In this document: in pieces, positions 1 through 64,000 of the stretch
Layout of the letters: the number at the start of each line of letters is the position of its first letter
How positions within the stretch are numbered: position 1 is the stretch's first letter
From: a virus
Lineage: Duplodnaviria; Heunggongvirae; Uroviricota; Caudoviricetes
IMG/VR virus record: IMGVR_UViG_3300032312_000788
Span: 10,986 to 74,985 of that record
Reading direction: 5' to 3' (one strand)
Length of the DNA: 64,000 nucleotides
Translations under genes and position numbers: made by a program
The notes under the pieces: generated by a model
Database searches by the model: none
The model's input: only the letters and a program-made list of their open reading frames with translations
What the model was told of the DNA's origin: nothing

Positions 1-405
1 GCAGATGTTGATAATAAAAAGGGTTATCATATTTTAGATGTAGAATCGGGAGATTTGGAGTTTTTTGAGAATACCGTTTCTCCAAAATTCAAGAAATTCA
101 ATCTCTCAAAAATCAAATCAATAACGGGAGACGATATTAAAAATAACTTTGTTAAAGTGGTAGTGGATTTAGATGTGGATGACACCAAACTGGACAAATT
201 TCGAGTATATCTGAACAAATTCTCCCCATATAGGTTGATTATTGAACACAATGTTGTAAAATCAACTATCGATAGCGTTGAGGAGATTGACGCAATCAAT
301 ATTGTAGATATGATGGATGAGTTTGTGGTGCAGTTGAAGCTGGAGGAGTCACAAAATTCACGGGTCGAGAAAATTATTTCAGAATTATATGAACGTAATA
401 AATAA
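1..405 (+). CDS. gp47: Recombination endonuclease subunit (Mre11/SbcD-like), C-terminal part; 5' truncated by window edge
   Basis: Frame 1 is open from base 1 (ADVDNKKGYHILDVESGDLEFFEN...), resembling the gp47 C-terminal KGxHIxD..LEFxEN segment; lies just upstream of gp46 as in T4-like phages. Confidence 0.8.
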   Translation, partial: ADVDNKKGYHILDVESGDLEFFENTVSPKFKKFNLSKIKSITGDDIKNNFVKVVVDLDVDDTKLDKFRVYLNKFSPYRLIIEHNVVKSTIDSVEEIDAINIVDMMDEFVVQLKLEESQNSRVEKIISELYERNK

Positions 406-754
406 AAGTATTTTAAAATATTTTCCAAAATACGGGGATTATTTTGGGAATGTGTTGATGATGGGGTATGAGAATCTTGGACTCGAATTCTCGACATTTG
501 ACGAGAACGAATGGTCATATAAAAAGAAACTATCATATGCTGCGAGAAATTATTATTGGAGATATCGTATCACGGTGGAGGAAGCATTGGTTGAGGTCAA
601 GTTGGAATGTTCCGACGAAAATATTATAGCGATGGGAAAACTTATAAAAGAATACTTTGGAGAGGATTGTTACTTTCATTTTATAATGAAAGGCCGAGAT
701 AAGTTTTATCATTGTGAACAACGTCAAGAGAAGGATAATAAACGAAGTGAATAA
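389..754 (+). CDS. Hypothetical protein
   Basis: 121 aa ORF overlapping both neighbours on the same strand; no recognisable motif. Confidence 0.55.
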   Translation: MNVINKSILKYFPKYGDYFGNVLMMGYENLGLEFSTFDENEWSYKKKLSYAARNYYWRYRITVEEALVEVKLECSDENIIAMGKLIKEYFGEDCYFHFIMKGRDKFYHCEQRQEKDNKRSE

Positions 755-980
755 TATGAATATTAAATATGGTATAGTTGTATGTTTTCCAGATAAACCA
801 CACGAAATAATTCATTTTTGTGGGTATGAAGAACCACCCAAAATGAATGATGTAAAATCGCTGACAATTGAATTGATGACAGATGAAGAATTCAGTCCAA
901 TCGGTGATTATATGAGTGAATTGATTTTTAGAAAAGCTACTTTAGATGAGGTGAAATGGGCCAATGACGGGACACAATGA
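714..980 (+). CDS. Hypothetical protein
   Basis: 88 aa ORF; stop overlaps gp46 start (ATGA at 977-980). Confidence 0.6.
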   Translation: MNNVKRRIINEVNNMNIKYGIVVCFPDKPHEIIHFCGYEEPPKMNDVKSLTIELMTDEEFSPIGDYMSELIFRKATLDEVKWANDGTQ

Positions 981-2776
981 AAAAAATAATTTATAAAAAT
1001 CTCAAAATTAAAGACTTCTTGAGTGTTGGGAAGGATGCAATACAAATTAATTTTAAAAAAGGTCTAAATCAAATTGATGGTATCAATTCCGATGTCCCAG
1101 ATCGGAAAAATGGTGTTGGGAAGAGTGTAATTTGTTCAAGTTTCTTCTTCGCATTATTCGGAGAAACTATCAACAAAATCAAATCAGATTTTGTGGTAAA
1201 TAATGTCACTAAAGGAAAGGGTTTAATTGAACTAGAATTCGATGTTGAAACGTCTTTAGGAACCAAGTCATATAAAATCAAACGACAAGTAAAACCATCT
1301 AAGGTCGAATTGTGGGAAGGTGTTACTGATATTACAAAATCCACAATCGCGGAAACAAACAAGTATATCTGTGATCTCCTATCAACTAATCCAGCTATTC
1401 ATAGGTGTTGTGATGTGATGACTGTTCGGGACACCACTCCATTCATGGAAATGGACGCAAAAGATAAAAAGGCTTTTATTGAGAGTATTTTTTCCATTGA
1501 TGTTTTTGGAGTCATGTTGAAGGATCTGAAAAAAATGATCACGGAAGCTAAAAAAGATAAAGATGTTTCATCTGCTAAAGTTTCTGAAATTGAAAGAAGT
1601 CTAAAATCTTTAATTGACCAGAAAGAGATTATCAAAAAACAAATCGAAGAAAGAGATGAGATTCTACAGAAGAGGAGAGATGATCTAGATGTTAGAATAC
1701 AATGTGCCACAGATGAAATCGAGACATATCAATTAGTGGACCTAACTAAAGTCGAGTCCAATTTGAAAAAGTTGGAATCAGCAATCTACGACATAGACTC
1801 TAAAATTGGTGAATGTCATATGTCGATAACAACTAATAAGCATTTTATTGGTGGTATTAAAGATAAATTGAAGAACATGTCGGATATTAAATCAGGTGTC
1901 AAATGCGAAAAATGTCTTCAGGATATTGATCATACTCACACTGAGCTTATCGAAGCGGAAAAGGAATCTGCGAATATTTTCTTGAAAAATTATGAAGATG
2001 CTCTTGTAGAATTACATAAAGAGTTAGTAAAAAATAGAGAAACCAAAAATAAATTGGTTAGCAAACAGACCCAAATCCAAAGATCCCTAGAAGAAGCTAA
2101 GACAGATATTCTCAAAAAGCAAAATTTGGAGAAAAATTTAGAACAATTATTAGAGTCTAAAAAAGATTTAGATGATGATATGAATATATCTAATTTGTCA
2201 ATTGCTTCTTTTGATGCGAATATTGACTCTACGAGTGAAAGACTTGATGAGGAAAGTGGAAATCTTAGTGAATTGCAGCAGAAATTATCAGATTATGATA
2301 TCTGCAAGTTTATCTTAGGAGAAGAAGGTGTAAAAAGTTTCGTAGTTAAAAAACTACTAGATCTTTTAAACAACACAATTGAAAAGTATTTAATTGATCT
2401 TGGACTAAGTGTTAGAGTTAAGTTTGATGAGTATTTTGAAGAGGTTATTACTTCTGGTGGTAAACTATTTTCTTATAAAAACGCTTCTGGGGCAGAAAAG
2501 AAGTCTCTGGATTTTGCGTGTTGCTTCGCTTTCTCTGATATGAGAAAGAAGATCAATCAAGTTACATCAAATGTAGAATTTTTGGATGAGGCACTTGACT
2601 CAGCGGTGGACTCTGCCGGAATTGACCTTATTCTCAAAGTTATCAAGGACAGAATTGATAAAAATGATACGTGCGTTTATTTGATATCTCACCGTAAGGA
2701 GGTTAAGGATAAAATCGATGGAGAAATAATCATGCTTGAGAAATCTGGAAATATTACTAGGAGAATAACTAAATAA
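977..2776 (+). CDS. gp46: Recombination endonuclease ATPase subunit (Rad50/SbcC-like)
   Basis: Walker A NGVGKS, central coiled coil with zinc hook CEKC, signature ASGAE, Walker B/D-loop FLDEALDSAVD, H-loop ISH. Confidence 0.95.
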   Translation: MKKIIYKNLKIKDFLSVGKDAIQINFKKGLNQIDGINSDVPDRKNGVGKSVICSSFFFALFGETINKIKSDFVVNNVTKGKGLIELEFDVETSLGTKSYKIKRQVKPSKVELWEGVTDITKSTIAETNKYICDLLSTNPAIHRCCDVMTVRDTTPFMEMDAKDKKAFIESIFSIDVFGVMLKDLKKMITEAKKDKDVSSAKVSEIERSLKSLIDQKEIIKKQIEERDEILQKRRDDLDVRIQCATDEIETYQLVDLTKVESNLKKLESAIYDIDSKIGECHMSITTNKHFIGGIKDKLKNMSDIKSGVKCEKCLQDIDHTHTELIEAEKESANIFLKNYEDALVELHKELVKNRETKNKLVSKQTQIQRSLEEAKTDILKKQNLEKNLEQLLESKKDLDDDMNISNLSIASFDANIDSTSERLDEESGNLSELQQKLSDYDICKFILGEEGVKSFVVKKLLDLLNNTIEKYLIDLGLSVRVKFDEYFEEVITSGGKLFSYKNASGAEKKSLDFACCFAFSDMRKKINQVTSNVEFLDEALDSAVDSAGIDLILKVIKDRIDKNDTCVYLISHRKEVKDKIDGEIIMLEKSGNITRRITK

Positions 2777-2783
2777 TGTTATT

Positions 2784-3428
2784 ATGTTATTTTCAGAAGA
2801 GAATCGATTCATTAACAAGCTTTACTCAGATATTTTATTAGAAAATCCAGATACCCTAACAATAGGAGAGAAGTATTATAATTATGATAATCAAAGTTTG
2901 GGGAATATTACTGGTGTAATGAGATCAGACGGTAAATTTGTGATGACAAAAAGTTTACAGGGGCATTATTATTTAGTGGGGGCTATGAGTGATAAATCTT
3001 TAGATAAAATAAATGATTTAATTCATAATTTCTCGTCTGTTGATGAAATATATGTCCCATCTACTAAAAAATGGGAAAAATTTAGGCTGTGGCCAAAATT
3101 CAAAGTTTTTAGTTTTTGGCTTAGACATTATAACCCCGAATATAAGGAAGCTACGGATGCTGTTTTAGCAGCGATTGGCGACACTAACCATACATATAAA
3201 TTTGATCTTAATTTGTATGACGACAAATTCATTACATATGACGAATTAATGAATAGACCTTTATCTGATGAAGAAAAGGCAGAAATAGCTGCTGACGAAA
3301 GACGAAAAGCTGAAGATCAACGAAGATTAGCAGATGCTATGCTGGGCAATAATCGAAGACAATCGATAGATTATGATGATATTTTACCTCAGAGAAAACC
3401 TGCTTGGATGTCTAGAGATGGGGATTGA
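2784..3428 (+). CDS. Hypothetical protein, probable head-internal protein
   Basis: N-terminus ...NKLYSDILLE|N resembles a capsid-targeting/cleavage leader; TAAATA at 2770-2775 (8 nt upstream, atypical spacing). Confidence 0.6.
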   Translation: MLFSEENRFINKLYSDILLENPDTLTIGEKYYNYDNQSLGNITGVMRSDGKFVMTKSLQGHYYLVGAMSDKSLDKINDLIHNFSSVDEIYVPSTKKWEKFRLWPKFKVFSFWLRHYNPEYKEATDAVLAAIGDTNHTYKFDLNLYDDKFITYDELMNRPLSDEEKAEIAADERRKAEDQRRLADAMLGNNRRQSIDYDDILPQRKPAWMSRDGD

Positions 3429-3457
3429 CAATATAAAATCGATATTTAAATATCGGT

Positions 3458-4651
3458 ATGTTTCTAAATTCTAGTCCATTTGTAAGCCCATTTCCAGCAT
3501 CACCTTTCCAAAATATCAATAAATCAGTTGTCCAAGAAGAACAGCCAAAAGAGAATAGGTATTTGAATTTTTTGGCGGGGCGTGATGGTTGCGCGAGCTA
3601 CCGTCGCGGATTCTTAGAAAACCATATAAATCTTACAGGATTGGGTGATTCCATGTCTATGACAAAAATGATTTTAGATAAATCATTTTATAGAGATATC
3701 AGAACAATTACTCTACAGAGGCAAGCATCAGATCATCAAAAAGAATTTATGAAATTCTTGAAATCCATTCAACCAGAAATGGGATTCAAGTTAATTTACG
3801 AAGTCGATGATGTTGTTTTCAGAGAAGAAATTCCTGATTATAATGCTTCTAAATTTGGATTCGATGATGATAATATTCGTCAAAATTGTATTGAAATGAT
3901 CAATATGGTAGATGAAGTCACGGTCACGTGTAAGTTCATGCGTGACTTATACGTAGAAAAGACTGGTAAAAAGGAGATTACAGCGGTTCCGAATTTCATG
4001 CCTTATTGGTGGATTGGTCATCAGTATGATTATAGAAAAATTTGTGATAATTTCGAAAAATACAAAAGAAAACCAAGAATAGTGTATGCTGGATCTGGTG
4101 CTCATTTTGATATGAAAAATAAGGTTGGTCAACAGGATGACTTTTCGCATGTTCTAAAATTCATTATTGATAATCGACACAAGTATCAGTTTGTCTTTAT
4201 TGGTGCTTATCCACCTCCTTTACAGCCTTATGTGGTGGCACGTGAGATCGAGTTCCATCCATGGAAAAGTCTTCTAGAATATCCCACATTCTTAGCTTCT
4301 TTAAATGCTCAATTGTTTATCGCTCCCCTACAAGATAATAATTTCAATAAGGCTAAATCCGATATTAAATTCATCGAAGCTGCCCAATTGGGAATTCCTT
4401 GTTTGTGTCAGGATTTGGTGACTTATTCTAGTGCTCCAGATTTCCTAAGATTTACAACTGCTGAAGATTTAGAGGATAAAATTCAAAAACTTCTTAAGAA
4501 TAAAGCTGGATATTATCGTCTGGTCGATGATCTTAGAAAAGTTGGATCATCTAGATTCCTAGAGCTTGAACCAAATGTTGGTAGTTTCATGGAAGCTTTG
4601 AATACAGAATACGGTTCAAGGGATCGAAAATTCCTGAAAATGTGGAATTGA
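3458..4651 (+). CDS. GT-B fold glycosyltransferase (GT4-like)
   Basis: IYEVDD, VTVTCxFM, PRIVYAGS and C-terminal APLxDNxFNxAKSDIKFIEAAxxGIPC nucleotide-sugar-binding signature. Confidence 0.85.
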   Translation: MFLNSSPFVSPFPASPFQNINKSVVQEEQPKENRYLNFLAGRDGCASYRRGFLENHINLTGLGDSMSMTKMILDKSFYRDIRTITLQRQASDHQKEFMKFLKSIQPEMGFKLIYEVDDVVFREEIPDYNASKFGFDDDNIRQNCIEMINMVDEVTVTCKFMRDLYVEKTGKKEITAVPNFMPYWWIGHQYDYRKICDNFEKYKRKPRIVYAGSGAHFDMKNKVGQQDDFSHVLKFIIDNRHKYQFVFIGAYPPPLQPYVVAREIEFHPWKSLLEYPTFLASLNAQLFIAPLQDNNFNKAKSDIKFIEAAQLGIPCLCQDLVTYSSAPDFLRFTTAEDLEDKIQKLLKNKAGYYRLVDDLRKVGSSRFLELEPNVGSFMEALNTEYGSRDRKFLKMWN

Positions 4652-4675
4652 CTTTCGGTGAATAACTGATACAGT
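4648..4675 (+). promoter_or_regulatory. Sigma70-type early promoter of gp43
   Basis: TTGACT-N16-TACAGT with TG at the extended -10 position; GTG start 6 nt downstream. Confidence 0.65.
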
Positions 4676-4681
4676 CGAATT

Positions 4682-7225
4682 GTGTATAGAAACTGTGTAT
4701 ATTCAAACAGAGATCGAATGATCCACCTTTTCACTTGGGATGCCTATGGAAATAGGGTAAAACAAGAAATACCATACAAGCCATATATTATGCTTGAGGA
4801 TAAAAGTGGTGCTTTTAAAAGCATCTATGGAACGTTCCTTAAAAAGAGGGAGTTTGAAACTCAGTATGATAGGGGTAAATTCGTCAAAGAGTCTGGAGTT
4901 AAAAGATTTTTTGGAAATCTACCAGCATATCAGCAGTTTTTAATTGATGAATATTATAGAGATTCTGAGAAAGAGGAATTTTCACAATATCCTTTAAAGG
5001 TTTGTTTTGTGGATATCGAATGCCCAAGTAATCCAAATATTTCTGGGGGCGTTTTTCCAGAACCCTCACTTGCAGAGCAAGTCATAAATCTCATAGTTTG
5101 TTATGATTCACTGACAAAACGAAAAACAATTTTTGGATTAAAAAAATTTACGCCCGACGACGATGTAACAGATTATTATCATTGTAAATCAGAGCATGAT
5201 TTATTGAAGAGATTCATTGGACATATTTCATCGGATTATCCCGATGTTCTCTGTGGTTACAATTCAAATAACTTTGATATCCCATACTTGATTAATCGAA
5301 TTACTTTTGAATTGGGGAAAGACTGGGCTGATGAATTGTCCCCAATTGGAAGAATTTATGAAAAGGTTAATCCAAATGGCAAATTTGGTCAATCGTCCAC
5401 CGAATATGTTATCGAAGGAATGTCTTGTTTGGATTACTATGTCATGTATCAAAAATTCAATATGACAAAACAAGAATCCTATAAATTGGATTATATTGGA
5501 GAAGTTGAAGTTGGTGTCAATAAGGTAGAATACAAAGGAACGCTTTGGGAGTTGGCCAGAGACGATTGGGGAACTTTTGTTTCTTATTGTATTAGAGACG
5601 TAGATCTCTTGGTGAAACTGGATGAAAAATTGGATTATATTTCCTTATTGAGATTCTTGGCATATACGGGATTGTGTAGTTTGGAAAATGCTATTAAAAC
5701 AGTTCCGTGTATGAATGGCGCGATTGCAATTAAAGCAAGAGAACGCGGAGAATGCATTCCAACATTTGATAAACCCGTTACGGCTTATAAAGCTCCCGGT
5801 GGATATGTATCTGATCCGAAAATTGGGTTCACAGAAAACATAGTATCGTTTGACGCCAATTCTCTATACCCATCGGTGATGATTTCTTTAAATCTTTCAC
5901 CAGAAACTAAAATAGGAAAGGTTGAAAAGGTTGGAGAATTGATTAATATTCACCATGTATCGGGTAGAACGTTTGAATTGACTCCTGAAAAATTTGCCAT
6001 TTTCTTAAAAGAAGAAAAGGCGGCACTATCAAAATCAGGACATTTATTTTCACAAAAGAAGAAGGGTATCGTTCCAGAGTTCTTAGATAATCTTTACACA
6101 AAACGTAAAGAGATGAAAGAAAAGATGTTGGAGGCAAAACGAGCGGGAAATAAAGAAGCAGCAAATAAGTTTGACACCATCCAATATGCATATAAAATTC
6201 ACTTGAATAGTTTATATGGATACATGCTCAATAAGTATGCCCCCATGGGAGATGAGGATATTGGAACATCAGTCACGTTGACAGGACAAGCGGCAATTAA
6301 GCAATCTGTTGAAATTTTTTATGACTTTATGCGTAAAAAAATACCAAACGTGAATGAAGAGTTATTGCAACAAAGTTACATATACTCTGACACGGATTCT
6401 CAATATTTGTCGTTATTTTGGGTGGATAAAATTGGAATCGAGTTTAAAACAGACGGTAAAATATCTTCAGAATTTTATACATTGTGTGATGAAATAGAAA
6501 AGCACATCAATGATGGTATGACGATATGGGCCAAGAAAAATTTAAGAAGTGATGATTCTAGGTTTGTCTTCAAAAGAGAATCCATTTGTGACTCTGGAAT
6601 TTTTATTGGTAAAAAATACTATGTATTACACATTTTAGACGATGAGGGGGTTCTGGTCAACAAGTTTAAATATAAGGGGGTGGATGTTGTTAAAACCACG
6701 ATGCCCAAAGTGGTCAAACCATATGTTAAAAAGGTTATTGAACACATGATTCTATCAAAGTCCTTGCAAGAAACCAATAATTTATTCAATGAAGCATACG
6801 AAATCTTTAAAACATTACCCGCTGAAAGTATTTCTAAAATTAGTGGTATGAATAATTATGAGCAATATTCTAAAAAATGTAGTGGATTGAATGTTGCGAA
6901 GGGAGTCCCGTCGAATGTAAAATCGGCATATCACCACGATTATATTGTCAAAACTTTGAATTTAGAGGCAAAATACGACAAGTTTAAATCTGGAGACAAG
7001 GTTCGAAGTGTGTATGTAAAAACACCCAATAAATATAACATCTCAAATATAGGATTTAAAGAAAATTACCCAGAGGAATTTTTGGAAATATTCATGGTTG
7101 ACTATGAAAAAATGTTTGATAAGATGTTTTTTGCTGCTATTGAAAGGTTTTACAACGCAGTAAATTGGACATTACGAAAACCAAACGAAAATGTTAGAGT
7201 AGAATTGGAGGAATTTCTCAGTTAA
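4682..7225 (+). CDS. gp43: Family B DNA polymerase
   Basis: ExoI DIE, ExoII GYNSNNFD, motif A SFDANSLYPS, motif B KIHLNSLYG, motif C YSDTDS; GTG start; no intein-sized insertion. Confidence 0.97.
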   Translation: MYRNCVYSNRDRMIHLFTWDAYGNRVKQEIPYKPYIMLEDKSGAFKSIYGTFLKKREFETQYDRGKFVKESGVKRFFGNLPAYQQFLIDEYYRDSEKEEFSQYPLKVCFVDIECPSNPNISGGVFPEPSLAEQVINLIVCYDSLTKRKTIFGLKKFTPDDDVTDYYHCKSEHDLLKRFIGHISSDYPDVLCGYNSNNFDIPYLINRITFELGKDWADELSPIGRIYEKVNPNGKFGQSSTEYVIEGMSCLDYYVMYQKFNMTKQESYKLDYIGEVEVGVNKVEYKGTLWELARDDWGTFVSYCIRDVDLLVKLDEKLDYISLLRFLAYTGLCSLENAIKTVPCMNGAIAIKARERGECIPTFDKPVTAYKAPGGYVSDPKIGFTENIVSFDANSLYPSVMISLNLSPETKIGKVEKVGELINIHHVSGRTFELTPEKFAIFLKEEKAALSKSGHLFSQKKKGIVPEFLDNLYTKRKEMKEKMLEAKRAGNKEAANKFDTIQYAYKIHLNSLYGYMLNKYAPMGDEDIGTSVTLTGQAAIKQSVEIFYDFMRKKIPNVNEELLQQSYIYSDTDSQYLSLFWVDKIGIEFKTDGKISSEFYTLCDEIEKHINDGMTIWAKKNLRSDDSRFVFKRESICDSGIFIGKKYYVLHILDDEGVLVNKFKYKGVDVVKTTMPKVVKPYVKKVIEHMILSKSLQETNNLFNEAYEIFKTLPAESISKISGMNNYEQYSKKCSGLNVAKGVPSNVKSAYHHDYIVKTLNLEAKYDKFKSGDKVRSVYVKTPNKYNISNIGFKENYPEEFLEIFMVDYEKMFDKMFFAAIERFYNAVNWTLRKPNENVRVELEEFLS

Positions 7226-7230
7226 AAATT

Positions 7231-7479
7231 ATGACAATTAATGAAGCTTATATTCGAGGTCTTGACGATAGCGAGGCTATTACTATCAAAATATTAACTC
7301 AGTTGATATACGATCAGCCATTAGATTCTTACAATAATCCAGAATTAGAGAAATTGAAAAACGCTCTCAGGATTCAACTGGATTACATCAATGGATTGGC
7401 TAATAATAAAAAGAGCAATGTAGGCAAATACGCTAAAAAAGAACTTGATAATTCAAGAGTATTACTTGACTCTCAGTAA
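7231..7479 (+). CDS. Hypothetical protein
   Basis: 82 aa ORF between gp43 and the endonuclease cassette. Confidence 0.55.
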   Translation: MTINEAYIRGLDDSEAITIKILTQLIYDQPLDSYNNPELEKLKNALRIQLDYINGLANNKKSNVGKYAKKELDNSRVLLDSQ

Positions 7480-7493
7480 TAATGTGCTAAATT
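7466..7493 (+). promoter_or_regulatory. Sigma70-type early promoter
   Basis: TTGACT-N16-TAAATT with TG; ATG 7 nt downstream. Confidence 0.7.
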
Positions 7494-7500
7494 TAGGTGT

Positions 7501-7536
7501 ATGACAAACAAGCACGTTCGTTGGCTAAATATATAA
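7501..7536 (+). pseudogene. 11-codon remnant (MTNKHVRWLNI) resembling the N-terminus of the gene at 8429
   Basis: ATG 7 nt after a TTGACT-N16-TAAATT promoter; shares ACAAGCACGT (7508-7517 = 8442-8451) and KHV with MENKDKHV at 8429; its TAA abuts the endonuclease ATG. Confidence 0.55.
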
Positions 7537-8397
7537 ATGGAACCAAACATGAACAAGGCGGGAGTCTATAAATTGGAGTGTATTAATAACGGAAAAGTTT
7601 ATATAGGAAAGACTATGAATTTTTCGAGGAGACTTCGAGATCATAAAAATTCGAAGCGTAAAGATCGATTACAAAATGCTATAAGAAAGTATGGGTGGGA
7701 TTCGTTCAGTGTCGAAATATTGGAGATTGTTGAGAATTTTAATAAATTGGAAGATAATGACTATCTTTTGATGAGGGAAGCATATTATATAGAAAGATTT
7801 GATGCTACTAATGTGGATAAAGGATATAACATGTGTAAATATTCCACCGACAGAACTGGAATTCCTCTCTCTGAGCAACACAAAGAAAAACTCAGACAAT
7901 CAAATTTTAACAGAGGTAAAAAACTTTCTGAAGAAATTAGAGAGAAAATGAGAGGTAGAAAAGTATCAGAAGAAACTAAAGAGAAATTAAGAAAACCAAA
8001 ATCTGAAGAAGCTAAACTAAATATGCGAAAGGCTCATTTGGGTAAAAAAAGAAAACCATTTTCTGAAGAACATAAAGAAAAACTAAGACAAGCTAGCTTG
8101 AGAAGATTAAGGAATTATTCACACTCTGAAGAAACTATAGAAAAAATTAGACAGTTGCATTTGGGAACTAGTCGTTCTGAGGAAACAAAAAACAAAATGA
8201 GTTTGGCTAGTTTAGGAAAACCCAAAACTGAGGAACACAGGGAAAAAATCAGAAAAGCGAATTTGGGTAAAAAACATTCAGACGAGTCAAAGGCAAAAAT
8301 GAGCAAATCTAAGATTGGGAAAAAAATGTCTGATGATCATAAAGAGAAAATTAGACAGGCGCATCTTAAGAGAAGAATTAGTAGAGAAAGTTATTGA
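7537..8397 (+). mobile_element. Free-standing GIY-YIG homing endonuclease with about 10 NUMOD3 repeats
   Basis: GVY-(X10)-YIG, R..H, NAIRKYG, E...I and GYN core, then ten (S/T)(E/D)xx(K/R/I)xx(L/M/I) repeats; own TAAATA box at 7526-7531. Confidence 0.93.
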
Positions 8398-8428
8398 CAT
8401 TGGAATAATATATAATACATATAGTTGT

Positions 8429-8779
8429 ATGGAAAATAAAGACAAGCACGTAGCAATCATCGACCATGTGGGTCGAAATATTATCGGAAAATTGGTTGAA
8501 GAAACCGACACGACTCTCAAGGTGGAGAATCCAGTAATCCTCCATGTCCAACCACAACAAAATGGACAATTAGAAGTTCAGACATTTCCAGTATTCTTTT
8601 TTGAGTTTATCGATAAAAATAATCGGGATAAGAATGCGTGGACTTACACGAAGTCAAATATCGTAACTAGTAATGTAGTTCTGGATGAACGTATTCTTTC
8701 TCAATATGAGAAGATCAATACTCCACCAGATGAACCAAAGCAATCGTCTCCTAAAGTTATTTCAATTGATGACCTGTGA
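8429..8779 (+). CDS. Small beta-rich protein, possibly Sm-like fold; start revised from 8315
   Basis: ATG 35 nt after TTGACA (8394), the spacing seen at other promoters; pattern IIDxxGRNIIGKLV..TLKVENPVIL suggests an Sm-like barrel (inference). Confidence 0.6.
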   Translation: MENKDKHVAIIDHVGRNIIGKLVEETDTTLKVENPVILHVQPQQNGQLEVQTFPVFFFEFIDKNNRDKNAWTYTKSNIVTSNVVLDERILSQYEKINTPPDEPKQSSPKVISIDDL

Positions 8780-8994
8780 AGAATATATCAGATGATCATA
8801 TCAACGAAATGATCTTGAAGATGCTGGATTTGAGGAAAAAGGCACCGACTCAAGAGATAAGAGAGCATTGCGATTTAATAATTATGAAATATCAAAAAGT
8901 TCTTTTAGAACTTATTGGAAAAATTGATGTGACAGATTTGGATTTAGAAGATAATAGATTTAATATACCCAAGAAGAAAAATAATCATGGATAG
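8776..8994 (+). CDS. Hypothetical protein
   Basis: 72 aa; GTGA overlap with the upstream stop and 8 nt overlap with uvsX. Confidence 0.55.
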   Translation: MKNISDDHINEMILKMLDLRKKAPTQEIREHCDLIIMKYQKVLLELIGKIDVTDLDLEDNRFNIPKKKNNHG

Positions 8995-10201
8995 AGATAT
9001 TTTAGCGGCATTGGCCGAAATCGATAGTGTTAATCCCTACGCTACATTTTTAAACGAATCCACCTTATCGGAAGTTGATGAGTGGATTGATACTGGAAAC
9101 TATGCCTTAAATGCCATTATTTCTGGATCATTGTTTGGTGGGATACCGAAGGGTAGAATTGTGCAATTTGCTGGTCCGAGTATGACAGCAAAAAGTTATT
9201 TCATTCTTCAAATTCTAGCAAATGCCCAAAAAATGGGTATGACTGTTGTAGTTTTTGATAGCGAAAATGCTATCAATAGAGAGACAGCAATTGCTTTTGG
9301 GTTAGATCCATCAAAAGTTAAGTATGTAACATCCGTCACGGTAGAGCAGACTAAAAATGCTATCTACAAATTCTTGAAGGGTGTCAAAGAAAAGGGTCTT
9401 GAGGGCAAATTCATCATCGCTATTGACTCCTTAGCTAACCTACAATCAGAAATGGACCTAACTCGAATGGAGAAAGAATCTGTATCTGCTGACATGGGTA
9501 GTAAGGCGAAGGCTGTTAAGGCATTATTGACGACATGCACAAACATGTCTACCCTAACCAAAACACCTATCATCTTCAGTAATCACGTATTTGACAACCC
9601 TGCTCAAATGTTCCCATCTATTGAGAATAATATTGCTTGTGGAAAATCATGTATCTATCTTCCATCTGTAACTGTTCAGTTGGCTAGAAAATTAGTCGCT
9701 GATGATGATGGCAAGACGGTCGATTCTAAATTAGCAGTTTCTCAGAAGAAATACTCCGGTATTGTGGTTAGAGCGTTGACAACTAAGAATCGCTTTATGA
9801 AGCAATACTTAGAATGTGAAATGTATTTATCATTCTCAACTGGATTAAACCGTTATTACGGTCTTTTGGAAATCGCTAAGGGAATGGGTGTAATTGAGAA
9901 TAAAGGTGCTGTTTATTACGATTGGGAGGGTGAAAAACTTGGATTCTACAAATCTTGGAGAAATGATAAAGATCTTTGGGATAATAGGATTCTTCCTGAG
10001 TTAGAAAAACGAATTAAGAGAGAATGGTCATATGGTAATCTCAAAGATGTTGATGTTCCCGATGAGGAAGAATCTCTTAATGAGATGGAATCTGTTGTAG
10101 TTGAGGAAGAATCATCAAATCCACTAGATAAACTTAAACAGTTAAAACAAAAGGTTTCAGATAAGTTAGATCACATTGAAGAAACATCATCCGATGACTA
10201 A
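8987..10201 (+). CDS. uvsX: RecA-like recombinase
   Basis: DTGNYALNAIISG, Walker A-like AGPSMTAKS, FDSENA, Walker B IAIDSLANL, NHV; acidic C-terminal tail. Confidence 0.93.
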   Translation: MDRDILAALAEIDSVNPYATFLNESTLSEVDEWIDTGNYALNAIISGSLFGGIPKGRIVQFAGPSMTAKSYFILQILANAQKMGMTVVVFDSENAINRETAIAFGLDPSKVKYVTSVTVEQTKNAIYKFLKGVKEKGLEGKFIIAIDSLANLQSEMDLTRMEKESVSADMGSKAKAVKALLTTCTNMSTLTKTPIIFSNHVFDNPAQMFPSIENNIACGKSCIYLPSVTVQLARKLVADDDGKTVDSKLAVSQKKYSGIVVRALTTKNRFMKQYLECEMYLSFSTGLNRYYGLLEIAKGMGVIENKGAVYYDWEGEKLGFYKSWRNDKDLWDNRILPELEKRIKREWSYGNLKDVDVPDEEESLNEMESVVVEEESSNPLDKLKQLKQKVSDKLDHIEETSSDD

Positions 10202-10608
10202 GTAGCCAATCCAGATCGATTGGCTGCACTCTTAGCCCTATGACCCCTATCGCTTAGGGGGCGATTGACGTAAGATCTAATTTTAGATTCATCGGTCAAA
10301 TCTTTAACAAGCTGAACTCTAATTTGGGGGTTCAGCTTGTTTTTTAATAGATCAGCTACGAAATGCTTTAATGTCGGAGAGCTATGTTTTTTTCTTTCTT
10401 CTCCGTAAACGTCTTTGACTTCGGATGGTAAACACCTCCAAATATAATCCCAAACAGTGAAGGTGGGGGCGTTCGTTTCACCATACATCCTCATAATTTT
10501 CAGACATTGTGCATATGCACTGTTTAATTCTTGATCGAATGCTAGAAAATTAGCTGTTCTAGCCATTTCTGTCATTAATTGTTTATATACTTTATCAAAT
10601 TCACTCAT
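10198..10608 (-). CDS. Hypothetical protein, probable head-internal protein; start revised from 10644
   Basis: ATG overlaps the TGA of the upstream MTase half (ATGA); N-terminus MSEFDKVYKQLMTE. Confidence 0.65.
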   Translation of the reverse strand: MSEFDKVYKQLMTEMARTANFLAFDQELNSAYAQCLKIMRMYGETNAPTFTVWDYIWRCLPSEVKDVYGEERKKHSSPTLKHFVADLLKNKLNPQIRVQLVKDLTDESKIRSYVNRPLSDRGHRAKSAANRSGLAT

Positions 10609-10997
10609 ACGATTTTCTCCCAATAGTAACCCACAAGTTCCCAACCCTTATGATATTTATCCAAGGCATCAGCGTTGATAATATTTTGATCTAATACAAG
10701 GATCAGATTTTCGTCTTTATTACCCAATAGTAAATTTTCTTTACATTTCTTTACATTTACAGGGTCTAGTTCAACACCATATATAGATCTTAATGCTTCA
10801 AGATGGGAATATCCATTCTTCATCTTTCTTTTTAAAACTTCACATAAAAATGCCCCATCCCCACAGGAATTATCCAAAAAGGTTTTATTTTTTGAGAATA
10901 AATCTTGAGGTAGTTTATCTAAAATATCATTAACCAAGTTATTAGGGGTGAATACCATACCTAATTCTTTAATTTTATTCTTACTTTGTTTTTTCAT
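10605..10997 (-). CDS. N6-adenine DNA methyltransferase, SAM-binding half (motifs X, I-III)
   Basis: GMVFTP (motif X), FLDNSCGDGAFL (I), YGVELD (II), NIINADAL (III); no NPPY motif. Confidence 0.85.
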   Translation of the reverse strand: MKKQSKNKIKELGMVFTPNNLVNDILDKLPQDLFSKNKTFLDNSCGDGAFLCEVLKRKMKNGYSHLEALRSIYGVELDPVNVKKCKENLLLGNKDENLILVLDQNIINADALDKYHKGWELVGYYWEKIV

Positions 10998-11820
10998 CGA
11001 AAAATTTCCATAAATTTTTATTGTATAACGCGAACAATGGTGTATTAAAAACCTTTGTGGTATAATGAGTGCTTTCCATAAATTCTGAGAATCCGTTAAT
11101 TTTTTGATTTTTGAATACTCTCTCCACCAAATCTAAGTATTCATCGTCACCGATTATACCGATGCAGAATTCCGACATACCATATTCTCCATTTTTATCC
11201 ATGAGGTAAGAAACGGGTCTATTTGGATTGAAAATTAGTTTAGGTATACCGAAATGTCTTTCGTTTTTTGAGGAATACCATATAATTGGATTTATTTTAT
11301 TCACAGTATATACTATTGGGTAAATATGTCTATCTGTCTTAACATTGGACATATGATCTCTCAATATATAATAATATGAATCGCTTATGATTTCTATATT
11401 GTCGTTAGACAACATACTATAATTTAAATCTATTAGAAAATTTGGAACATATTGTTTAGATTTTAGATCTATTGTATGATAATTACCCTTCAAATCTTTT
11501 AAAATTGTTTTGTCATCTGTGGGTTTGTTTTGCAAAATATACCAATCATAGGATGATTGTATTCCAAATACAGGAACACTATCATTTTCATCATGAATTT
11601 CTAGATAATTAATTTGTTTAGATAATAATAAATTCTTAACGTTTGTTAATCGACCAGCTACATTTCTCCAACCTCCGGGGTGTATAACAGCCAGATACCC
11701 GTCCTCTTTCAATATATCAAAATATAGAAATAAAAATTTATCCCAAATACGAAGAGATTTTTTATTTGTTATAGCCTTTTGATACGGTGGATTGCCAACA
11801 ATTACGTCAAATTTAGTCAT
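10981..11820 (-). CDS. N6-adenine DNA methyltransferase, catalytic + target-recognition half (Eco57I/TaqI-like)
   Basis: Begins MTKFDVIVGNPPY (motif IV), then W.KF, LKEDGYLAVIHP and VF; no FxGxG motif. Confidence 0.85.
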   Translation of the reverse strand: MTKFDVIVGNPPYQKAITNKKSLRIWDKFLFLYFDILKEDGYLAVIHPGGWRNVAGRLTNVKNLLLSKQINYLEIHDENDSVPVFGIQSSYDWYILQNKPTDDKTILKDLKGNYHTIDLKSKQYVPNFLIDLNYSMLSNDNIEIISDSYYYILRDHMSNVKTDRHIYPIVYTVNKINPIIWYSSKNERHFGIPKLIFNPNRPVSYLMDKNGEYGMSEFCIGIIGDDEYLDLVERVFKNQKINGFSEFMESTHYTTKVFNTPLFALYNKNLWKFFDEKTK

Positions 11821-13402
11821 TATATGTCAACCAGTGATTGTAGTTTTTGAATTTTTTAAATCCACGCTCTTCGAATTTTTCGATGGGTTTTGAAAATTTA
11901 GAATCCTTTTTGAATTGTTCTGTCATATAAATCATTACAGATTCTTCCATAGGAGTCTCATCTGATTTAGGATTCTCCCTTTCCCATTCATCGAATTGAG
12001 CTTGTAATTCATTGACAGCATCTTGTTCCTTTTTCATTTTTTCCAAGATTCTTTCTCTTTCTAATGGATTTCCGCCAACAGATGTCTTGATTAGTTCTTT
12101 CCTAGTCAAATTTAGAATAATTTTGGCTGTTTCTAACGCATCAGCGTGTGGATTTTTTTCAGACATATCGCTCTTTTTAGGAGCATATTTAGAATCAGTC
12201 TTGTGATACATGTCATACTTTCCTTCAAGTTGTGACATATACTTAGATATCTTATCTTGATACCTTGAGGTTAGAGTTTGTAAATCCGCCGATTTTATTT
12301 TCTCCTTAGCGGTTTGATATACTTGAAAATCATGTCGCAATTCCTCCGTATTGATAATCTTTTCATAAATGTCAGCATCATATCCGAAATATTTAGATTC
12401 TCCAGATGAAACTCTTCTTTCCAATTCTTGAATTATGAGATCTAATAATCTTTTTAAGTTTTCTGGTGCATTTGGGTGATTTTTAATACCATTAAAAGAT
12501 TTAACAACACCCTCTAAGCTTTGACCAATTCCTTTTTCTAGTTTGCCTTCTATCAAAGTCATCAAAGTTCCTATCGATGCTTCAAACTCTTTAACCGAAA
12601 TCTTTCCTAAGTAATAGTCAATTGTTTTATTCTCAACCTCCTGTTCATTGTTTTGTAGTTTGCTTCTAGATACCCATTTTTTTGGAGCTTCAGACGAATC
12701 ATAGTCTACGTTTTCTTGTCGAATACTTCGGTTATATGTTGAATTTTTTAACTTTAAAATGGATAAAAAGTCTAGAATAATTTCACCAGATAAAATTTTT
12801 GGATCTTTGGATGATGCAATTTTACCCCCTTTACTCCTAGACAAAATTCTAGGAAACATCAATTTATTCATTTCTTGAATATAAGGGTTCATTTTTATTG
12901 ACAATTCTCTGATATAATCAGGATCTAAGGAAGTGAGTTCTTCTTTGGTTTTTTCTCTGTGTTTGGCGATTTTACTTTTGGACTCCGATTTCCAATTCAA
13001 AACAAAATCTTTGAAAGCTTGAAAATCATTCATTCCGTCCAACATAACACCCATCACTTCACTGAATTTTTCAGGAGATTCCTCCTTAGCCGATACTAGT
13101 ATGTCATTAATTTGCGGCACTGCTGTTTGTTTTATTATATTGGCGGATTTTCTAGGATTCCATCCCATTCTTTGTTCGTGATTGGCGTAATCATCAATCA
13201 ATTCTCTCATATATACGAAGACTTTATTTTGTAATGGTCCCGAATTTTCATCTGGATTGATGTCGGATTTATAAAATTCTCTTAATTTTTTACATGCATC
13301 ATTTATTTCTTTGAATTTAAATATAGTAACTGGTTTACCACCACCCTCAGTTAATAATATATTTGCACGTTCAACAAAATAATCAAAATTCATATAACTC
13401 AT
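11813..13402 (-). CDS. Large hypothetical protein, probable head-internal protein; start revised from 13435
   Basis: TAAATA-N5-ATG; N-terminus MSYMNFDYFVERANILLTE|GG; K/E-rich and predicted helical. Confidence 0.7.
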   Translation of the reverse strand: MSYMNFDYFVERANILLTEGGGKPVTIFKFKEINDACKKLREFYKSDINPDENSGPLQNKVFVYMRELIDDYANHEQRMGWNPRKSANIIKQTAVPQINDILVSAKEESPEKFSEVMGVMLDGMNDFQAFKDFVLNWKSESKSKIAKHREKTKEELTSLDPDYIRELSIKMNPYIQEMNKLMFPRILSRSKGGKIASSKDPKILSGEIILDFLSILKLKNSTYNRSIRQENVDYDSSEAPKKWVSRSKLQNNEQEVENKTIDYYLGKISVKEFEASIGTLMTLIEGKLEKGIGQSLEGVVKSFNGIKNHPNAPENLKRLLDLIIQELERRVSSGESKYFGYDADIYEKIINTEELRHDFQVYQTAKEKIKSADLQTLTSRYQDKISKYMSQLEGKYDMYHKTDSKYAPKKSDMSEKNPHADALETAKIILNLTRKELIKTSVGGNPLERERILEKMKKEQDAVNELQAQFDEWERENPKSDETPMEESVMIYMTEQFKKDSKFSKPIEKFEERGFKKFKNYNHWLTYND

Positions 13403-13418
13403 GAGATTATTTAGTCTC

Positions 13419-13446
13419 TTGACAAAGAAAGTCACTGTGCTAGGAT
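13419..13446 (+). promoter_or_regulatory. Sigma70-type early promoter
   Basis: TTGACA-N16-TAGGAT with TG; ATG 6 nt downstream; back-to-back with the late box at 13408-13413 (- strand). Confidence 0.75.
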
Positions 13447-13452
13447 TGGTCC

Positions 13453-14190
13453 ATGGAGATTAAAAGAGTTCGGTATATATCCGCCACATCTAAAGATAAT
13501 GCAGAAAAAACAACCATCCACCAATCGACTAGGAAATTGTGTGTGGATTTTGTTGGTCATGCTGCACATTGGTATCTATTAAACAATAAAGAAAAGCTAT
13601 CTAAAAAATATAATGAAGCCATTGAAGATGCTATTTCTGACGATATAGATTGTTTGATTTTAGTTCATGATGATGTAATCCTAGAAGAAGACCCAATCCC
13701 TAAACTAGAAAAACTATTCGATGAATATGATTTGGTTGGGGTTGCTGGAGCATCTAAAATAGAATTAAAATCACCAGCATTGTGGCATTTGATGGGTGGA
13801 GGATTTTATAATGGACATAACCAATCAAATTTGCATGGAAGAGTTCAACACATTGTTGAGAGAGAACCGAATAATGGTGGATTGCAAGTGGGAATGGTAT
13901 ACAAAGAAAAGGTTGCAACGAATTTTGGATTTTATCCACACCGAGTAGTTATGATTGATGGTGTTTTTATGGCTTTAAATAGAAAAGCTATGGAGACAAT
14001 GAGATTTGATGAAGAATGCCCCTCGTCCTTCCATTTTTACGATTGCATTTCTTCGCTTGACTTTCATTTGGGGGGTGGTAGAGTCGGTGTAGGTGATATT
14101 TTAATAACTCATGAATCACCCGGACTTCGTGAGTTTTCCACGGACTGGTTGGAGGGAGAAAAATATTTTCTTAATAAATATGACCGATAA
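13453..14190 (+). CDS. GT-A fold glycosyltransferase (GT2-like, StrF/Glyco_tranf_2_5 type)
   Basis: YNEAI, ILVHDDV (DxD-like), VGVAG, IDGVFMA, RFDE..FHFYD, H.SPG. Confidence 0.85.
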   Translation: MEIKRVRYISATSKDNAEKTTIHQSTRKLCVDFVGHAAHWYLLNNKEKLSKKYNEAIEDAISDDIDCLILVHDDVILEEDPIPKLEKLFDEYDLVGVAGASKIELKSPALWHLMGGGFYNGHNQSNLHGRVQHIVEREPNNGGLQVGMVYKEKVATNFGFYPHRVVMIDGVFMALNRKAMETMRFDEECPSSFHFYDCISSLDFHLGGGRVGVGDILITHESPGLREFSTDWLEGEKYFLNKYDR

Positions 14191-14368
14191 AATAAATGAG
14201 TGGGATTGGGAACACGAATTTCAAATCTTAGAAGAAGAGGTTCCTCTACAAATGTCGGATTATATTTTTAAATACGTGATCGGCTTCGGGAGTATGCTAA
14301 TAGAAAAACGAGAAATTACAAGAACCGATCATCCTTTGAGATTTAAAGCAAGATATATATTTAAATGA
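14180..14368 (+). CDS. Hypothetical protein; start revised from 14111
   Basis: MTDKINE... overlaps the GT stop; its own stop overlaps the gp41 ATG (ATGA). Confidence 0.5.
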   Translation: MTDKINEWDWEHEFQILEEEVPLQMSDYIFKYVIGFGSMLIEKREITRTDHPLRFKARYIFK

Positions 14369-15690
14369 CCCTAGACTTGGACTTTTTTGAGACTGTGATC
14401 GCATATCATGCTATTACTAACTCTACGTACTTAAACTCTATAGCAGATTATGTAAAACCAGAATACTTTGAAAACCAAAACATAGCAGAATACTTCAAAA
14501 TCGTAAATGATTTTTACGATAAGAGAAAGAAGCTACCAACTTTCACAGAAGTTAAGACATATCTCACTAATGATATTCTCAAAAACAACTTCAGAAAGCT
14601 TCTAGAATCCTTTAAGAAGCTCGATAAGAATTTTGATGAAGCTGAATTGTATGATAATACCGAGAAATTCTTAAAGGAAAGAGCCACTTGGGTCCAAATG
14701 TTGGACATCGCTGAGAATGCAGAGGATAAAGTAAAGAATCCTCAAAAAGTGCTTGAAGCATTTGACGATATTTGTAAGATTAATCTCGTCACCAACAACG
14801 GTATCGAATTATTCCGTGATAAGGATAAGGTAATTGACGATATTCTCAATGTGGAGTCTTATATATCTTCTGGATGGGAATGGTTTGACAATGCCACGGG
14901 TGGAGGTTTTTTACAGAATGGTAAAGCCCTATATCTGTTTGGTGGACAGGCTAATATTGGTAAGAGTATATTCCTAGGAAACATAGCTGTTAACATCGCT
15001 AAACAAGGTAAGAGTGTCCTTGTGATATCTCTAGAGATGTCTGAGATGGTATATGCGAAGAGAATGTCTTCGAATATCACTAAAATCCCGATGAAGGATT
15101 TTAAATTCAATACCCATTCTCTAAGAAATCTCTTAGTCGAAGAAGAAAAGAGTAATCCTGAAGGTAAGATTTATATTAAGGAGTTTCCGCCTTCCACAAT
15201 GTCTCCAAAACAAATAGAGGCATTCATCAAGAAGATGATTAATTCTGGAATTAAACTGGACGCTATCATTATTGATTACATTGGACTACTTACCACGAGC
15301 TTTGGATCTAATTCGTACGAGAGAGGTAAACATATTTGTGAGAGTGTTAGAGCTTGGTCATATCCTGAGATTTTTGGATGTCCAATTATCTCAGCTTTCC
15401 AGACAAATCGTGGAGGATATGGTAAAGAAAATCCCGGAATGGAAACAGTATCAGAAAGTATCGGTGTCATGCAGACAGGAGATGTCGGATGTTCAATCTT
15501 TCAATCGGATGAAGACAAAGAATTAGGATTGATTAAATTAGGAATGATGAGAAATCGTTATGGGCCAATGGGTATGACACAGGCTATGTGTATCGATTAC
15601 GAAACTTTATCTATATCCCAGAGTGACGAAGATGAGGAATGTATGGATGATGAAGATTTAGGAATTTTAGAAAGATTATCAAAACAATGA
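14365..15690 (+). CDS. gp41: Replicative DnaB-like helicase
   Basis: Walker A GQANIGKS, ISLEM, IYIKEFP, IIIDYIGL, SAFQTNR, ESIG, KLGMMRNRYG. Confidence 0.95.
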   Translation: MTLDLDFFETVIAYHAITNSTYLNSIADYVKPEYFENQNIAEYFKIVNDFYDKRKKLPTFTEVKTYLTNDILKNNFRKLLESFKKLDKNFDEAELYDNTEKFLKERATWVQMLDIAENAEDKVKNPQKVLEAFDDICKINLVTNNGIELFRDKDKVIDDILNVESYISSGWEWFDNATGGGFLQNGKALYLFGGQANIGKSIFLGNIAVNIAKQGKSVLVISLEMSEMVYAKRMSSNITKIPMKDFKFNTHSLRNLLVEEEKSNPEGKIYIKEFPPSTMSPKQIEAFIKKMINSGIKLDAIIIDYIGLLTTSFGSNSYERGKHICESVRAWSYPEIFGCPIISAFQTNRGGYGKENPGMETVSESIGVMQTGDVGCSIFQSDEDKELGLIKLGMMRNRYGPMGMTQAMCIDYETLSISQSDEDEECMDDEDLGILERLSKQ

Positions 15691-15890
15691 AAAAATTAAT
15701 AACATTACAAGATCATAACGAGATCGTGAGAATTCGAATACACTCAACGAAGAACGGAATTGAATGTCCCTCATGTGGAGGAGAATTAGATGACGAAAAT
15801 GTGGGTATTTTATATCTGAGTAGCCCTCCCCAATGTGATATTAAATGTTTTAACTGTGGGTATACAGGAAAGAGATATGTTGACAAATGA
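15687..15890 (+). CDS. Small zinc-ribbon protein
   Basis: CPSCG...CDIKCFNCG; ATGA-coupled to gp41. Confidence 0.65.
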   Translation: MKKLITLQDHNEIVRIRIHSTKNGIECPSCGGELDDENVGILYLSSPPQCDIKCFNCGYTGKRYVDK

Positions 15891-15912
15891 TATAGACATC
15901 GTAAATATCGAT

Positions 15913-16770
15913 GTGCGAAATCGTATTTTTATTTGGAGCAATTCAGACCTTGATGGTGCCTGTTCAGTAATCTTACTTGGACAGATTTTTCAAGAATTTG
16001 AATACCAATCATGCTTTTTTGGTAAATTTGAAGAAACATATACTACTTGGGCAAAAACCAATCTGGAAAATTACGATAAAGTCTTTGTAGTCGGTATGGT
16101 TATTGACCAGAAGGTTCTCAATAAGATCGATGATCCTCGTTTGGTCATCATTTCAGACCGTGGAGAGAAGCTTACAGCCTATGATTCTACTTTAATTACA
16201 GAAGAATGTTCATCTTGTTCCAAATTAATCTATAAAAAGTTTAAAAAGATCAGAGAATTCTCGGTAAATGTCAAAAAACTATTAGTTTATGTTGACGATT
16301 ATAATGAATATGTTTTAAAACATGAAGAATCCAAGTATTTAAACGCAATTTACCGTAGATTAGGTTACAGAAGCTTCTATAAGTTTGTAGATAGATTCTT
16401 TGATGGATTTGATGGTTTCACTGATACTGAGATTAACATAGCTGAAGGATTTTTTAAAGAAATCGAGAAGGAAGTTTCTACAATGGATCTATATTCTGGT
16501 GAATTTAAGGGGTGGAAGGTGGTGGCAGCGTTCTCCAAGCTCTCGGTGAACGAAATAGCGAAGGAATTGATTGACAATCACAAAGCTGATGTTATCATTG
16601 TGGTCAATCCCGACACGAAGTTCATCTCTTTCCGAAAACCTCTAGGATCACCTGCTGATATTATTTACATGGCAGAAAATTTATGTGATGGTGGTGGGAG
16701 TGAGTATGCATCGGGTGGTCAAATGACTGAGAAATTTATCGGATTTACTACAAATTTAGAGCAATTATGA
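15913..16770 (+). CDS. DHH/DHHA1-family protein with degenerate active site; start revised to GTG 15913
   Basis: SDLDG motif I and GGGSEYASGG DHHA1 tail are present; DHH motif replaced by SDR; start predicted by TTGACA-N16-TAAATA-N5-GTG. Confidence 0.8.
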   Translation: MRNRIFIWSNSDLDGACSVILLGQIFQEFEYQSCFFGKFEETYTTWAKTNLENYDKVFVVGMVIDQKVLNKIDDPRLVIISDRGEKLTAYDSTLITEECSSCSKLIYKKFKKIREFSVNVKKLLVYVDDYNEYVLKHEESKYLNAIYRRLGYRSFYKFVDRFFDGFDGFTDTEINIAEGFFKEIEKEVSTMDLYSGEFKGWKVVAAFSKLSVNEIAKELIDNHKADVIIVVNPDTKFISFRKPLGSPADIIYMAENLCDGGGSEYASGGQMTEKFIGFTTNLEQL

Positions 16771-17132
16771 TAAAACCTTTATTAACATTGAATAAGTTGA
16801 ACGCCAATAATAGAATGTATCGAACTGATGTAGTTGAAAAGGCTATTACCGAATATGTCGGTAAGGAGGCGTATTTGGAGCATTCTCAAACTAGAGAATC
16901 ACCCGAAGTAAACATAGAAAATGTTATCGGTGTTGTGACAGATATGTATATAAAAGATGACCTATTATTGGGAAATATTGATATTATCAGCAGATGTCCA
17001 CCAGTATTGAAAGAAGGCTTTGAAAGTGGAGAATTTGTTGTTCGTCCATTCGGAATAGGGACAATAGATGAACATCGGCAAGTCCAAGATTACAAACTCG
17101 TCGGATTTATATTGACGAATGACCCTGCATAA
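16767..17132 (+). CDS. Prohead protease (gp21)-like domain, probably inactive
   Basis: NANNRMY..VVEKAI.EY, VNIENV, FGIGT and VQDYKL...DPA follow the gp21 pattern NxNxRxY..LEK, VNLDRV, SSRGLGS, VQEDF..D.VxDPS; no Ser at the SSRG position. Confidence 0.65.
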   Translation: MIKPLLTLNKLNANNRMYRTDVVEKAITEYVGKEAYLEHSQTRESPEVNIENVIGVVTDMYIKDDLLLGNIDIISRCPPVLKEGFESGEFVVRPFGIGTIDEHRQVQDYKLVGFILTNDPA

Positions 17133-17409
17133 CATGAGCGACCCATCATCAAACTTAATAAGCGAAGAATTAGATCATATTTTCCTTTCATTCTGCACAT
17201 TTGTAATGAACCTAAAGGGGAAGAAATTATCTGTCCAGAATGTATTCGTTCAAACTCTTCAAGATGAAAAATTAAAGAATGTGGCTAAGACTATGCTATC
17301 TTTAGATAGTGATTACGAATTAGTAAAGGTCTTTCTCGACTTCGACCCTAGTGTGTCCCGTTCTAAGTTTGTTACAAAGTGGATAAACAATCAAAATAAA
17401 AAGAAATGA
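17119..17409 (+). CDS. Hypothetical protein
   Basis: 96 aa ORF in a coupled + strand run; true start may be 17134. Confidence 0.6.
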   Translation: MTLHNMSDPSSNLISEELDHIFLSFCTFVMNLKGKKLSVQNVFVQTLQDEKLKNVAKTMLSLDSDYELVKVFLDFDPSVSRSKFVTKWINNQNKKK

Positions 17410-17609
17410 GCGAAACTTTTCAAGATATCTTTATAAGAGTTTATAAAAATTTGGTTGATTCGTCTCACATGTCAGAGTTGACAGCATTTTGTGAAGCATC
17501 CAAAATAGCTAAAGAATATATGGTATTAAACGGAACGTGGGATGAGCATAAAAATGACGTATTTTGTTACGCTCCATACTTTCCACTTTATATATGTGGA
17601 CCTAGATGA
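17406..17609 (+). CDS. Hypothetical protein
   Basis: 67 aa; ATGA overlaps at both ends. Confidence 0.55.
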   Translation: MSETFQDIFIRVYKNLVDSSHMSELTAFCEASKIAKEYMVLNGTWDEHKNDVFCYAPYFPLYICGPR

Positions 17610-18082
17610 ATATTGAGAATATATTTCAGAAACACCCCAACATTAATCAAGAATACTTTCTTGCAGCGATTCCGCCTTGGGAGATAGAAGAGAAGGAAGC
17701 CATCAAGTTATATGTCGAGTATGTAAAATCACTCGTCTTAGATGACCCAGATAAAGATGAATCAATTGAGCGTTTAAAATCTGGGCTCAAGTATGTGTTC
17801 AAATTCTGTAAAGAAAAGGGGTTGACATTCTCAGATTACCTGACATACTCAGAACATACCCTACCTTGTTGGGTGACACATTTAAAAAATCACCAAATCG
17901 ATTTTCACACTCTTCACAGCTTGCAAATGTCGAAACCCATGCTAGACTCTGAATTGTTGAACTTCGTGATTCCAAATTTCTTCGTCAACTTTCAAAAAAC
18001 AAGACAAAAGTTTTACACTTCAAAAAGGATGAAAGATTTTGGAAAGAAAGCTAAGGAAAAATTAGAAACCATATTATGCTAA
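17606..18082 (+). CDS. Hypothetical protein, possibly gp59-like helicase loader (short)
   Basis: Helical protein near gp32, where gp59 sits in T4-like phages; HLKNHQIDFHTL weakly recalls gp59 C-terminal helices; mostly synteny inference. Confidence 0.35.
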   Translation: MNIENIFQKHPNINQEYFLAAIPPWEIEEKEAIKLYVEYVKSLVLDDPDKDESIERLKSGLKYVFKFCKEKGLTFSDYLTYSEHTLPCWVTHLKNHQIDFHTLHSLQMSKPMLDSELLNFVIPNFFVNFQKTRQKFYTSKRMKDFGKKAKEKLETILC

Positions 18083-18555
18083 AATTAGGAACAAACGTAA
18101 AAGATAAATCAACGAATCAAGAGGGTATGCTTACTCTCATGCAAGTTGAACAGAACGAAAATATTTATTATTATTTTCAACCAAGAGGAACAAGCCCAAA
18201 AACTGGAGAACCTTTGGATGGTCGATGGATTGTGGATTCCTCGATTGAAGGGGGTGTGACAGTAGTTCCACCGTATCTTCCAGTTGACATTCTCGGATCT
18301 TATGCTAAAGATAATGCGAGTGGATACGAAGGAGTGATTACTTCTCTGAGACTTCACATCAACGGGTGTGTTCATGTATCTTTACAGTCTCAACAGATTT
18401 TAGAAGAAACCGGAACAGTTCCCCTTAGCGTAGATTTTGATATTCGTAGATTATCTGGAGAAAAGATTGACACGATGACAGAAGAGGAAAAGGAAGAGAG
18501 TCAAATTAGGAATCCGAGTCCAGTAGGTGTAGGTGCATACAAACCAAGATTGTAA
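18076..18555 (+). CDS. Hypothetical protein with tandem duplicated small beta domain
   Basis: Two copies of LG..(V/A)KD..(T/S)..EG..T.......N...(Y/H)...Q....G. Confidence 0.7.
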   Translation: MLKLGTNVKDKSTNQEGMLTLMQVEQNENIYYYFQPRGTSPKTGEPLDGRWIVDSSIEGGVTVVPPYLPVDILGSYAKDNASGYEGVITSLRLHINGCVHVSLQSQQILEETGTVPLSVDFDIRRLSGEKIDTMTEEEKEESQIRNPSPVGVGAYKPRL

Positions 18556-18571
18556 ATTTTCATCCGAAGAC

Positions 18572-18644
18572 TAAATATAGTTCTCCTAGCGAGCAATAAA
18601 ACAAAATAAAACAAAATAGAACAAAACAAAATAATAAAGAAAAT
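18572..18644 (+). promoter_or_regulatory. Late box plus A-rich unstructured leader of gp32 (candidate autogenous translational operator)
   Basis: TAAATA at 18572-18577; 18595-18644 is almost all A/C/T with ACAAAATA(A/G)A repeats. Confidence 0.6.
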
Positions 18645-19580
18645 ATGAGTAAAAAATTTACATCAAGCATGTTTGATTCTCTTAAGGATCAGTTAAAGAA
18701 AACAGACGGTGGTGGTTCATTCGCCAATATCATGAAGTTCCCAGAAGGACACACCTATACAATTCGACTAATTCCAAATGTCGATAATATCGATGACACA
18801 TTCTTTCATCACTATATCAATAGCTGGAAGAGTCGTTCAACGGGGAAATATACTTCAGCAATTTCTCTCCAAACATTCGGAGATGAAGATCCAGTCACTA
18901 ATCAATACTGGAAAGAGTATCAAGAGTGGAAAAAGGCTAACCCAGTTCCACCAGTTGATAAAGATGGTAAGAAGATTCCATTTGATAATCCAATTTCAAA
19001 TAAGGAACAATGGTTGGTTAATGCCTTATGGGTAGATAATCCAGCTAATCCAGAATTGAATGGAACCGTTCAAATTCTTCGTATGGGATATCAGATTAAA
19101 TCTCTAGTAGATGATGCAATGACAGGTGATCGTGCTGAGGAGTTTGGTCCAGCAATCTTTGATCTATCAAAGGATGGAGCGGATCTAAAAATCAAGGCTG
19201 AGAAACAGGGTGAGTTTACAACCTTTAAGAGTTCATTCTTCACAACCAAGTCAAAACTCGATCTTGATGATGATGAAATTGAAAAGGTTTATGAGCAAGT
19301 TCATGATCTAAAGTCAATCTATACTGTGAAGACTAAGGAAGAACTTGAAAAACTTCTTGAGGATCATTTCTTCTGTGAATCCACAGAAAAGAAATCCGAA
19401 GTCAAGAAACAATTATCTGAACGTAAATCTGCGCCAGTAGATGAAGATCTAGATGATGAAATTCCTATGGATTTTACTCCAAAGGAAGAACCGAAAAAAG
19501 GTAAGGGTAAGAAAGCTGAACCAGCACCAGCGGAAGACGATGTAGATGAGCTACTTGCTGGACTTGATCTAGAAGATTAA
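18645..19580 (+). CDS. gp32: Single-stranded DNA-binding protein
   Basis: IRLIP, FFHHY, TFGxxDP, WLVN, NPANPELNGTVQILR, FDLS.DGADLKIK, acidic tail ending DDVDELLAGLDLED. Confidence 0.92.
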   Translation: MSKKFTSSMFDSLKDQLKKTDGGGSFANIMKFPEGHTYTIRLIPNVDNIDDTFFHHYINSWKSRSTGKYTSAISLQTFGDEDPVTNQYWKEYQEWKKANPVPPVDKDGKKIPFDNPISNKEQWLVNALWVDNPANPELNGTVQILRMGYQIKSLVDDAMTGDRAEEFGPAIFDLSKDGADLKIKAEKQGEFTTFKSSFFTTKSKLDLDDDEIEKVYEQVHDLKSIYTVKTKEELEKLLEDHFFCESTEKKSEVKKQLSERKSAPVDEDLDDEIPMDFTPKEEPKKGKGKKAEPAPAEDDVDELLAGLDLED

Positions 19581-19581
19581 T

Positions 19582-20112
19582 ATGAATGACCCATATGAAG
19601 CACTAAACCCAGAAGATATTGGTCTTCTGGTGGGGTTGGCGGGTCCAGTCTATGCAGAATCAAAAATGATTGATGCTATGACAGGAATCAAACCAACTAC
19701 AGGTGGTGGATATGCGATTGAAGGTGCTGAAACGATTAAAAGGGGGTTGGAGAACATTGTCCAAACGGCAGTGAGGACTCCAACACCTCCTTCTTTTCAA
19801 CCCCCTCCTCAATATATTCAACCTCCTCAAGTAACTAATATTTCTTTACCTTATTATCCAGAGGCATCTCCAGCATATCCTATTCCCGGACCTAGTGGAT
19901 CAATGTTTCCTAAACAAGAAGATCCACAACTAAAATTTGATTTTAGTTTAACGGAGCAGAAGAAGACTAATGAATTGTTGGAAAAGAATAATAAGTTGTT
20001 GCAAAAGTTAATCTCTTTGCTAGAATCAAAGAACAAAAATGAACAACCAGTCAAACTTGAACCTAAAATCAAAGGAATTCAAAATATTCCTACGAAGTCT
20101 TGGAAAGATTAG
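19582..20112 (+). CDS. Hypothetical proline-rich protein
   Basis: 176 aa with P/Q-rich centre and a short coiled coil. Confidence 0.6.
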   Translation: MNDPYEALNPEDIGLLVGLAGPVYAESKMIDAMTGIKPTTGGGYAIEGAETIKRGLENIVQTAVRTPTPPSFQPPPQYIQPPQVTNISLPYYPEASPAYPIPGPSGSMFPKQEDPQLKFDFSLTEQKKTNELLEKNNKLLQKLISLLESKNKNEQPVKLEPKIKGIQNIPTKSWKD

Positions 20113-20761
20113 TGATACATCAATTCTAGAAGTTAAGTCTGACGAAATATACTCCATCGCCGCTTCTGACGATAGGAGTATGTTTCTTTGGTCTTCTATG
20201 GAGGGAGACTTTGATGTTGAAACGACTCTGAATCTACCATCCTTATCAAAGTTATCTAAACTTTTAGATATGGTTGGATCTACTGACATTCAATTCAAAT
20301 TGAATAGAAATAATCTAGAATATAAATCAAAACTAGTAAAATTTAATTATCATTTGTATGATGAGGGTATCCTAGCCAAAGCGAAAATAACCTTAGCTAA
20401 GATTAAATCACTTACATTTGATTACGAATTCGAAATAGCTAAACAATTTCTTAAAACACTACTAACTAATAGTAGCATATTCAAGGATACCAATAAACTT
20501 TACATTTATACAGAGGATGATTATCTCATTTGGTCCCTAGCTGATAGAACCATGAAGAATACAGATACACTAACAGTTGTCGGTGAAGAAGTTGATTTTG
20601 AGATGGATGAATTTATTCTCAATTTAGATAATGTCAGGCTTATCGATTTTGGAGATGCTGACGTAGCTAAATTCGAAGTATCCAAGAACGGTATTGGGAA
20701 GATTAGCGTAGAATCTGGATCTATCATACAAAACTATATCGTGTCGTCCTTAACTAAGTAA
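20039..20761 (+). CDS. gp45: DNA polymerase sliding clamp
   Basis: About 240 aa two-repeat alpha/beta pattern (LNLPSLSKL..LL; YHLYD..I); located between gp32 and primase. Confidence 0.75.
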   Translation: MNNQSNLNLKSKEFKIFLRSLGKISDTSILEVKSDEIYSIAASDDRSMFLWSSMEGDFDVETTLNLPSLSKLSKLLDMVGSTDIQFKLNRNNLEYKSKLVKFNYHLYDEGILAKAKITLAKIKSLTFDYEFEIAKQFLKTLLTNSSIFKDTNKLYIYTEDDYLIWSLADRTMKNTDTLTVVGEEVDFEMDEFILNLDNVRLIDFGDADVAKFEVSKNGIGKISVESGSIIQNYIVSSLTK

Positions 20762-20765
20762 CATA

Positions 20766-21101
20766 ATGACAAATAAAAATAAAATTACTACAGGAAGTTA
20801 TTTCATCAAGAGATTGAGAGATTCTGGATTTGTTACAATCAGACTATTTAAAGACTATGGTATTCTAGATCCGAGAAGATGGTCTGTTATGGTTGATCCG
20901 GGTGGAGATTCTCTAATTATTACTTGTTACGAAAACAAAGATGATAAGGGAGATGTCGCATTTGAATTCAATGATGGTGGAAATAGATTTATCAAGAACT
21001 TTAATTTAAAAACCAAATCCATGGAAGTAATTATAACCAACTTGATTGAGCGTGGAATAGCTCAGAAACAAGTTGGTTGTTCTTTTGAGAAAAAGAGTTA
21101 A
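20766..21101 (+). CDS. Hypothetical protein
   Basis: 111 aa ORF 4 nt after the gp45 stop. Confidence 0.65.
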   Translation: MTNKNKITTGSYFIKRLRDSGFVTIRLFKDYGILDPRRWSVMVDPGGDSLIITCYENKDDKGDVAFEFNDGGNRFIKNFNLKTKSMEVIITNLIERGIAQKQVGCSFEKKS

Positions 21102-21109
21102 ATAATTGA

Positions 21110-21403
21110 ATGAAGGATGAAGAAGTTCCCGAAGAGTTCACAGATGAAGAAATAACTAATATTCTTCGAGAAGCACTTACCACTAGATTGAAGGAAAAAA
21201 GAAAAGTCCCCAGCAAAGTCCAGATAAACAAAGCTATGATATCCACTCTAGGAGAGTTTTTAACATGTTTTAAATTGATGGGTTATGATCTAGATGGAAA
21301 TCCAATCAACATGACCATCTATAAGGAAAAAATGGAAAAAGCTGCACTTGACGATTTATTCATGCAAAGCGTTAGTAAGTTTATGAACGAACGAATGGAA
21401 TGA
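21110..21403 (+). CDS. Hypothetical protein
   Basis: TAAATA(21099-21104)-N5-ATG. Confidence 0.7.
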   Translation: MKDEEVPEEFTDEEITNILREALTTRLKEKRKVPSKVQINKAMISTLGEFLTCFKLMGYDLDGNPINMTIYKEKMEKAALDDLFMQSVSKFMNERME

Positions 21404-21687
21404 TTCAATTTTTTAAAAAAGATTTAGAGTTTGGTAAAACTTATGGCGTCTTAGATGGTCAATACAAAGGCCATACTATAATTTTCATTAAAAAACATGG
21501 AGACACATATGGTTTCTGTGATATTTTTGATGGAAAAATGGACATTCGATGGATTTCTAAAAAGGATTTTGACTTTGGAGTTAAGAATGGTATACTCGAT
21601 TTAGTAGACCCACAACCATCAAAAACAGAAAAAGATGAGATTAAAAAAATTACCAACGCTCGATTCAAAAAAGAAAGAAAGCTTTGA
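21400..21687 (+). CDS. Hypothetical protein
   Basis: 95 aa, ATGA-coupled to the upstream gene. Confidence 0.55.
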   Translation: MIQFFKKDLEFGKTYGVLDGQYKGHTIIFIKKHGDTYGFCDIFDGKMDIRWISKKDFDFGVKNGILDLVDPQPSKTEKDEIKKITNARFKKERKL

Positions 21688-22717
21688 TTTTAATCTACCA
21701 GTTGACTATGTTGTATCTAAATTTTATGAACTGGGTTACAAAGTAGTCCATAATAAGGCGTCTGGAAAATACAACTCGTGTTGCCCTATATGTAGAGAGG
21801 GAACATCTTGGGGGAGGAAGAAACGTTGTTGGTATGACCCCGAAGGGGGTAATATATCATGTTTCAATTGTGGAAGTAATCTATCTACTTACAATTGGAT
21901 CAGAGAAGTATCTGGTATAACACATAAAGAACTATGTGATGAATTAGATAAAGGAGATTTTGGATACACCGACACATTCTTTGAAGACGATATTCCTAAA
22001 TTAAAAGTCGAGACTCTCCCAGTTGATTCTATAAATCTTTTTGATCCGAATCAAGTTAATTTCTACAAAACTAATAGCAGAGTGCAGTTTACTCTAGACT
22101 ATATCAAAGAGAGGCGACTAGACACCGCTGTAAACCGTCCTGATGCCCTCTACATCAGCTTGAAGGACAAGTTCCAGCCTGAGCGTCTAGTGATACCATT
22201 CAAGGACGAGAGAGGGGATATCGTCTTCTACCAGACACGCAAACTATTTGATTGGGATGATAACCCATCCTACCTTTCTAAGCTTAATGCAGATAAAACA
22301 TTATACGGTATAGATAAGGTTGATCCTAATCTGGATACAGTTTTTCTATTTGAGGGTCCAATTGATTCTTTCTTCGTTAAGAATGGTCTTGGTGTAGCTG
22401 GGATCAATAAGGGTAAGGGATTCACTCTAACAAAGACTCAGAAGGATCAGATGGAATCTCTGAAATTGTTTGATAAGATATGGGTTTTGGACTCGCAGTG
22501 GATAGATGAGACATCCAGAGAGAAAACATTATCATTATTACAGGCTGGGGAATGTGTATTCATTTGGCCTGAGATTTGGGGAAAGAAATACAAAGACTTA
22601 AATGAGGTTTGTGTCGCGTGTGGGTTGGATCAAGTGTCTCCAGCTTGGATAAAAAAGAATTCAGAGTGTGGAAAGTCGGCTATTATGAAAATAAAAATTC
22701 TTCTCTCGAAGGGTTGA
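21635..22717 (+). CDS. gp61: DNA primase
   Basis: Zinc-binding CPICREG...CFNCG, RLVIPF, YQTR, TOPRIM FEGPIDS, WVLDSQ, KDLNE. Confidence 0.93.
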   Translation: MRLKKLPTLDSKKKESFDFNLPVDYVVSKFYELGYKVVHNKASGKYNSCCPICREGTSWGRKKRCWYDPEGGNISCFNCGSNLSTYNWIREVSGITHKELCDELDKGDFGYTDTFFEDDIPKLKVETLPVDSINLFDPNQVNFYKTNSRVQFTLDYIKERRLDTAVNRPDALYISLKDKFQPERLVIPFKDERGDIVFYQTRKLFDWDDNPSYLSKLNADKTLYGIDKVDPNLDTVFLFEGPIDSFFVKNGLGVAGINKGKGFTLTKTQKDQMESLKLFDKIWVLDSQWIDETSREKTLSLLQAGECVFIWPEIWGKKYKDLNEVCVACGLDQVSPAWIKKNSECGKSAIMKIKILLSKG

Positions 22718-22750
22718 CTTTACCGAGAGGTGTGTTACTATAATTTCGAT

Positions 22751-23371
22751 ATGAAAACAGATAGAAATACACCGATGTTCACCCTAGAACACCTTAAACA
22801 AAGATTTGTGTTAGATACAACAGTGAAGGGTGGTCTTCGTTTACAGACTAAGCCTTACAATTCAGGTAGATATACTCTACCAAGAAAGGTTCTCTTCGAT
22901 AGTGGCATGTGTAATAATACATGCGGTAAAGTTGTCATCGACAATAAAACATATGATATCAGAGCATTGATCAAATGTTTGCGAGACGGACATCCATATT
23001 ACTCAACAAAGTTATCCACCATAACTCCTGATTTGAAAGATATTACCGATAATGGTAAATTGGTATTTGATCCAAATCAGATTGAATGTGTAATGAACGT
23101 TGGTAGAGTTGCTTGGGGAGATATAAAGCAAACAGAGGCTCAATTACCACTAGACTTCTCTGATAAAGACCACAACTTAGTTGATACTAGATATACTTCT
23201 AATGATCTGGGTTTATCCAGACAAGAAGTAGCAGATATTGCTTCCAATCCATACAAATATCTAGTTAAGATAACTGGAAGTGACGGATTTGTTTACGAGG
23301 CTACGCTATCGGCAACAGATCAAAGAAAAATGATGTATAAACTCACCAATGGCTTGAGTGCAGTCTTATAA
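22751..23371 (+). CDS. Hypothetical protein; start revised from 22730
   Basis: ATG 6 nt after TATAAT (22739-22744), with TTGACT at 22714. Confidence 0.6.
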   Translation: MKTDRNTPMFTLEHLKQRFVLDTTVKGGLRLQTKPYNSGRYTLPRKVLFDSGMCNNTCGKVVIDNKTYDIRALIKCLRDGHPYYSTKLSTITPDLKDITDNGKLVFDPNQIECVMNVGRVAWGDIKQTEAQLPLDFSDKDHNLVDTRYTSNDLGLSRQEVADIASNPYKYLVKITGSDGFVYEATLSATDQRKMMYKLTNGLSAVL

Positions 23372-23405
23372 GAATTAATTTAATCGGGTTTGATATTTTG
23401 AGATA

Positions 23406-23912
23406 TCAACAGAAATAATTCATACCCATTTGCATTAAACTTAATCCGAATGCTAGAGGGATAGCTACGTATTTGTAACGTGAATTGGCGGTCTGACTCA
23501 TAAACCCTAAGAAGTTTTGATGTAAGGAAGCTAAGTCAGCAGCAACACGAGAAATCTTGGTTTGTTGAGACTGCTTCATCTTATCCATGACTGTATCGGG
23601 TTCAGCAGCAGCTAGACGAGATTGAATTGAATTTGGGTCTTCGCTATTGATTCTTTTCAAGAAGGATTCGATATCATCGATCCAACTTTGTAGTTCATCA
23701 ATCATTTGTTGATTCTTCTGAGACATGGCATCAGCAGCTTGTTTAGAAACTTGGTCAACTACCTGATTGGTATCAGGTGTCATATCAACCTCAAAGTCCT
23801 CTGGATTAGTTCCATCATCTAGAACTCCTTCCATAGCTTTGCGTTCAAGTTCCCTTGCATCTTCTCTAAGAACTTGGAAGAAACGTTTTGCGAATAGATT
23901 ACTATTACTCAT
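23406..23912 (-). CDS. Hypothetical late protein, probable head-internal protein
   Basis: TAAATA-N5-ATG; N-terminus MSNSNLFAKRFFQVLRE|D; coiled coil. Confidence 0.7.
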   Translation of the reverse strand: MSNSNLFAKRFFQVLREDARELERKAMEGVLDDGTNPEDFEVDMTPDTNQVVDQVSKQAADAMSQKNQQMIDELQSWIDDIESFLKRINSEDPNSIQSRLAAAEPDTVMDKMKQSQQTKISRVAADLASLHQNFLGFMSQTANSRYKYVAIPLAFGLSLMQMGMNYFC

Positions 23913-23920
23913 ATTGTTAT

Positions 23921-24400
23921 TTAGTTGTTTGATGCGATCATACGTTTGATATCGTCTGATGTTATTATTTCCCCTTTATACATATATGATTTTGCTGGAT
24001 GTTGTTGTGTATATGCATAAAGGTCTAATGGTCGTATTCCGTTCGGTATAGTTATTCTTGTCGCAGGAGATTTTTTCGATCCCCATTTATCTTTGATATA
24101 ATCAATCTTTCTTTTTTCTCGCCTTGTATGTTCTTCTTCGACTGAAGATTTGTATTTATCATTCAGTTCTTTTATATGTTCCCTAATACGTGTAAGTTTT
24201 GGATTCGACGGATCCAATTTTATATAATCCATAATCAGGGGACGATGGTTAGCTACAGTATCATCATTTAAATAATATACTCCGAGGCTATCCCATATAT
24301 CATCAAATTGAGGATCTTCTAAATCTATATAATCATCTTCGTTATACATCTCTGTCAATATCATCGCAATAGCATCCTGATTTTTCTTTTTAAGACTCAT
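23921..24400 (-). CDS. Hypothetical late protein, probable head-internal protein
   Basis: TAAATA-N5-ATG; N-terminus MSLKKKNQDAIAMILTE|M. Confidence 0.7.
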   Translation of the reverse strand: MSLKKKNQDAIAMILTEMYNEDDYIDLEDPQFDDIWDSLGVYYLNDDTVANHRPLIMDYIKLDPSNPKLTRIREHIKELNDKYKSSVEEEHTRREKRKIDYIKDKWGSKKSPATRITIPNGIRPLDLYAYTQQHPAKSYMYKGEIITSDDIKRMIASNN

Positions 24401-24433
24401 ACCTATATTTAGTCAAATGTATTAAATAATTCT

Positions 24434-24829
24434 ATGGCAGCTAAAGGAGAGAGTCCCTATTCGACAAAATTTGCATCCCCAGACATTGATCATGATCTAG
24501 ATACATCGTCTTGGATGAAAAAATACAAGAAAGAGGAAAGAGAAACACACAATGGACCTAATGCATTACCCTATGAGATGCAAAATCTCCCAACATATTA
24601 TGGAGAAATGGTCGATAATGGGATGCAAGCTGCAAAAACCATTGAAGATATCCTAAAAACCAAGGATGTTAAGAACAAAAAAGAGCTTCTGAAGCTTAAA
24701 AAGAACACAGAGAAGATGGTTTTGTATCTTATGCAGAATGTTGATTACATTTTAGAGAAATACACCATTGGTGCGAAGCATGTGATGGATGATATTGAGG
24801 ACGAAAGAATGGAAGAAGAGCTTTATTAA
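24434..24829 (+). CDS. Hypothetical late protein
   Basis: TAAATA(24423-24428)-N5-ATG. Confidence 0.7.
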   Translation: MAAKGESPYSTKFASPDIDHDLDTSSWMKKYKKEERETHNGPNALPYEMQNLPTYYGEMVDNGMQAAKTIEDILKTKDVKNKKELLKLKKNTEKMVLYLMQNVDYILEKYTIGAKHVMDDIEDERMEEELY

Positions 24830-24831
24830 GC

Positions 24832-24859
24832 TTGACTTCATCAAAAACTCTGCTAGAAT
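24832..24859 (+). promoter_or_regulatory. Sigma70-type early promoter
   Basis: TTGACT-N16-TAGAAT with TG; ATG 7 nt downstream. Confidence 0.75.
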
Positions 24860-24866
24860 TCAGTTT

Positions 24867-25316
24867 ATGACAGCAATTTGGAAGAAAAGATCAATAATTC
24901 TCGGTGTTTGGGTATTTTTAATCATTTTATTGACAATATCGGGCTATTTTCTAATAGCCCCATGGTTTTTAGTTGCCTTTCCTATTCTAATGAGTATCCC
25001 TGCTGGAATATTCACGTTTTTGATCCTAAAAGAGCCTGATACAGAGGAAGATGAAGAAACACAGAAGCTTTTAACGAGTATTTTTGATCTGGAGTCTGTA
25101 AATGAGGAGCAAAGTAAGGTAATTAAAGATTATGAGGAGATTTTTGATGCTCAATTGGTGGAATTGCCTTGTGTATGTGGTGGAAACACCTTTAAGGGGT
25201 TATTTTCTCCTAATACTGATAATGAAGTCCAGTGTGAGAAGTGTAAGAACAATTATCGAGTGACAATCAACTACGATACTGTGCTTTTGTCTGAGCCCAT
25301 GGATCAAAGTATCTGA
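24867..25316 (+). CDS. Membrane protein (2 TM) with C-terminal zinc ribbon; start revised from 24789
   Basis: Two hydrophobic stretches, then CVC...CEKC; promoter TTGACT-N16-TAGAAT-N7-ATG. Confidence 0.75.
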   Translation: MTAIWKKRSIILGVWVFLIILLTISGYFLIAPWFLVAFPILMSIPAGIFTFLILKEPDTEEDEETQKLLTSIFDLESVNEEQSKVIKDYEEIFDAQLVELPCVCGGNTFKGLFSPNTDNEVQCEKCKNNYRVTINYDTVLLSEPMDQSI

Positions 25317-25343
25317 TTAAACACTAGAATATAGTTATATCGT

Positions 25344-25631
25344 ATGAAAAAATATACAAAAGTTTCCAAAATGGAAATTATCAAGGAATATAATAGATTA
25401 GATCTCACTATATGCGATATTTGCAGCGATTCCACAGAGGATGGTTGGAAAGAGAACTGTTACGATGCACATGAATCAGAAATTTGGATGAAAACTGGAT
25501 CAAATTATCCAGAAGGAGGATCTGGAGAAACTATAACATTCGATATTTGTCCAAAATGTTTCACCGATAAACTAATTTCTTGGGTTAAGTCATTTGATGG
25601 TGAACCGACAGTCAAAGAGTGGGATTGGTGA
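25344..25631 (+). CDS. Small zinc-finger protein
   Basis: CDIC ... ICPKCF. Confidence 0.65.
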   Translation: MKKYTKVSKMEIIKEYNRLDLTICDICSDSTEDGWKENCYDAHESEIWMKTGSNYPEGGSGETITFDICPKCFTDKLISWVKSFDGEPTVKEWDW

Positions 25632-25660
25632 TAAAACACTAAGATAAACTAATACAAATT

Positions 25661-25897
25661 ATGACAGTGAGCATAGAACGTGGTGATGGGTCTATTGAGG
25701 AAATGAGTTCTACAGAATTTACGAGATGGGCATGTTTAATAGAAGCTTTTGAATTTATTAAAGAAAAAGCTGAACAGTTGGGTGTTGATAATATGGAATT
25801 ATTGATAAAACCAGCAGCAATTGAGAAATATATGGAGGAACGAGCAGTTTCAATGCTCCATGATGTGGAGTGTGAGATCAAGCTGGGTCTAATTTAA
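25661..25897 (+). CDS. Hypothetical protein
   Basis: 78 aa; stop overlaps the convergent GT2 stop. Confidence 0.6.
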   Translation: MTVSIERGDGSIEEMSSTEFTRWACLIEAFEFIKEKAEQLGVDNMELLIKPAAIEKYMEERAVSMLHDVECEIKLGLI

Positions 25898-26682
25898 TTT
25901 CCAATGATACTTTTAAAGTGTTCTTTTAGTTCCTTAGTATCTAATCCAAGCTCGGTAAACCCAATTAAGTAGTTTTGGTATCTTTCTTTGAGATCGTTAG
26001 GGTAAGTCACACCATTTGGTCGATCAAAACGATGCGTCCAACGTAAAAATGGTAAACATAAGGTTTTTTTACCTTTTTGTCTGAATTTTTCGTGAATATA
26101 TCCTTCTTCTCCACCAAATCCTCGAAATTCTTTGTTGAATCCAACCCAAGAATCCTTTCTACAGGTGAATAATCCACAACCTTGGGACGGTATTTCAAAA
26201 GGTTCGCCATTTTTATCCTTTCCACGATTATCTGTTTGCCATTGGCCCCACATATAGTTGGACCAAACATTATCGAAGTGAGTGGATATGGATATTAGAT
26301 CGTCATACACTAAAGGACCCTGTAAAAGATTACCGAAATCTTTACCAAAGTCATAAAAATCTATAAGTTTCTTTATAGATCCGGGTTCTAGAAGAACATG
26401 ACTATCGATACACATTACATAGGGTGTATCAGCTAGTTCGAATACTTTATTTTTGATGGTTGTAGATTTATATTTGGTGAATGGAAGATACTGAACAGGT
26501 TCTTTAACCCATTCAATAAATTTTCTTACGCAAGCACCATGAGGTCCCGAAGGATTGTTGTCGATAATAACAAATTCAATATCATCCATAACTTCAGGAT
26601 GACATAATCTAATATTTTGTATTGTGAAATACACCCCATCGTAATCATCGTGGGTGGCCATACCAATGGTTAATTTTCTCAT
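25894..26682 (-). CDS. GT-A fold glycosyltransferase family 2
   Basis: LTIGMAT, VIIDNN, VMCIDSH (DxH/DxD), GFGGEEG, WxHRF; last gene of the tail-fibre operon. Confidence 0.88.
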   Translation of the reverse strand: MRKLTIGMATHDDYDGVYFTIQNIRLCHPEVMDDIEFVIIDNNPSGPHGACVRKFIEWVKEPVQYLPFTKYKSTTIKNKVFELADTPYVMCIDSHVLLEPGSIKKLIDFYDFGKDFGNLLQGPLVYDDLISISTHFDNVWSNYMWGQWQTDNRGKDKNGEPFEIPSQGCGLFTCRKDSWVGFNKEFRGFGGEEGYIHEKFRQKGKKTLCLPFLRWTHRFDRPNGVTYPNDLKERYQNYLIGFTELGLDTKELKEHFKSIIGN

Positions 26683-26694
26683 TGAGAATAATTA

Positions 26695-27213
26695 TCAAAA
26701 TCCTAATTTATTGCAACCATCAACACAATTTTTTCGAACCACATCTAAAGTTGTTGAGGAAGATGTAAATGTTGTCGAAGGTGTTGTCGATGTTGTAGTG
26801 GTCGGTCTTACAGTTGTTAAGATAATATTTGTAAGAGGATTGATAGGTTTTGGTGTTGTTATAGTGATAACAATAGGGTTAACCGTCCTAGTAGTTAACT
26901 CAGGTATGGGTGGCGGATCTGGTATTCCATCGGGGGGTGGTAAACAAGGCACACAAGGACCTTCTGTGGTCGTCGTAGTAGTTGTGGACGTAGTTGTGCT
27001 ACTCGTAGTTGATGATGGGCTAGGAGTGGTTGTGCTAGTTGTATAAGGAGGATCAGGTGGTAGCGTAGTGCTACCATTAGGATCGGGTGTTGTGCTACCA
27101 CCCGGATCAGGGGTTGTTGTGGGGGTTGTCGTAGACGTAGTTGTACTAGTCGATGATGGACTAGGAGTAGTCGTTGAAGTCTCCGTAGTAGTTGTTGAAG
27201 TTTCTTCAGGCAT
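26695..27213 (-). CDS. Mucin-like Thr/Ser/Pro-rich protein with Cys pairs
   Basis: About 60 Thr of 172 aa; repeats TSTTTPSPSST x2 and PDP(G/N)GSTT x2; CVPC and C..GC; in register with operon neighbours (4 and 12 nt gaps). Confidence 0.75.
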   Translation of the reverse strand: MPEETSTTTTETSTTTPSPSSTSTTTSTTTPTTTPDPGGSTTPDPNGSTTLPPDPPYTTSTTTPSPSSTTSSTTTSTTTTTTTEGPCVPCLPPPDGIPDPPPIPELTTRTVNPIVITITTPKPINPLTNIILTTVRPTTTTSTTPSTTFTSSSTTLDVVRKNCVDGCNKLGF

Positions 27214-27217
27214 TTGA

Positions 27218-28030
27218 TCAGATAGGTATAGCTGTTATTCCAGATATAGTGGTATAATCAGTCTTATTTGATTTGATGATTGGTGTGTAGTCTAATATTT
27301 CATGAGACGCTTCCTCTAAACTACCTTGAGTGTGAAAATTCTTCAATTTTAAAGTAGATGGAGTCTGTGATCCAGAAAGTGGTGAACAAAAAGAGAAACT
27401 TGGATAAAGAGCATCATGATCGTAAGGATCGAAGAACGATAAATTTATACTTTTTAGAGTTTTATAATCAGATGATAACGATTTATAATCGACTGATAAC
27501 TTTCTACCACCATTAGCCCATCTTATACGAATTGTTTGGGGTAGTTGTGTGGTTAATTGAAAATTAGAATCTAAAGACGATAAAGATTCATTCACCAAAA
27601 CTCTAGAACTAGAATCTCTGATGATCAAACTATTAGGTTTAATACTTTGTATACCAACACCGGGATTGGTTTCATTTGAAAGCGCAAAATATCCAGTTGA
27701 ATCAAGAGCTATCCCAATGACACCACTCATATCATATCCTGTTAGAGCTTCATTCTCAGCAAAAAGCTCATCACCTAATTCAGATAATAGTATATTACTA
27801 TTTTCGTCTCTTAGATAATTATAAGAACCTTGAAAACCAAGGTAATGTCCGGGAATACCAGCAGATAAATTGGGATTATTCGTTAAGAATGTGCAGATTG
27901 CATGATTAGATCCAGATAAAGTAAAGGTAAAACTCCAAGTTATGTCCCAATGTGGATTATAGGGATTTTTTCTATCTATAAACCCAAAATATTTCGCATT
28001 TATAGGAATATTTACATCGGCTGGATACAT
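27218..28030 (-). CDS. Tail-associated protein with L-type (legume/ConA-like) lectin pattern
   Basis: WSFTF...AICTFL, IGIALDSTG, RIRW...LSVDYK and LYPSFSF match the beta-sandwich lectin strand pattern (inference). Confidence 0.55.
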   Translation of the reverse strand: MYPADVNIPINAKYFGFIDRKNPYNPHWDITWSFTFTLSGSNHAICTFLTNNPNLSAGIPGHYLGFQGSYNYLRDENSNILLSELGDELFAENEALTGYDMSGVIGIALDSTGYFALSNETNPGVGIQSIKPNSLIIRDSSSRVLVNESLSSLDSNFQLTTQLPQTIRIRWANGGRKLSVDYKSLSSDYKTLKSINLSFFDPYDHDALYPSFSFCSPLSGSQTPSTLKLKNFHTQGSLEEASHEILDYTPIIKSNKTDYTTISGITAIPI

Positions 28031-28031
28031 A

Positions 28032-28961
28032 TTAATAATTAATCAAGAGAGTGAAGATTGCATCACTTGGAACACTCCCACCACTTAATATCTTGACATC
28101 ACAAGAAGACAAATTGATACTAATAGTTCTAATTTGATAATCCCAGTAACTATTTCCAAATAATTGGACTGTTGGAATCATAAAGGACGTAGGTTTATTC
28201 AAATAAGAAAACCTATAATGACCAGCACTTAGTCTAGATACACTAGTAATGTTCTTAGAATATTCAGCGGATAGAGCTATACCATTATATTTGGCGTATA
28301 TCTGATTGGATTCGATGTAAATATTAGTAGACAATGGATTCACCGCTGTTCCTGTGGCAGGAACTCCATTAGCAACCATCGTAAGACCACTACTAACCGT
28401 TAATGTGTTGGTAGATACATCATTGATAGCAACATTACCGAATTTGATCCTACCATCTTCGACATATAGAGGAGATTCAACTAAATCCGATGACACATAA
28501 CCAGCGGATAGAGGATTTAGGGTTATTTTTCCACCACTAAGTCCTAAAGGAGAATTTAAAAGATTTGTTGATACGGAACCAGCAGATAGAGGATTTAATG
28601 TTAATTTATTGTCTGTGGATATGAGGATGTAATTATCTCCAGATGTATATACACCACCGATAAGTTCCCAATCAGATAAATTACTACCATTGTTGATTTT
28701 TAGTCTATATAATTTGTTTTTATCACTATCGAAAGCAAAATCCCCAACTTCACATGGAGATAATGTGGTTATATCAGTTGATATACCCTTAAACAGATTA
28801 CCAACAACCTGACCACCACTCAAAGAGCCATTACCGATGAAAAGACGTTCAGTATCGGTAGTATATCCCAATTCACCAGACTTTAAGACTATTTTCTTTC
28901 TATCGGAGTTTAATCCTTGTCTGATTATCAATTGTAATAGTGTATTTTGAAAAATTTCCAT
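28032..28961 (-). CDS. Tail fibre protein with Mtd_N-like N-terminal domain
   Basis: IIRQG...GELGYTTDT.RLFIGNG; two 26-aa repeats TLNPLSAG.VS..L..SPL; C-terminal NITSVSR.S.GHY.FSY. Confidence 0.7.
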   Translation of the reverse strand: MEIFQNTLLQLIIRQGLNSDRKKIVLKSGELGYTTDTERLFIGNGSLSGGQVVGNLFKGISTDITTLSPCEVGDFAFDSDKNKLYRLKINNGSNLSDWELIGGVYTSGDNYILISTDNKLTLNPLSAGSVSTNLLNSPLGLSGGKITLNPLSAGYVSSDLVESPLYVEDGRIKFGNVAINDVSTNTLTVSSGLTMVANGVPATGTAVNPLSTNIYIESNQIYAKYNGIALSAEYSKNITSVSRLSAGHYRFSYLNKPTSFMIPTVQLFGNSYWDYQIRTISINLSSCDVKILSGGSVPSDAIFTLLINY

Positions 28962-28964
28962 ATA

Positions 28965-30311
28965 TTAGTATCTAAAAATTGGGATTGCGAATCGTCCTAC
29001 AGTTGAACCGTTTCTCGTTGTTGTATTTCCTTCAAAAGTTATAAATCCAGCAGATGAAAGATTAATAATAGTAGTTCCATCAGAAGATAAAGCGGTAAAC
29101 TGTGTTATTTTTAGTCCAGATAAACCCATTGAATCACCATTGAATATAGCTGATAGACTATTTGAATTGTTATAAGAACTTAAAGCAGCATTCCCGGTCA
29201 AAACATCCAAAATGGATGATTTATTGTTTGTAACCCTACCATATGGATCTACAGTGATTTGTGGCCAATTATTTGTTCCCGATAAAGCGTTTCTTGGGAT
29301 AGAAATTACTCCATTATTAGTAGCTGTTAATGATACATTATCTACATTTGTCAAAACGGTAGATAATGATGTGGTCACTGAGTCATATACCAATCCACTA
29401 CCAAACATAGCCGTATTGAGAGCTACACCTCCACTGAAATTTCTAGTTAGAGTGTTATTACTGACACCTGTTATGTTGGATGAGAGGGTTCCGCTGTTTA
29501 GAACCAATCCAGAACCAATCAGGGACGATTTCAGAGATACACCACCAGTTAAACTCTTAGTTAGAGTTACTTCATCAACACTAACTAAAGTTGTTTTTAT
29601 TACATTTCCACCGAAATCATAAATTAATCCATCACCGAACCAAGATGAACTTAAATCTGTGAAGTATACTTGATTGCTTGGTGTAGCAGACAAACTGAGA
29701 ACATTACCATTAAAATAGAAGTAATTTGGATCAACATTTAGACCAATTTTATCGTATCCGCCACCACTAATACCTTTATAAAATGTGTTTGGGTGTATTT
29801 GTAGAGCACTAAGACCTTGAATCTTTGGAATTAAGGAATTTCCTGATAAAGTGAAGAAGGTTGGACTATAATCCAATTGTAAAAGATTACTTTCAACTTT
29901 TAATCCATTGATTATAGTCGATGGAGTTAAGAAATTGACAGGAATCGAACTTTGTTTTAGAGTTAAGGTGTTATTATTTCCATAATCGAAATATGAGGAG
30001 TTGACCTTAGTATTAACCAAGGACCAATTCGAGATATTGTTATACCCGTAAGCTGTTAGTTGGTAAAATGTATTATTACAATACACTAAATCTCCCGGTT
30101 CAGCAATTACGTTGGATAGAGATGTGAAATTTGTAATTGATGAATGAATTTTGTTACCGACAACGACACCACCGCTCAAAACACCTGTTCCTAAGAAAAC
30201 TCTCTTAGTGTCTACGGTAGATACAATCTCACCTTGGTCAAAGATTATTTTTTTTCTTTGATTATCTGTCCCTCTTCGGGTTTTTATTTTTGAAATGTCG
30301 ATATCTGGCAT
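28965..30311 (-). CDS. Tail fibre protein with Mtd_N-like N-terminal domain
   Basis: KTRRGT...GEIVSTVDTKRVFLGTG; three 38-40 aa G(D/S)GL repeats; ITVDPYGRVT fibre motif. Confidence 0.7.
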   Translation of the reverse strand: MPDIDISKIKTRRGTDNQRKKIIFDQGEIVSTVDTKRVFLGTGVLSGGVVVGNKIHSSITNFTSLSNVIAEPGDLVYCNNTFYQLTAYGYNNISNWSLVNTKVNSSYFDYGNNNTLTLKQSSIPVNFLTPSTIINGLKVESNLLQLDYSPTFFTLSGNSLIPKIQGLSALQIHPNTFYKGISGGGYDKIGLNVDPNYFYFNGNVLSLSATPSNQVYFTDLSSSWFGDGLIYDFGGNVIKTTLVSVDEVTLTKSLTGGVSLKSSLIGSGLVLNSGTLSSNITGVSNNTLTRNFSGGVALNTAMFGSGLVYDSVTTSLSTVLTNVDNVSLTATNNGVISIPRNALSGTNNWPQITVDPYGRVTNNKSSILDVLTGNAALSSYNNSNSLSAIFNGDSMGLSGLKITQFTALSSDGTTIINLSSAGFITFEGNTTTRNGSTVGRFAIPIFRY

Positions 30312-30312
30312 A

Positions 30313-31200
30313 TTATACGTGTTGTGCTACGATTGTTAAAACCCAATTAGTTGCGTTTAGGGTAGATGAACCATCTCCTCTATTTCTTAAGTGGATGTAG
30401 TTTCTCTCAACACCACCTGATGTTTCTTTAGAAACTGGACAATAAAACATACCACCCAAACCTCTTTTGTCGTTAGCATCAACTGGAATATCATACAAAA
30501 CAGGATACATATAAGGATTGGTCCCATTTAATAGATTAGGATTTGGAGTTGCTTGAATGAATGTTTGTTTCCCACCGTGATCTACAACACCAGAAGATCT
30601 CAAGAATCCAGTAATAGCCTTGGTGGATGGTAGCACGGAAGCTATAGTTTCGCTCCCATCATTAGCTATACCATTGTTAGTTAAATCAATTTTAACCCAA
30701 GAACTTACAGCAGAAAGACTAGCTGGTATGGTGATTGCATTTGTACCTGTCGCACTAACATGTGGCGCATGATGAGCGATGATGTTTTTACTAGCCTTAA
30801 AATCATCAATCTCTACAACATCCGTTACTTGACCTTTACTATTAACAGTTATCGATGTAATTGGATTACTATAAGTCTTAGCTGGAGACGGTGACAGTGT
30901 TTCTAATAAAGAAGAAGGAATTTGTCCCAAGTATCCCCATTGTGTAGCTGTTTGTTGATATACAATATGACCGATTGTTCCATTTAATGTTGGATAATTT
31001 ACACTTCCGACAGTTAAAGTATCTGCTGTAACCTTACCAGCAACCTTAATACCTGAAGTATCTCTTCCAATAGATAGAGAGCTTTTATTACCGCTACCAT
31101 CATACAAATCGATCAATCCACTGATCGGTAACACATTTCCATTAGCGTGTATCAGGGAATCGAATGTATCAGAAATTAAAGTGTCATTAAGAGAACTCAT
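30313..31200 (-). CDS. Tail fibre-related structural protein
   Basis: First gene after the late box at 31207-31212; ITVNSKGQVT fibre motif. Confidence 0.6.
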   Translation of the reverse strand: MSSLNDTLISDTFDSLIHANGNVLPISGLIDLYDGSGNKSSLSIGRDTSGIKVAGKVTADTLTVGSVNYPTLNGTIGHIVYQQTATQWGYLGQIPSSLLETLSPSPAKTYSNPITSITVNSKGQVTDVVEIDDFKASKNIIAHHAPHVSATGTNAITIPASLSAVSSWVKIDLTNNGIANDGSETIASVLPSTKAITGFLRSSGVVDHGGKQTFIQATPNPNLLNGTNPYMYPVLYDIPVDANDKRGLGGMFYCPVSKETSGGVERNYIHLRNRGDGSSTLNATNWVLTIVAQHV

Positions 31201-31229
31201 TTTATTTATTTAACGACTCAAATTATATT

Positions 31230-34079
31230 TCAAGAATTAGGAAGTAATTTTTTCTGAATATCTATGATTGATGATAAAATTCTTCTTAATGTCAAAACAT
31301 TGATCGTTTCGTTTCCATTAATATATAGGTTCTCTGTCGCTATAGTCAACTCTTTAAGCTTATTGTATATCACTTTTGACTGCTCAAATTTAAAAGTATG
31401 TGAAGTTTTGTTGTATATATTCAAAATATCCTTCACGATATTGGTTATCATCGAATTAAAATACAATCCGAAGGAAGACTGAGAACACGGAGTCTCGATA
31501 AATTTTTTTTCTAAGTTCAAAGGTGCTGCTGTGATATATCTGTCATTCACTGGTTGTTTTATTGAATATATTCTACCATTATTATGCAACAACATATACA
31601 TATAATTATTCTTAATCATATGTGAGTTGAGTTGATTGTTATAAGAATTAGAATCACTATTATTAGAATTCCACTTCACATCAACGTAGTTGTATGCTTG
31701 TTTAGTGCTACCCCAACGATATTCAAAATTATGGTATAACAAATTCTCAGTTTCTAGTCTTCCGTTTGGATATTCTGGGAATGTAAGTGACCTAGTTTGG
31801 TATTCTTTTTGGTTGTGAATATGAAATATATTAGAATCTATTCTAGAAAATTCTATTTTGCTATTAACATCACTCAACTCATATATTTTTTTGTTGAAGA
31901 ATGTATTTTGAATGTTATTTGGATCAAAGAAGCAAACATAGAATCCAGTATTCAATTTATAGAGTATGATAATATTATCATCGATATCTCTAATAGATAT
32001 ATCTAAGATATTTTTTATACCGAATTGTTTCAAATCGAAATCATAATACTTTTGATTTGAGTATTTGTTGTAGAATCCAATGTATGAACCACTTAAAGCT
32101 GATCTTATGTTTTTTCCAAATTTTATACTTTCAACATTAGTTGTATTTGTCTCTAGTCTATCTAAAAGAATCAAATTATTACAATTCAAGAATGCTGTTG
32201 AATCGTAGATTTCTATACCGTTATTTTTAACCAAGAATATTTTGTTGTTTTCTTGGTCATTGTATATATCGATAATTTCTTCGGTTTGTTTTTCTGAAGA
32301 TATCAATTTTAGAGGATTTGTATTGGAGAAATTGCCCTCTAGAATATATGTGTCATATCCATTGGAACAAAAGTATTTAAAACCGTCATATTCATCTAAC
32401 ACAAAAGAACCGATTTTAACATTAGCTAAAAATTCCCAGTTTTTGTTGTCACTAAATGATTGAATGTAAGAGTAATTGTTTTTAGCTGGTAATCCAGATT
32501 CTATAGGTTCAAATTTTGTAGAATTTATGAAAGTGAAGTTGAAATTGTTCCATTTTTCATCCGTAGTGTTCCATTTATATCGAGTCTCTTGCTCAAATGT
32601 TGATAAACCATAGAAATGGTTATTGTTATCTAAAAAGTTATAAACAGTCGGATTCTGAATAATTAGATTTCTGTAACATTTGATATTATTGCTATTGATT
32701 TTATCAATTAAGTTATTCAGACCTTGGAGATTTAATAATTCAAATGCGTCTATTTGAGCATCATTAGATATATCAGAAAAATTACCGAAACATGTATCGA
32801 AATGATATTGTCTTAGAAAAATATCAGCAATTAGCGTATCTTGTCTGGTTAATTTTGTCTGAGATTCTAAATGGGTTCTCCCTACATAAGCTTCTCCATT
32901 TAAAATATGAAAAAATCCATAATATGGAAGTCCATTTAAAGTAAATGCTTCACCATTGGTATGCTTAAAGTAAGCAACCTCGTTGAACTTGTATGTTGTT
33001 GGTATAGGAACCTCATCCTCTTCTGGGATTATAGGAGGATCTACGGGATCAGTTGGTTCTTCTGGTGGATTGGGTTCGGTAGGCTCAGTAGGCTCATCAG
33101 GAACATCTGTGATTATGTCTGAAACGTCAATGAAGAATACGTTACTCGTGGCTACAGCAACATCACGATCATATTTGTTTATGTATACTCTATAAGTTCC
33201 GAGTTCTTTGAATAACTCCCTTGGTTTATTTAAACCAAATGCTTCTAATGCTAAAAATTCGCCTTTACCTGAATTGTAAAAATTCTCTTGCATTTTTCCG
33301 GTCCATTGAACCAGATCATTCGAGTCTAACTCCATTACAGCGTTATGTTCAAATGATTTTACTTTAGCAAAGTTGGAAAAGGTATCTTCAAAGATTGTTA
33401 TCTCGTTATATACATTAACCCAATTAGTTGAATCTTTTTTATAATCAACAAATATCTTATATGATATCGTATCAGGCCAATTATAGATAATCTTCGGATT
33501 GGTTCCACGAACACTGTAATAATTGTAAGGTATTTCAGATATAGTATGAAAAAATGTATCAGCACCACCAACAAAATAACCACCCGTTACATCATTGCTT
33601 CTCTTATATCTCCAAGGACCGAATGACAACCCAATCGTTGGTGAAGTCTTCAGCACGAGATCTATAGAAACTGGAAGATTGGATGTTGTTTCAGTGGTTG
33701 CTCCAATATATTTCGCAGCATAATAACGAATATATTGACCACATGCCCCTGTGGTAACTTGGATATTTGCAATTACTGTAAGGTTTTGGGATTTATTTGT
33801 AGTATATGTTACAGAGTAATCGTTTTTACCTTTGATATAAGGTATAGAGAATTGTTTCAGTAACGAACCATCTACGTCTAAAACAGAAATACTTATGATT
33901 GCAGAAAAACTGCCAGTGATTCCTAGATTACTTTGTTGGGTGAGAAGAGCATCAGAACCACAATATGTATTGGTGTAATATTTTTCAAAATCTAAAAGAG
34001 CGGTTTCCTTTAGATTAATTGATACGACTCCACCTGATTGGGATAAAGACAATCCCGGCCATTGATATTCATCATCCAT
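31230..34079 (-). CDS. Large virion structural protein (baseplate/tail region)
   Basis: Full TATAAATA-N6-ATG; Pro/Glu linker PDEPTEPTEPNPPEEPTDPVDPP separates two regions. Confidence 0.6.
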   Translation of the reverse strand: MDDEYQWPGLSLSQSGGVVSINLKETALLDFEKYYTNTYCGSDALLTQQSNLGITGSFSAIISISVLDVDGSLLKQFSIPYIKGKNDYSVTYTTNKSQNLTVIANIQVTTGACGQYIRYYAAKYIGATTETTSNLPVSIDLVLKTSPTIGLSFGPWRYKRSNDVTGGYFVGGADTFFHTISEIPYNYYSVRGTNPKIIYNWPDTISYKIFVDYKKDSTNWVNVYNEITIFEDTFSNFAKVKSFEHNAVMELDSNDLVQWTGKMQENFYNSGKGEFLALEAFGLNKPRELFKELGTYRVYINKYDRDVAVATSNVFFIDVSDIITDVPDEPTEPTEPNPPEEPTDPVDPPIIPEEDEVPIPTTYKFNEVAYFKHTNGEAFTLNGLPYYGFFHILNGEAYVGRTHLESQTKLTRQDTLIADIFLRQYHFDTCFGNFSDISNDAQIDAFELLNLQGLNNLIDKINSNNIKCYRNLIIQNPTVYNFLDNNNHFYGLSTFEQETRYKWNTTDEKWNNFNFTFINSTKFEPIESGLPAKNNYSYIQSFSDNKNWEFLANVKIGSFVLDEYDGFKYFCSNGYDTYILEGNFSNTNPLKLISSEKQTEEIIDIYNDQENNKIFLVKNNGIEIYDSTAFLNCNNLILLDRLETNTTNVESIKFGKNIRSALSGSYIGFYNKYSNQKYYDFDLKQFGIKNILDISIRDIDDNIIILYKLNTGFYVCFFDPNNIQNTFFNKKIYELSDVNSKIEFSRIDSNIFHIHNQKEYQTRSLTFPEYPNGRLETENLLYHNFEYRWGSTKQAYNYVDVKWNSNNSDSNSYNNQLNSHMIKNNYMYMLLHNNGRIYSIKQPVNDRYITAAPLNLEKKFIETPCSQSSFGLYFNSMITNIVKDILNIYNKTSHTFKFEQSKVIYNKLKELTIATENLYINGNETINVLTLRRILSSIIDIQKKLLPNS

Positions 34080-34084
34080 ATATT

Positions 34085-36352
34085 TTATTTATAATCCTCG
34101 AATGTTATGTTGTGTATTTGTGTGTTTATAGGGAGGATTCTCGATAAATCGTTCTTTAATGATTCCTTGATCTTAGTTTTACTTTGTTCATCCACACCAG
34201 TATTGTTGATCTTGATATTTACGAAATTCGATTTGAATTGTGATGAACACGCTAAGTTGATGGACTGTATATTATCGATACCATTCCTCATACCAGATGG
34301 TAAAGATATCGTTATCTCATCTATATCACTTTGAGTATTCAGTATGTGTGTAGTAAAGGCTAATTCAGGATCTATATAATATGGATTTATTATCAAATCT
34401 TTGAATAATTCACTATTGTAGTAAACATCCAATATATCTCTCTTGGTTTTACCATCATAATAGAATATATCACCGTAAAGTAATTGTTTAGTGAAATATT
34501 CATATGGAGATAATCTGATCTCTAAAACAATTTCGTTATTTAGAAAGACATAACCATAACCTAGTTTACTATCCAAACTAAAACTAAAAATATTAATATC
34601 ATCGGTTTTTATTTGTTTTTGAACATTGAACGTATTCAGGATTTCAGTAGATGGATTGTATATTTTATAAGTAAAATTGAATAAATTATTACTTTTTGAT
34701 ATGCTCATACCGCAATCTATAGAATTTCTATCACTAGAAATATTCCAATCTTCTCCAGATGCAAGAAAACCGAAACTTATACTAAAAGACCCAGCTTCAT
34801 TAATAGATCTATAATAATTACTAGGATAAGTTTTAGAATAACTGTTACAATAATTGAATTGTGAAGATAATTTAGGAAAATCTGTTTTTTGTATTCTATC
34901 GTATCTGTATGTCTCATTGGCTATGAAAACTAAATCACTTTTTTTATCAAAGAATTTCAGATTATCTACAGAATCTCTATAAGATTGATTATTCAATACC
35001 AATTGTTCAATATAATCATTATATGTATCATTGAACATGGGTTTACTCATTAATGCTTCTTGTTTTTCGATTCTATCTGGATAATAGTATCTATCTACCC
35101 AAACCTTAGTTTCACTCATTGGAGATCCTGACAACCATGTGCATAGAAGATGTTGGTTATTATCTTTATTGTTTGAATTTTTTGATATATGATAAACTTT
35201 ATCAGCATATTCAGGAGTTAAGTAAGAAAATGAACCATTTTCCACAAATTTGGTGTCATTTATATTCAAAGATTTAAATGGATACAAACTCTCGGATGTC
35301 GTAATGTAATTAGATCCGGGTTTTATGGAATATGTTTGATTATAGAAGACATAATTTAATGAAATATCATCGCTATATTCCTCATCGACATCGTTGGATA
35401 TAGTAGTATATTCTCGTAGTCTATCCGAATATGATAGTGCGTAACCAGATAGTAAATTATTATTGTTGGTGAATACATCATCCAGTGATAATTGATTTTT
35501 TAGGACCAAAACATCTAGATTGTCATCTAAAAGAGGTTTATGTAATATAAAATTATTCGAGGAATCGAAAAAACTAACTCTTTTATCCACAGTGTTATCT
35601 AAGTTGTATTTTATAAATGATGTATCCAGATTCAAATTTGGATTTATATACAAATTTTTACTTAGAGTGAACGGAGACGAAATATAGGTTGCGATATTAT
35701 CATCTATAACTTTCTTTAAAGATATTTGGTTGTCTTTTTTGAATAAAATGTAATTGGAGTCAAAATTAGTTTTGAATAATAGAATATTATTAGTTTTTTC
35801 AGAAAAAAGATAAAAAAAGTCCTGTGGATTGATCTTATCCTCATCAAATATCAATTTATTTTTTTTAACGAACAAAAGATTATTGTTTTCGTCGCTACAT
35901 AAGTAATATGGATCATTATTTTTAAAAAAAATGATGTTACATCTATTATCCTCTAAAACAATGAAAGAGAATTGTGTATTTTCGTTCTCTGTAGAAGAAA
36001 TAGTCAATGCCCCATAATTAAAATGTTCAAAATACTTACCAGTTCTTGAAAACGGAGATGGATCAACATCAGAATATTGTAAATAATCAGATCCACACAA
36101 AATGGGTCCAAATACTGTCGATGTTTTTAATCCAACATCATCGATATTAGCGAAGTCTGATAGTTTTTTTAAGTTGGTTAATAAAAAATTTGAGTAATTT
36201 TTCACTTTAGAATCTCTGAAAGATGATAAAGCTTGGTTAAAGGACAAAGTGTATCCACCCGGATAATTCCGACTAAAATTCTTAAAACTCAAACCCTTTA
36301 AATTACTATTGAGGGTTTTTGATTTGAGACTAGACAGTGAGTTGATTAACAT
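34085..36352 (-). CDS. Virion structural protein (baseplate/tail region)
   Basis: TAAATA-N6-ATG; N/S/F-rich, beta-sandwich-like C-terminal part. Confidence 0.6.
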   Translation of the reverse strand: MLINSLSSLKSKTLNSNLKGLSFKNFSRNYPGGYTLSFNQALSSFRDSKVKNYSNFLLTNLKKLSDFANIDDVGLKTSTVFGPILCGSDYLQYSDVDPSPFSRTGKYFEHFNYGALTISSTENENTQFSFIVLEDNRCNIIFFKNNDPYYLCSDENNNLLFVKKNKLIFDEDKINPQDFFYLFSEKTNNILLFKTNFDSNYILFKKDNQISLKKVIDDNIATYISSPFTLSKNLYINPNLNLDTSFIKYNLDNTVDKRVSFFDSSNNFILHKPLLDDNLDVLVLKNQLSLDDVFTNNNNLLSGYALSYSDRLREYTTISNDVDEEYSDDISLNYVFYNQTYSIKPGSNYITTSESLYPFKSLNINDTKFVENGSFSYLTPEYADKVYHISKNSNNKDNNQHLLCTWLSGSPMSETKVWVDRYYYPDRIEKQEALMSKPMFNDTYNDYIEQLVLNNQSYRDSVDNLKFFDKKSDLVFIANETYRYDRIQKTDFPKLSSQFNYCNSYSKTYPSNYYRSINEAGSFSISFGFLASGEDWNISSDRNSIDCGMSISKSNNLFNFTYKIYNPSTEILNTFNVQKQIKTDDINIFSFSLDSKLGYGYVFLNNEIVLEIRLSPYEYFTKQLLYGDIFYYDGKTKRDILDVYYNSELFKDLIINPYYIDPELAFTTHILNTQSDIDEITISLPSGMRNGIDNIQSINLACSSQFKSNFVNIKINNTGVDEQSKTKIKESLKNDLSRILPINTQIHNITFEDYK
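34086..34093 (-). promoter_or_regulatory. T4-type late promoter, full TATAAATA (representative of about 29 TAAATA boxes)
   Basis: Exact T4 gp55 consensus 6 nt before the ATG at 34079. Confidence 0.8.
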
Positions 36353-36367
36353 TAAGAATATTTAATA

Positions 36368-36859
36368 CTACTGTATAGTAACAAGATAATTATTTTTTTT
36401 CTCGACAATAGAATACTCTATTTTTTGTGGATAAGTGGGTATTACATTCACAGAATGTAGATCCATATCGTAAATCGATTCAAAATAGTCGTGAGTTCTG
36501 ATTTTTATAGGAACTATGAACCAATTATAATCACCATTTGAATAACTTACGAGAATTTGAGCAGACAGTGATTTGTATAAGGAATTATCAGATGGGTAAT
36601 ACTCATGACTATATGTTTTATTCAAAACAGGATTGTAAGTAAGAGCATTTACATCATTTCTATCGACCACATAGACATCATTTTCATAGACCTCCGAATT
36701 AAGATCACCCCAATCAATTTTCAAATATAATGGAAGCACACCACCGTATACATTAGATAAATTGAAAGATAATTCACTATGATCATCTAATATCACCTCA
36801 GATAAGATACTATTATACGATGTTGTGGATGAATCCAACGAAATGGTTTGTTTGTTCAT
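36368..36859 (-). CDS. Small structural protein (Ig/PKD-like pattern)
   Basis: LKIDWGD...YSHEY motif; ATGA-coupled to the upstream gene. Confidence 0.55.
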   Translation of the reverse strand: MNKQTISLDSSTTSYNSILSEVILDDHSELSFNLSNVYGGVLPLYLKIDWGDLNSEVYENDVYVVDRNDVNALTYNPVLNKTYSHEYYPSDNSLYKSLSAQILVSYSNGDYNWFIVPIKIRTHDYFESIYDMDLHSVNVIPTYPQKIEYSIVEKKNNYLVTIQ

Positions 36860-39531
36860 ATTATTAAAGTATTATCTTCGAATGTTGGAGTGTAACCAGA
36901 GAGGTAAATAGAAACAGTCGATAACGATGACATGTCATTGGTGTATCTTAGAATATTACTATTATACATCTCAGTGCTGAGAATGTTGACATTTGATAAT
37001 ATATCAAATTTATAAGTAAAGATATCAGACATGTAGTTTTGATCCTTTAGTATAAATGATAATGCGAATGTATCAGATGACGATGAATATGTAAGTCTAG
37101 GTGTTTTTAGTTCAAAGTAATTATAATTGTTTGTAGGTATTCTGAATGTATCAGTTGATGTCAACGACAATGTATTAGTTGGATACAATTTAGTATTTTT
37201 GAAATTCGCTGTGTCGAATTCGTAAATTTCTGGATATATATACATAGATTCATCGTCCAATGTTATATTTTTTGTTCTTATGTAAAAAACTTTATTCTTT
37301 ATTCTGAATCTGTTTGATATTCTTTCGAAATTATTTAAATTCTTTGATATAATCAATGAAGGAACTCTAGGTTCTTTGAATATGTTACCGGATGGTTCAA
37401 TTTTATCCACTATTAGGTAAGATGTTGTTTCGATAAACAACACATCCAAGATAATTTCGAAGGAGATAACACTATCCACAATCTCTTGAAATACATCAGG
37501 ACTATATTTGGTCGATAGATATCCTAATGCTTCCGTTAAAGGTAAAACTTCGCGTGTTTTTGAATTTTTTATGTATATACTACCACAATCAGGTTCATAC
37601 TCACCGAAGTATTCGGACGCAGATAACAATACAGTTTTGTTTAACGATTCTTCATCGACATAAACATAATCAATTCTTTTTAAATCTATTCCAAAATCAC
37701 CAGAATTAAAATTTCCACCATCTACTGTCACTAGACCAGATAGCCTAGAATATTCAGTGAAATTAGCTGTGAGAGTAGGCTGAGTCGCATCTAACAACGC
37801 TCTTTGTGTTGAGGTGTGGATACCACCCTCGATTAAAGTATTAAAATAGAATGGATCGGTTGATGTGGAGAATGCTGATAAATCCGAAGATACAGAGTCT
37901 ATATAAGGAATATCTCGACTATCAGCCATATAAGCTCCCTCAATTATTCTGTATTTTCCGACAAGATTAGATTCAGTTGGTTCTTTTAATGAGAAAAATG
38001 GAGAGAATTTCCCGAAATTTATTTCTAGATCTGCTTTGGTGCTTGTGAAAGTTCCCGTATTACTCGATAAACCAGATCTCTTAGTTTCATCGAAGGTATA
38101 ATCATCAATTATAGTATAATTATAATTCAAACCTTCCAGATATAGATCATCGAAGAACTTATGACCATTGATAATCTGACTATATAGATTAGTGATGTCT
38201 ATATTTTGGATATATTGAATGAAAGATTTATCATTTTTGAATAAACCTAACATATTTCCATTTATATCATGTTTAACATCTTCTACGTAACCTTCATTGA
38301 ATACATCAGATAAGTATTTTTTATTGTTTTGATCAATTTTAGATACATATCCGTAATATTTTGTGTCCTTTTGATCAGATTTTGGAATATTTCTAGAATT
38401 TCCAGATGAAAAGTTTCTTTTTAAGAAAGATGAGTCTACGACAAACGTTAATATGTCGCTACTCTTAGGTAAGATTGTTGGATTTGGGAAATAATATAGT
38501 GAATTTGGTTGTAGATTATTCACATTTATAGTGAATGAATCATTTTGACCATCTACTAACACGATAGATACCTTTGATGGCTTAAAGAATCCCAATTCTT
38601 TATCAGTTTGAAAATAATCAATTCTATCTTTTGATACAGATGTTGGATAGTCTCTATTAGAGAAATTTATAGCATTATTAGAGCTTTCAAATAATTTACC
38701 TGATACGAAATTGGATGTGGTATCCCCAGTTGAAAGATAATAGAAATCTGTCAGTAGATATTTTTGAGTTAGTGCTCTTTTATTATCTATTAAGGAATCG
38801 ATTTCCTTCAATTGTAATAATTCGTCTGACAATGTAGAGAAAACATCACCAATAATCTCTTGATTTGATTTTAAAAAGATATCATAACCATAATCTAAAT
38901 CTTTATTGTCGTATGTTGTATCAGGGGTTTGGTTGTAATATAGAGAGTATGTGTTATACAATTCATCTATTTGAATGTCTAATTTTGGGATTATCTCGTC
39001 TATATTAAATAATGTAAACGAATCATCTAAGCCTTTTAGATGAGAAATGGTTAAATCCTTCACAGATTTTTCCACCCCATAATTAGTCCCGTTTAGTTTA
39101 TTCTTTACAGTGTTAAATTTTAACTTTTCACGTTTTTCATTATAATATAATGAAATTTCCCTCAACTTTTTACTATAAAAACTTAGAGCAATGTCTAGAT
39201 CATGTGGATCATTAAAGTCTATATTAGATAAGAATTTTCTTTCTTCTGAATTTGTGTAACTTACATTAATATCCTTCAAAAAATCTCTATATTTTTCAAC
39301 AATTAAAGATTTTTCATTATCCTCTTTGAGATTGTTACTAGTATTCCATTTTTTGATGTAATAGTTGTAATACGATTGTAATGAATCAGGTGAATAAGAA
39401 TCACTGATGATTTTAATAAATGTCAGAAACGACATAGGACCCCCAACGTCCAATGCGTCCTTTTTCTGGACATTTGGATTAGTTATAGATTTCGGGACAT
39501 CAGGAAACCCAAGTTGTATTGACAGAGCCAT
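36856..39531 (-). CDS. Large virion structural protein (baseplate region)
   Basis: TAAATA-N6-ATG; position among baseplate/tail genes. Confidence 0.6.
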   Translation of the reverse strand: MALSIQLGFPDVPKSITNPNVQKKDALDVGGPMSFLTFIKIISDSYSPDSLQSYYNYYIKKWNTSNNLKEDNEKSLIVEKYRDFLKDINVSYTNSEERKFLSNIDFNDPHDLDIALSFYSKKLREISLYYNEKREKLKFNTVKNKLNGTNYGVEKSVKDLTISHLKGLDDSFTLFNIDEIIPKLDIQIDELYNTYSLYYNQTPDTTYDNKDLDYGYDIFLKSNQEIIGDVFSTLSDELLQLKEIDSLIDNKRALTQKYLLTDFYYLSTGDTTSNFVSGKLFESSNNAINFSNRDYPTSVSKDRIDYFQTDKELGFFKPSKVSIVLVDGQNDSFTINVNNLQPNSLYYFPNPTILPKSSDILTFVVDSSFLKRNFSSGNSRNIPKSDQKDTKYYGYVSKIDQNNKKYLSDVFNEGYVEDVKHDINGNMLGLFKNDKSFIQYIQNIDITNLYSQIINGHKFFDDLYLEGLNYNYTIIDDYTFDETKRSGLSSNTGTFTSTKADLEINFGKFSPFFSLKEPTESNLVGKYRIIEGAYMADSRDIPYIDSVSSDLSAFSTSTDPFYFNTLIEGGIHTSTQRALLDATQPTLTANFTEYSRLSGLVTVDGGNFNSGDFGIDLKRIDYVYVDEESLNKTVLLSASEYFGEYEPDCGSIYIKNSKTREVLPLTEALGYLSTKYSPDVFQEIVDSVISFEIILDVLFIETTSYLIVDKIEPSGNIFKEPRVPSLIISKNLNNFERISNRFRIKNKVFYIRTKNITLDDESMYIYPEIYEFDTANFKNTKLYPTNTLSLTSTDTFRIPTNNYNYFELKTPRLTYSSSSDTFALSFILKDQNYMSDIFTYKFDILSNVNILSTEMYNSNILRYTNDMSSLSTVSIYLSGYTPTFEDNTLII

Positions 39532-39587
39532 TGCTATTATTTAGATAGTTTCCTTAATTATGGAGCATATGGTGTATCTAATTTAGT

Positions 39588-40226
39588 TTAAATATCTAAA
39601 GATTTAGAGTTTGGTTGTAGAAGTTCACCATCTCTTGTGCTAATATTTTCTATTGTAGTGAATGGTAATTTTTTTGGACGATATGCAGACAATCCACTTT
39701 GATGTAATGCTTGTATTAAGACTGATTCATAAAATATTCCATGAATATCTCCAGAGTCCCCCATTTTATTTGATGCTAGTATTTGATAAGCATGCAATAG
39801 GAAATTTCTTTGCTTCAGTAATACTGTATTATACAATATAGCATGTGTTCCAAAAAATGGTGGCAATACTTTTACGAATAAATCATCGCTAGGTATATAA
39901 TTCTCACATGTTTCACTCCCTAAAATTAAGATACCGCAATCGTCAGGTGTGGGTGATGATAGAATATCATTCCACACATCATCCCATATATCCATTCTCG
40001 GGGATGCATCATCTTCCAACACCAATATAGGATTATTTGTATTATAAACCGAATATAAATGACTCAATGAGCATCCTCTGACCGATCTAGGAGAATTGTC
40101 TTCTTCCCATGTAGGAACAATAGCTGATGTTATTTTGGCTCCATAAATACCAAATAACATACAAAGATTTACAGCGTTTTCAGCACGTTCTGTGTGACTA
40201 GGTAAATGTATTATATTAACTTCCAT
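39588..40226 (-). CDS. Glycosyltransferase family 25-like
   Basis: IIHL...ER, GCSLSH, ILVLEDDA, GTHAILY: the GT25 (LgtB/LPS galactosyltransferase-type) motif set. Confidence 0.8.
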   Translation of the reverse strand: MEVNIIHLPSHTERAENAVNLCMLFGIYGAKITSAIVPTWEEDNSPRSVRGCSLSHLYSVYNTNNPILVLEDDASPRMDIWDDVWNDILSSPTPDDCGILILGSETCENYIPSDDLFVKVLPPFFGTHAILYNTVLLKQRNFLLHAYQILASNKMGDSGDIHGIFYESVLIQALHQSGLSAYRPKKLPFTTIENISTRDGELLQPNSKSLDI

Positions 40227-40255
40227 TAAATTAAATACAATCTAACTTGTTATTT

Positions 40256-41209
40256 TCAAGTATAAATAAGAATCTTTCTATTAACTCCATTCAACCTAAC
40301 AGTCAGATATGATCCAGTTGATGCGCCTGTTCCTGATGTCAATAGGGGATAGCTAGTCGATCCAATAGCAATGGTATTTGATTGTGTGGCTACAGCAGAG
40401 TCGCCCAATACAATACAATTAGATGTCGATAATGGTAATACACTAGTATTTGCACCAATTAATTGATTTCGTTGGCCAGTTACGGATTCCCCCGCATAAT
40501 ACCCAAAGAAATTACAATTAATTGCCGTGGTTGCACCATTTCCAGCATACGCACCTATAAAATTAGAATTTTTAGCATCGGTAGCACTACCCCCAGCAAG
40601 AGTTCCTAAAAAATTAGAATCACTTGCATTGTGAGCACCAGTTCCAGCCTCCGGTCCTATAAAATTAGAATTATTAGCACTATGAGCACCATTTCCAGCA
40701 TACTGACCTATAAAATTAGAATTATTAGCATCGGTAGCACCTAACCCAGCAAATTGACCTATAAAATTAGAATTATTTGCATTATATGCACCTAACCCAG
40801 CACTTACACCTAAGAAAACAGAATATGGTGCCACATCATTATGGTCAGTAACACCAAAATATGTTTCAACATTTTTTATAGTAAAATTACCACCCGATAA
40901 ATTTAAAGTTTTTGCTGTAAGAGGACCGTTAATAGTTTGTCCAGTTGTAAAATTATTATTTGTATTTTTTAGAGCGTAATTAGCTGAATTAGCTGAAAAT
41001 GATGTATATGTATTTTGCCAATTGGCACTTAGAGTAGATACATTCGATCCTCCGCTACCACCAGATGCACTTAAAGATAGTCCACTTAAAACGTAAGTTT
41101 TAACACTACTAAGAGTTGATGTAACAGTCACACCGTTTTGGTTCATTAAAACTATTTCACGCCCCGATAGAGGTTGTGCAGCAGATGTTAATTGAGAAAT
41201 TTTAGGCAT
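40256..41209 (-). CDS. Tail fibre/adhesin with beta-roll repeats
   Basis: PKISQL N-terminus; SANWQNTY..SANSA segment; seven 17-aa NSNFIG..AG.GA repeats. Confidence 0.75.
   Translation of the reverse strand: MPKISQLTSAAQPLSGREIVLMNQNGVTVTSTLSSVKTYVLSGLSLSASGGSGGSNVSTLSANWQNTYTSFSANSANYALKNTNNNFTTGQTINGPLTAKTLNLSGGNFTIKNVETYFGVTDHNDVAPYSVFLGVSAGLGAYNANNSNFIGQFAGLGATDANNSNFIGQYAGNGAHSANNSNFIGPEAGTGAHNASDSNFLGTLAGGSATDAKNSNFIGAYAGNGATTAINCNFFGYYAGESVTGQRNQLIGANTSVLPLSTSNCIVLGDSAVATQSNTIAIGSTSYPLLTSGTGASTGSYLTVRLNGVNRKILIYT
40480..40830 (-). repeat. Seven imperfect 51-bp coding repeats
   Basis: CC(T/A)A..AA.. anchor recurs at 40503, 40554, 40605, 40656, 40707, 40758 and 40809. Confidence 0.9.
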
Positions 41210-41292
41210 ATTATTATTTAGTCTATAGAAAAATTGTTTTAATAATTTAAAAATATTCTTGCTATTTCATGATTCTGGATAAATAGGAACAA

Positions 41293-41508
41293 ATGAGTAA
41301 AAAACTACTTAAAAAACTAAAGGATAAAGAAGAGAAACTTATCGATGCGATCTATGAATTACAAGAATTCTTAGATTCGACTGAAGATGAAGAATTGAGT
41401 TCTATGGGTGATTCGTTTTCCGAAGCCATTCAAAATTTCATTAATGACAATGATACAATCACTCTAGATTCTATCAAAGAATACATTGAAAACGAAATGG
41501 ATGCTTGA
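41293..41508 (+). CDS. Small acidic hypothetical protein
   Basis: 71 aa, helical and acidic; TAAATA 7 nt upstream. Confidence 0.65.
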   Translation: MSKKLLKKLKDKEEKLIDAIYELQEFLDSTEDEELSSMGDSFSEAIQNFINDNDTITLDSIKEYIENEMDA

Positions 41509-41532
41509 CATCTGATCATTTCATGATAATCT
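41505..41532 (+). promoter_or_regulatory. Sigma70-type early promoter of gp44
   Basis: TTGACA-N16-TAATCT with TG; ATG 6 nt downstream. Confidence 0.75.
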
Positions 41533-41538
41533 AGCTCC

Positions 41539-42459
41539 ATGAGTGATTTCTCTGGGTTATGGGTTGAAAAGTATCGTCCACATACATTGGATGATTTGTG
41601 TATTTCTGAAGAAACGAAGGATATCATAAAATCTTTCGGTGAAGAAATACCAAATTTGCTATTAACGGGTAATGCTGGGGTCGGAAAAACATCCTTAGCC
41701 AGAATTATTGTATTGGATATTCTAAAATGTGATTATCTTTATATCAATGCATCTGATGAGAACGGTATCGATACCGTAAGAAACAAAATCAATGGATTTG
41801 TTCAAACTAAAAGTTTCGATGGTAATATAAAGGTCGTTATTTTAGACGAAATCGACAATTTTAGTAAAAATGGGCAAGACGCCCTAAGAAACATGATGGA
41901 ATCTTATGCTGATAACGCTAGATTCATACTCACAGGTAATTACAAACACAAAATATCAACACCTTTACAATCAAGGTGTCAGTTTTTGGATATTAGACCA
42001 TCTTTACCACAAGCACTAAAGAGATGCTTACAAATACTCATTGCAGAAGGTGTCGAAACTTCTCAGGATGAGAAGAAACAGCTAGCCACACTAGTAAAAT
42101 CACATTTTCCTGATTTAAGAAAATGTATCAATGAGATGCAGAAGTATGTCGTCGGATCTGAATTAAAAATCACTCAAAAAGTCAATAATAATAAAGTTTG
42201 TGAGAAAATATGCTCAAATATCGAAGATGGAAATACACTATCTTTAAGGAAATACCTAATACAGAATGATGAAATCTTTAATTCTGATTGGGATCAATTA
42301 TTAGTTGATTTATTGAATTATATCTATACAAAAAGCATAGAAGATTCAAAGAAAAAGGCAATGATATTAACCATTGCCGATCATCTTGAGAAAGCTACCA
42401 GAGTTAATGATAAAGAGATTAACTTCTTTGCTTGTGTATTGAATTTGGAACAGATTTAG
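41539..42459 (+). CDS. gp44: Clamp loader AAA+ subunit (RFC small subunit-like)
   Basis: WVEKYRP, Walker A GNAGVGKT, INASDE, Walker B ILDEID, SRC, PDLRK. Confidence 0.95.
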   Translation: MSDFSGLWVEKYRPHTLDDLCISEETKDIIKSFGEEIPNLLLTGNAGVGKTSLARIIVLDILKCDYLYINASDENGIDTVRNKINGFVQTKSFDGNIKVVILDEIDNFSKNGQDALRNMMESYADNARFILTGNYKHKISTPLQSRCQFLDIRPSLPQALKRCLQILIAEGVETSQDEKKQLATLVKSHFPDLRKCINEMQKYVVGSELKITQKVNNNKVCEKICSNIEDGNTLSLRKYLIQNDEIFNSDWDQLLVDLLNYIYTKSIEDSKKKAMILTIADHLEKATRVNDKEINFFACVLNLEQI

Positions 42460-43121
42460 CGTCCCATACCTTGTTTGAAGGCTTTACCGACTCCACCCAG
42501 AGGGCCTTTATCCCTTGCTTGTTGAGCGAAGTCTCCTGTGCTTTGTTTCACAGCATCTAGAGTGTCAATAATTTCACTCAGAGACATATCAGAGACATTT
42601 CCACGAACATTTCCTAAAATTCCTGACTGTTGGGCTTGTGTGATCAAATCAATCAATTGTTGTGTTGACTCTCTGGCTTGTAATAGAGCATCTTGTGATT
42701 GTTTATCAGCTACACCAGTTTGATACATATCAGATACATTAGATCCGATTTGTTTAGCACCGGAAGCAACACCAGAACCAACTTTTTTAGCACCGGAAGC
42801 GACATTAGACCCGAATTGTTTAGCGGCTTGGACACCTTGACCAACTCTATTGCCTACAGCTTGAGATGCGCTTCGTGCAGCACTAGCAGCACTACCACCA
42901 ACACCTTTTCCGAGATTTCCTAGACCCGCTTTGAGATTACCGAAGAATCCCTCTAAAATTCTTTCTGATACAGTAGAAACATAAATCAATTCCGATTCAC
43001 TCATCAAATCTAGATTATTATAAACTTGATTTAGTGTCATTCCGGGAATAGACTCCTTGAGTAGTTGTAGAGTGTATGCCTCAGTTAGCATTATCTGATC
43101 GCGTTGGGAATATGATGTCAT
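42456..43121 (-). CDS. Gly/Ala-rich late protein with 11-mer repeats, probable head-internal protein
   Basis: TAAATA-N5-ATG; MTSYSQRDQIMLTE|A; AKQFGSNVASG/AKKVGSGVASG/AKQIGSNVSDM (33-bp period at 42753, 42786, 42819). Confidence 0.75.
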   Translation of the reverse strand: MTSYSQRDQIMLTEAYTLQLLKESIPGMTLNQVYNNLDLMSESELIYVSTVSERILEGFFGNLKAGLGNLGKGVGGSAASAARSASQAVGNRVGQGVQAAKQFGSNVASGAKKVGSGVASGAKQIGSNVSDMYQTGVADKQSQDALLQARESTQQLIDLITQAQQSGILGNVRGNVSDMSLSEIIDTLDAVKQSTGDFAQQARDKGPLGGVGKAFKQGMGR

Positions 43122-43123
43122 GA

Positions 43124-43165
43124 TATTATTTAGTTAGTCGTGATTATTATTTAGTTAGTCGTGAT
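43124..43165. repeat. Perfect 21-bp tandem duplication containing the late promoter box
   Basis: TATTATTTAGTTAGTCGTGAT x2, each copy reading CTAAATA on the - strand. Confidence 0.95.
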
Positions 43166-43173
43166 TATTATTA

Positions 43174-43998
43174 TTATTTTACAACTTGGGAGATATAGTT
43201 CAGAATATATTCGTATAGAGCTTGAGCGTGTTGATTATAATCTCCACCAAAGGATTTGCTGATGTCTTTTCCGATATCTAATGCCGCTGATTGGGCAAAT
43301 TGATGTTTCTGTCCCTGTTTTTGAAGTGGATTAGACTTAAAACCACCCGCGAATTTGGTGGCTAGTCTACGAAGCATACCCTCTTCAATCAAAACCTTTT
43401 GATAAATGGGATAATAATCGGTAGGTGAATACATTTCATTCAATATATCACCCAATTTTTCGTTATCCTTTGTCATTAATGTAGATTCACCAGCTAGTTT
43501 CAAGTTAGTTGGAGTATTTTTACCATTACCTTTATCAGTAAGACGAGTGATATTTTTCATATCGGAAACATACTCCTCGGCTTTACCTGACATATACTTA
43601 CTATCGTCTCTATAAAATTTATCAGGGATTGTCGGGCTAGGATCATTCATTGTTACTGGCTCGATCATATCTGTACCAACAGTAACAGTGCTATAATAGC
43701 GTCCACCTCCTTGATCGCAAGCAAGTGTAACCACTACATCATCAGCTTTTTTGTGTTGATTTCCAGCAGAAACACCAGAAAGACGATCACCGACTTGAAC
43801 AACACGAATATTAAGCCCACATTTAGTCATTTTATCGACTTCATCGCGCATATTGCTAGGCATGGCTTTGTAAGTTGCATTTTTCTTATAGTCTGATCTG
43901 AATTCTACTATATCACCCGGAAGATAACCACCAATATTTCCGCGAGAGTTCACAGATTCTAAAATCGAATCGTAAATTTCATCAAATTTAATTCCCAT
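43174..43998 (-). CDS. Hypothetical late protein, probable head-internal protein; start revised from 44058
   Basis: TAAATA(44004-44009)-N5-ATG; MGIKFDEIYDSILE|S; ends in a run of TAA codons. Confidence 0.7.
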   Translation of the reverse strand: MGIKFDEIYDSILESVNSRGNIGGYLPGDIVEFRSDYKKNATYKAMPSNMRDEVDKMTKCGLNIRVVQVGDRLSGVSAGNQHKKADDVVVTLACDQGGGRYYSTVTVGTDMIEPVTMNDPSPTIPDKFYRDDSKYMSGKAEEYVSDMKNITRLTDKGNGKNTPTNLKLAGESTLMTKDNEKLGDILNEMYSPTDYYPIYQKVLIEEGMLRRLATKFAGGFKSNPLQKQGQKHQFAQSAALDIGKDISKSFGGDYNQHAQALYEYILNYISQVVK

Positions 43999-44034
43999 GT
44001 TCATATTTAGTAATATCATATGATAAATAACAAT

Positions 44035-44445
44035 ATGAAGTTTGATAAATTGGTTCAAATAGTTACTGAGGGTGGTAAAAGACCATCAGCACCTAAAAAT
44101 ATGGAAAGTGGTAGGATTAATAATGATGAGGAATCATTTGATCAAGCTTTTGATCGTTTGATATTTGAAACACATATCGATGAAGATGATTATAAGTGTG
44201 ATATGATAGAAATTTTAGAAAAATGCACTGGACCAACTAAAAAAACTAGCAGCGACCGAAAAGGTAAAAAATGGATGAAATGTGCGAAGCAACCAGATGG
44301 TTCCTATAAGAAAATACATTTCGGACAAAAAGGTGTTCGAGTTGGTAGTGGAAATTCGAAAAGAGCTAAAGCCTTCCGTGCTAGGCATAATTGCAAAAAC
44401 GCTAAACAGGGTAGCCCCCAGCAAGCCTCTTGCGAAAATTGGTAA
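44035..44445 (+). CDS. Late protein with basic Cys/His C-terminal domain, probable head-internal protein; start revised from 44020
   Basis: TAAATA-N5-ATG; MKFDKLVQIVTE|G; KKIHFGQ...AFRARHNC...SCENW. Confidence 0.75.
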   Translation: MKFDKLVQIVTEGGKRPSAPKNMESGRINNDEESFDQAFDRLIFETHIDEDDYKCDMIEILEKCTGPTKKTSSDRKGKKWMKCAKQPDGSYKKIHFGQKGVRVGSGNSKRAKAFRARHNCKNAKQGSPQQASCENW

Positions 44446-44450
44446 CGTGT

Positions 44451-44936
44451 ATGGCAATTAAAATAAATTCCCTAAAAATAGATAAACTTTCAGATAAAGC
44501 TCTAAAAAGCGATTATCTATATAAAGATTTAGCGTTAGATTTATCCCAAGATGTATCATATAATAATCAATTAAATAAAACAGAAACTCTGAAAGATGTC
44601 AGAGCAATATATGACATAGAATCGGTTAAAAATAGCATCACAACAGCGTTTTTAACGTCACCGGGAGATAAAATACTAAATCCCACCTATGGGGTCGATT
44701 TGAGACAATTTGTATTCGAACCAATCGATGATTTTACTTCAGAAATCATCCAAGACCTGATCGAAACACAACTACCTATAATGGAACCAAGGGTTGTTGT
44801 GCGGGATGTATCTGTTATAGGGGATGAAGACATCAATCAATACAATATATCATTGACTATCGATGTCCCGTCTTTGAATATATACGGCGTTTCTATCAAA
44901 TCAGAGTTGAATAATGTTGGATACACTATTTTGTGA
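44451..44936 (+). CDS. gp25: Baseplate wedge subunit
   Basis: YKDL, D.ESVKNSI, T.PGDKILNPTYG.DL..F.FEP, EPRV. Confidence 0.88.
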   Translation: MAIKINSLKIDKLSDKALKSDYLYKDLALDLSQDVSYNNQLNKTETLKDVRAIYDIESVKNSITTAFLTSPGDKILNPTYGVDLRQFVFEPIDDFTSEIIQDLIETQLPIMEPRVVVRDVSVIGDEDINQYNISLTIDVPSLNIYGVSIKSELNNVGYTIL

Positions 44937-44950
44937 GCTAAATAGTAATA

Positions 44951-46759
44951 ATGGCAACGCCCGATTACAATTTACCTCAAAATGCATACGTTAATTTTGA
45001 TGCTACATCATTGAAATCATTTATGATTAGTAGACTGAACGAAGAGGGTCAGTTTACAGATCAAAATTATGAGGGTTCTAATATATCATCATTGTTAGAT
45101 ATACTGGGCTATTTTACCCACGTATTGTTATTTTATTTGAACCAAACATCATCTGAGTCGTCATTTTCACAGGCTTCAATCTATGAGAACATGAATAAAA
45201 TCGTAAAAATGATAGGTTATAAGCCTACAGGTAAACAGACCTCTCTTGTTTCAGTTGATTGTAACGCATCTGGTAGTTTAAATGTTGGTAACTACCGTAT
45301 ACGTAAATATAGCTATTTTTTAATCGATAATATTCAATACACTTTCCCTAACGACGAATATTTTGAAAAATTGATAAGTGGAGACGAGAAAATTGATTCT
45401 ATTGGAGAAAATTCTATCCTATATCAAGGAACTGTCGGGGAATATCCGATATATACAGCGGAAGGATTAAACTACGAAACTTTTCCGATTGTTGTGGATA
45501 ATATCGTAGATAGTAGAGATACTAGATTTATCTCACACAATTCGATTAGCGTATATGTTAAAGAATTAGATAATGACACATGGTTTGAATATACTGAGTC
45601 AGATAGTTTGTATTTAACAGAGTCTAATAAACGTGTATATGAGTTGAGGCTCAATGAAAATGGACATTACGAAATTAAATTTGGTAATTCAGTTTTTGGG
45701 AGAAAATTAAATCCCGGAGACGAAGTTGCTGTTTTTTATATTCTCAGCGATGGTCAAAAAGGACAGATAAGCAAAAATGCCATAAACGGTAATAAATTGT
45801 TCACCTACAATAGCTCTAGGTTTAATACAATATACGATGGACTTACTCAAGAATTGGACTCTATTTTAATTTCAGACTCGAATAGAAATTTCTTAACTTT
45901 CACGAATCCATCCAATTCAACTATAATTCAAGATGCTGAAACTGTCGAGGAGATAAGAGAAAATGCACCCACATTTTTATCATCTCAACTTAGACTAGTA
46001 ACCGAGAATGATTTTGAAAGATATCTCAAAAAGTCTATACCAAATATCTTACAAGATGTTAAAGTTGTGAATAACAAAACATTCGTAGATGAATATATCG
46101 ATTATTTTTACAAAATATGTATAGATCCAAACAAATCTAATCGGGTTATATTGAATCAAGTAAATTTCGCAGACTCTTGTGATTTTAATAACGTTAATGT
46201 GTTCCTAGTTCCAAAATTTCAAATATTAGAAGATTCTCAATACCCAGATTTCTTAACTAATAGTTTCAAAAATCTTGTTAAGGATTTGACCGATGATAAG
46301 AAGATGATATCCAATGAAATAGTTCCAAGAGATCCGGTATACATAGCTTTGGATATCGGATTTGCTAATGTCGGAATAACAAAGGATATTTCGAAAGATA
46401 CACAACTGATAATTGTTAGAGAAAAGAATAACAATATAAATAAAGAAAGCATAAAAAATAAAGTAGTTGATATCATTCTAAATTATTTCAAACCAACAAA
46501 TGTTACACTCGGACAAACTATAAATATGTCCGATATAACATCATCAATTTTATCAATAGACGGTGTGAAGTCTTTAAAGACTTTTAATAACAAAGAGAAT
46601 ATATATTATAATGGATTATCGTTCATTTCATGGAACCCAGTATATGATGGTGTTGATGAAAGTCTAATAAATCAGACAACGACTTTACAGTTTTTTAAAT
46701 TTCCTTACATATATAATCCAAAATCACTAATAACCAAAATTGTTGTAGTAGATGAGTAA
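44951..46759 (+). CDS. gp6: Baseplate wedge subunit
   Basis: FDATSLK..MI, FTDQNYEGSN.S.LLD, IGYKP, Y.I.FGN..FGRK, SDG..G, ET.EEIR.NAP, RLVTENDF. Confidence 0.9.
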   Translation: MATPDYNLPQNAYVNFDATSLKSFMISRLNEEGQFTDQNYEGSNISSLLDILGYFTHVLLFYLNQTSSESSFSQASIYENMNKIVKMIGYKPTGKQTSLVSVDCNASGSLNVGNYRIRKYSYFLIDNIQYTFPNDEYFEKLISGDEKIDSIGENSILYQGTVGEYPIYTAEGLNYETFPIVVDNIVDSRDTRFISHNSISVYVKELDNDTWFEYTESDSLYLTESNKRVYELRLNENGHYEIKFGNSVFGRKLNPGDEVAVFYILSDGQKGQISKNAINGNKLFTYNSSRFNTIYDGLTQELDSILISDSNRNFLTFTNPSNSTIIQDAETVEEIRENAPTFLSSQLRLVTENDFERYLKKSIPNILQDVKVVNNKTFVDEYIDYFYKICIDPNKSNRVILNQVNFADSCDFNNVNVFLVPKFQILEDSQYPDFLTNSFKNLVKDLTDDKKMISNEIVPRDPVYIALDIGFANVGITKDISKDTQLIIVREKNNNINKESIKNKVVDIILNYFKPTNVTLGQTINMSDITSSILSIDGVKSLKTFNNKENIYYNGLSFISWNPVYDGVDESLINQTTTLQFFKFPYIYNPKSLITKIVVVDE

Positions 46760-48938
46760 TACAACCACATATATAAATTTTAGTTCTATAGACTACAAGA
46801 ATGAGAATTCTTTATCTTCTTATGCTTTAGAATTAACCCCCTTAATATTTTATCCTGATCTAGATAAAAAAACAACTAGCAGACTTGTATGGGATTTTGG
46901 AGATGGGACCACAACAACAGCATATTCGGCTAGTAAGCATTACACATTTCCCGGAACATATAATGTAAACTTGATCATATATGATTGTGATACGAATGCT
47001 AAAATTTCAACATTCGAAAAGAGTATTGTAATAAAAGATTATATACCTTTCACGCATAAAATTAATATAAATGGTAGGGTTATTACAGAGGATGGCAATC
47101 CGATGATATCTGAAGATGGTGATCAGATAATTTTCGACATTATAGATGATTTGAAATTCAAGGTTGGATCTATAGAAGGACCAATCATATTCACTGGTTA
47201 CTTCCCACCGTATCAATCAGTATCTAACATATTTTATAGTGTATCGGGTAGTAATTCAATTAATTATTGGAATCTTAGTTCTGATAAATTCAATCATTTA
47301 CAGAAATACAATACTTTCTATAAAAAGAATTATAATTATTTGTTATCTTCTTACGAATATGAGGAGATACCTTATATTACTCTCAGTGGATCAGATGTAT
47401 ATGCTAGAGTAAAAAATAGTTCCATAGAACGATGTTCAAAAGATGACCCAAATGCTAAAGTCGTAGGAAAAATTTGTGAGGGTGAAGCGTATTTCAAAGA
47501 TGATAGTATATCAGATGAAATACTAATCCAAACTTGGTTCGATAAAACAAATAATGACGTAACGTTTTACAATAAATCAAAGGTTAATTATTTGAATAAT
47601 TTAGGAATAACGTTAAGTGCTAAAATCACAGATAATCCTGCATACAAACTATCAATTACATCAAATGGGTTGGATGGTGAAAAATACATCAGTCAATCAT
47701 TTAATATTTCACCTATAAAATTTTCCAACACGGAAATACCATTCGTGGTAAAGATTAAAGATGTCGATAATACGACTGTGAAGAATTTTAATAATATTCA
47801 ATTATCATCTTTAAATATAACATTATCCGCTATTGGAGATGTTGTCTTGTTAAATGAAGGTGGTCAAGAATTGTTAGATGAAAGTGGTTCCATTATATAC
47901 GGAAGTGGTTTACATTATTTAATACCATCAGAGAATTATAACATATACAAATTAAATGATCCTAGTGGTGATGGATTTTTTAGAGGATTTGTTAAGTTTA
48001 CTGATCTATCTGATCCTATATACAATGTGACTATTAATATAATCACAACACTCTCAAGCGATCAACTATCAACATATACTTTAACTGGACAATCTAATAA
48101 ATTTAATGTGTATAACAAAAATTTTTACGATCTGTATAAGAAAGATGAAGATTTTTCATCCTCAAAAACTATACAAGATTTAATATTTCAAGAATCGATG
48201 ATGAATAAACCTAGATTATTCGAAGATTTTATTGGTGGTGTGTTGGGTAATGAAAATCTTAATCACGAGGATATAGGTGTCAAAATATATGAAAAAATCA
48301 GTAATTTTGTCAATAATACCCAAAATTTAGACACATGTGAAGTAGATTATTTAAATTCTATTTCTGATTATTTGGATTACGATGACATAGGAGAAGAAAT
48401 ATATATATATCCAGAAAAAGTTAAGAGAATTATAAATTTAGCTTCTATAAATAAAAACTCTCTAGTTGGAGAATTGAATAAATTCAATGAAAATTTCGAT
48501 ATAAAAGGACGGTCATCCAAATTAGAATACGGTAAAAATATAGGTGATAAAATTGATGTTTTTGCATACATGGTGGATAAAAATATGCCTATAGTTGCTC
48601 TAGAAAAATTTAGCAACACCTATATTAAAATAAACACATATCAACCGAGTATATCTCTCAGTTCAAACACATACCCATTATCGAGTTATAATGATAACTG
48701 GGGATGGCCTTTAGTATTACCCAAAGAGTTTAATATAAACGAAATCGACAAATATTATGCATTTTTTTCTTTCGTTGATGATAGTGACGATACACCAACA
48801 GGTGGTGTTGTAGATTATAATAATACCAAGACAAATATTGATAGATATGTCTCAAATGCTTCACTATATGGAAAATCTGGAGTTTTTGATCATATGATTC
48901 TAGATACTTTATATCAAGCTCTATCTATCGTTAAATAA
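46752..48938 (+). CDS. Baseplate wedge-associated protein with PKD domain
   Basis: WDFGDGT....SKHYTFPGTYNV (PKD); follows gp6 with an 8-nt overlap. Confidence 0.7.
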   Translation: MSNTTTYINFSSIDYKNENSLSSYALELTPLIFYPDLDKKTTSRLVWDFGDGTTTTAYSASKHYTFPGTYNVNLIIYDCDTNAKISTFEKSIVIKDYIPFTHKININGRVITEDGNPMISEDGDQIIFDIIDDLKFKVGSIEGPIIFTGYFPPYQSVSNIFYSVSGSNSINYWNLSSDKFNHLQKYNTFYKKNYNYLLSSYEYEEIPYITLSGSDVYARVKNSSIERCSKDDPNAKVVGKICEGEAYFKDDSISDEILIQTWFDKTNNDVTFYNKSKVNYLNNLGITLSAKITDNPAYKLSITSNGLDGEKYISQSFNISPIKFSNTEIPFVVKIKDVDNTTVKNFNNIQLSSLNITLSAIGDVVLLNEGGQELLDESGSIIYGSGLHYLIPSENYNIYKLNDPSGDGFFRGFVKFTDLSDPIYNVTINIITTLSSDQLSTYTLTGQSNKFNVYNKNFYDLYKKDEDFSSSKTIQDLIFQESMMNKPRLFEDFIGGVLGNENLNHEDIGVKIYEKISNFVNNTQNLDTCEVDYLNSISDYLDYDDIGEEIYIYPEKVKRIINLASINKNSLVGELNKFNENFDIKGRSSKLEYGKNIGDKIDVFAYMVDKNMPIVALEKFSNTYIKINTYQPSISLSSNTYPLSSYNDNWGWPLVLPKEFNINEIDKYYAFFSFVDDSDDTPTGGVVDYNNTKTNIDRYVSNASLYGKSGVFDHMILDTLYQALSIVK

Positions 48939-48942
48939 GATT

Positions 48943-49590
48943 ATGGATATAAAAATTTCACAATTTCCAACTTTATCTACCGCTCCTTATGGTGGATTTG
49001 CTCCGATTGTTCAGAATGATGAGAATTATATTATTCCGATCAGCGCATTCACTAATAATGTAACATTCGGAGATATTATCGATTTGATTTCAAGTGATCC
49101 AGATGCAGTCAAAGATGCTTTAGAGCTGAACGTATCAGAAGATGAAATATTCGAAAATGTAGACTTTATAACATCGACAGTTGCACCCTCATCTTATACA
49201 GATTTATACGACTTAAATTTATCTGTTGGTGTTTGGAAGATAAATGCTGTATTTAATATGAAAACCACAGCATTGAGTGGAACCACACCTGTCACTAGGA
49301 GTAGATTTAGTGTGATTTCTGGAAACGCATTAGCGACTGGACAAAGGAAAATATGCCCACATCAAGGAACGATGACGAATTATACCTATATAGATATAAC
49401 AAATGTGAATAATGATTTATCAATTAGCCCAATAAATGTATCTCCTAACTTTGGATTAGGTAGTCATGAATTCGATTTAATTGTTGTGGTGACATTCCCA
49501 GCAGTTATTAGATGGAGTGTGTCACATACAGCAACTCCATCCGCCCCCACAATAGGAAAATTTGTATTAGAATCTAAAAAGAAAATATAA
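48943..49590 (+). CDS. Tail-associated protein
   Basis: TAAATA-N5-ATG; IKISQFP N-terminus similar to that of 40256-41209. Confidence 0.6.
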   Translation: MDIKISQFPTLSTAPYGGFAPIVQNDENYIIPISAFTNNVTFGDIIDLISSDPDAVKDALELNVSEDEIFENVDFITSTVAPSSYTDLYDLNLSVGVWKINAVFNMKTTALSGTTPVTRSRFSVISGNALATGQRKICPHQGTMTNYTYIDITNVNNDLSISPINVSPNFGLGSHEFDLIVVVTFPAVIRWSVSHTATPSAPTIGKFVLESKKKI

Positions 49591-49592
49591 TA

Positions 49593-49916
49593 ATGAGAAC
49601 CACACTACACCCTACACAAAATTTAAGACATGTTATACGTTTACGTTATTCTAATGGAAATACTGTAAATTTAAGTTCTTCACAAATCAAAGGTTCTATA
49701 GTAAGAGAATTGGGTGGTGGAGAGATAATACCTCTGATAATAGAAAATATCAATCTAAATTCGGGGGAATTTGCTCTAAGCGCAAATCGAACTAGTTTAT
49801 CCTCGTTAATCCCCGGAACATCTTACTACTATGATGCGTTGATTATACATCCAGAATTTACGACACATACGGATACTTTCAAATTAGTCATAAACGCTAC
49901 AGCTACACAATTGTAA
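49593..49916 (+). CDS. BppU N-terminal-like adaptor domain protein
   Basis: VNLS..QIKG.IVR...GEF.LS...TS.L......YYDALI pattern. Confidence 0.55.
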   Translation: MRTTLHPTQNLRHVIRLRYSNGNTVNLSSSQIKGSIVRELGGGEIIPLIIENINLNSGEFALSANRTSLSSLIPGTSYYYDALIIHPEFTTHTDTFKLVINATATQL

Positions 49917-51676
49917 TGGATAGTATTTCTAGATCTTATTCTATTTTTAAAATACCAAATGATACATTACTTTTGGGTGATGTACAATACATCAATACAA
50001 ACACGTCATATAATATATGTAATATAAAGGAAGAAACGATAAACATGTCGTCTATAGTGATTATAGATCAAGATTTGACGAGTTTATTGATTAGTCCTAA
50101 TTTATGGACTAAATCAGATAGTGTTATTTCTAATTTTCTTTTAGAGGGTCAAAAACTACCGAACATAATTCTGGAATTGGAAGGGACTATTACACTTGAT
50201 AACGATCAAACGCTGATACTGGATGATGATAGTGTGTTACAATTAACACATAACAATCCATTGATTTCTATAATAGGTAAAAATGTTCGAATATATGGGG
50301 GGGAAATGAGAGGAACTTGGGATATGCTTAGACAAGGCCAACCCAATTACACACCAGCTTTGTGTGGGGTATATTACGATGCTGTGAATACAGCATCGTT
50401 GATAACAGTTAGAACTCCAGATTGGTCTGGTTTGAATATAAAAGGGACTAAATTTACTAGATCAAGATACTCAGCCATATCATTATTTTCTAAAACAGCG
50501 AATCAATTACAATCAATCACAGGAGGTAGTATAGAAGATTGTATATTCGATGAAAATATTTTTCATATTGAAATGTTAGATGGGTTTCGTGGAGATGATT
50601 CATATATCGAAAATATGCAATTCAAAAATTGTATTTTCGACACAAATGCTCAAGGGGATTTTAATATAAGAGCCGTATATATACAAGCAGCTTATAATCA
50701 TATTGGATGTGGAGTTGCTTTATGGAATACAACATTTGAAGATTGTGTATTTCGTAACGGTGGAAGAATGGGGATAGAATCTTGGAGCAGTTACGCAAAA
50801 CATCCAGATGCTTCCGCTCGTGGAACATACAATTTATCGATGATAAATTGCGAATTCAGAAATATATATTACAGAGCATTTTCTGTTGGTTGGGGCGAAA
50901 ATTTTCTTTTTGAAAATTGTTCATTTATACAAGACGATTATATGGATGATGGTCGCCCTTTGGGTGAAGGTGGTGGTTTAGAATTAAGTCCTGTAAAAAA
51001 TGTAACCATACGAGGGTGTACTGGTAGAGGATTTGGTATCGGTATTGTAGGAGGGACTGGTAATTGGCTTATAGAAAACAATGATTTAGATGAACACCCA
51101 ACCCAACCTGGTTTAGGTTCATTAATTGGAATTGCTGGGTCTAACCAAACATGGGATCTTTCTTCATCTTTTGAACATAAATTAGACGCTAATACTAATC
51201 TAATAATTAGAAATAACACGATAAGATCCAATGTAACCCATCATGACCCAGCTTGGATAACGGGTAATTTACTGGATGTGAATGGTGATTCGATATTCAC
51301 ACCAATATATCCCAGTTTGACATTTTCCTTATATAATGGTAAAAAAAGATGGATCAATAATTATACGAATGGTGGTGTAAAAAATGATTTACGTTGGAGT
51401 TCTGGTGTTTGGTATTATGTGATATACGATGATGACGGGGATTTATTCACCCCCGGAACTGTATTATTCTCAGCCCAAACAACCTCTAATGCTGATTATC
51501 CTTGGGGATTGACGTTTACCACAACTATTGGTTCTGGTGTTGTCGATATAGATTTTTGGTTCATGTATCCATTAGTTAAATTAACGACCACGAGTCACCT
51601 GTCATCTTTTTCTTATACAAATAATAATATAATACTAGGACCAAATGCAAACAAATTAGGTGAACAGATATCGTAA
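49916..51676 (+). CDS. Right-handed beta-helix protein (tailspike/depolymerase-like)
   Basis: Stacked IEDCIF, FKNCIF, FEDCVF, INCEF, FENCSF, IRGCT, IENND and IRNNT rungs. Confidence 0.75.
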   Translation: MDSISRSYSIFKIPNDTLLLGDVQYINTNTSYNICNIKEETINMSSIVIIDQDLTSLLISPNLWTKSDSVISNFLLEGQKLPNIILELEGTITLDNDQTLILDDDSVLQLTHNNPLISIIGKNVRIYGGEMRGTWDMLRQGQPNYTPALCGVYYDAVNTASLITVRTPDWSGLNIKGTKFTRSRYSAISLFSKTANQLQSITGGSIEDCIFDENIFHIEMLDGFRGDDSYIENMQFKNCIFDTNAQGDFNIRAVYIQAAYNHIGCGVALWNTTFEDCVFRNGGRMGIESWSSYAKHPDASARGTYNLSMINCEFRNIYYRAFSVGWGENFLFENCSFIQDDYMDDGRPLGEGGGLELSPVKNVTIRGCTGRGFGIGIVGGTGNWLIENNDLDEHPTQPGLGSLIGIAGSNQTWDLSSSFEHKLDANTNLIIRNNTIRSNVTHHDPAWITGNLLDVNGDSIFTPIYPSLTFSLYNGKKRWINNYTNGGVKNDLRWSSGVWYYVIYDDDGDLFTPGTVLFSAQTTSNADYPWGLTFTTTIGSGVVDIDFWFMYPLVKLTTTSHLSSFSYTNNNIILGPNANKLGEQIS

Positions 51677-51683
51677 GCGATTT

Positions 51684-51757
51684 CGGTAATACTTTATACG
51701 GTGAGCAATGTTGAAATGAATACATTTTAATAGTACTCGCCGTATAAAGTATTATCG
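51684..51757. repeat. 22-bp inverted repeat with 30-nt spacer at a convergent junction
   Basis: 51684-51705 pairs with 51736-51757; the two non-Watson-Crick positions are G-U pairs on the + strand. Confidence 0.9.
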
Positions 51758-52578
51758 TTTTTATTCATATCATATATTTTATTCTTAGAAATATCATCAG
51801 CATTTGATGAATAAACTTTATCATCAGCAGTTAAGGATGGGAACAATACAGACGATACTTTACCACTGAAGTCATTGTCATATACTTGATTATTACCAAT
51901 TTCTTCAGGTGAGTTGGTGGAGCCATCGTGTTCATAACGTTTTGCAGTTATTTTCCACACATAATGCCCAAGCATTGGATTTAACCCACCACTAACGTCT
52001 TGATCCAATACCTCTGTTATTCTGAATATTTTAGAACCTCTATTACCCGGACGATCACAACCCAAGGATGTAACTTCCATTAAATCATCAGATTTTGGCT
52101 CTATTCTTTGACCATTATCTCTGTAGAAATTAGAGGCGATTGTATCCACACTCATTTGATTATCATATTCATCATACACTGATAAACCTTCCTCGGTTTC
52201 CATGTATTGTATAAATGTGTCAGTAAATTTTTTAATAGATATATAAGCCGTGAGATCATCATTTGACTCCATACCCCACCTAGACAAAGATATAGATTCC
52301 TCCAATTCCAAATAAGCCTTTATAGTGAATGGACCAGAATACTCTTGTGTTGGATGTTCTCCATATAGCATATTCATTGCTGATAAATTGAATCCATTTA
52401 CATAATAATTAAATTCTACCCCATAGTTATTGATCATTTCATCAAAGCCACTTTTAAATATAGCTCTCTCAGCTTGAAAATTACTAGGATCTGCAAACCC
52501 TCCACATCGAGGATTGTATACGCCAGCAAATATGTTCGATGGTTCTAAACAAGATAAAGGTGTTGGAGGGCATCCCAT
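51727..52578 (-). CDS. gp14: Neck protein
   Basis: I..YGVEFNYY, LYGE, F.IKAY, WGMES.DDLT.YIS, PK.DDL, FRITEV, LGHYVWKITAKRYE; TAAATA-N5-ATG. Confidence 0.75.
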   Translation of the reverse strand: MGCPPTPLSCLEPSNIFAGVYNPRCGGFADPSNFQAERAIFKSGFDEMINNYGVEFNYYVNGFNLSAMNMLYGEHPTQEYSGPFTIKAYLELEESISLSRWGMESNDDLTAYISIKKFTDTFIQYMETEEGLSVYDEYDNQMSVDTIASNFYRDNGQRIEPKSDDLMEVTSLGCDRPGNRGSKIFRITEVLDQDVSGGLNPMLGHYVWKITAKRYEHDGSTNSPEEIGNNQVYDNDFSGKVSSVLFPSLTADDKVYSSNADDISKNKIYDMNKNDNTLYGEYY

Positions 52579-52582
52579 ACAC

Positions 52583-52993
52583 TTATTTAGCTGTTGCTGG
52601 AGAAGCTTTAATGACTCTACCCACGATCATACCTTTTTGATTCTTGTATACCTCGATATCAGCACCAGAATTTTTAACGTTTCTAAATACTGTCGGCAAT
52701 CTCATATTCATAGCATTCTTGATCCCAGCCTGTTCTAATTCTGGATAGGTTAGAATACTACCACCAATATTCAACTTCTCATTTTGTTTTTTATATGGAC
52801 CTACTGTATGAAGATTCTTTTTATCTAAAATGTTAGGATTTTTTCCATTATGAGCTTGTAATGATGGGGCTGGTGTGCCATCAGCTAAATTATGACGATA
52901 TTCTCTAAGCAATGCAGCATCTTCATTATCTTCATTATTTTTAGAGTCTTTAAGTATTTGAAAATGATTAAAAAATTCAACAAATGATTTCAT
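52583..52993 (-). CDS. Hypothetical protein, probable head-internal protein
   Basis: MKSFVEFF N-terminus resembling the T4 IP capsid-targeting sequence; ALLRE|Y. Confidence 0.65.
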   Translation of the reverse strand: MKSFVEFFNHFQILKDSKNNEDNEDAALLREYRHNLADGTPAPSLQAHNGKNPNILDKKNLHTVGPYKKQNEKLNIGGSILTYPELEQAGIKNAMNMRLPTVFRNVKNSGADIEVYKNQKGMIVGRVIKASPATAK

Positions 52994-53011
52994 AGTATTA
53001 TTTTAAGTTAA

Positions 53012-54157
53012 TTAAATCTGAATTTCTTTCCAAGAGTGATCAATTTCCTTGGGCTTATTCTCTTTCACTGATACAGGAACTAAGGTTTTGCTAATGTTTT
53101 CAATTTCTTTTTGTATTTTGCTTTTCGCTGAATTAAAAATCGATGATAATTTATTAATGTCTTTAGAATCGTAAGCTTTAAACAATTCTCTTAGAGTTTC
53201 GCTGGAACCGTCTAATTTCCATTGAACAAAATCATAAAATTCATCGAAGTCTGATGGATCTCCTCTTTCCATAGCCGAAATGATAGTTTTTAATTTTCTG
53301 TCAATATATTCCAAATTTTGACGATGTTCAGACATTTGAGTTGATTGTTTGATTCTAATATCTATTAATTTATCAATATTATCAATTTTAAGTTTTTTCA
53401 TAATTTTTGAGATGATTCTTTTTGCTTGAATTGCAAATTTATCATGTTCTCTTCTTAGATAATTCCCATAATCAGCGGATAATGTCATTTTTGAATCGTA
53501 TCTACTGTAATCCCTATCCACATCTTTCAATTCTGCTAAGAATTTTACAATTTTTCTAATATTTTTTCTTTTATAATCATTTTTCCATTTGTATATTGTT
53601 TGCTGTTCGATATTTGATAAATTTATGATATCATCAATAGATGATTCTGGATTTTTGTTTTGAATGAAATCATTATAACTAGAAAAATATATCATAGCTA
53701 TCCCCAATTTCTTAGCATATTCTTCAACCCTTTTTATATAATGGGCATATGAATGACCATAATCGGGCGATATCCAACAATATATACCCATAATATATTT
53801 TCTAGCGTTCGGTATAACTGGAGAAGAAGAATATATACGATCTTCCATTTCATTGGTTTCTTTGGAACGATCTTTGAGTCCACTTCCCGCCCAATAATCA
53901 ATCGGTTTTCCTTTAAATTTTTGATTTAATAAAGATCCATTGAGTTTGAACATGATACCTGTTGGACTTTTGGAGTATGATCCCGTTTTGCTTCTAGCAG
54001 TCGATAAATAAAAAGGTTTTCCAGATTTTGTTGAATCCGGTCCAGTTTCAGTTCCAAGAGAAAATTTATTAGTTTTCAGAATTTCCAAGGGGCTATTCGA
54101 AATATGCCAGACTATATCTGACACAGATTCATAAAAAAAATCGACAAATGGCTTCAC
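53012..54157 (-). CDS. Putative ADP-ribosyltransferase-fold protein, probable head cargo
   Basis: TAAATA-N6-GTG; MKPFVDFFYE|S leader; VWH / YLSTARS / NEMEDR in the H-S-ExE order of ART folds. Confidence 0.55.
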   Translation of the reverse strand: MKPFVDFFYESVSDIVWHISNSPLEILKTNKFSLGTETGPDSTKSGKPFYLSTARSKTGSYSKSPTGIMFKLNGSLLNQKFKGKPIDYWAGSGLKDRSKETNEMEDRIYSSSPVIPNARKYIMGIYCWISPDYGHSYAHYIKRVEEYAKKLGIAMIYFSSYNDFIQNKNPESSIDDIINLSNIEQQTIYKWKNDYKRKNIRKIVKFLAELKDVDRDYSRYDSKMTLSADYGNYLRREHDKFAIQAKRIISKIMKKLKIDNIDKLIDIRIKQSTQMSEHRQNLEYIDRKLKTIISAMERGDPSDFDEFYDFVQWKLDGSSETLRELFKAYDSKDINKLSSIFNSAKSKIQKEIENISKTLVPVSVKENKPKEIDHSWKEIQI

Positions 54158-54171
54158 TTACAATATTTAAC

Positions 54172-54196
54172 AAAAAAGCCTGCGATTAAGCAGGCT
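54172..54196 (-). terminator. Intrinsic terminator
   Basis: AGCCTGC/GCAGGCT stem with 6-nt loop, followed by U6 on the - strand, downstream of 54229-55212. Confidence 0.85.
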
Positions 54197-54228
54197 CAAT
54201 TGATTGTTGATTTTTTTATAATTTAAGA

Positions 54229-54810
54229 TTAACGGAAGTAATCTTGTTTAGCCTTTAAAGTTGATTTAGGAACCTGATTATTGTGACCCATAAGGGCTGT
54301 AATTGGAGGAGCACTATGAGTTGTCTTAGTGTCATCAGTTACATCTGTCTTGGCTTTATTACCACCCTTTGGGTTAGCTCTTCCACCAACCTTATTAGAT
54401 TTAGCTTGGAATGCTGCTTTCTTATCTGGAGCAGGCTTAGTGCCTTGGGTTTCTTCGTCTTCTTCGAAATCCATATCATCATCTTCACCACCGAAATCCA
54501 TATCATCATCTTCATCACCGAAGTCAAGATCATCATCTTCACCACCGAATTCATCACCACCTTCTTCATCTCCAAGAGCACCTTGAAGAACATCGATTAG
54601 GCTTTGTGCCATTGCGCGATCTAAAGTAAAGGTAACAGAATCTTCTTCACCACCAAAGTCGTCTTCTTCACCACCAAAGTCGTCTTCCATATCGGAGTCT
54701 GGTGTTGCATCATCAAGACCAAGGGCATCGAGATCATCTCCTTCGTTAGGTTGACCGAAATTTTCTTTAAGAACCTTATTAAACAATTTATCAAAAGCTG
54801 ATTTGCTCAT
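54229..54810 (-). CDS. Nested in-frame short isoform (193 aa)
   Basis: Internal CTAAATA(54816-54822)-N5-ATG in frame; begins MSKSAFDKLFNKVLKE|N. Confidence 0.6.
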   Translation of the reverse strand: MSKSAFDKLFNKVLKENFGQPNEGDDLDALGLDDATPDSDMEDDFGGEEDDFGGEEDSVTFTLDRAMAQSLIDVLQGALGDEEGGDEFGGEDDDLDFGDEDDDMDFGGEDDDMDFEEDEETQGTKPAPDKKAAFQAKSNKVGGRANPKGGNKAKTDVTDDTKTTHSAPPITALMGHNNQVPKSTLKAKQDYFR

Positions 54811-55212
54811 ATGCTTATTTAGCCTGTCGGTTGCAATTTTTTTAGATTCTTGAATTTCTTCTGACTCAGATCTCTCCAAACCACTTTCTATATTCTTTAA
54901 AGATTTTTTTATTGACGATTTATCTTTAGCTGAAATATTTGGATTCTTCAATTTTTCCTTTAATTTATCTGCACTCTTCGAGATCTTAGATTTGGGTAGA
55001 TATTTGGACACATCATCGTTTTCCTCATCCTCCTCAGCTGCTTTATTCTCTGCTTTATTGTATCCATCAGCAGATTCGGGACCATCTTTTTGTTTTTTAT
55101 TACGGAATTCACCATCGAAGGTTTTCGGAGTCTTAGATTCCTTAATTGTGTGAACAGAATTCAACATTTTTCCATAAATATCACCTAAAGATACAGAGTC
55201 TTTTTGTTTCAT
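54229..55212 (-). CDS. Putative prohead core/internal head protein (long isoform)
   Basis: TAAATA-N5-ATG; TIKE|S, IQE|S and VLKE|N candidate cleavage sites; long D/E/G-rich tract; divergent from terminase. Confidence 0.7.
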   Translation of the reverse strand: MKQKDSVSLGDIYGKMLNSVHTIKESKTPKTFDGEFRNKKQKDGPESADGYNKAENKAAEEDEENDDVSKYLPKSKISKSADKLKEKLKNPNISAKDKSSIKKSLKNIESGLERSESEEIQESKKIATDRLNKHMSKSAFDKLFNKVLKENFGQPNEGDDLDALGLDDATPDSDMEDDFGGEEDDFGGEEDSVTFTLDRAMAQSLIDVLQGALGDEEGGDEFGGEDDDLDFGDEDDDMDFGGEDDDMDFEEDEETQGTKPAPDKKAAFQAKSNKVGGRANPKGGNKAKTDVTDDTKTTHSAPPITALMGHNNQVPKSTLKAKQDYFR

Positions 55213-55217
55213 ATAGT

Positions 55218-55233
55218 TATTTAGTCTTAAATA
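55218..55233. promoter_or_regulatory. Back-to-back divergent late promoters
   Basis: TATTTA-GTCT-TAAATA; starts 5 nt (55212, - strand) and 6 nt (55240, + strand) away. Confidence 0.75.
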
Positions 55234-55239
55234 TGTAAT

Positions 55240-57048
55240 ATGCCTAGACTATCTAAAATTAAAGAGCCTAAATTATCTAAGAAGGAGATGTATCTTGGTA
55301 ATCCAAACTTACCATCCCAAGATGTTAAATTCGAGTATACCACGGAGCAGGCTGAAGAAGTGGAAAAATGTATGAATGATATGAGCTATTTCGCTGAAAA
55401 TTATTTCTACATTATCACAGATGAGGGGAAGGAATTGATTCCGTTATATCCATATCAGAGAAGATTGATAGAAGCTTGTAAAAATCACAGATTTAATATA
55501 GTTTTAAGCTCAAGACAGAGTGGGAAAACTACGAATTTAACAATCTTAGCATTATTTGAAGCGTGTTTTAAAGACTATAAAAATATTATTATAGTCGCAA
55601 ACAAAGAAGATACAGCTAAGATGATTTTTAAACGTGTAAAGATGGCATATGAAGCACTACCAATTTGGTTGAAGCCGGGTGTTAAATCTTGGGGTCAGAC
55701 GAGTTTAGAATTAGCTAATGGTAGTTATATAGGAATCTCCACCACCACCGGATCAGCAGCTCGGGGACAAACCATTCACGTTTTATTGCTGGATGAGCTT
55801 GCGTTCATTGAACCAGATTCTATAGTAGAAGATTTTATGAGATCGGTTCTTCCAACAATTTCTAGATCTAAAAAATCAAAAATTTTGATAACATCGACAC
55901 CTAGAGGGACAAACAATGTCTTTTATAAAATGTATACTGCTGCTACAAAAAAAGGAACAGATGATTGGAATGGATTTAATTATGAAAGAGTTGATTGGAG
56001 AGAGTTACCTGATCGTGATGAAGAGTGGAGAAAACAAGAAATAGCCAAACTAGGCTCTATTGAAGCATTTAATCAAGAATACGATTGCGAATTCCTTGAG
56101 GATGGATCATCCGCAATCGATGCGACATTATTCGATGAATTAAAACGGAGTTGCACTGAACCCAAGCATTTACTAGATGATGGTCACTATAAAATTTGGG
56201 AAGATCCAGATCCATCGAGATTATATGTAGCGGGTGTTGATGTATCTGAAGGAGTTGGTGGGGATGCATCTGTAATTCAGATGCTAGACATTACTGATCT
56301 CAAAGATATCAGACAAGTTGCTGAATATCATAGTAATACTATAGCCCCAGCAGAATTTTCTAATAAATTACATGATATTCTCCTAAATTGGGGAAGTCCA
56401 TTAGTTTTAATTGAAAGAAATAACCAAGGTGGTCAAGTTTGTGATAGATTAGCAATGGATTTTGCTTACGAGAAGGTTGTGTCATGGGGTGCGAAGCAAG
56501 CTCACAAAAATCAACAGTTTGGAGTATTATCTCATACCAATACTAAACATGCTGCTATTTTAAATCAGAGATATTTCATTAATGAAATCAGAAACGTAAC
56601 ATTCAGATCTATCCATACCTTGAATGAATTCAAAACATTTATTAGATATCCAAACGCTACATGGAAAGCTAAAGGTGGTGAACATGATGACCGTGTTATG
56701 GCATTTGTTTGGGCTTTGATGATTTTACATCGAGAAATCACACAAATGTATTTCGAAATCGATGAAGAAGATGATTATGGTAAACCCGCTAAGATAACTC
56801 CATATAATTACGGTATAAAGATGTTTGAAAATCCAACATCTATCTATACAAATGAACAAGTTGATAAAATCGAGAATTCTAATCTATCTCCAATGGCTTT
56901 TGGTGCATTTGGAGAAGCTGATGATGAAATGGCTGGATTATTTGCTGAAGGCTGGATGCCTCTGAATGGAGCAATGCCTTATGTGGACCCATCTAGATCT
57001 TATAGTCAGGATAGATATGATGCTATGGAGAGAGTGATGCAATGGTAA
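55240..57048 (+). CDS. gp17: Terminase large subunit
   Basis: YQ..LI, Walker A SRQSGKT, RG, Walker B LLLDELAF, TSTP.G, nuclease GVDVSEG and HDDRVMA. Confidence 0.96.
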   Translation: MPRLSKIKEPKLSKKEMYLGNPNLPSQDVKFEYTTEQAEEVEKCMNDMSYFAENYFYIITDEGKELIPLYPYQRRLIEACKNHRFNIVLSSRQSGKTTNLTILALFEACFKDYKNIIIVANKEDTAKMIFKRVKMAYEALPIWLKPGVKSWGQTSLELANGSYIGISTTTGSAARGQTIHVLLLDELAFIEPDSIVEDFMRSVLPTISRSKKSKILITSTPRGTNNVFYKMYTAATKKGTDDWNGFNYERVDWRELPDRDEEWRKQEIAKLGSIEAFNQEYDCEFLEDGSSAIDATLFDELKRSCTEPKHLLDDGHYKIWEDPDPSRLYVAGVDVSEGVGGDASVIQMLDITDLKDIRQVAEYHSNTIAPAEFSNKLHDILLNWGSPLVLIERNNQGGQVCDRLAMDFAYEKVVSWGAKQAHKNQQFGVLSHTNTKHAAILNQRYFINEIRNVTFRSIHTLNEFKTFIRYPNATWKAKGGEHDDRVMAFVWALMILHREITQMYFEIDEEDDYGKPAKITPYNYGIKMFENPTSIYTNEQVDKIENSNLSPMAFGAFGEADDEMAGLFAEGWMPLNGAMPYVDPSRSYSQDRYDAMERVMQW

Positions 57049-57056
57049 ATATTACA

Positions 57057-57632
57057 ATGGGACGCAAATTAAATTTATTTCGTAGTCTTATCAACTGGAT
57101 TCGTAGTTTATTTGAAGAAAAAATAAATTGGGATTCTATAGATAAAAGTGGAGTAGTTCTATCAGATTATCCTGTTGTTGACAAAGGATGGATAAAAGGA
57201 TGGGTATCTGGGGAAGATGAGATTATTGTATGCAAGCACTCAAATCCAGTTGTTGGTAATTCGGTTTATGTTATTAAAGATGGGGTAAAAATCTTCAGAA
57301 AAATCGAATCCGTTGACAATACATACGCTTCCGATGATGTGTCCATATGCAAATTAACACAAAAATGGCCAGCGGGTGTAAAAATTTATAAGATAAGTAA
57401 AACTATCAAAAAAATGCAATTGATGGGAACTTTACATCAAGACAATACAATATCTCTCCGTAGAGCCCTGTTGGATGATAGAATTGTGTTTGGGACTTAT
57501 TATAATAGAGATATAATAGCTGGTGATAGTGGATTGCCTTGGTTTGTTTGGGAAGATGGAGAATTTAAAGTTTGTAGTCATTCGCATCGTGGAATGTGGG
57601 GTATCGGACCAAATTATTTTTCAATTTTTTGA
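57057..57632 (+). CDS. Trypsin-like (S1) serine protease; start revised from 57042
   Basis: IVCKH (His), DDVSICKL (Asp), AGDSGLP (Ser) in correct order; TAAATA(57046-57051)-N5-ATG. Confidence 0.7.
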   Translation: MGRKLNLFRSLINWIRSLFEEKINWDSIDKSGVVLSDYPVVDKGWIKGWVSGEDEIIVCKHSNPVVGNSVYVIKDGVKIFRKIESVDNTYASDDVSICKLTQKWPAGVKIYKISKTIKKMQLMGTLHQDNTISLRRALLDDRIVFGTYYNRDIIAGDSGLPWFVWEDGEFKVCSHSHRGMWGIGPNYFSIF

Positions 57633-57645
57633 TTAAATACAAGAA

Positions 57646-57828
57646 ATGATAACCTTTGATATAACAGTCACATATAATTTGTTGATGAATTTTCGATATG
57701 AAATAATGTCAGGTAAATTAAAAATAGGATCGGATATTCCTATGTTTTTGGTGGATGTATTGAAAAAAGATAAATATTATAACTCGTTTGTATATGATAT
57801 ATTGACGACCTACCAGATTTCTAAATAA
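57646..57828 (+). CDS. Small late protein
   Basis: TAAATA-N6-ATG; its AAA-TAA end forms the next late box. Confidence 0.55.
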   Translation: MITFDITVTYNLLMNFRYEIMSGKLKIGSDIPMFLVDVLKKDKYYNSFVYDILTTYQISK

Positions 57829-57832
57829 ATGT

Positions 57833-58417
57833 ATGAGTGATATCACAAAACAATCATACTTAAACAGAGCAAGGGAGGATAAATTCCTCTTAGTTTTTGA
57901 TGTTCCACCAATTCTAAAACCAATAGTATCCAGATATCAAAGAGATGATAATCATATAAATCCTGATTCTGTCCAATTCTCAATCTTCGGAACAATGGTT
58001 CCAGAGATTACTGTAAAAGGTGTAGAAACTAGGTATTCTGGATCTACCTTATATATATCATCATTCAGTAAAGATTCTTACCCACCTCTGAATGTTGAAT
58101 TCAAGGTAGATTCTGAATACAATAACTATTGGGTGATCTACTCTTGGTTGAATCTATTACACGATCAAGAAACTGGTATATATAACCAAAACAATATCCC
58201 TGTTGATGGTGATTTTAATGATTACATGACAGATATCACAGTATATGGATTGGATGAGTTTGGTAAGAAGCGTATTAAGTTCACATATAAGAAAGCTTTT
58301 CCTACTAGCATTAACGAAATCAAATACAATCAACAAAATTCTGAAGGAACTGAGATCACTAGCGGTTTCACATTTTTATACTCACAACTTCATACTGAAT
58401 TGGTAAGAGATTACTGA
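57833..58417 (+). CDS. gp3: Tail completion/tube terminator-like protein
   Basis: Tube-fold pattern VQFS.....VPEI, L.V.F.VD..YNNY..IY.WL, F.YK.AFPTSI. Confidence 0.65.
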   Translation: MSDITKQSYLNRAREDKFLLVFDVPPILKPIVSRYQRDDNHINPDSVQFSIFGTMVPEITVKGVETRYSGSTLYISSFSKDSYPPLNVEFKVDSEYNNYWVIYSWLNLLHDQETGIYNQNNIPVDGDFNDYMTDITVYGLDEFGKKRIKFTYKKAFPTSINEIKYNQQNSEGTEITSGFTFLYSQLHTELVRDY

Positions 58418-58453
58418 TCGAAAAAATCTACGAGAAAATAACTAAATAGTGAT

Positions 58454-60769
58454 ATGTCAACTCGTGTAATTCAGAGTCCCGGTGTCGAAATCAGGGAGCG
58501 TAGTATAGATCTTATTGCTTCTCCTAATGTGGGGACGAATGTGTTTATTGTAGGTTATTCCAATTCAGGAGTAACCGATGAAGTCATTAAGATCACCAGT
58601 AGAGATGAGCTATTAGCAATTTATGGTGCTCCAACAAATGCTGCTGAGAGATATTTTTATCATGGTGTTAAGGAATTACTAAATTCCCCAGCTAATATCT
58701 ATACATTCCGACTTCCTTATGGTGAAGGTTCTGGTTCTGGATTCGGTTCTGAGTATTCTGCCCTAGCATATCCTGTCAATTTTGTAAAAGCTGATGCTGG
58801 TGGTGTATTATCCGCTGTTGAAACCAATTTAAATCAATTATCTGGAACATATGTTCTCGGTAATCCTGTTCATGTCACTCTATCAGAAGATGAGTATCGC
58901 CAAGCTCAAGATGGTTCATTATTTACATGGGCTCAAAGCGGATCTACCCGTGCAGCCCTATCGTCTGTTTCTCAACTAGGTAAAGCAGGTATTGTTATCT
59001 TAAATAAGGCTCAAACCACAATCAATAGCCAATTTGAGGGTTATTATGTTGGTATTGGTGATAACACAAACATCAACCCAGCTTCCGACTTCAATGCGAT
59101 TGTTGGAGCTAAAACTGTTAGTGTATCTTCTAAATTTACTGGAATCGGAGCATATGACTTTACAACTATTCCAAATGGAACTCTAGAGTTTACTCTATCT
59201 TCTACTAACATCGGTGGAGTTCAAAACAGCATCTCACAAATCCTTGAAGGTCTTACAGATTACAACATCGATGGTCGTGACGATGATGACTTACTTAACA
59301 TCGGTGTATTCAAACTCCGTAAGAGCCTGTATGCTACAGAATCTTATAAACTAGACTATGTTCTAGATGGTAAGATCACTGGATCTATCGATTCTTACAG
59401 AAAACGCATCAATCCTACTGGTGGACCACAAACATCATTCTTCTTAGAGAATGTTGATGCAAATGATAGAAATGTCGAAATCTTAGTTAATCCATATCTA
59501 TCAAATAAATTTGGTGGAACTGCTTTGAATGCGTCTGGTATCCCACAAAAGAAAATTCGCGTTCTAACACGCAATTTAGCGGGTTCTTCTTCAACTGTAT
59601 CTGGTATTGCTGCTGGAGCATTCACATCTCTTGTAACCAATCTTGGTTATGCTGATAACTTATATCCAGTTGGTGCTTATTCCGATTCTCAAGTTATTTC
59701 TAAAGTTCTTGGATCAATCCCAAGCAAACTTGAACGTGCTCTAGAAGCTGTTAAGAATGATGAGATTTATGATATTGATGTAGTTGTAGAAGCTGGTCTT
59801 GGAACCATCTACGCGATGACAAAATCACAAAATCTATCATATTATGATGATACCGTGACTTACAATGCAGTCAGTGCTCTCAGAACATCCAATGCTCTCG
59901 ATTCTGCTGGAACTGATCTTCGTGGAGATTATAGCACAATCTTCAATGTATTTGAAAACTTCTGCAACCTTCCATCTAATACAGGTGGTCGTGGTGACTG
60001 TATCTTTATCGCTGACCCAATTCGTCAGATTGTGGTCCAAGGTAAGAATACCAAAGTTCTATCAGATAGAACTAAAAACTTCCAAACTGATATCTACTGG
60101 GCTATCAGACATCAATTTGAACTAGAAAATACTTCATATGCTGCAACCTACGCAAACTGGGCTCAAGTTTATGATGAATTCTTAGGAGATAAAATCTGGG
60201 TTCCATTCTCTTCTGTAGCTGGAGCTACCTATGCTCGTAATGATGCTGCTGAATTCCCGTGGTCCGCACCTGCTGGATATACCAGAGGACTTGTTAGTGG
60301 AAATGTTGTTGATATCGCAATCACACCAAACCAAAAACAACGCGATGAACTTTATAAGAGCAATCTAAACCCTGTTCTATTCAATCCATCACAAGGTATG
60401 GCAATTTTCGGTCAAAAGACTCTAAGTAAGAAACCCGGAGCAGTTGATAGAATCAATGCTCGTAGATGCTTATTCGCTCTAGAAAGACCCACGAAGAAAG
60501 CTAGTATTTTCTTCGTCTTCGAACCTAACACCGAGTTCACAAGAACACGTTTTGTAAATACCCTAACTCCAATCTTTGAATACGCTAAACGTAATGGTGG
60601 TATATACGATTACCTCATCGTAGCAGATGAGAGAGTTAATACACCAGAGGTTATCGATAATAATGAACTGAGAGCTACAATTCTAGTTAAGTTGGTGAGA
60701 ACAGCAGAATTTATAGTTGTTGAATTCGTTTCAACTCGCAGTGATGCTAACTTCAATGAATTAATCTAA
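58454..60769 (+). CDS. gp18: Contractile tail sheath protein
   Basis: SPGVEIRE, G.PT...E.YF, PW.APAG..RG, RDELYK..LNPV, GQKTL, DRINARR, VFEPN. Confidence 0.96.
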   Translation: MSTRVIQSPGVEIRERSIDLIASPNVGTNVFIVGYSNSGVTDEVIKITSRDELLAIYGAPTNAAERYFYHGVKELLNSPANIYTFRLPYGEGSGSGFGSEYSALAYPVNFVKADAGGVLSAVETNLNQLSGTYVLGNPVHVTLSEDEYRQAQDGSLFTWAQSGSTRAALSSVSQLGKAGIVILNKAQTTINSQFEGYYVGIGDNTNINPASDFNAIVGAKTVSVSSKFTGIGAYDFTTIPNGTLEFTLSSTNIGGVQNSISQILEGLTDYNIDGRDDDDLLNIGVFKLRKSLYATESYKLDYVLDGKITGSIDSYRKRINPTGGPQTSFFLENVDANDRNVEILVNPYLSNKFGGTALNASGIPQKKIRVLTRNLAGSSSTVSGIAAGAFTSLVTNLGYADNLYPVGAYSDSQVISKVLGSIPSKLERALEAVKNDEIYDIDVVVEAGLGTIYAMTKSQNLSYYDDTVTYNAVSALRTSNALDSAGTDLRGDYSTIFNVFENFCNLPSNTGGRGDCIFIADPIRQIVVQGKNTKVLSDRTKNFQTDIYWAIRHQFELENTSYAATYANWAQVYDEFLGDKIWVPFSSVAGATYARNDAAEFPWSAPAGYTRGLVSGNVVDIAITPNQKQRDELYKSNLNPVLFNPSQGMAIFGQKTLSKKPGAVDRINARRCLFALERPTKKASIFFVFEPNTEFTRTRFVNTLTPIFEYAKRNGGIYDYLIVADERVNTPEVIDNNELRATILVKLVRTAEFIVVEFVSTRSDANFNELI

Positions 60770-60774
60770 TAACT

Positions 60775-60809
60775 AAAATCCAATAAGATAAAAACTTATT
60801 GGATTTTTT
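60775..60809 (+). terminator. Intrinsic terminator after gp18
   Basis: Perfect 13-bp stem AAAATCCAATAAG/CTTATTGGATTTT, 7-nt loop, U-run. Confidence 0.8.
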
Positions 60810-60854
60810 CTTATTGGTATGTTAATTATAATTAGAAGCCAAGTTAACAAATCT

Positions 60855-62576
60855 ATGAATTTAAAAGAAGAATTAAAAAAATACCAGAACGAAAAAGGAG
60901 ATTTTAACGGTAAAAAATTAAAATTGTCGGGGTTGTTGAATTTTATAAAAAAGGAAACATCATTTTTGGATGATTATAATCCACCAAACCAAGAGCGATA
61001 TCATTGTATCTTAAATGATATAACTGAGGTATTATATTGTCCCTTGACGAAAGAAAAGTTAAAATTTTCACTGGTTAAAAAACGCTATGCTAATAATATC
61101 GAGTTTAGTCGAAAAAATAGAAAAAACGATATTCGAGTTAAAAAATTTGATTACAAAACCAGAAACGCTAATTTGTGGGAAAATATTATTCGGACGTATA
61201 AATCTAACGATTTCGAGTTATTATCGAAGGAAGAATGTTTAACGTTATATAACAATTTCACTAATAAAAAAAGTTCTGTGATATCCCTAACGAAGGCTGT
61301 TATAGAAATAAATTTGGTGTGTAGTATATTTAAACATACAGATTTCATGCAACCAGTCATCTTAAATTTGGCTGAGAGATGTTATTGTATAGAAAACAAT
61401 ATTGACAGTATACAAGTGGATTACAAAGGAATCCCACTAAAATTTAGAGATAGAACCTATGGGTATTCTGTTTATGGTAAAAAAGGAACAATGTATAATC
61501 ATAAATTAGAAAATATGAAAGAGTCTTTAGGTGAAAAATATATAGTTAATGATTTTACGAGAAATTTTTCAGATAAAGGAAGTGATATGAGTAGATTATC
61601 ATTGACCTGTAAAGTATGTGATCACACATTTTTGTCATTGTTTGCGAATGGATTGTGGAAAGATGTCGAATGTCCTAAATGTGCTGGATTTGTGGACATA
61701 TCTTTAAGCAGATCCAAAATGGAAATTCAATTGGTTAAATTTTTAAAAGACAATGCGATTACCAATATTATAGAAAATGATAGAAAGATTTTAAAAGGTT
61801 ATGAATTGGATCTATATCTACCAGATCACAATTTTGCTGTCGAATTGTGTGGTTTGGCTTGGCACTCTTTTGGAACCAGTTTTCCAAACAATTCAGATGA
61901 TGAAAAATCTAAAAAATATAGACATTTCGAGAAATATAAAAAATGTAAAAATTTGGGAATAACTCTACTCACTGTTTTTGAAAACGAATGGAAATATAAA
62001 GAAGAATTAGTAAAATCTATAATACTAAACAAATTAAATAAAAGCCCAAATAGAATATATGCCAGAAAATGCAGATTTTCGGAAGTTTCAAGCCGAGAAG
62101 GTAATAAGTTTCTGGATATTAATCATATACAAGGACATTGTTCTTATTCTGAGTCATATGGCTTATATTATAATGATGAGTTAGTTTCTTTAATGTGCTT
62201 CGGTAAAAGAAAATTGACGAGGGGTAAATGTGAATATGAGTTGATAAGATTCTGTAATAAATTGAACACCTCGGTTATTGGTGGTGCGAGTAAAATTTTA
62301 AAAAATTCTAATGTCGATAATTTTATCTCTTATTGCGATCTTAGATATAGTAATGGGAATTTGTATAAATCTCTTGGGATGGATTTGTTGAGAACCACCA
62401 CTCCGAATTACTATTACGTAAAGCATTTGACATTATATCATAGGATGAATTTTCAAAAACATAAAATATCTTTTGATAGTGATACTAGGACAGAAAGGGA
62501 AATAATGTATTCAAATGGGTATAGGAGGATTTATGATTGTGGAAATTTAGTTTTTAGTTATCGAAAGACTAAATAA
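60855..62576 (+). mobile_element. Hef-like free-standing endonuclease (Vsr/PD-(D/E)xK-type domain fused to GNAT-like domain)
   Basis: CKVC..CPKC, then ELDLYLP..NFAVELCG.AWH and VFENEW, then IYARKC..NHIQG..YELIRFC..GGASK..SYCD..YSNG..YDCG; sits between gp18 and gp19. Confidence 0.8.
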
Positions 62577-62580
62577 TTAT

Positions 62581-63147
62581 ATGGCAGTAGATATTCAAAC
62601 TTTCTATAATATAGCAGCTCAAAAGCAATTCCAAAGGGATTTCTTTCTTAGGGTTAAACAAATTCGCGCTGTAGGACTTGATCTCGACGGTGAAAATGAA
62701 CTTGTTTTTGCTAAAACAGCTAAAATTCCCGGTAGAGATATTGAGGATAAAACAGTTAGCTATAGTGGACAAATCTTTCACCTTAATGGTAGAGCAGTAT
62801 ATCCCGGATCAGAATCCTATGCGATTGAATTTTTCGCAGACCAAGAATTAGATCTTAGAACAAAACTAGAGAAAATGTCTAGGGCTACTTTCAATAATGA
62901 AACCACAACTGGTCAAATGTGTATGCCGGGACCAGAATCCTATATGATTCTTGATGTGCTTAAAGTTCCTTGTGGTCAAGGTAATCAGGGTGGACAAGGT
63001 ATGGAGGTTGTAAAAACAATTAAGCTTGTTGGAGTCAATCTTAGAACTATTGGTGAAATGAATTACTCTATTGCTGATGGAACTGGTGAGGTTGTTACTC
63101 TAAATGCAACATTTTCATATCATTGGTATGAGGATTTTAGTAACTGA
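62581..63147 (+). CDS. gp19: Tail tube protein
   Basis: F.AKTA.IPGR, Y.GQ.F.L.G, F..D..LR.KLE.M, TF.Y.WYE; TAAATA-N5-ATG. Confidence 0.85.
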   Translation: MAVDIQTFYNIAAQKQFQRDFFLRVKQIRAVGLDLDGENELVFAKTAKIPGRDIEDKTVSYSGQIFHLNGRAVYPGSESYAIEFFADQELDLRTKLEKMSRATFNNETTTGQMCMPGPESYMILDVLKVPCGQGNQGGQGMEVVKTIKLVGVNLRTIGEMNYSIADGTGEVVTLNATFSYHWYEDFSN

Positions 63148-63166
63148 TCTAAAATTATAAATTCTT

Positions 63167-63201
63167 AAATCACAATAGTCTTCGGATTATTGTGATTTTT
63201 T
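63167..63201 (+). terminator. Intrinsic terminator with C(UUCG)G tetraloop
   Basis: 14-bp stem with one G-U pair, TTCG loop, U-run after gp19. Confidence 0.9.
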
Positions 63202-63222
63202 ATTTATGTATTAAATATTCTC

Positions 63223-63825
63223 ATGGGTGGACCTAATATTGAGGAATTTTATTCAGCATTCTCAGGAGATAGACGATTTTTCTTAAATCTTCCTGTCTTA
63301 TGGACTGTAACCATCGATGGCGTGTCCACAGGTGCCATAAATAGCGTTTTAAGCGATGCTGGGGAGTCTTGGCAAGCGAAGGGTAGTCCGGGTTCATACA
63401 CTCGCTCAGGATCGATTTTAGTGGCTCAAGAGGTTGGTTTACCGAATGAATCATCTAACTTTGCAGCATTGGAATCTGGATCATCTATGGGTGGATTTTT
63501 ACCGGGATATGGGATGACATCCAGAGGTAATTTTCTCAATAGAAGCATAACCGTAAATTTTCTAGAAACTGAAATCGATATAGAACACATATTTTTTAGA
63601 CCATGGATGATTGCTGTAGGTATTAAAGGTCTGGTAGAAAGCGGTCCATCATTGAAAGGTAATATGATAGTTAAGCAATATACCAATGGAGGTAAATTTA
63701 TTAAAGGATTTCAATTTAAAAAACTATTTCCTACAGCAGTAGAGGGATACACTCTAAATTACGACAACACTGATATAAAAATCAAATCAGTAACATTCGC
63801 TTGTGAAAATTACGTTCAACTTTAA
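63223..63825 (+). CDS. Baseplate tail-tube initiator-like protein (gp54/gp48 tube fold)
   Basis: V.LPNE, ITVNFLETE, F.PWM, F.KLFPT.V, V.FA..NY; TAAATA-N5-ATG. Confidence 0.65.
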   Translation: MGGPNIEEFYSAFSGDRRFFLNLPVLWTVTIDGVSTGAINSVLSDAGESWQAKGSPGSYTRSGSILVAQEVGLPNESSNFAALESGSSMGGFLPGYGMTSRGNFLNRSITVNFLETEIDIEHIFFRPWMIAVGIKGLVESGPSLKGNMIVKQYTNGGKFIKGFQFKKLFPTAVEGYTLNYDNTDIKIKSVTFACENYVQL

Positions 63826-64000
63826 TGGATATTTGTTTTAGAGATTTGAAAAAAATCTCTCAATCACTTGAGAGAAACAATACTGAAGTTTTATTGAATT
63901 ATTTTAATTCATATGAAGGATCTAATGTTTTTGAAAAATTTAGAAATATTCTTAAATCTTGGGAGTATGATGTTTCTCCAAGCTTGAGTTTGAATTTATC
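63825..64000 (+). CDS. Hypothetical protein, 3' truncated by window edge
   Basis: TAATG overlap with the previous stop; frame open to the window end (MDICFRDLKKISQSLE...). Confidence 0.55.
   Translation, partial: MDICFRDLKKISQSLERNNTEVLLNYFNSYEGSNVFEKFRNILKSWEYDVSPSLSLNL

Follow-up and report, generated by a model that had tools for sequence, protein, structure and literature searches.

TAAATA boxes five to six nucleotides before the start codons of virion genes in an uncultured T4-like phage and its relatives

In an uncultured T4-like phage and its relatives, most virion genes carry the hexamer TAAATA 5-6 nt 5' of their start codon. We propose, with a probability of roughly 0.7, that (C/T)TAAATA is a late promoter fused to the start codon, that the late cistrons are consequently leaderless, and that the remaining genes are translationally coupled without Shine-Dalgarno (SD) signals. 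T4 is the textbook model of late transcription, and its late genes possess classical leaders and ribosome-binding sites. A large and environmentally common branch of the T4 group appears to have dropped these sites and to have joined each promoter to a start codon.

Position, frequency and conservation of the box

The number of nucleotides between box and start codon is given here as N5, N6 and so forth, and the window denotes the whole analyzed stretch of 64,000 nt. A preliminary description had listed 29 sites with this layout in the window. All of them are real (21 at N5, 8 at N6), and the site-level observation is confirmed. Their start codons comprise 27 ATG and two GTG (15913 and 54157), and 28 of the 29 are starts of modelled genes, the exception at 54810 (-) being a conserved in-frame internal ATG. 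Two further sites were found at 2784 (N8) and 41293 (N7). The boxes of the window are listed below.

2770-2786 (+): box, N8, ATG of a 214-aa gene; beyond the original list
3447-3460 (+): box, N5, ATG of a glycosyltransferase gene; TTGACA also lies upstream
7526-7539 (+): box, N5, ATG of a GIY-YIG homing endonuclease gene
13400-13413 (-): box, N5, ATG of a 529-aa gene
15902-15915 (+): box, N5, GTG of a DHH-like gene
21099-21112 (+): box, N5, ATG of a 97-aa gene
23910-23923 (-): box, N5, ATG of a 168-aa gene
24398-24436: back-to-back pair, 33-bp intergenic gap; box (-) 24406-24411, ATG 24400; box (+) 24423-24428, ATG 24434
31198-31212 (-): box, N6, ATG of the first gene of the fiber operon; a second, overlapping box at 31203-31208
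34077-34091 (-): box, N6, ATG of a 949-aa gene
36350-36364 (-): box, N6, ATG of a 755-aa gene
39529-39543 (-): box, N6, ATG of an 891-aa gene
41207-41220 (-): box, N5, ATG of a 317-aa gene
41280-41295 (+): box, N7, ATG of a 71-aa gene; beyond the original list
43119-43153 (-): box, N5, ATG of a 221-aa gene; a tandem 21-bp duplicate bears a second box, 43148-43153
43996-44037: back-to-back pair; box (-) 44004-44009, ATG 43998; box (+) 44024-44029, ATG 44035
44939-44953 (+): box, N6, ATG of a baseplate wedge gene
48932-48945 (+): box, N5, ATG of a 215-aa gene; box overlaps the upstream stop codon
52576-52589 (-): box, N5, ATG of a head-closure (Hc2-like) gene
54155-54197 (-): intrinsic terminator 54197-54176, box 54169-54164, N6, GTG 54157 of a 381-aa gene
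54808-54821 (-): box, N5, ATG at codon 135 of the ORF 54229-55212, in frame
55210-55242, minus side of a back-to-back pair with a 27-bp gap: box (-) 55218-55223, ATG 55212 of an acidic scaffold-like gene
55210-55242, plus side of the same pair: box (+) 55228-55233, N6, ATG 55240 of the large terminase gene
57046-57059 (+): box, N5, ATG of a 191-aa gene; alternative ATG at 57042
57634-57648 (+): box, N6, ATG of a 60-aa gene
57822-57835 (+): box, N5, ATG of a tail-tube-like gene; box overlaps the upstream stop codon
58443-58456 (+): box, N5, ATG of the tail sheath gene
62570-62583 (+): box, N5, ATG of the tail tube gene; box overlaps the upstream stop codon
63167-63225 (+): 14-pair terminator 63167-63198, box 63212-63217, N5, ATG 63223 of a tube-like 200-aa gene

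Across the genome, the box stands at N5 or N6 before 44 of 215 gene starts. The shuffled controls that the preliminary description had called for, in which the 30-nt upstream region of each gene was permuted (2000 shuffles), gave an expectation of 1.3 and a maximum of 7. Both strands of the 138,985-bp contig contain 171 occurrences of TAAATA; an ATG that begins an ORF of 40 codons or more follows at N5 in 33 cases and at N6 in 9, and every remaining offset from 0 to 40 accounts for 0-3. Of the 4096 possible hexamers, TAAATA (offset 5) and the AACACTA family (offset 15-16) alone keep a fixed phase to ATG. The N5 peak does not result from the ORF definition, since at N5 the TAA within the box falls outside the reading frame and counting was not limited to the first ATG of an ORF. 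In a logo of 36 N5 sites TAAATA is invariant, with Y at -12, R at -13 and an unconserved upstream region; the spacer 3' of the box is AT-rich, T4-like. The boxed start codons are 44 ATG, 3 GTG and no TTG. In some relatives a boxed start is GTG, a codon from which E. coli translates leaderless mRNAs poorly.

Across 65 related contigs, box and spacing are kept before the sheath and tube genes while spacer and flanks vary freely. The box is present in 35 of 35 distinct upstream sequences of the sheath gene, at N5 before the tail tube gene in 35 of 35 distinct relatives, before the tail-tube-like gene (57833) in 38 of 39, and before the tube-like 200-aa gene (63223) in 35 of 36 relatives, several of them with a GTG start. 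The internal box and ATG at 54810 are retained in 19 relatives with nine different spacers, and are predicted to serve as promoter and start for a nested 193-aa acidic protein. Near-identical contigs are IMG/VR UViG 3300034198_010091 and 3300032281_000616. The clade as found comprises the 65 IMG/VR contigs and 43 marine metagenome contigs; the latter are DNA contigs recovered in a scan with a conserved 29-nt word of the sheath region, and none of them ends at the ATG. A blastn search with a 4-kb late segment gave no match among 50,697 phage records, and the nearest terminases are only ~35% identical.

The box as a probable late promoter

The late promoter box of T4 lies at -13 to -6 (PMC1524935, PMC2988020), and the box found here is the core of that element, as the preliminary description had recognized. 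TAAATA ends at -6 in the T4 arrangement, so that an N5 spacing would place +1 on the A of the ATG; we infer this position from the spacing used by T4 and E. coli RNA polymerase, which may differ from that of the actual host. A homolog of the late sigma factor is encoded at G000:9319-9780 (phrog_234, T4 gp55 family, E 4.5e-25), with 28% identity to T4 gp55, 33% to that of Pelagibacter phage HTVC008M and conserved sigma region-2-like blocks. Two genes of the window relate to the accessory machinery:

41539-42459 (+): gp44-type clamp-loader gene (phrog_168, E 6e-76)
20039-20761 (+): candidate gp45-type sliding clamp gene (weak phrog_223 match, E 1.8e-7 and 4.9e-6)

For the clamp, phrog_223 alone gave a match, and Pfam PF09116, PF02916 and the HTVC008M clamp protein gave none. 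No match to gp33 (phrog_254, T4 gp33 family) was found in G000 and four relatives (CheckV completeness estimates of 100% for three and 96% for one), in a search run without a positive control for a short, fast-evolving protein.

Several features point to a function at the level of DNA. Within genes TAAATA is depleted about 2-fold on both strands, with 42 against 107 on the sense strand (z -6.4) and 49 against 100 on the antisense strand (z -4.6), whereas nine AT-rich control hexamers and AACACTA all stay at |z|<3. In the window and in relatives, strong terminators are followed, within 3-13 nt, by a box with its start codon, and back-to-back gene pairs separated by 27-36 bp hold one box per gene. 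Boxes front virion genes at 2-79 kb, on either strand: those of sheath, tube, baseplate wedge, terminase and head closure here, and of portal, protease and neck proteins in the close relative G001. Only 14 intergenic boxes are left over as possible other late promoters. Hidden host-type promoters serving the late genes were ruled out, since a scan for a generic sigma70 consensus showed no excess across the late region (107 against 108.9).

The proposed mechanism would begin with host RNA polymerase and the phage gp55-like sigma reading (C/T)TAAATA as a -10-type box without a -35 element, the sliding clamp probably taking part as in T4. Transcription would then start on the first base (A or G) of the start codon at N5 and 1-3 nt earlier at N6-N8, and each independently initiated late cistron would be a leaderless mRNA. 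Ribosomes, we infer, would bind its 5'-terminal AUG with initiator tRNA, with no need for SD pairing. For genes without a box, ribosomes would terminate and reinitiate independently of SD across ATGA-type overlaps or 1-5 nt gaps, and the internal box in the acidic scaffold-like gene would yield a nested shorter protein by the same route as the boxed genes. Two other promoter classes built on the same design would leave promoter choice alone to set the timing and the place of translation start.

Translation starts without Shine-Dalgarno signals

The absence of an SD signal, which the preliminary description had expected from the layout, holds in an anti-SD scan: SD cores counted at -18 to -4 occur upstream of 8.3% of starts against a background of 7.2%. 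The value in 16 relatives is 7.4%, and the positive controls T4 and HTVC008M reach 54% and 45%. Genes inside operons are indeed joined by overlaps or tiny gaps, the coupled class having distances of -4 (27 genes), -8 (9), -1 (4) and +1 to +5 (22). Judged from these patterns, the whole phage looks leaderless or translationally coupled. The contrast with T4 drawn at the outset also stands, as T4, a cyanophage and HTVC008M all bear SD leaders on the same genes. Three hallmarks of leaderless genes are present (AUG preference at boxed starts, a -10 element adjoining the ORF, no SD), and promoter geometry predicts that the late messages most likely have the start codon as their very 5' end. The earlier interpretation is thus supported, its statement on 5' ends being a deduction from that geometry. 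It was at the same time too narrow, since the early and middle classes of promoter likewise adjoin start codons.

These two further classes, joined to start codons at N6, are new here. The host-type class, TTGACx-N16-TAnnnT, has 5 sites at N6 and 1 at N7. The AACACTA class, AACACTA-N3-TAnAAT, precedes ~41 small genes at 85-137 kb and is thus separated from the TAAATA boxes by function and place. Its tAnAaT occupies -12 to -7, 34 of 41 members are in one register, and the start codons are 40 ATG and 1 TTG. The following representatives lie in the window:

4648-4684 (+): TTGACT-N16-TACAGT-N6-GTG, DNA polymerase gene
13419-13455 (+): TTGACA-N16-TAGGAT-N6-ATG, 245-aa gene
24832-24869 (+): TTGACT-N16-TAGAAT-N7-ATG, 149-aa gene
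41505-42459 (+): TTGACA-N16-TAATCT-N6-ATG, gp44-type clamp-loader gene
25320-25346 (+): AACACTA-type (early/middle) motif, the member of the 41-gene family that lies in the window, ATG 25344

A sigma70-type -10 hexamer occupies -12 to -7, so that N6 is the spacing expected for a transcript beginning on the start codon. The N6 of the sigma70-type classes may therefore be read as an internal control that independently points to +1 at this position. With slightly better than even odds, we extend the proposal to the whole expression program of the clade, which is abundant and aquatic, and in which host-type, AACACTA-type and gp55-type promoters would all start transcription on the start codon and the rest of the genes would be SD-free and coupled. 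If this is true, the proteome is set directly by where transcription begins, down to nested proteins like that from the internal scaffold-like start, and host ribosomes routinely load 5'-terminal AUGs, never requiring an SD interaction.

Two genes with a leader deviate from the general layout. The major capsid gene of G001 has a long, A-rich, SD-free leader, and the window holds the other case:

18572-18647 (+): gp32 (SSB), TAAATA 67 nt upstream of the ATG, repetitive A-rich leader without SD

Both imply that host ribosomes can also start on leadered mRNAs lacking SD. Boxes inside operons will also be read through from upstream promoters, and an extra RNA-level role of the AU-rich box is conceivable.

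Alternative readings and known systems

The possibility that composition or annotation created the pattern, through AT-rich upstream regions, upstream TAA stops or the ORF definition, is negligible in our estimate. The genome is 66% A+T and some boxes contain the upstream stop codon, but the excess of 44 over 1.3 in shuffles is large, no phase peak appears for hexamers of comparable composition, and T4 (36% GC) and HTVC008M (34% GC) lack such a layout at their sheath, tube and capsid genes. A box consisting of the upstream stop codon and AT-rich filler was likewise rejected, as the majority of boxed genes either open an operon or come after gaps that have nothing to do with a stop. We consider it quite improbable that the box is purely an RNA-level initiation element that replaces SD, with the late promoters elsewhere. 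Its fixed, short distance to the start codon resembles that of a ribosome-binding site in a phage devoid of SD, yet depletion is as strong on the antisense strand as on the sense strand, boxes occur a few nucleotides past strong terminators, and the sequence is identical to the known gp55 box in a phage that encodes gp55. Moreover, just 14 intergenic boxes would be available as other late promoters, early genes carry another motif, and N5 for late against N6 for sigma70-type sites fits the geometry of promoters and not of ribosomes.

A late promoter whose holoenzyme initiates at another distance, inside the ORF or several bases upstream, is very improbable. The start-site spacing is extrapolated from T4 with a gp55 only 28% identical to that of T4, and N6-N8 sites occur; nevertheless, initiation 3' of the ATG would give no reason for the strict conservation of ATG or GTG at N5/N6, a start up to 5-8 nt upstream would give a leader far too short for an SD, and the sigma70-type classes independently place +1 on the start codon. 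Unlikely, finally, is a dual role in which the late promoter also acts as an SD-independent site of ribosome landing or restart (UAAAUA-N5-AUG) on read-through polycistronic transcripts, so that leaderless and leadered messages would both contribute to many proteins. Many boxes are located 4-8 nt past the previous stop codon with no terminator between, those at 48932, 57822 and 62570 overlap that codon, and gp32 and the capsid gene indicate that A-rich SD-free leaders work in this host. However, nothing demands this second function: early and middle genes have quite different sequences at the same place, so no common RNA motif is needed, and the promoter role alone accounts for the antisense depletion. 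A late promoter fused to the start codon remains the reading that we prefer.

With the late promoters of T4 (TATAAATA, -13 to -6; gp55 sigma, gp33 co-activator, gp45 clamp; PMC2988020, PMC1524935) the boxes described here share the core, the lack of a -35 element and the occurrence on both strands before virion genes, and homologs of gp55, clamp and clamp loader are present; T4 too has internal in-frame starts (genes 17 and 21). In T4, however, 15-30 nt separate the box from the start and all late genes possess an SD (GAGG, GGAG, AGGA), in contrast to 5-6 nt and no SD here, and positions -13/-12 are T/A instead of R/Y. The variant CTAAATA of Aeromonas phage Aeh1 is the same 7-mer, with C at -12 and a divergent gp55; fusion to the start codon is not part of its description (PMC1524935). 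In the cultured SAR11 myophage HTVC008M an N5 peak is also present, though smaller (11 sites in 100 kb), but this phage differs in the SD leaders on its sheath, tube, portal and capsid genes; when nine of its proteins were compared with the genome by tblastn, gp55 alone was recovered, the others being too distant.

In Thermus phage phiYS40, middle and late messages are mostly leaderless according to the account in PMC3594737, which cites Sevostyanova 2007, and a promoter -10 element abuts the ORF as it does here; phiYS40 differs in lineage, host phylum and promoter type (not gp55). A pattern of a -10 region adjacent to the ORF has been described in Deinococcus-Thermus (PMC12340547). phiYS40 reportedly changes the levels of IF2 and IF3 in its host. 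Possible aids to leaderless translation (IF1, IF3, bS21) are not encoded in this phage and four relatives. We found no published description of the present promoter-start fusion in the literature. In lambda, the cI mRNA from PRM has its start codon at the transcription initiation site, the single lambda gene of this kind. Poxvirus late promoters (TAAATG) likewise contain the start codon within the initiation site, although their mRNAs gain a 5' poly(A) leader by slippage in the eukaryotic cytoplasm, which makes the resemblance an analogy only.

If RNA mapping confirms the proposal, the phage would offer a natural system in which one signal of ~14 nt fixes the starts of both transcription and translation, and would permit a definite statement on translation initiation in its host. 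It would also account for the presence of an own promoter on each non-overlapping gene and provide a simple rule to correct start codons and assign temporal classes in viromes. Standard gene callers assume a ribosome-binding site. The preliminary description had already used the box to revise four starts. This holds for 15913, where homology to G001 begins exactly at the box, and for 43998 and 44035, which spare two genes an antisense overlap; at 57057 the choice rests between two ATGs (57057 and 57042).

Clues to the host are few. No WhiB was found. A search of 185,579 species genomes gave one match, to a contig of 33% GC from a MAG that bears the label Protaetiibacter. This is a high-GC actinobacterial genus, and we regard the contig as mis-binned. 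The sole tRNA, tRNA-Met(CAT), is of elongator type; it has a C1-G72 pair and lacks a GGG/CCC anticodon stem.

Spacing of the TAAATA box in the phage and its relatives

The preliminary description held that about 29 late genes of this uncultured T4-like phage carry TAAATA five or six nucleotides before the start codon, and the box is present at all 29 listed starts, at a distance of 5 nt (N5) in 21 and of 6 nt (N6) in eight; the start codon is ATG except at 15913 and 54157, where it is GTG. The revised start at 15913 agrees with homology to the close relative contig G001, which begins exactly at the box. Two sites had been overlooked, at 41293 (N7) and 2784 (N8). The contig as a whole contains 171 boxes. 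At exactly N5, 33 of them are followed by an ATG that opens an ORF of 40 codons or more, and nine are so at N6; every other offset from 0 to 40 yields 0-3. Permutation of the 30-nt upstream region of each gene (2000 shuffles) predicted 1.3 such arrangements (maximum 7) against 44 observed. Start codons at boxes are ATG in 44 cases, GTG in three and TTG in none. When all hexamers were ranked by how strongly they are phased to these ORF-opening ATGs, two families alone emerged: TAAATA, phased at offset 5, and AACACT(A), whose offset is 15-16. The consensus of the former is R-Y-TAAATA with an AT-rich spacer, and upstream of R-Y there is no conservation.

Comparison covered 65 IMG/VR contigs with sheaths 51-100% identical. 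Counted over distinct upstream sequences, a box at N5 or N6 precedes the sheath gene in 35 of 35, the tube gene in 35 of 35 (N5 throughout), the first tube-like gene in 38 of 39 and, behind the tube terminator, the next gene in 35 of 36; spacers and flanks vary, with a majority-base fraction of 0.43-0.65 outside the box. One scan of metagenomes with a conserved 29-nt sheath word yielded 43 marine contigs, all of them DNA, and none stops at the ATG. The N5/N6 peak occurs in every long relative and is absent from a 50-kb T4 late region and from 41.6 kb of cyanophage S-CAM3. The claimed difference from T4 holds. In that phage clear Shine-Dalgarno (SD) sites lie in 15-35-nt leaders of the sheath, tube, portal and capsid genes, and the same is true of S-CAM3 and of the cultured Pelagibacter myophage HTVC008M. 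HTVC008M does show a small N5 peak, made up of 11 sites before genes other than these; it shares the fusion of box and start outside its main structural programme.

The expected lack of SD sites was also found. SD cores (GGAG, GAGG or AGGA at positions -18 to -4) precede 8.3% of starts against a background of 7.2%, and occur at 7.4% in 16 relatives, compared with 54% of genes in T4 and 45% in HTVC008M. The 215 modelled genes comprise 47 with the late box, 41 with the AACACTA motif, six with a host-type promoter by a first, stricter pattern, 85 joined to the upstream gene and 36 without a class; among the 85, gaps measure -4 in 27 genes, -8 in nine and +1 to +5 in 22.

Promoter or translation signal

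Six lines of evidence point to the box as a promoter acting at the DNA level. Within genes, TAAATA is avoided on the sense strand (42 vs 107 expected, z -6.4) and likewise on the antisense strand (49 vs 100 expected, z -4.6), which would not be expected of an RNA signal; nine AT-rich control hexamers and AACACTA all gave |z|<3. The two strongest terminators preceding boxed genes are followed almost immediately by box and start codon, an order (hairpin, T-run, box, start) also kept in relatives, and in divergent pairs whose genes lie just 27-36 bp apart each gene has its own box, back to back with the other:

54197-54176, minus strand: terminator (hairpin and T-run), then box, then GTG at 54157
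63167-63198, plus strand: terminator (hairpin and T-run), then box, then ATG at 63223
24400/24434, 43998/44035 and 55212/55240, divergent: back-to-back boxed pairs

Only 14 intergenic boxes in the contig lie outside N4-8, so that almost no late promoters would remain if the N5 boxes were not late promoters. Boxed genes are mainly virion genes at 2-79 kb of the contig, and small genes at 85-137 kb stand behind a different motif. TAAATA is, moreover, the core sequence of T4's late promoter, located at -13 to -6 (PMC1524935, PMC2988020); the C at -12 of the phage box matches the Aeh1 variant, and a gp55 homologue is among the genes of the phage. With the box-to-+1 distance borrowed from T4, where the box ends at -6, TAAATA-N5 would set +1 on the A of the ATG.

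Further promoter-like classes at start codons

Two more promoter-like classes are locked to start codons, at N6. A sigma70-type -10 hexamer spans -12 to -7, and N6 is the spacing expected if such a hexamer were to initiate transcription on the start codon. TTGAC(A/T)-N16-TAnnnT has 32 sites, of which six are placed at a start codon, five with N6 spacing and one with N7; these six share four genes with the stricter pattern and add DNA polymerase (4682) and clamp loader (41539). The gp44-type clamp-loader gene (41505-42459, plus strand), whose ATG is fused to a host-type promoter, lies alone in the late region, flanked by oppositely oriented virion genes. The other class, (A/T)AAACACTA-N3-tAnAaT-N6-ATG, precedes 41 mostly small genes, 34 in a single register:

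85,000-137,000 of the full contig (loci L070-L073), plus strand: about 41 copies
25320-25346 and 25635-25663: copies in the window

It lacks a -35 element, has a stem-loop before several copies and recurs 45 times in G001. Its appearance is that of an early or middle promoter specific to the phage, from which leaderless messages would arise, and it may be akin to the PeSL cassettes known from T4-type phages. The one-base offset between late-type N5 and sigma70-type N6 matches known promoter geometry, and ribosome geometry gives no account of it.

Every available sequence test supports the leaderless reading, which had been confined to late genes; the late box stands, and the scope was too narrow, since every promoter class is fused to start codons. 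The layout is a variation on two familiar arrangements, the gp55-type late promoter and the leaderless mRNA. Full-text searches linking leaderless messages with T4-like late promoters, with TATAAATA or with gp55 found no account of this layout. There are two known analogues: in Thermus phage phiYS40 most middle and late messages are leaderless (PMC3594737), and in Deinococcus-Thermus a pattern with the -10 element adjacent to the ORF is described (PMC12340547).

Particular genes and the source contig

At 54810, an in-frame box and ATG lie at codon 135 of a 327-aa gene (54229-55212, minus strand), conserved in 19 relatives with nine differing spacers; in several, homology to this scaffold-like protein begins only at the internal start. 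A nested product of 193 aa would accordingly be expected from this internal leaderless promoter. The full protein, very acidic and of low complexity, has the contig's top codon-usage score and no PHROG match; its gene is divergent from the terminase gene, and it probably serves as a scaffold or as an internal protein of the head. Two genes are exceptions. For gp32 (SSB) the box lies 67 nt upstream (box to start, 18572-18647), before a leader of repeated A-rich AAAACAAAAT-like units without an SD, which may be an autoregulatory operator like that of T4 gene 32 mRNA. The G001 major capsid gene has no late box and a 68-nt A-rich leader (104,599-104,680, L079: hairpin AGGTCA-CAA-TGACCT, an A-rich 30-nt stretch, then the ATG); the virion's most abundant protein would thus be expressed in another way.

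The sheath gene is flanked by three paralogous tube-like genes (57833-58417, 62581-63147 and 63223-63825), all of which match phrog_45 and have a box apiece. Between sheath and tube genes, directly behind the sheath terminator, an HNH homing-endonuclease gene (60775-62576; phrog_3339, E 1.7e-94) has neither box nor other promoter motif; a comparable gene lies downstream of the G001 capsid gene, and a GIY-YIG endonuclease gene at 7537 has a late box. At 43127-43153 (minus strand), a 21-bp tandem duplication (AATCACGACTAACTAAATAAT) provides the gene at 43121 with a second late box upstream.

The window covers positions 10,986-74,985 of a linear 138,985-bp IMG/VR contig (GC 33.8%; 69% complete by CheckV) that encodes T4-type virion genes (tail sheath, three tube-like proteins, baseplate wedge, large terminase, head closure) and replication genes (DNA polymerase, gp41-type helicase, primase, gp32, UvsX, gp46/47, clamp loader). 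Even the nearest catalogued phages are very distant (terminase about 35% identical to cyanophage terminases). G001 (202,205 bp, with terminal repeats, mostly 80-99% nucleotide identity) supplies 55 kb absent from the contig, including portal, protease and major capsid genes. The gp55 homologue (phrog_234, E 4.5e-25) is accompanied by a clamp loader and by a gene that matches a clamp weakly; no gp33 match was detected, and neither the phage nor four relatives encode bS21, IF1 or IF3. Protaetiibacter is an actinobacterial genus of high GC; a 55-kb, 33%-GC contig of this clade in a MAG labelled Protaetiibacter sp. (L137, JASLGG010000063.1) was taken as mis-binned and therefore rejected as host evidence, and its sheath, 62% identical, retains box-N5-ATG. 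The sole tRNA, tRNA-Met(CAT) at 128,451-128,526 of the full contig (L072:13752-13827), is of elongator (or Ile2) rather than initiator type, given its C1-G72 pair and the absence of a GGG/CCC anticodon stem.
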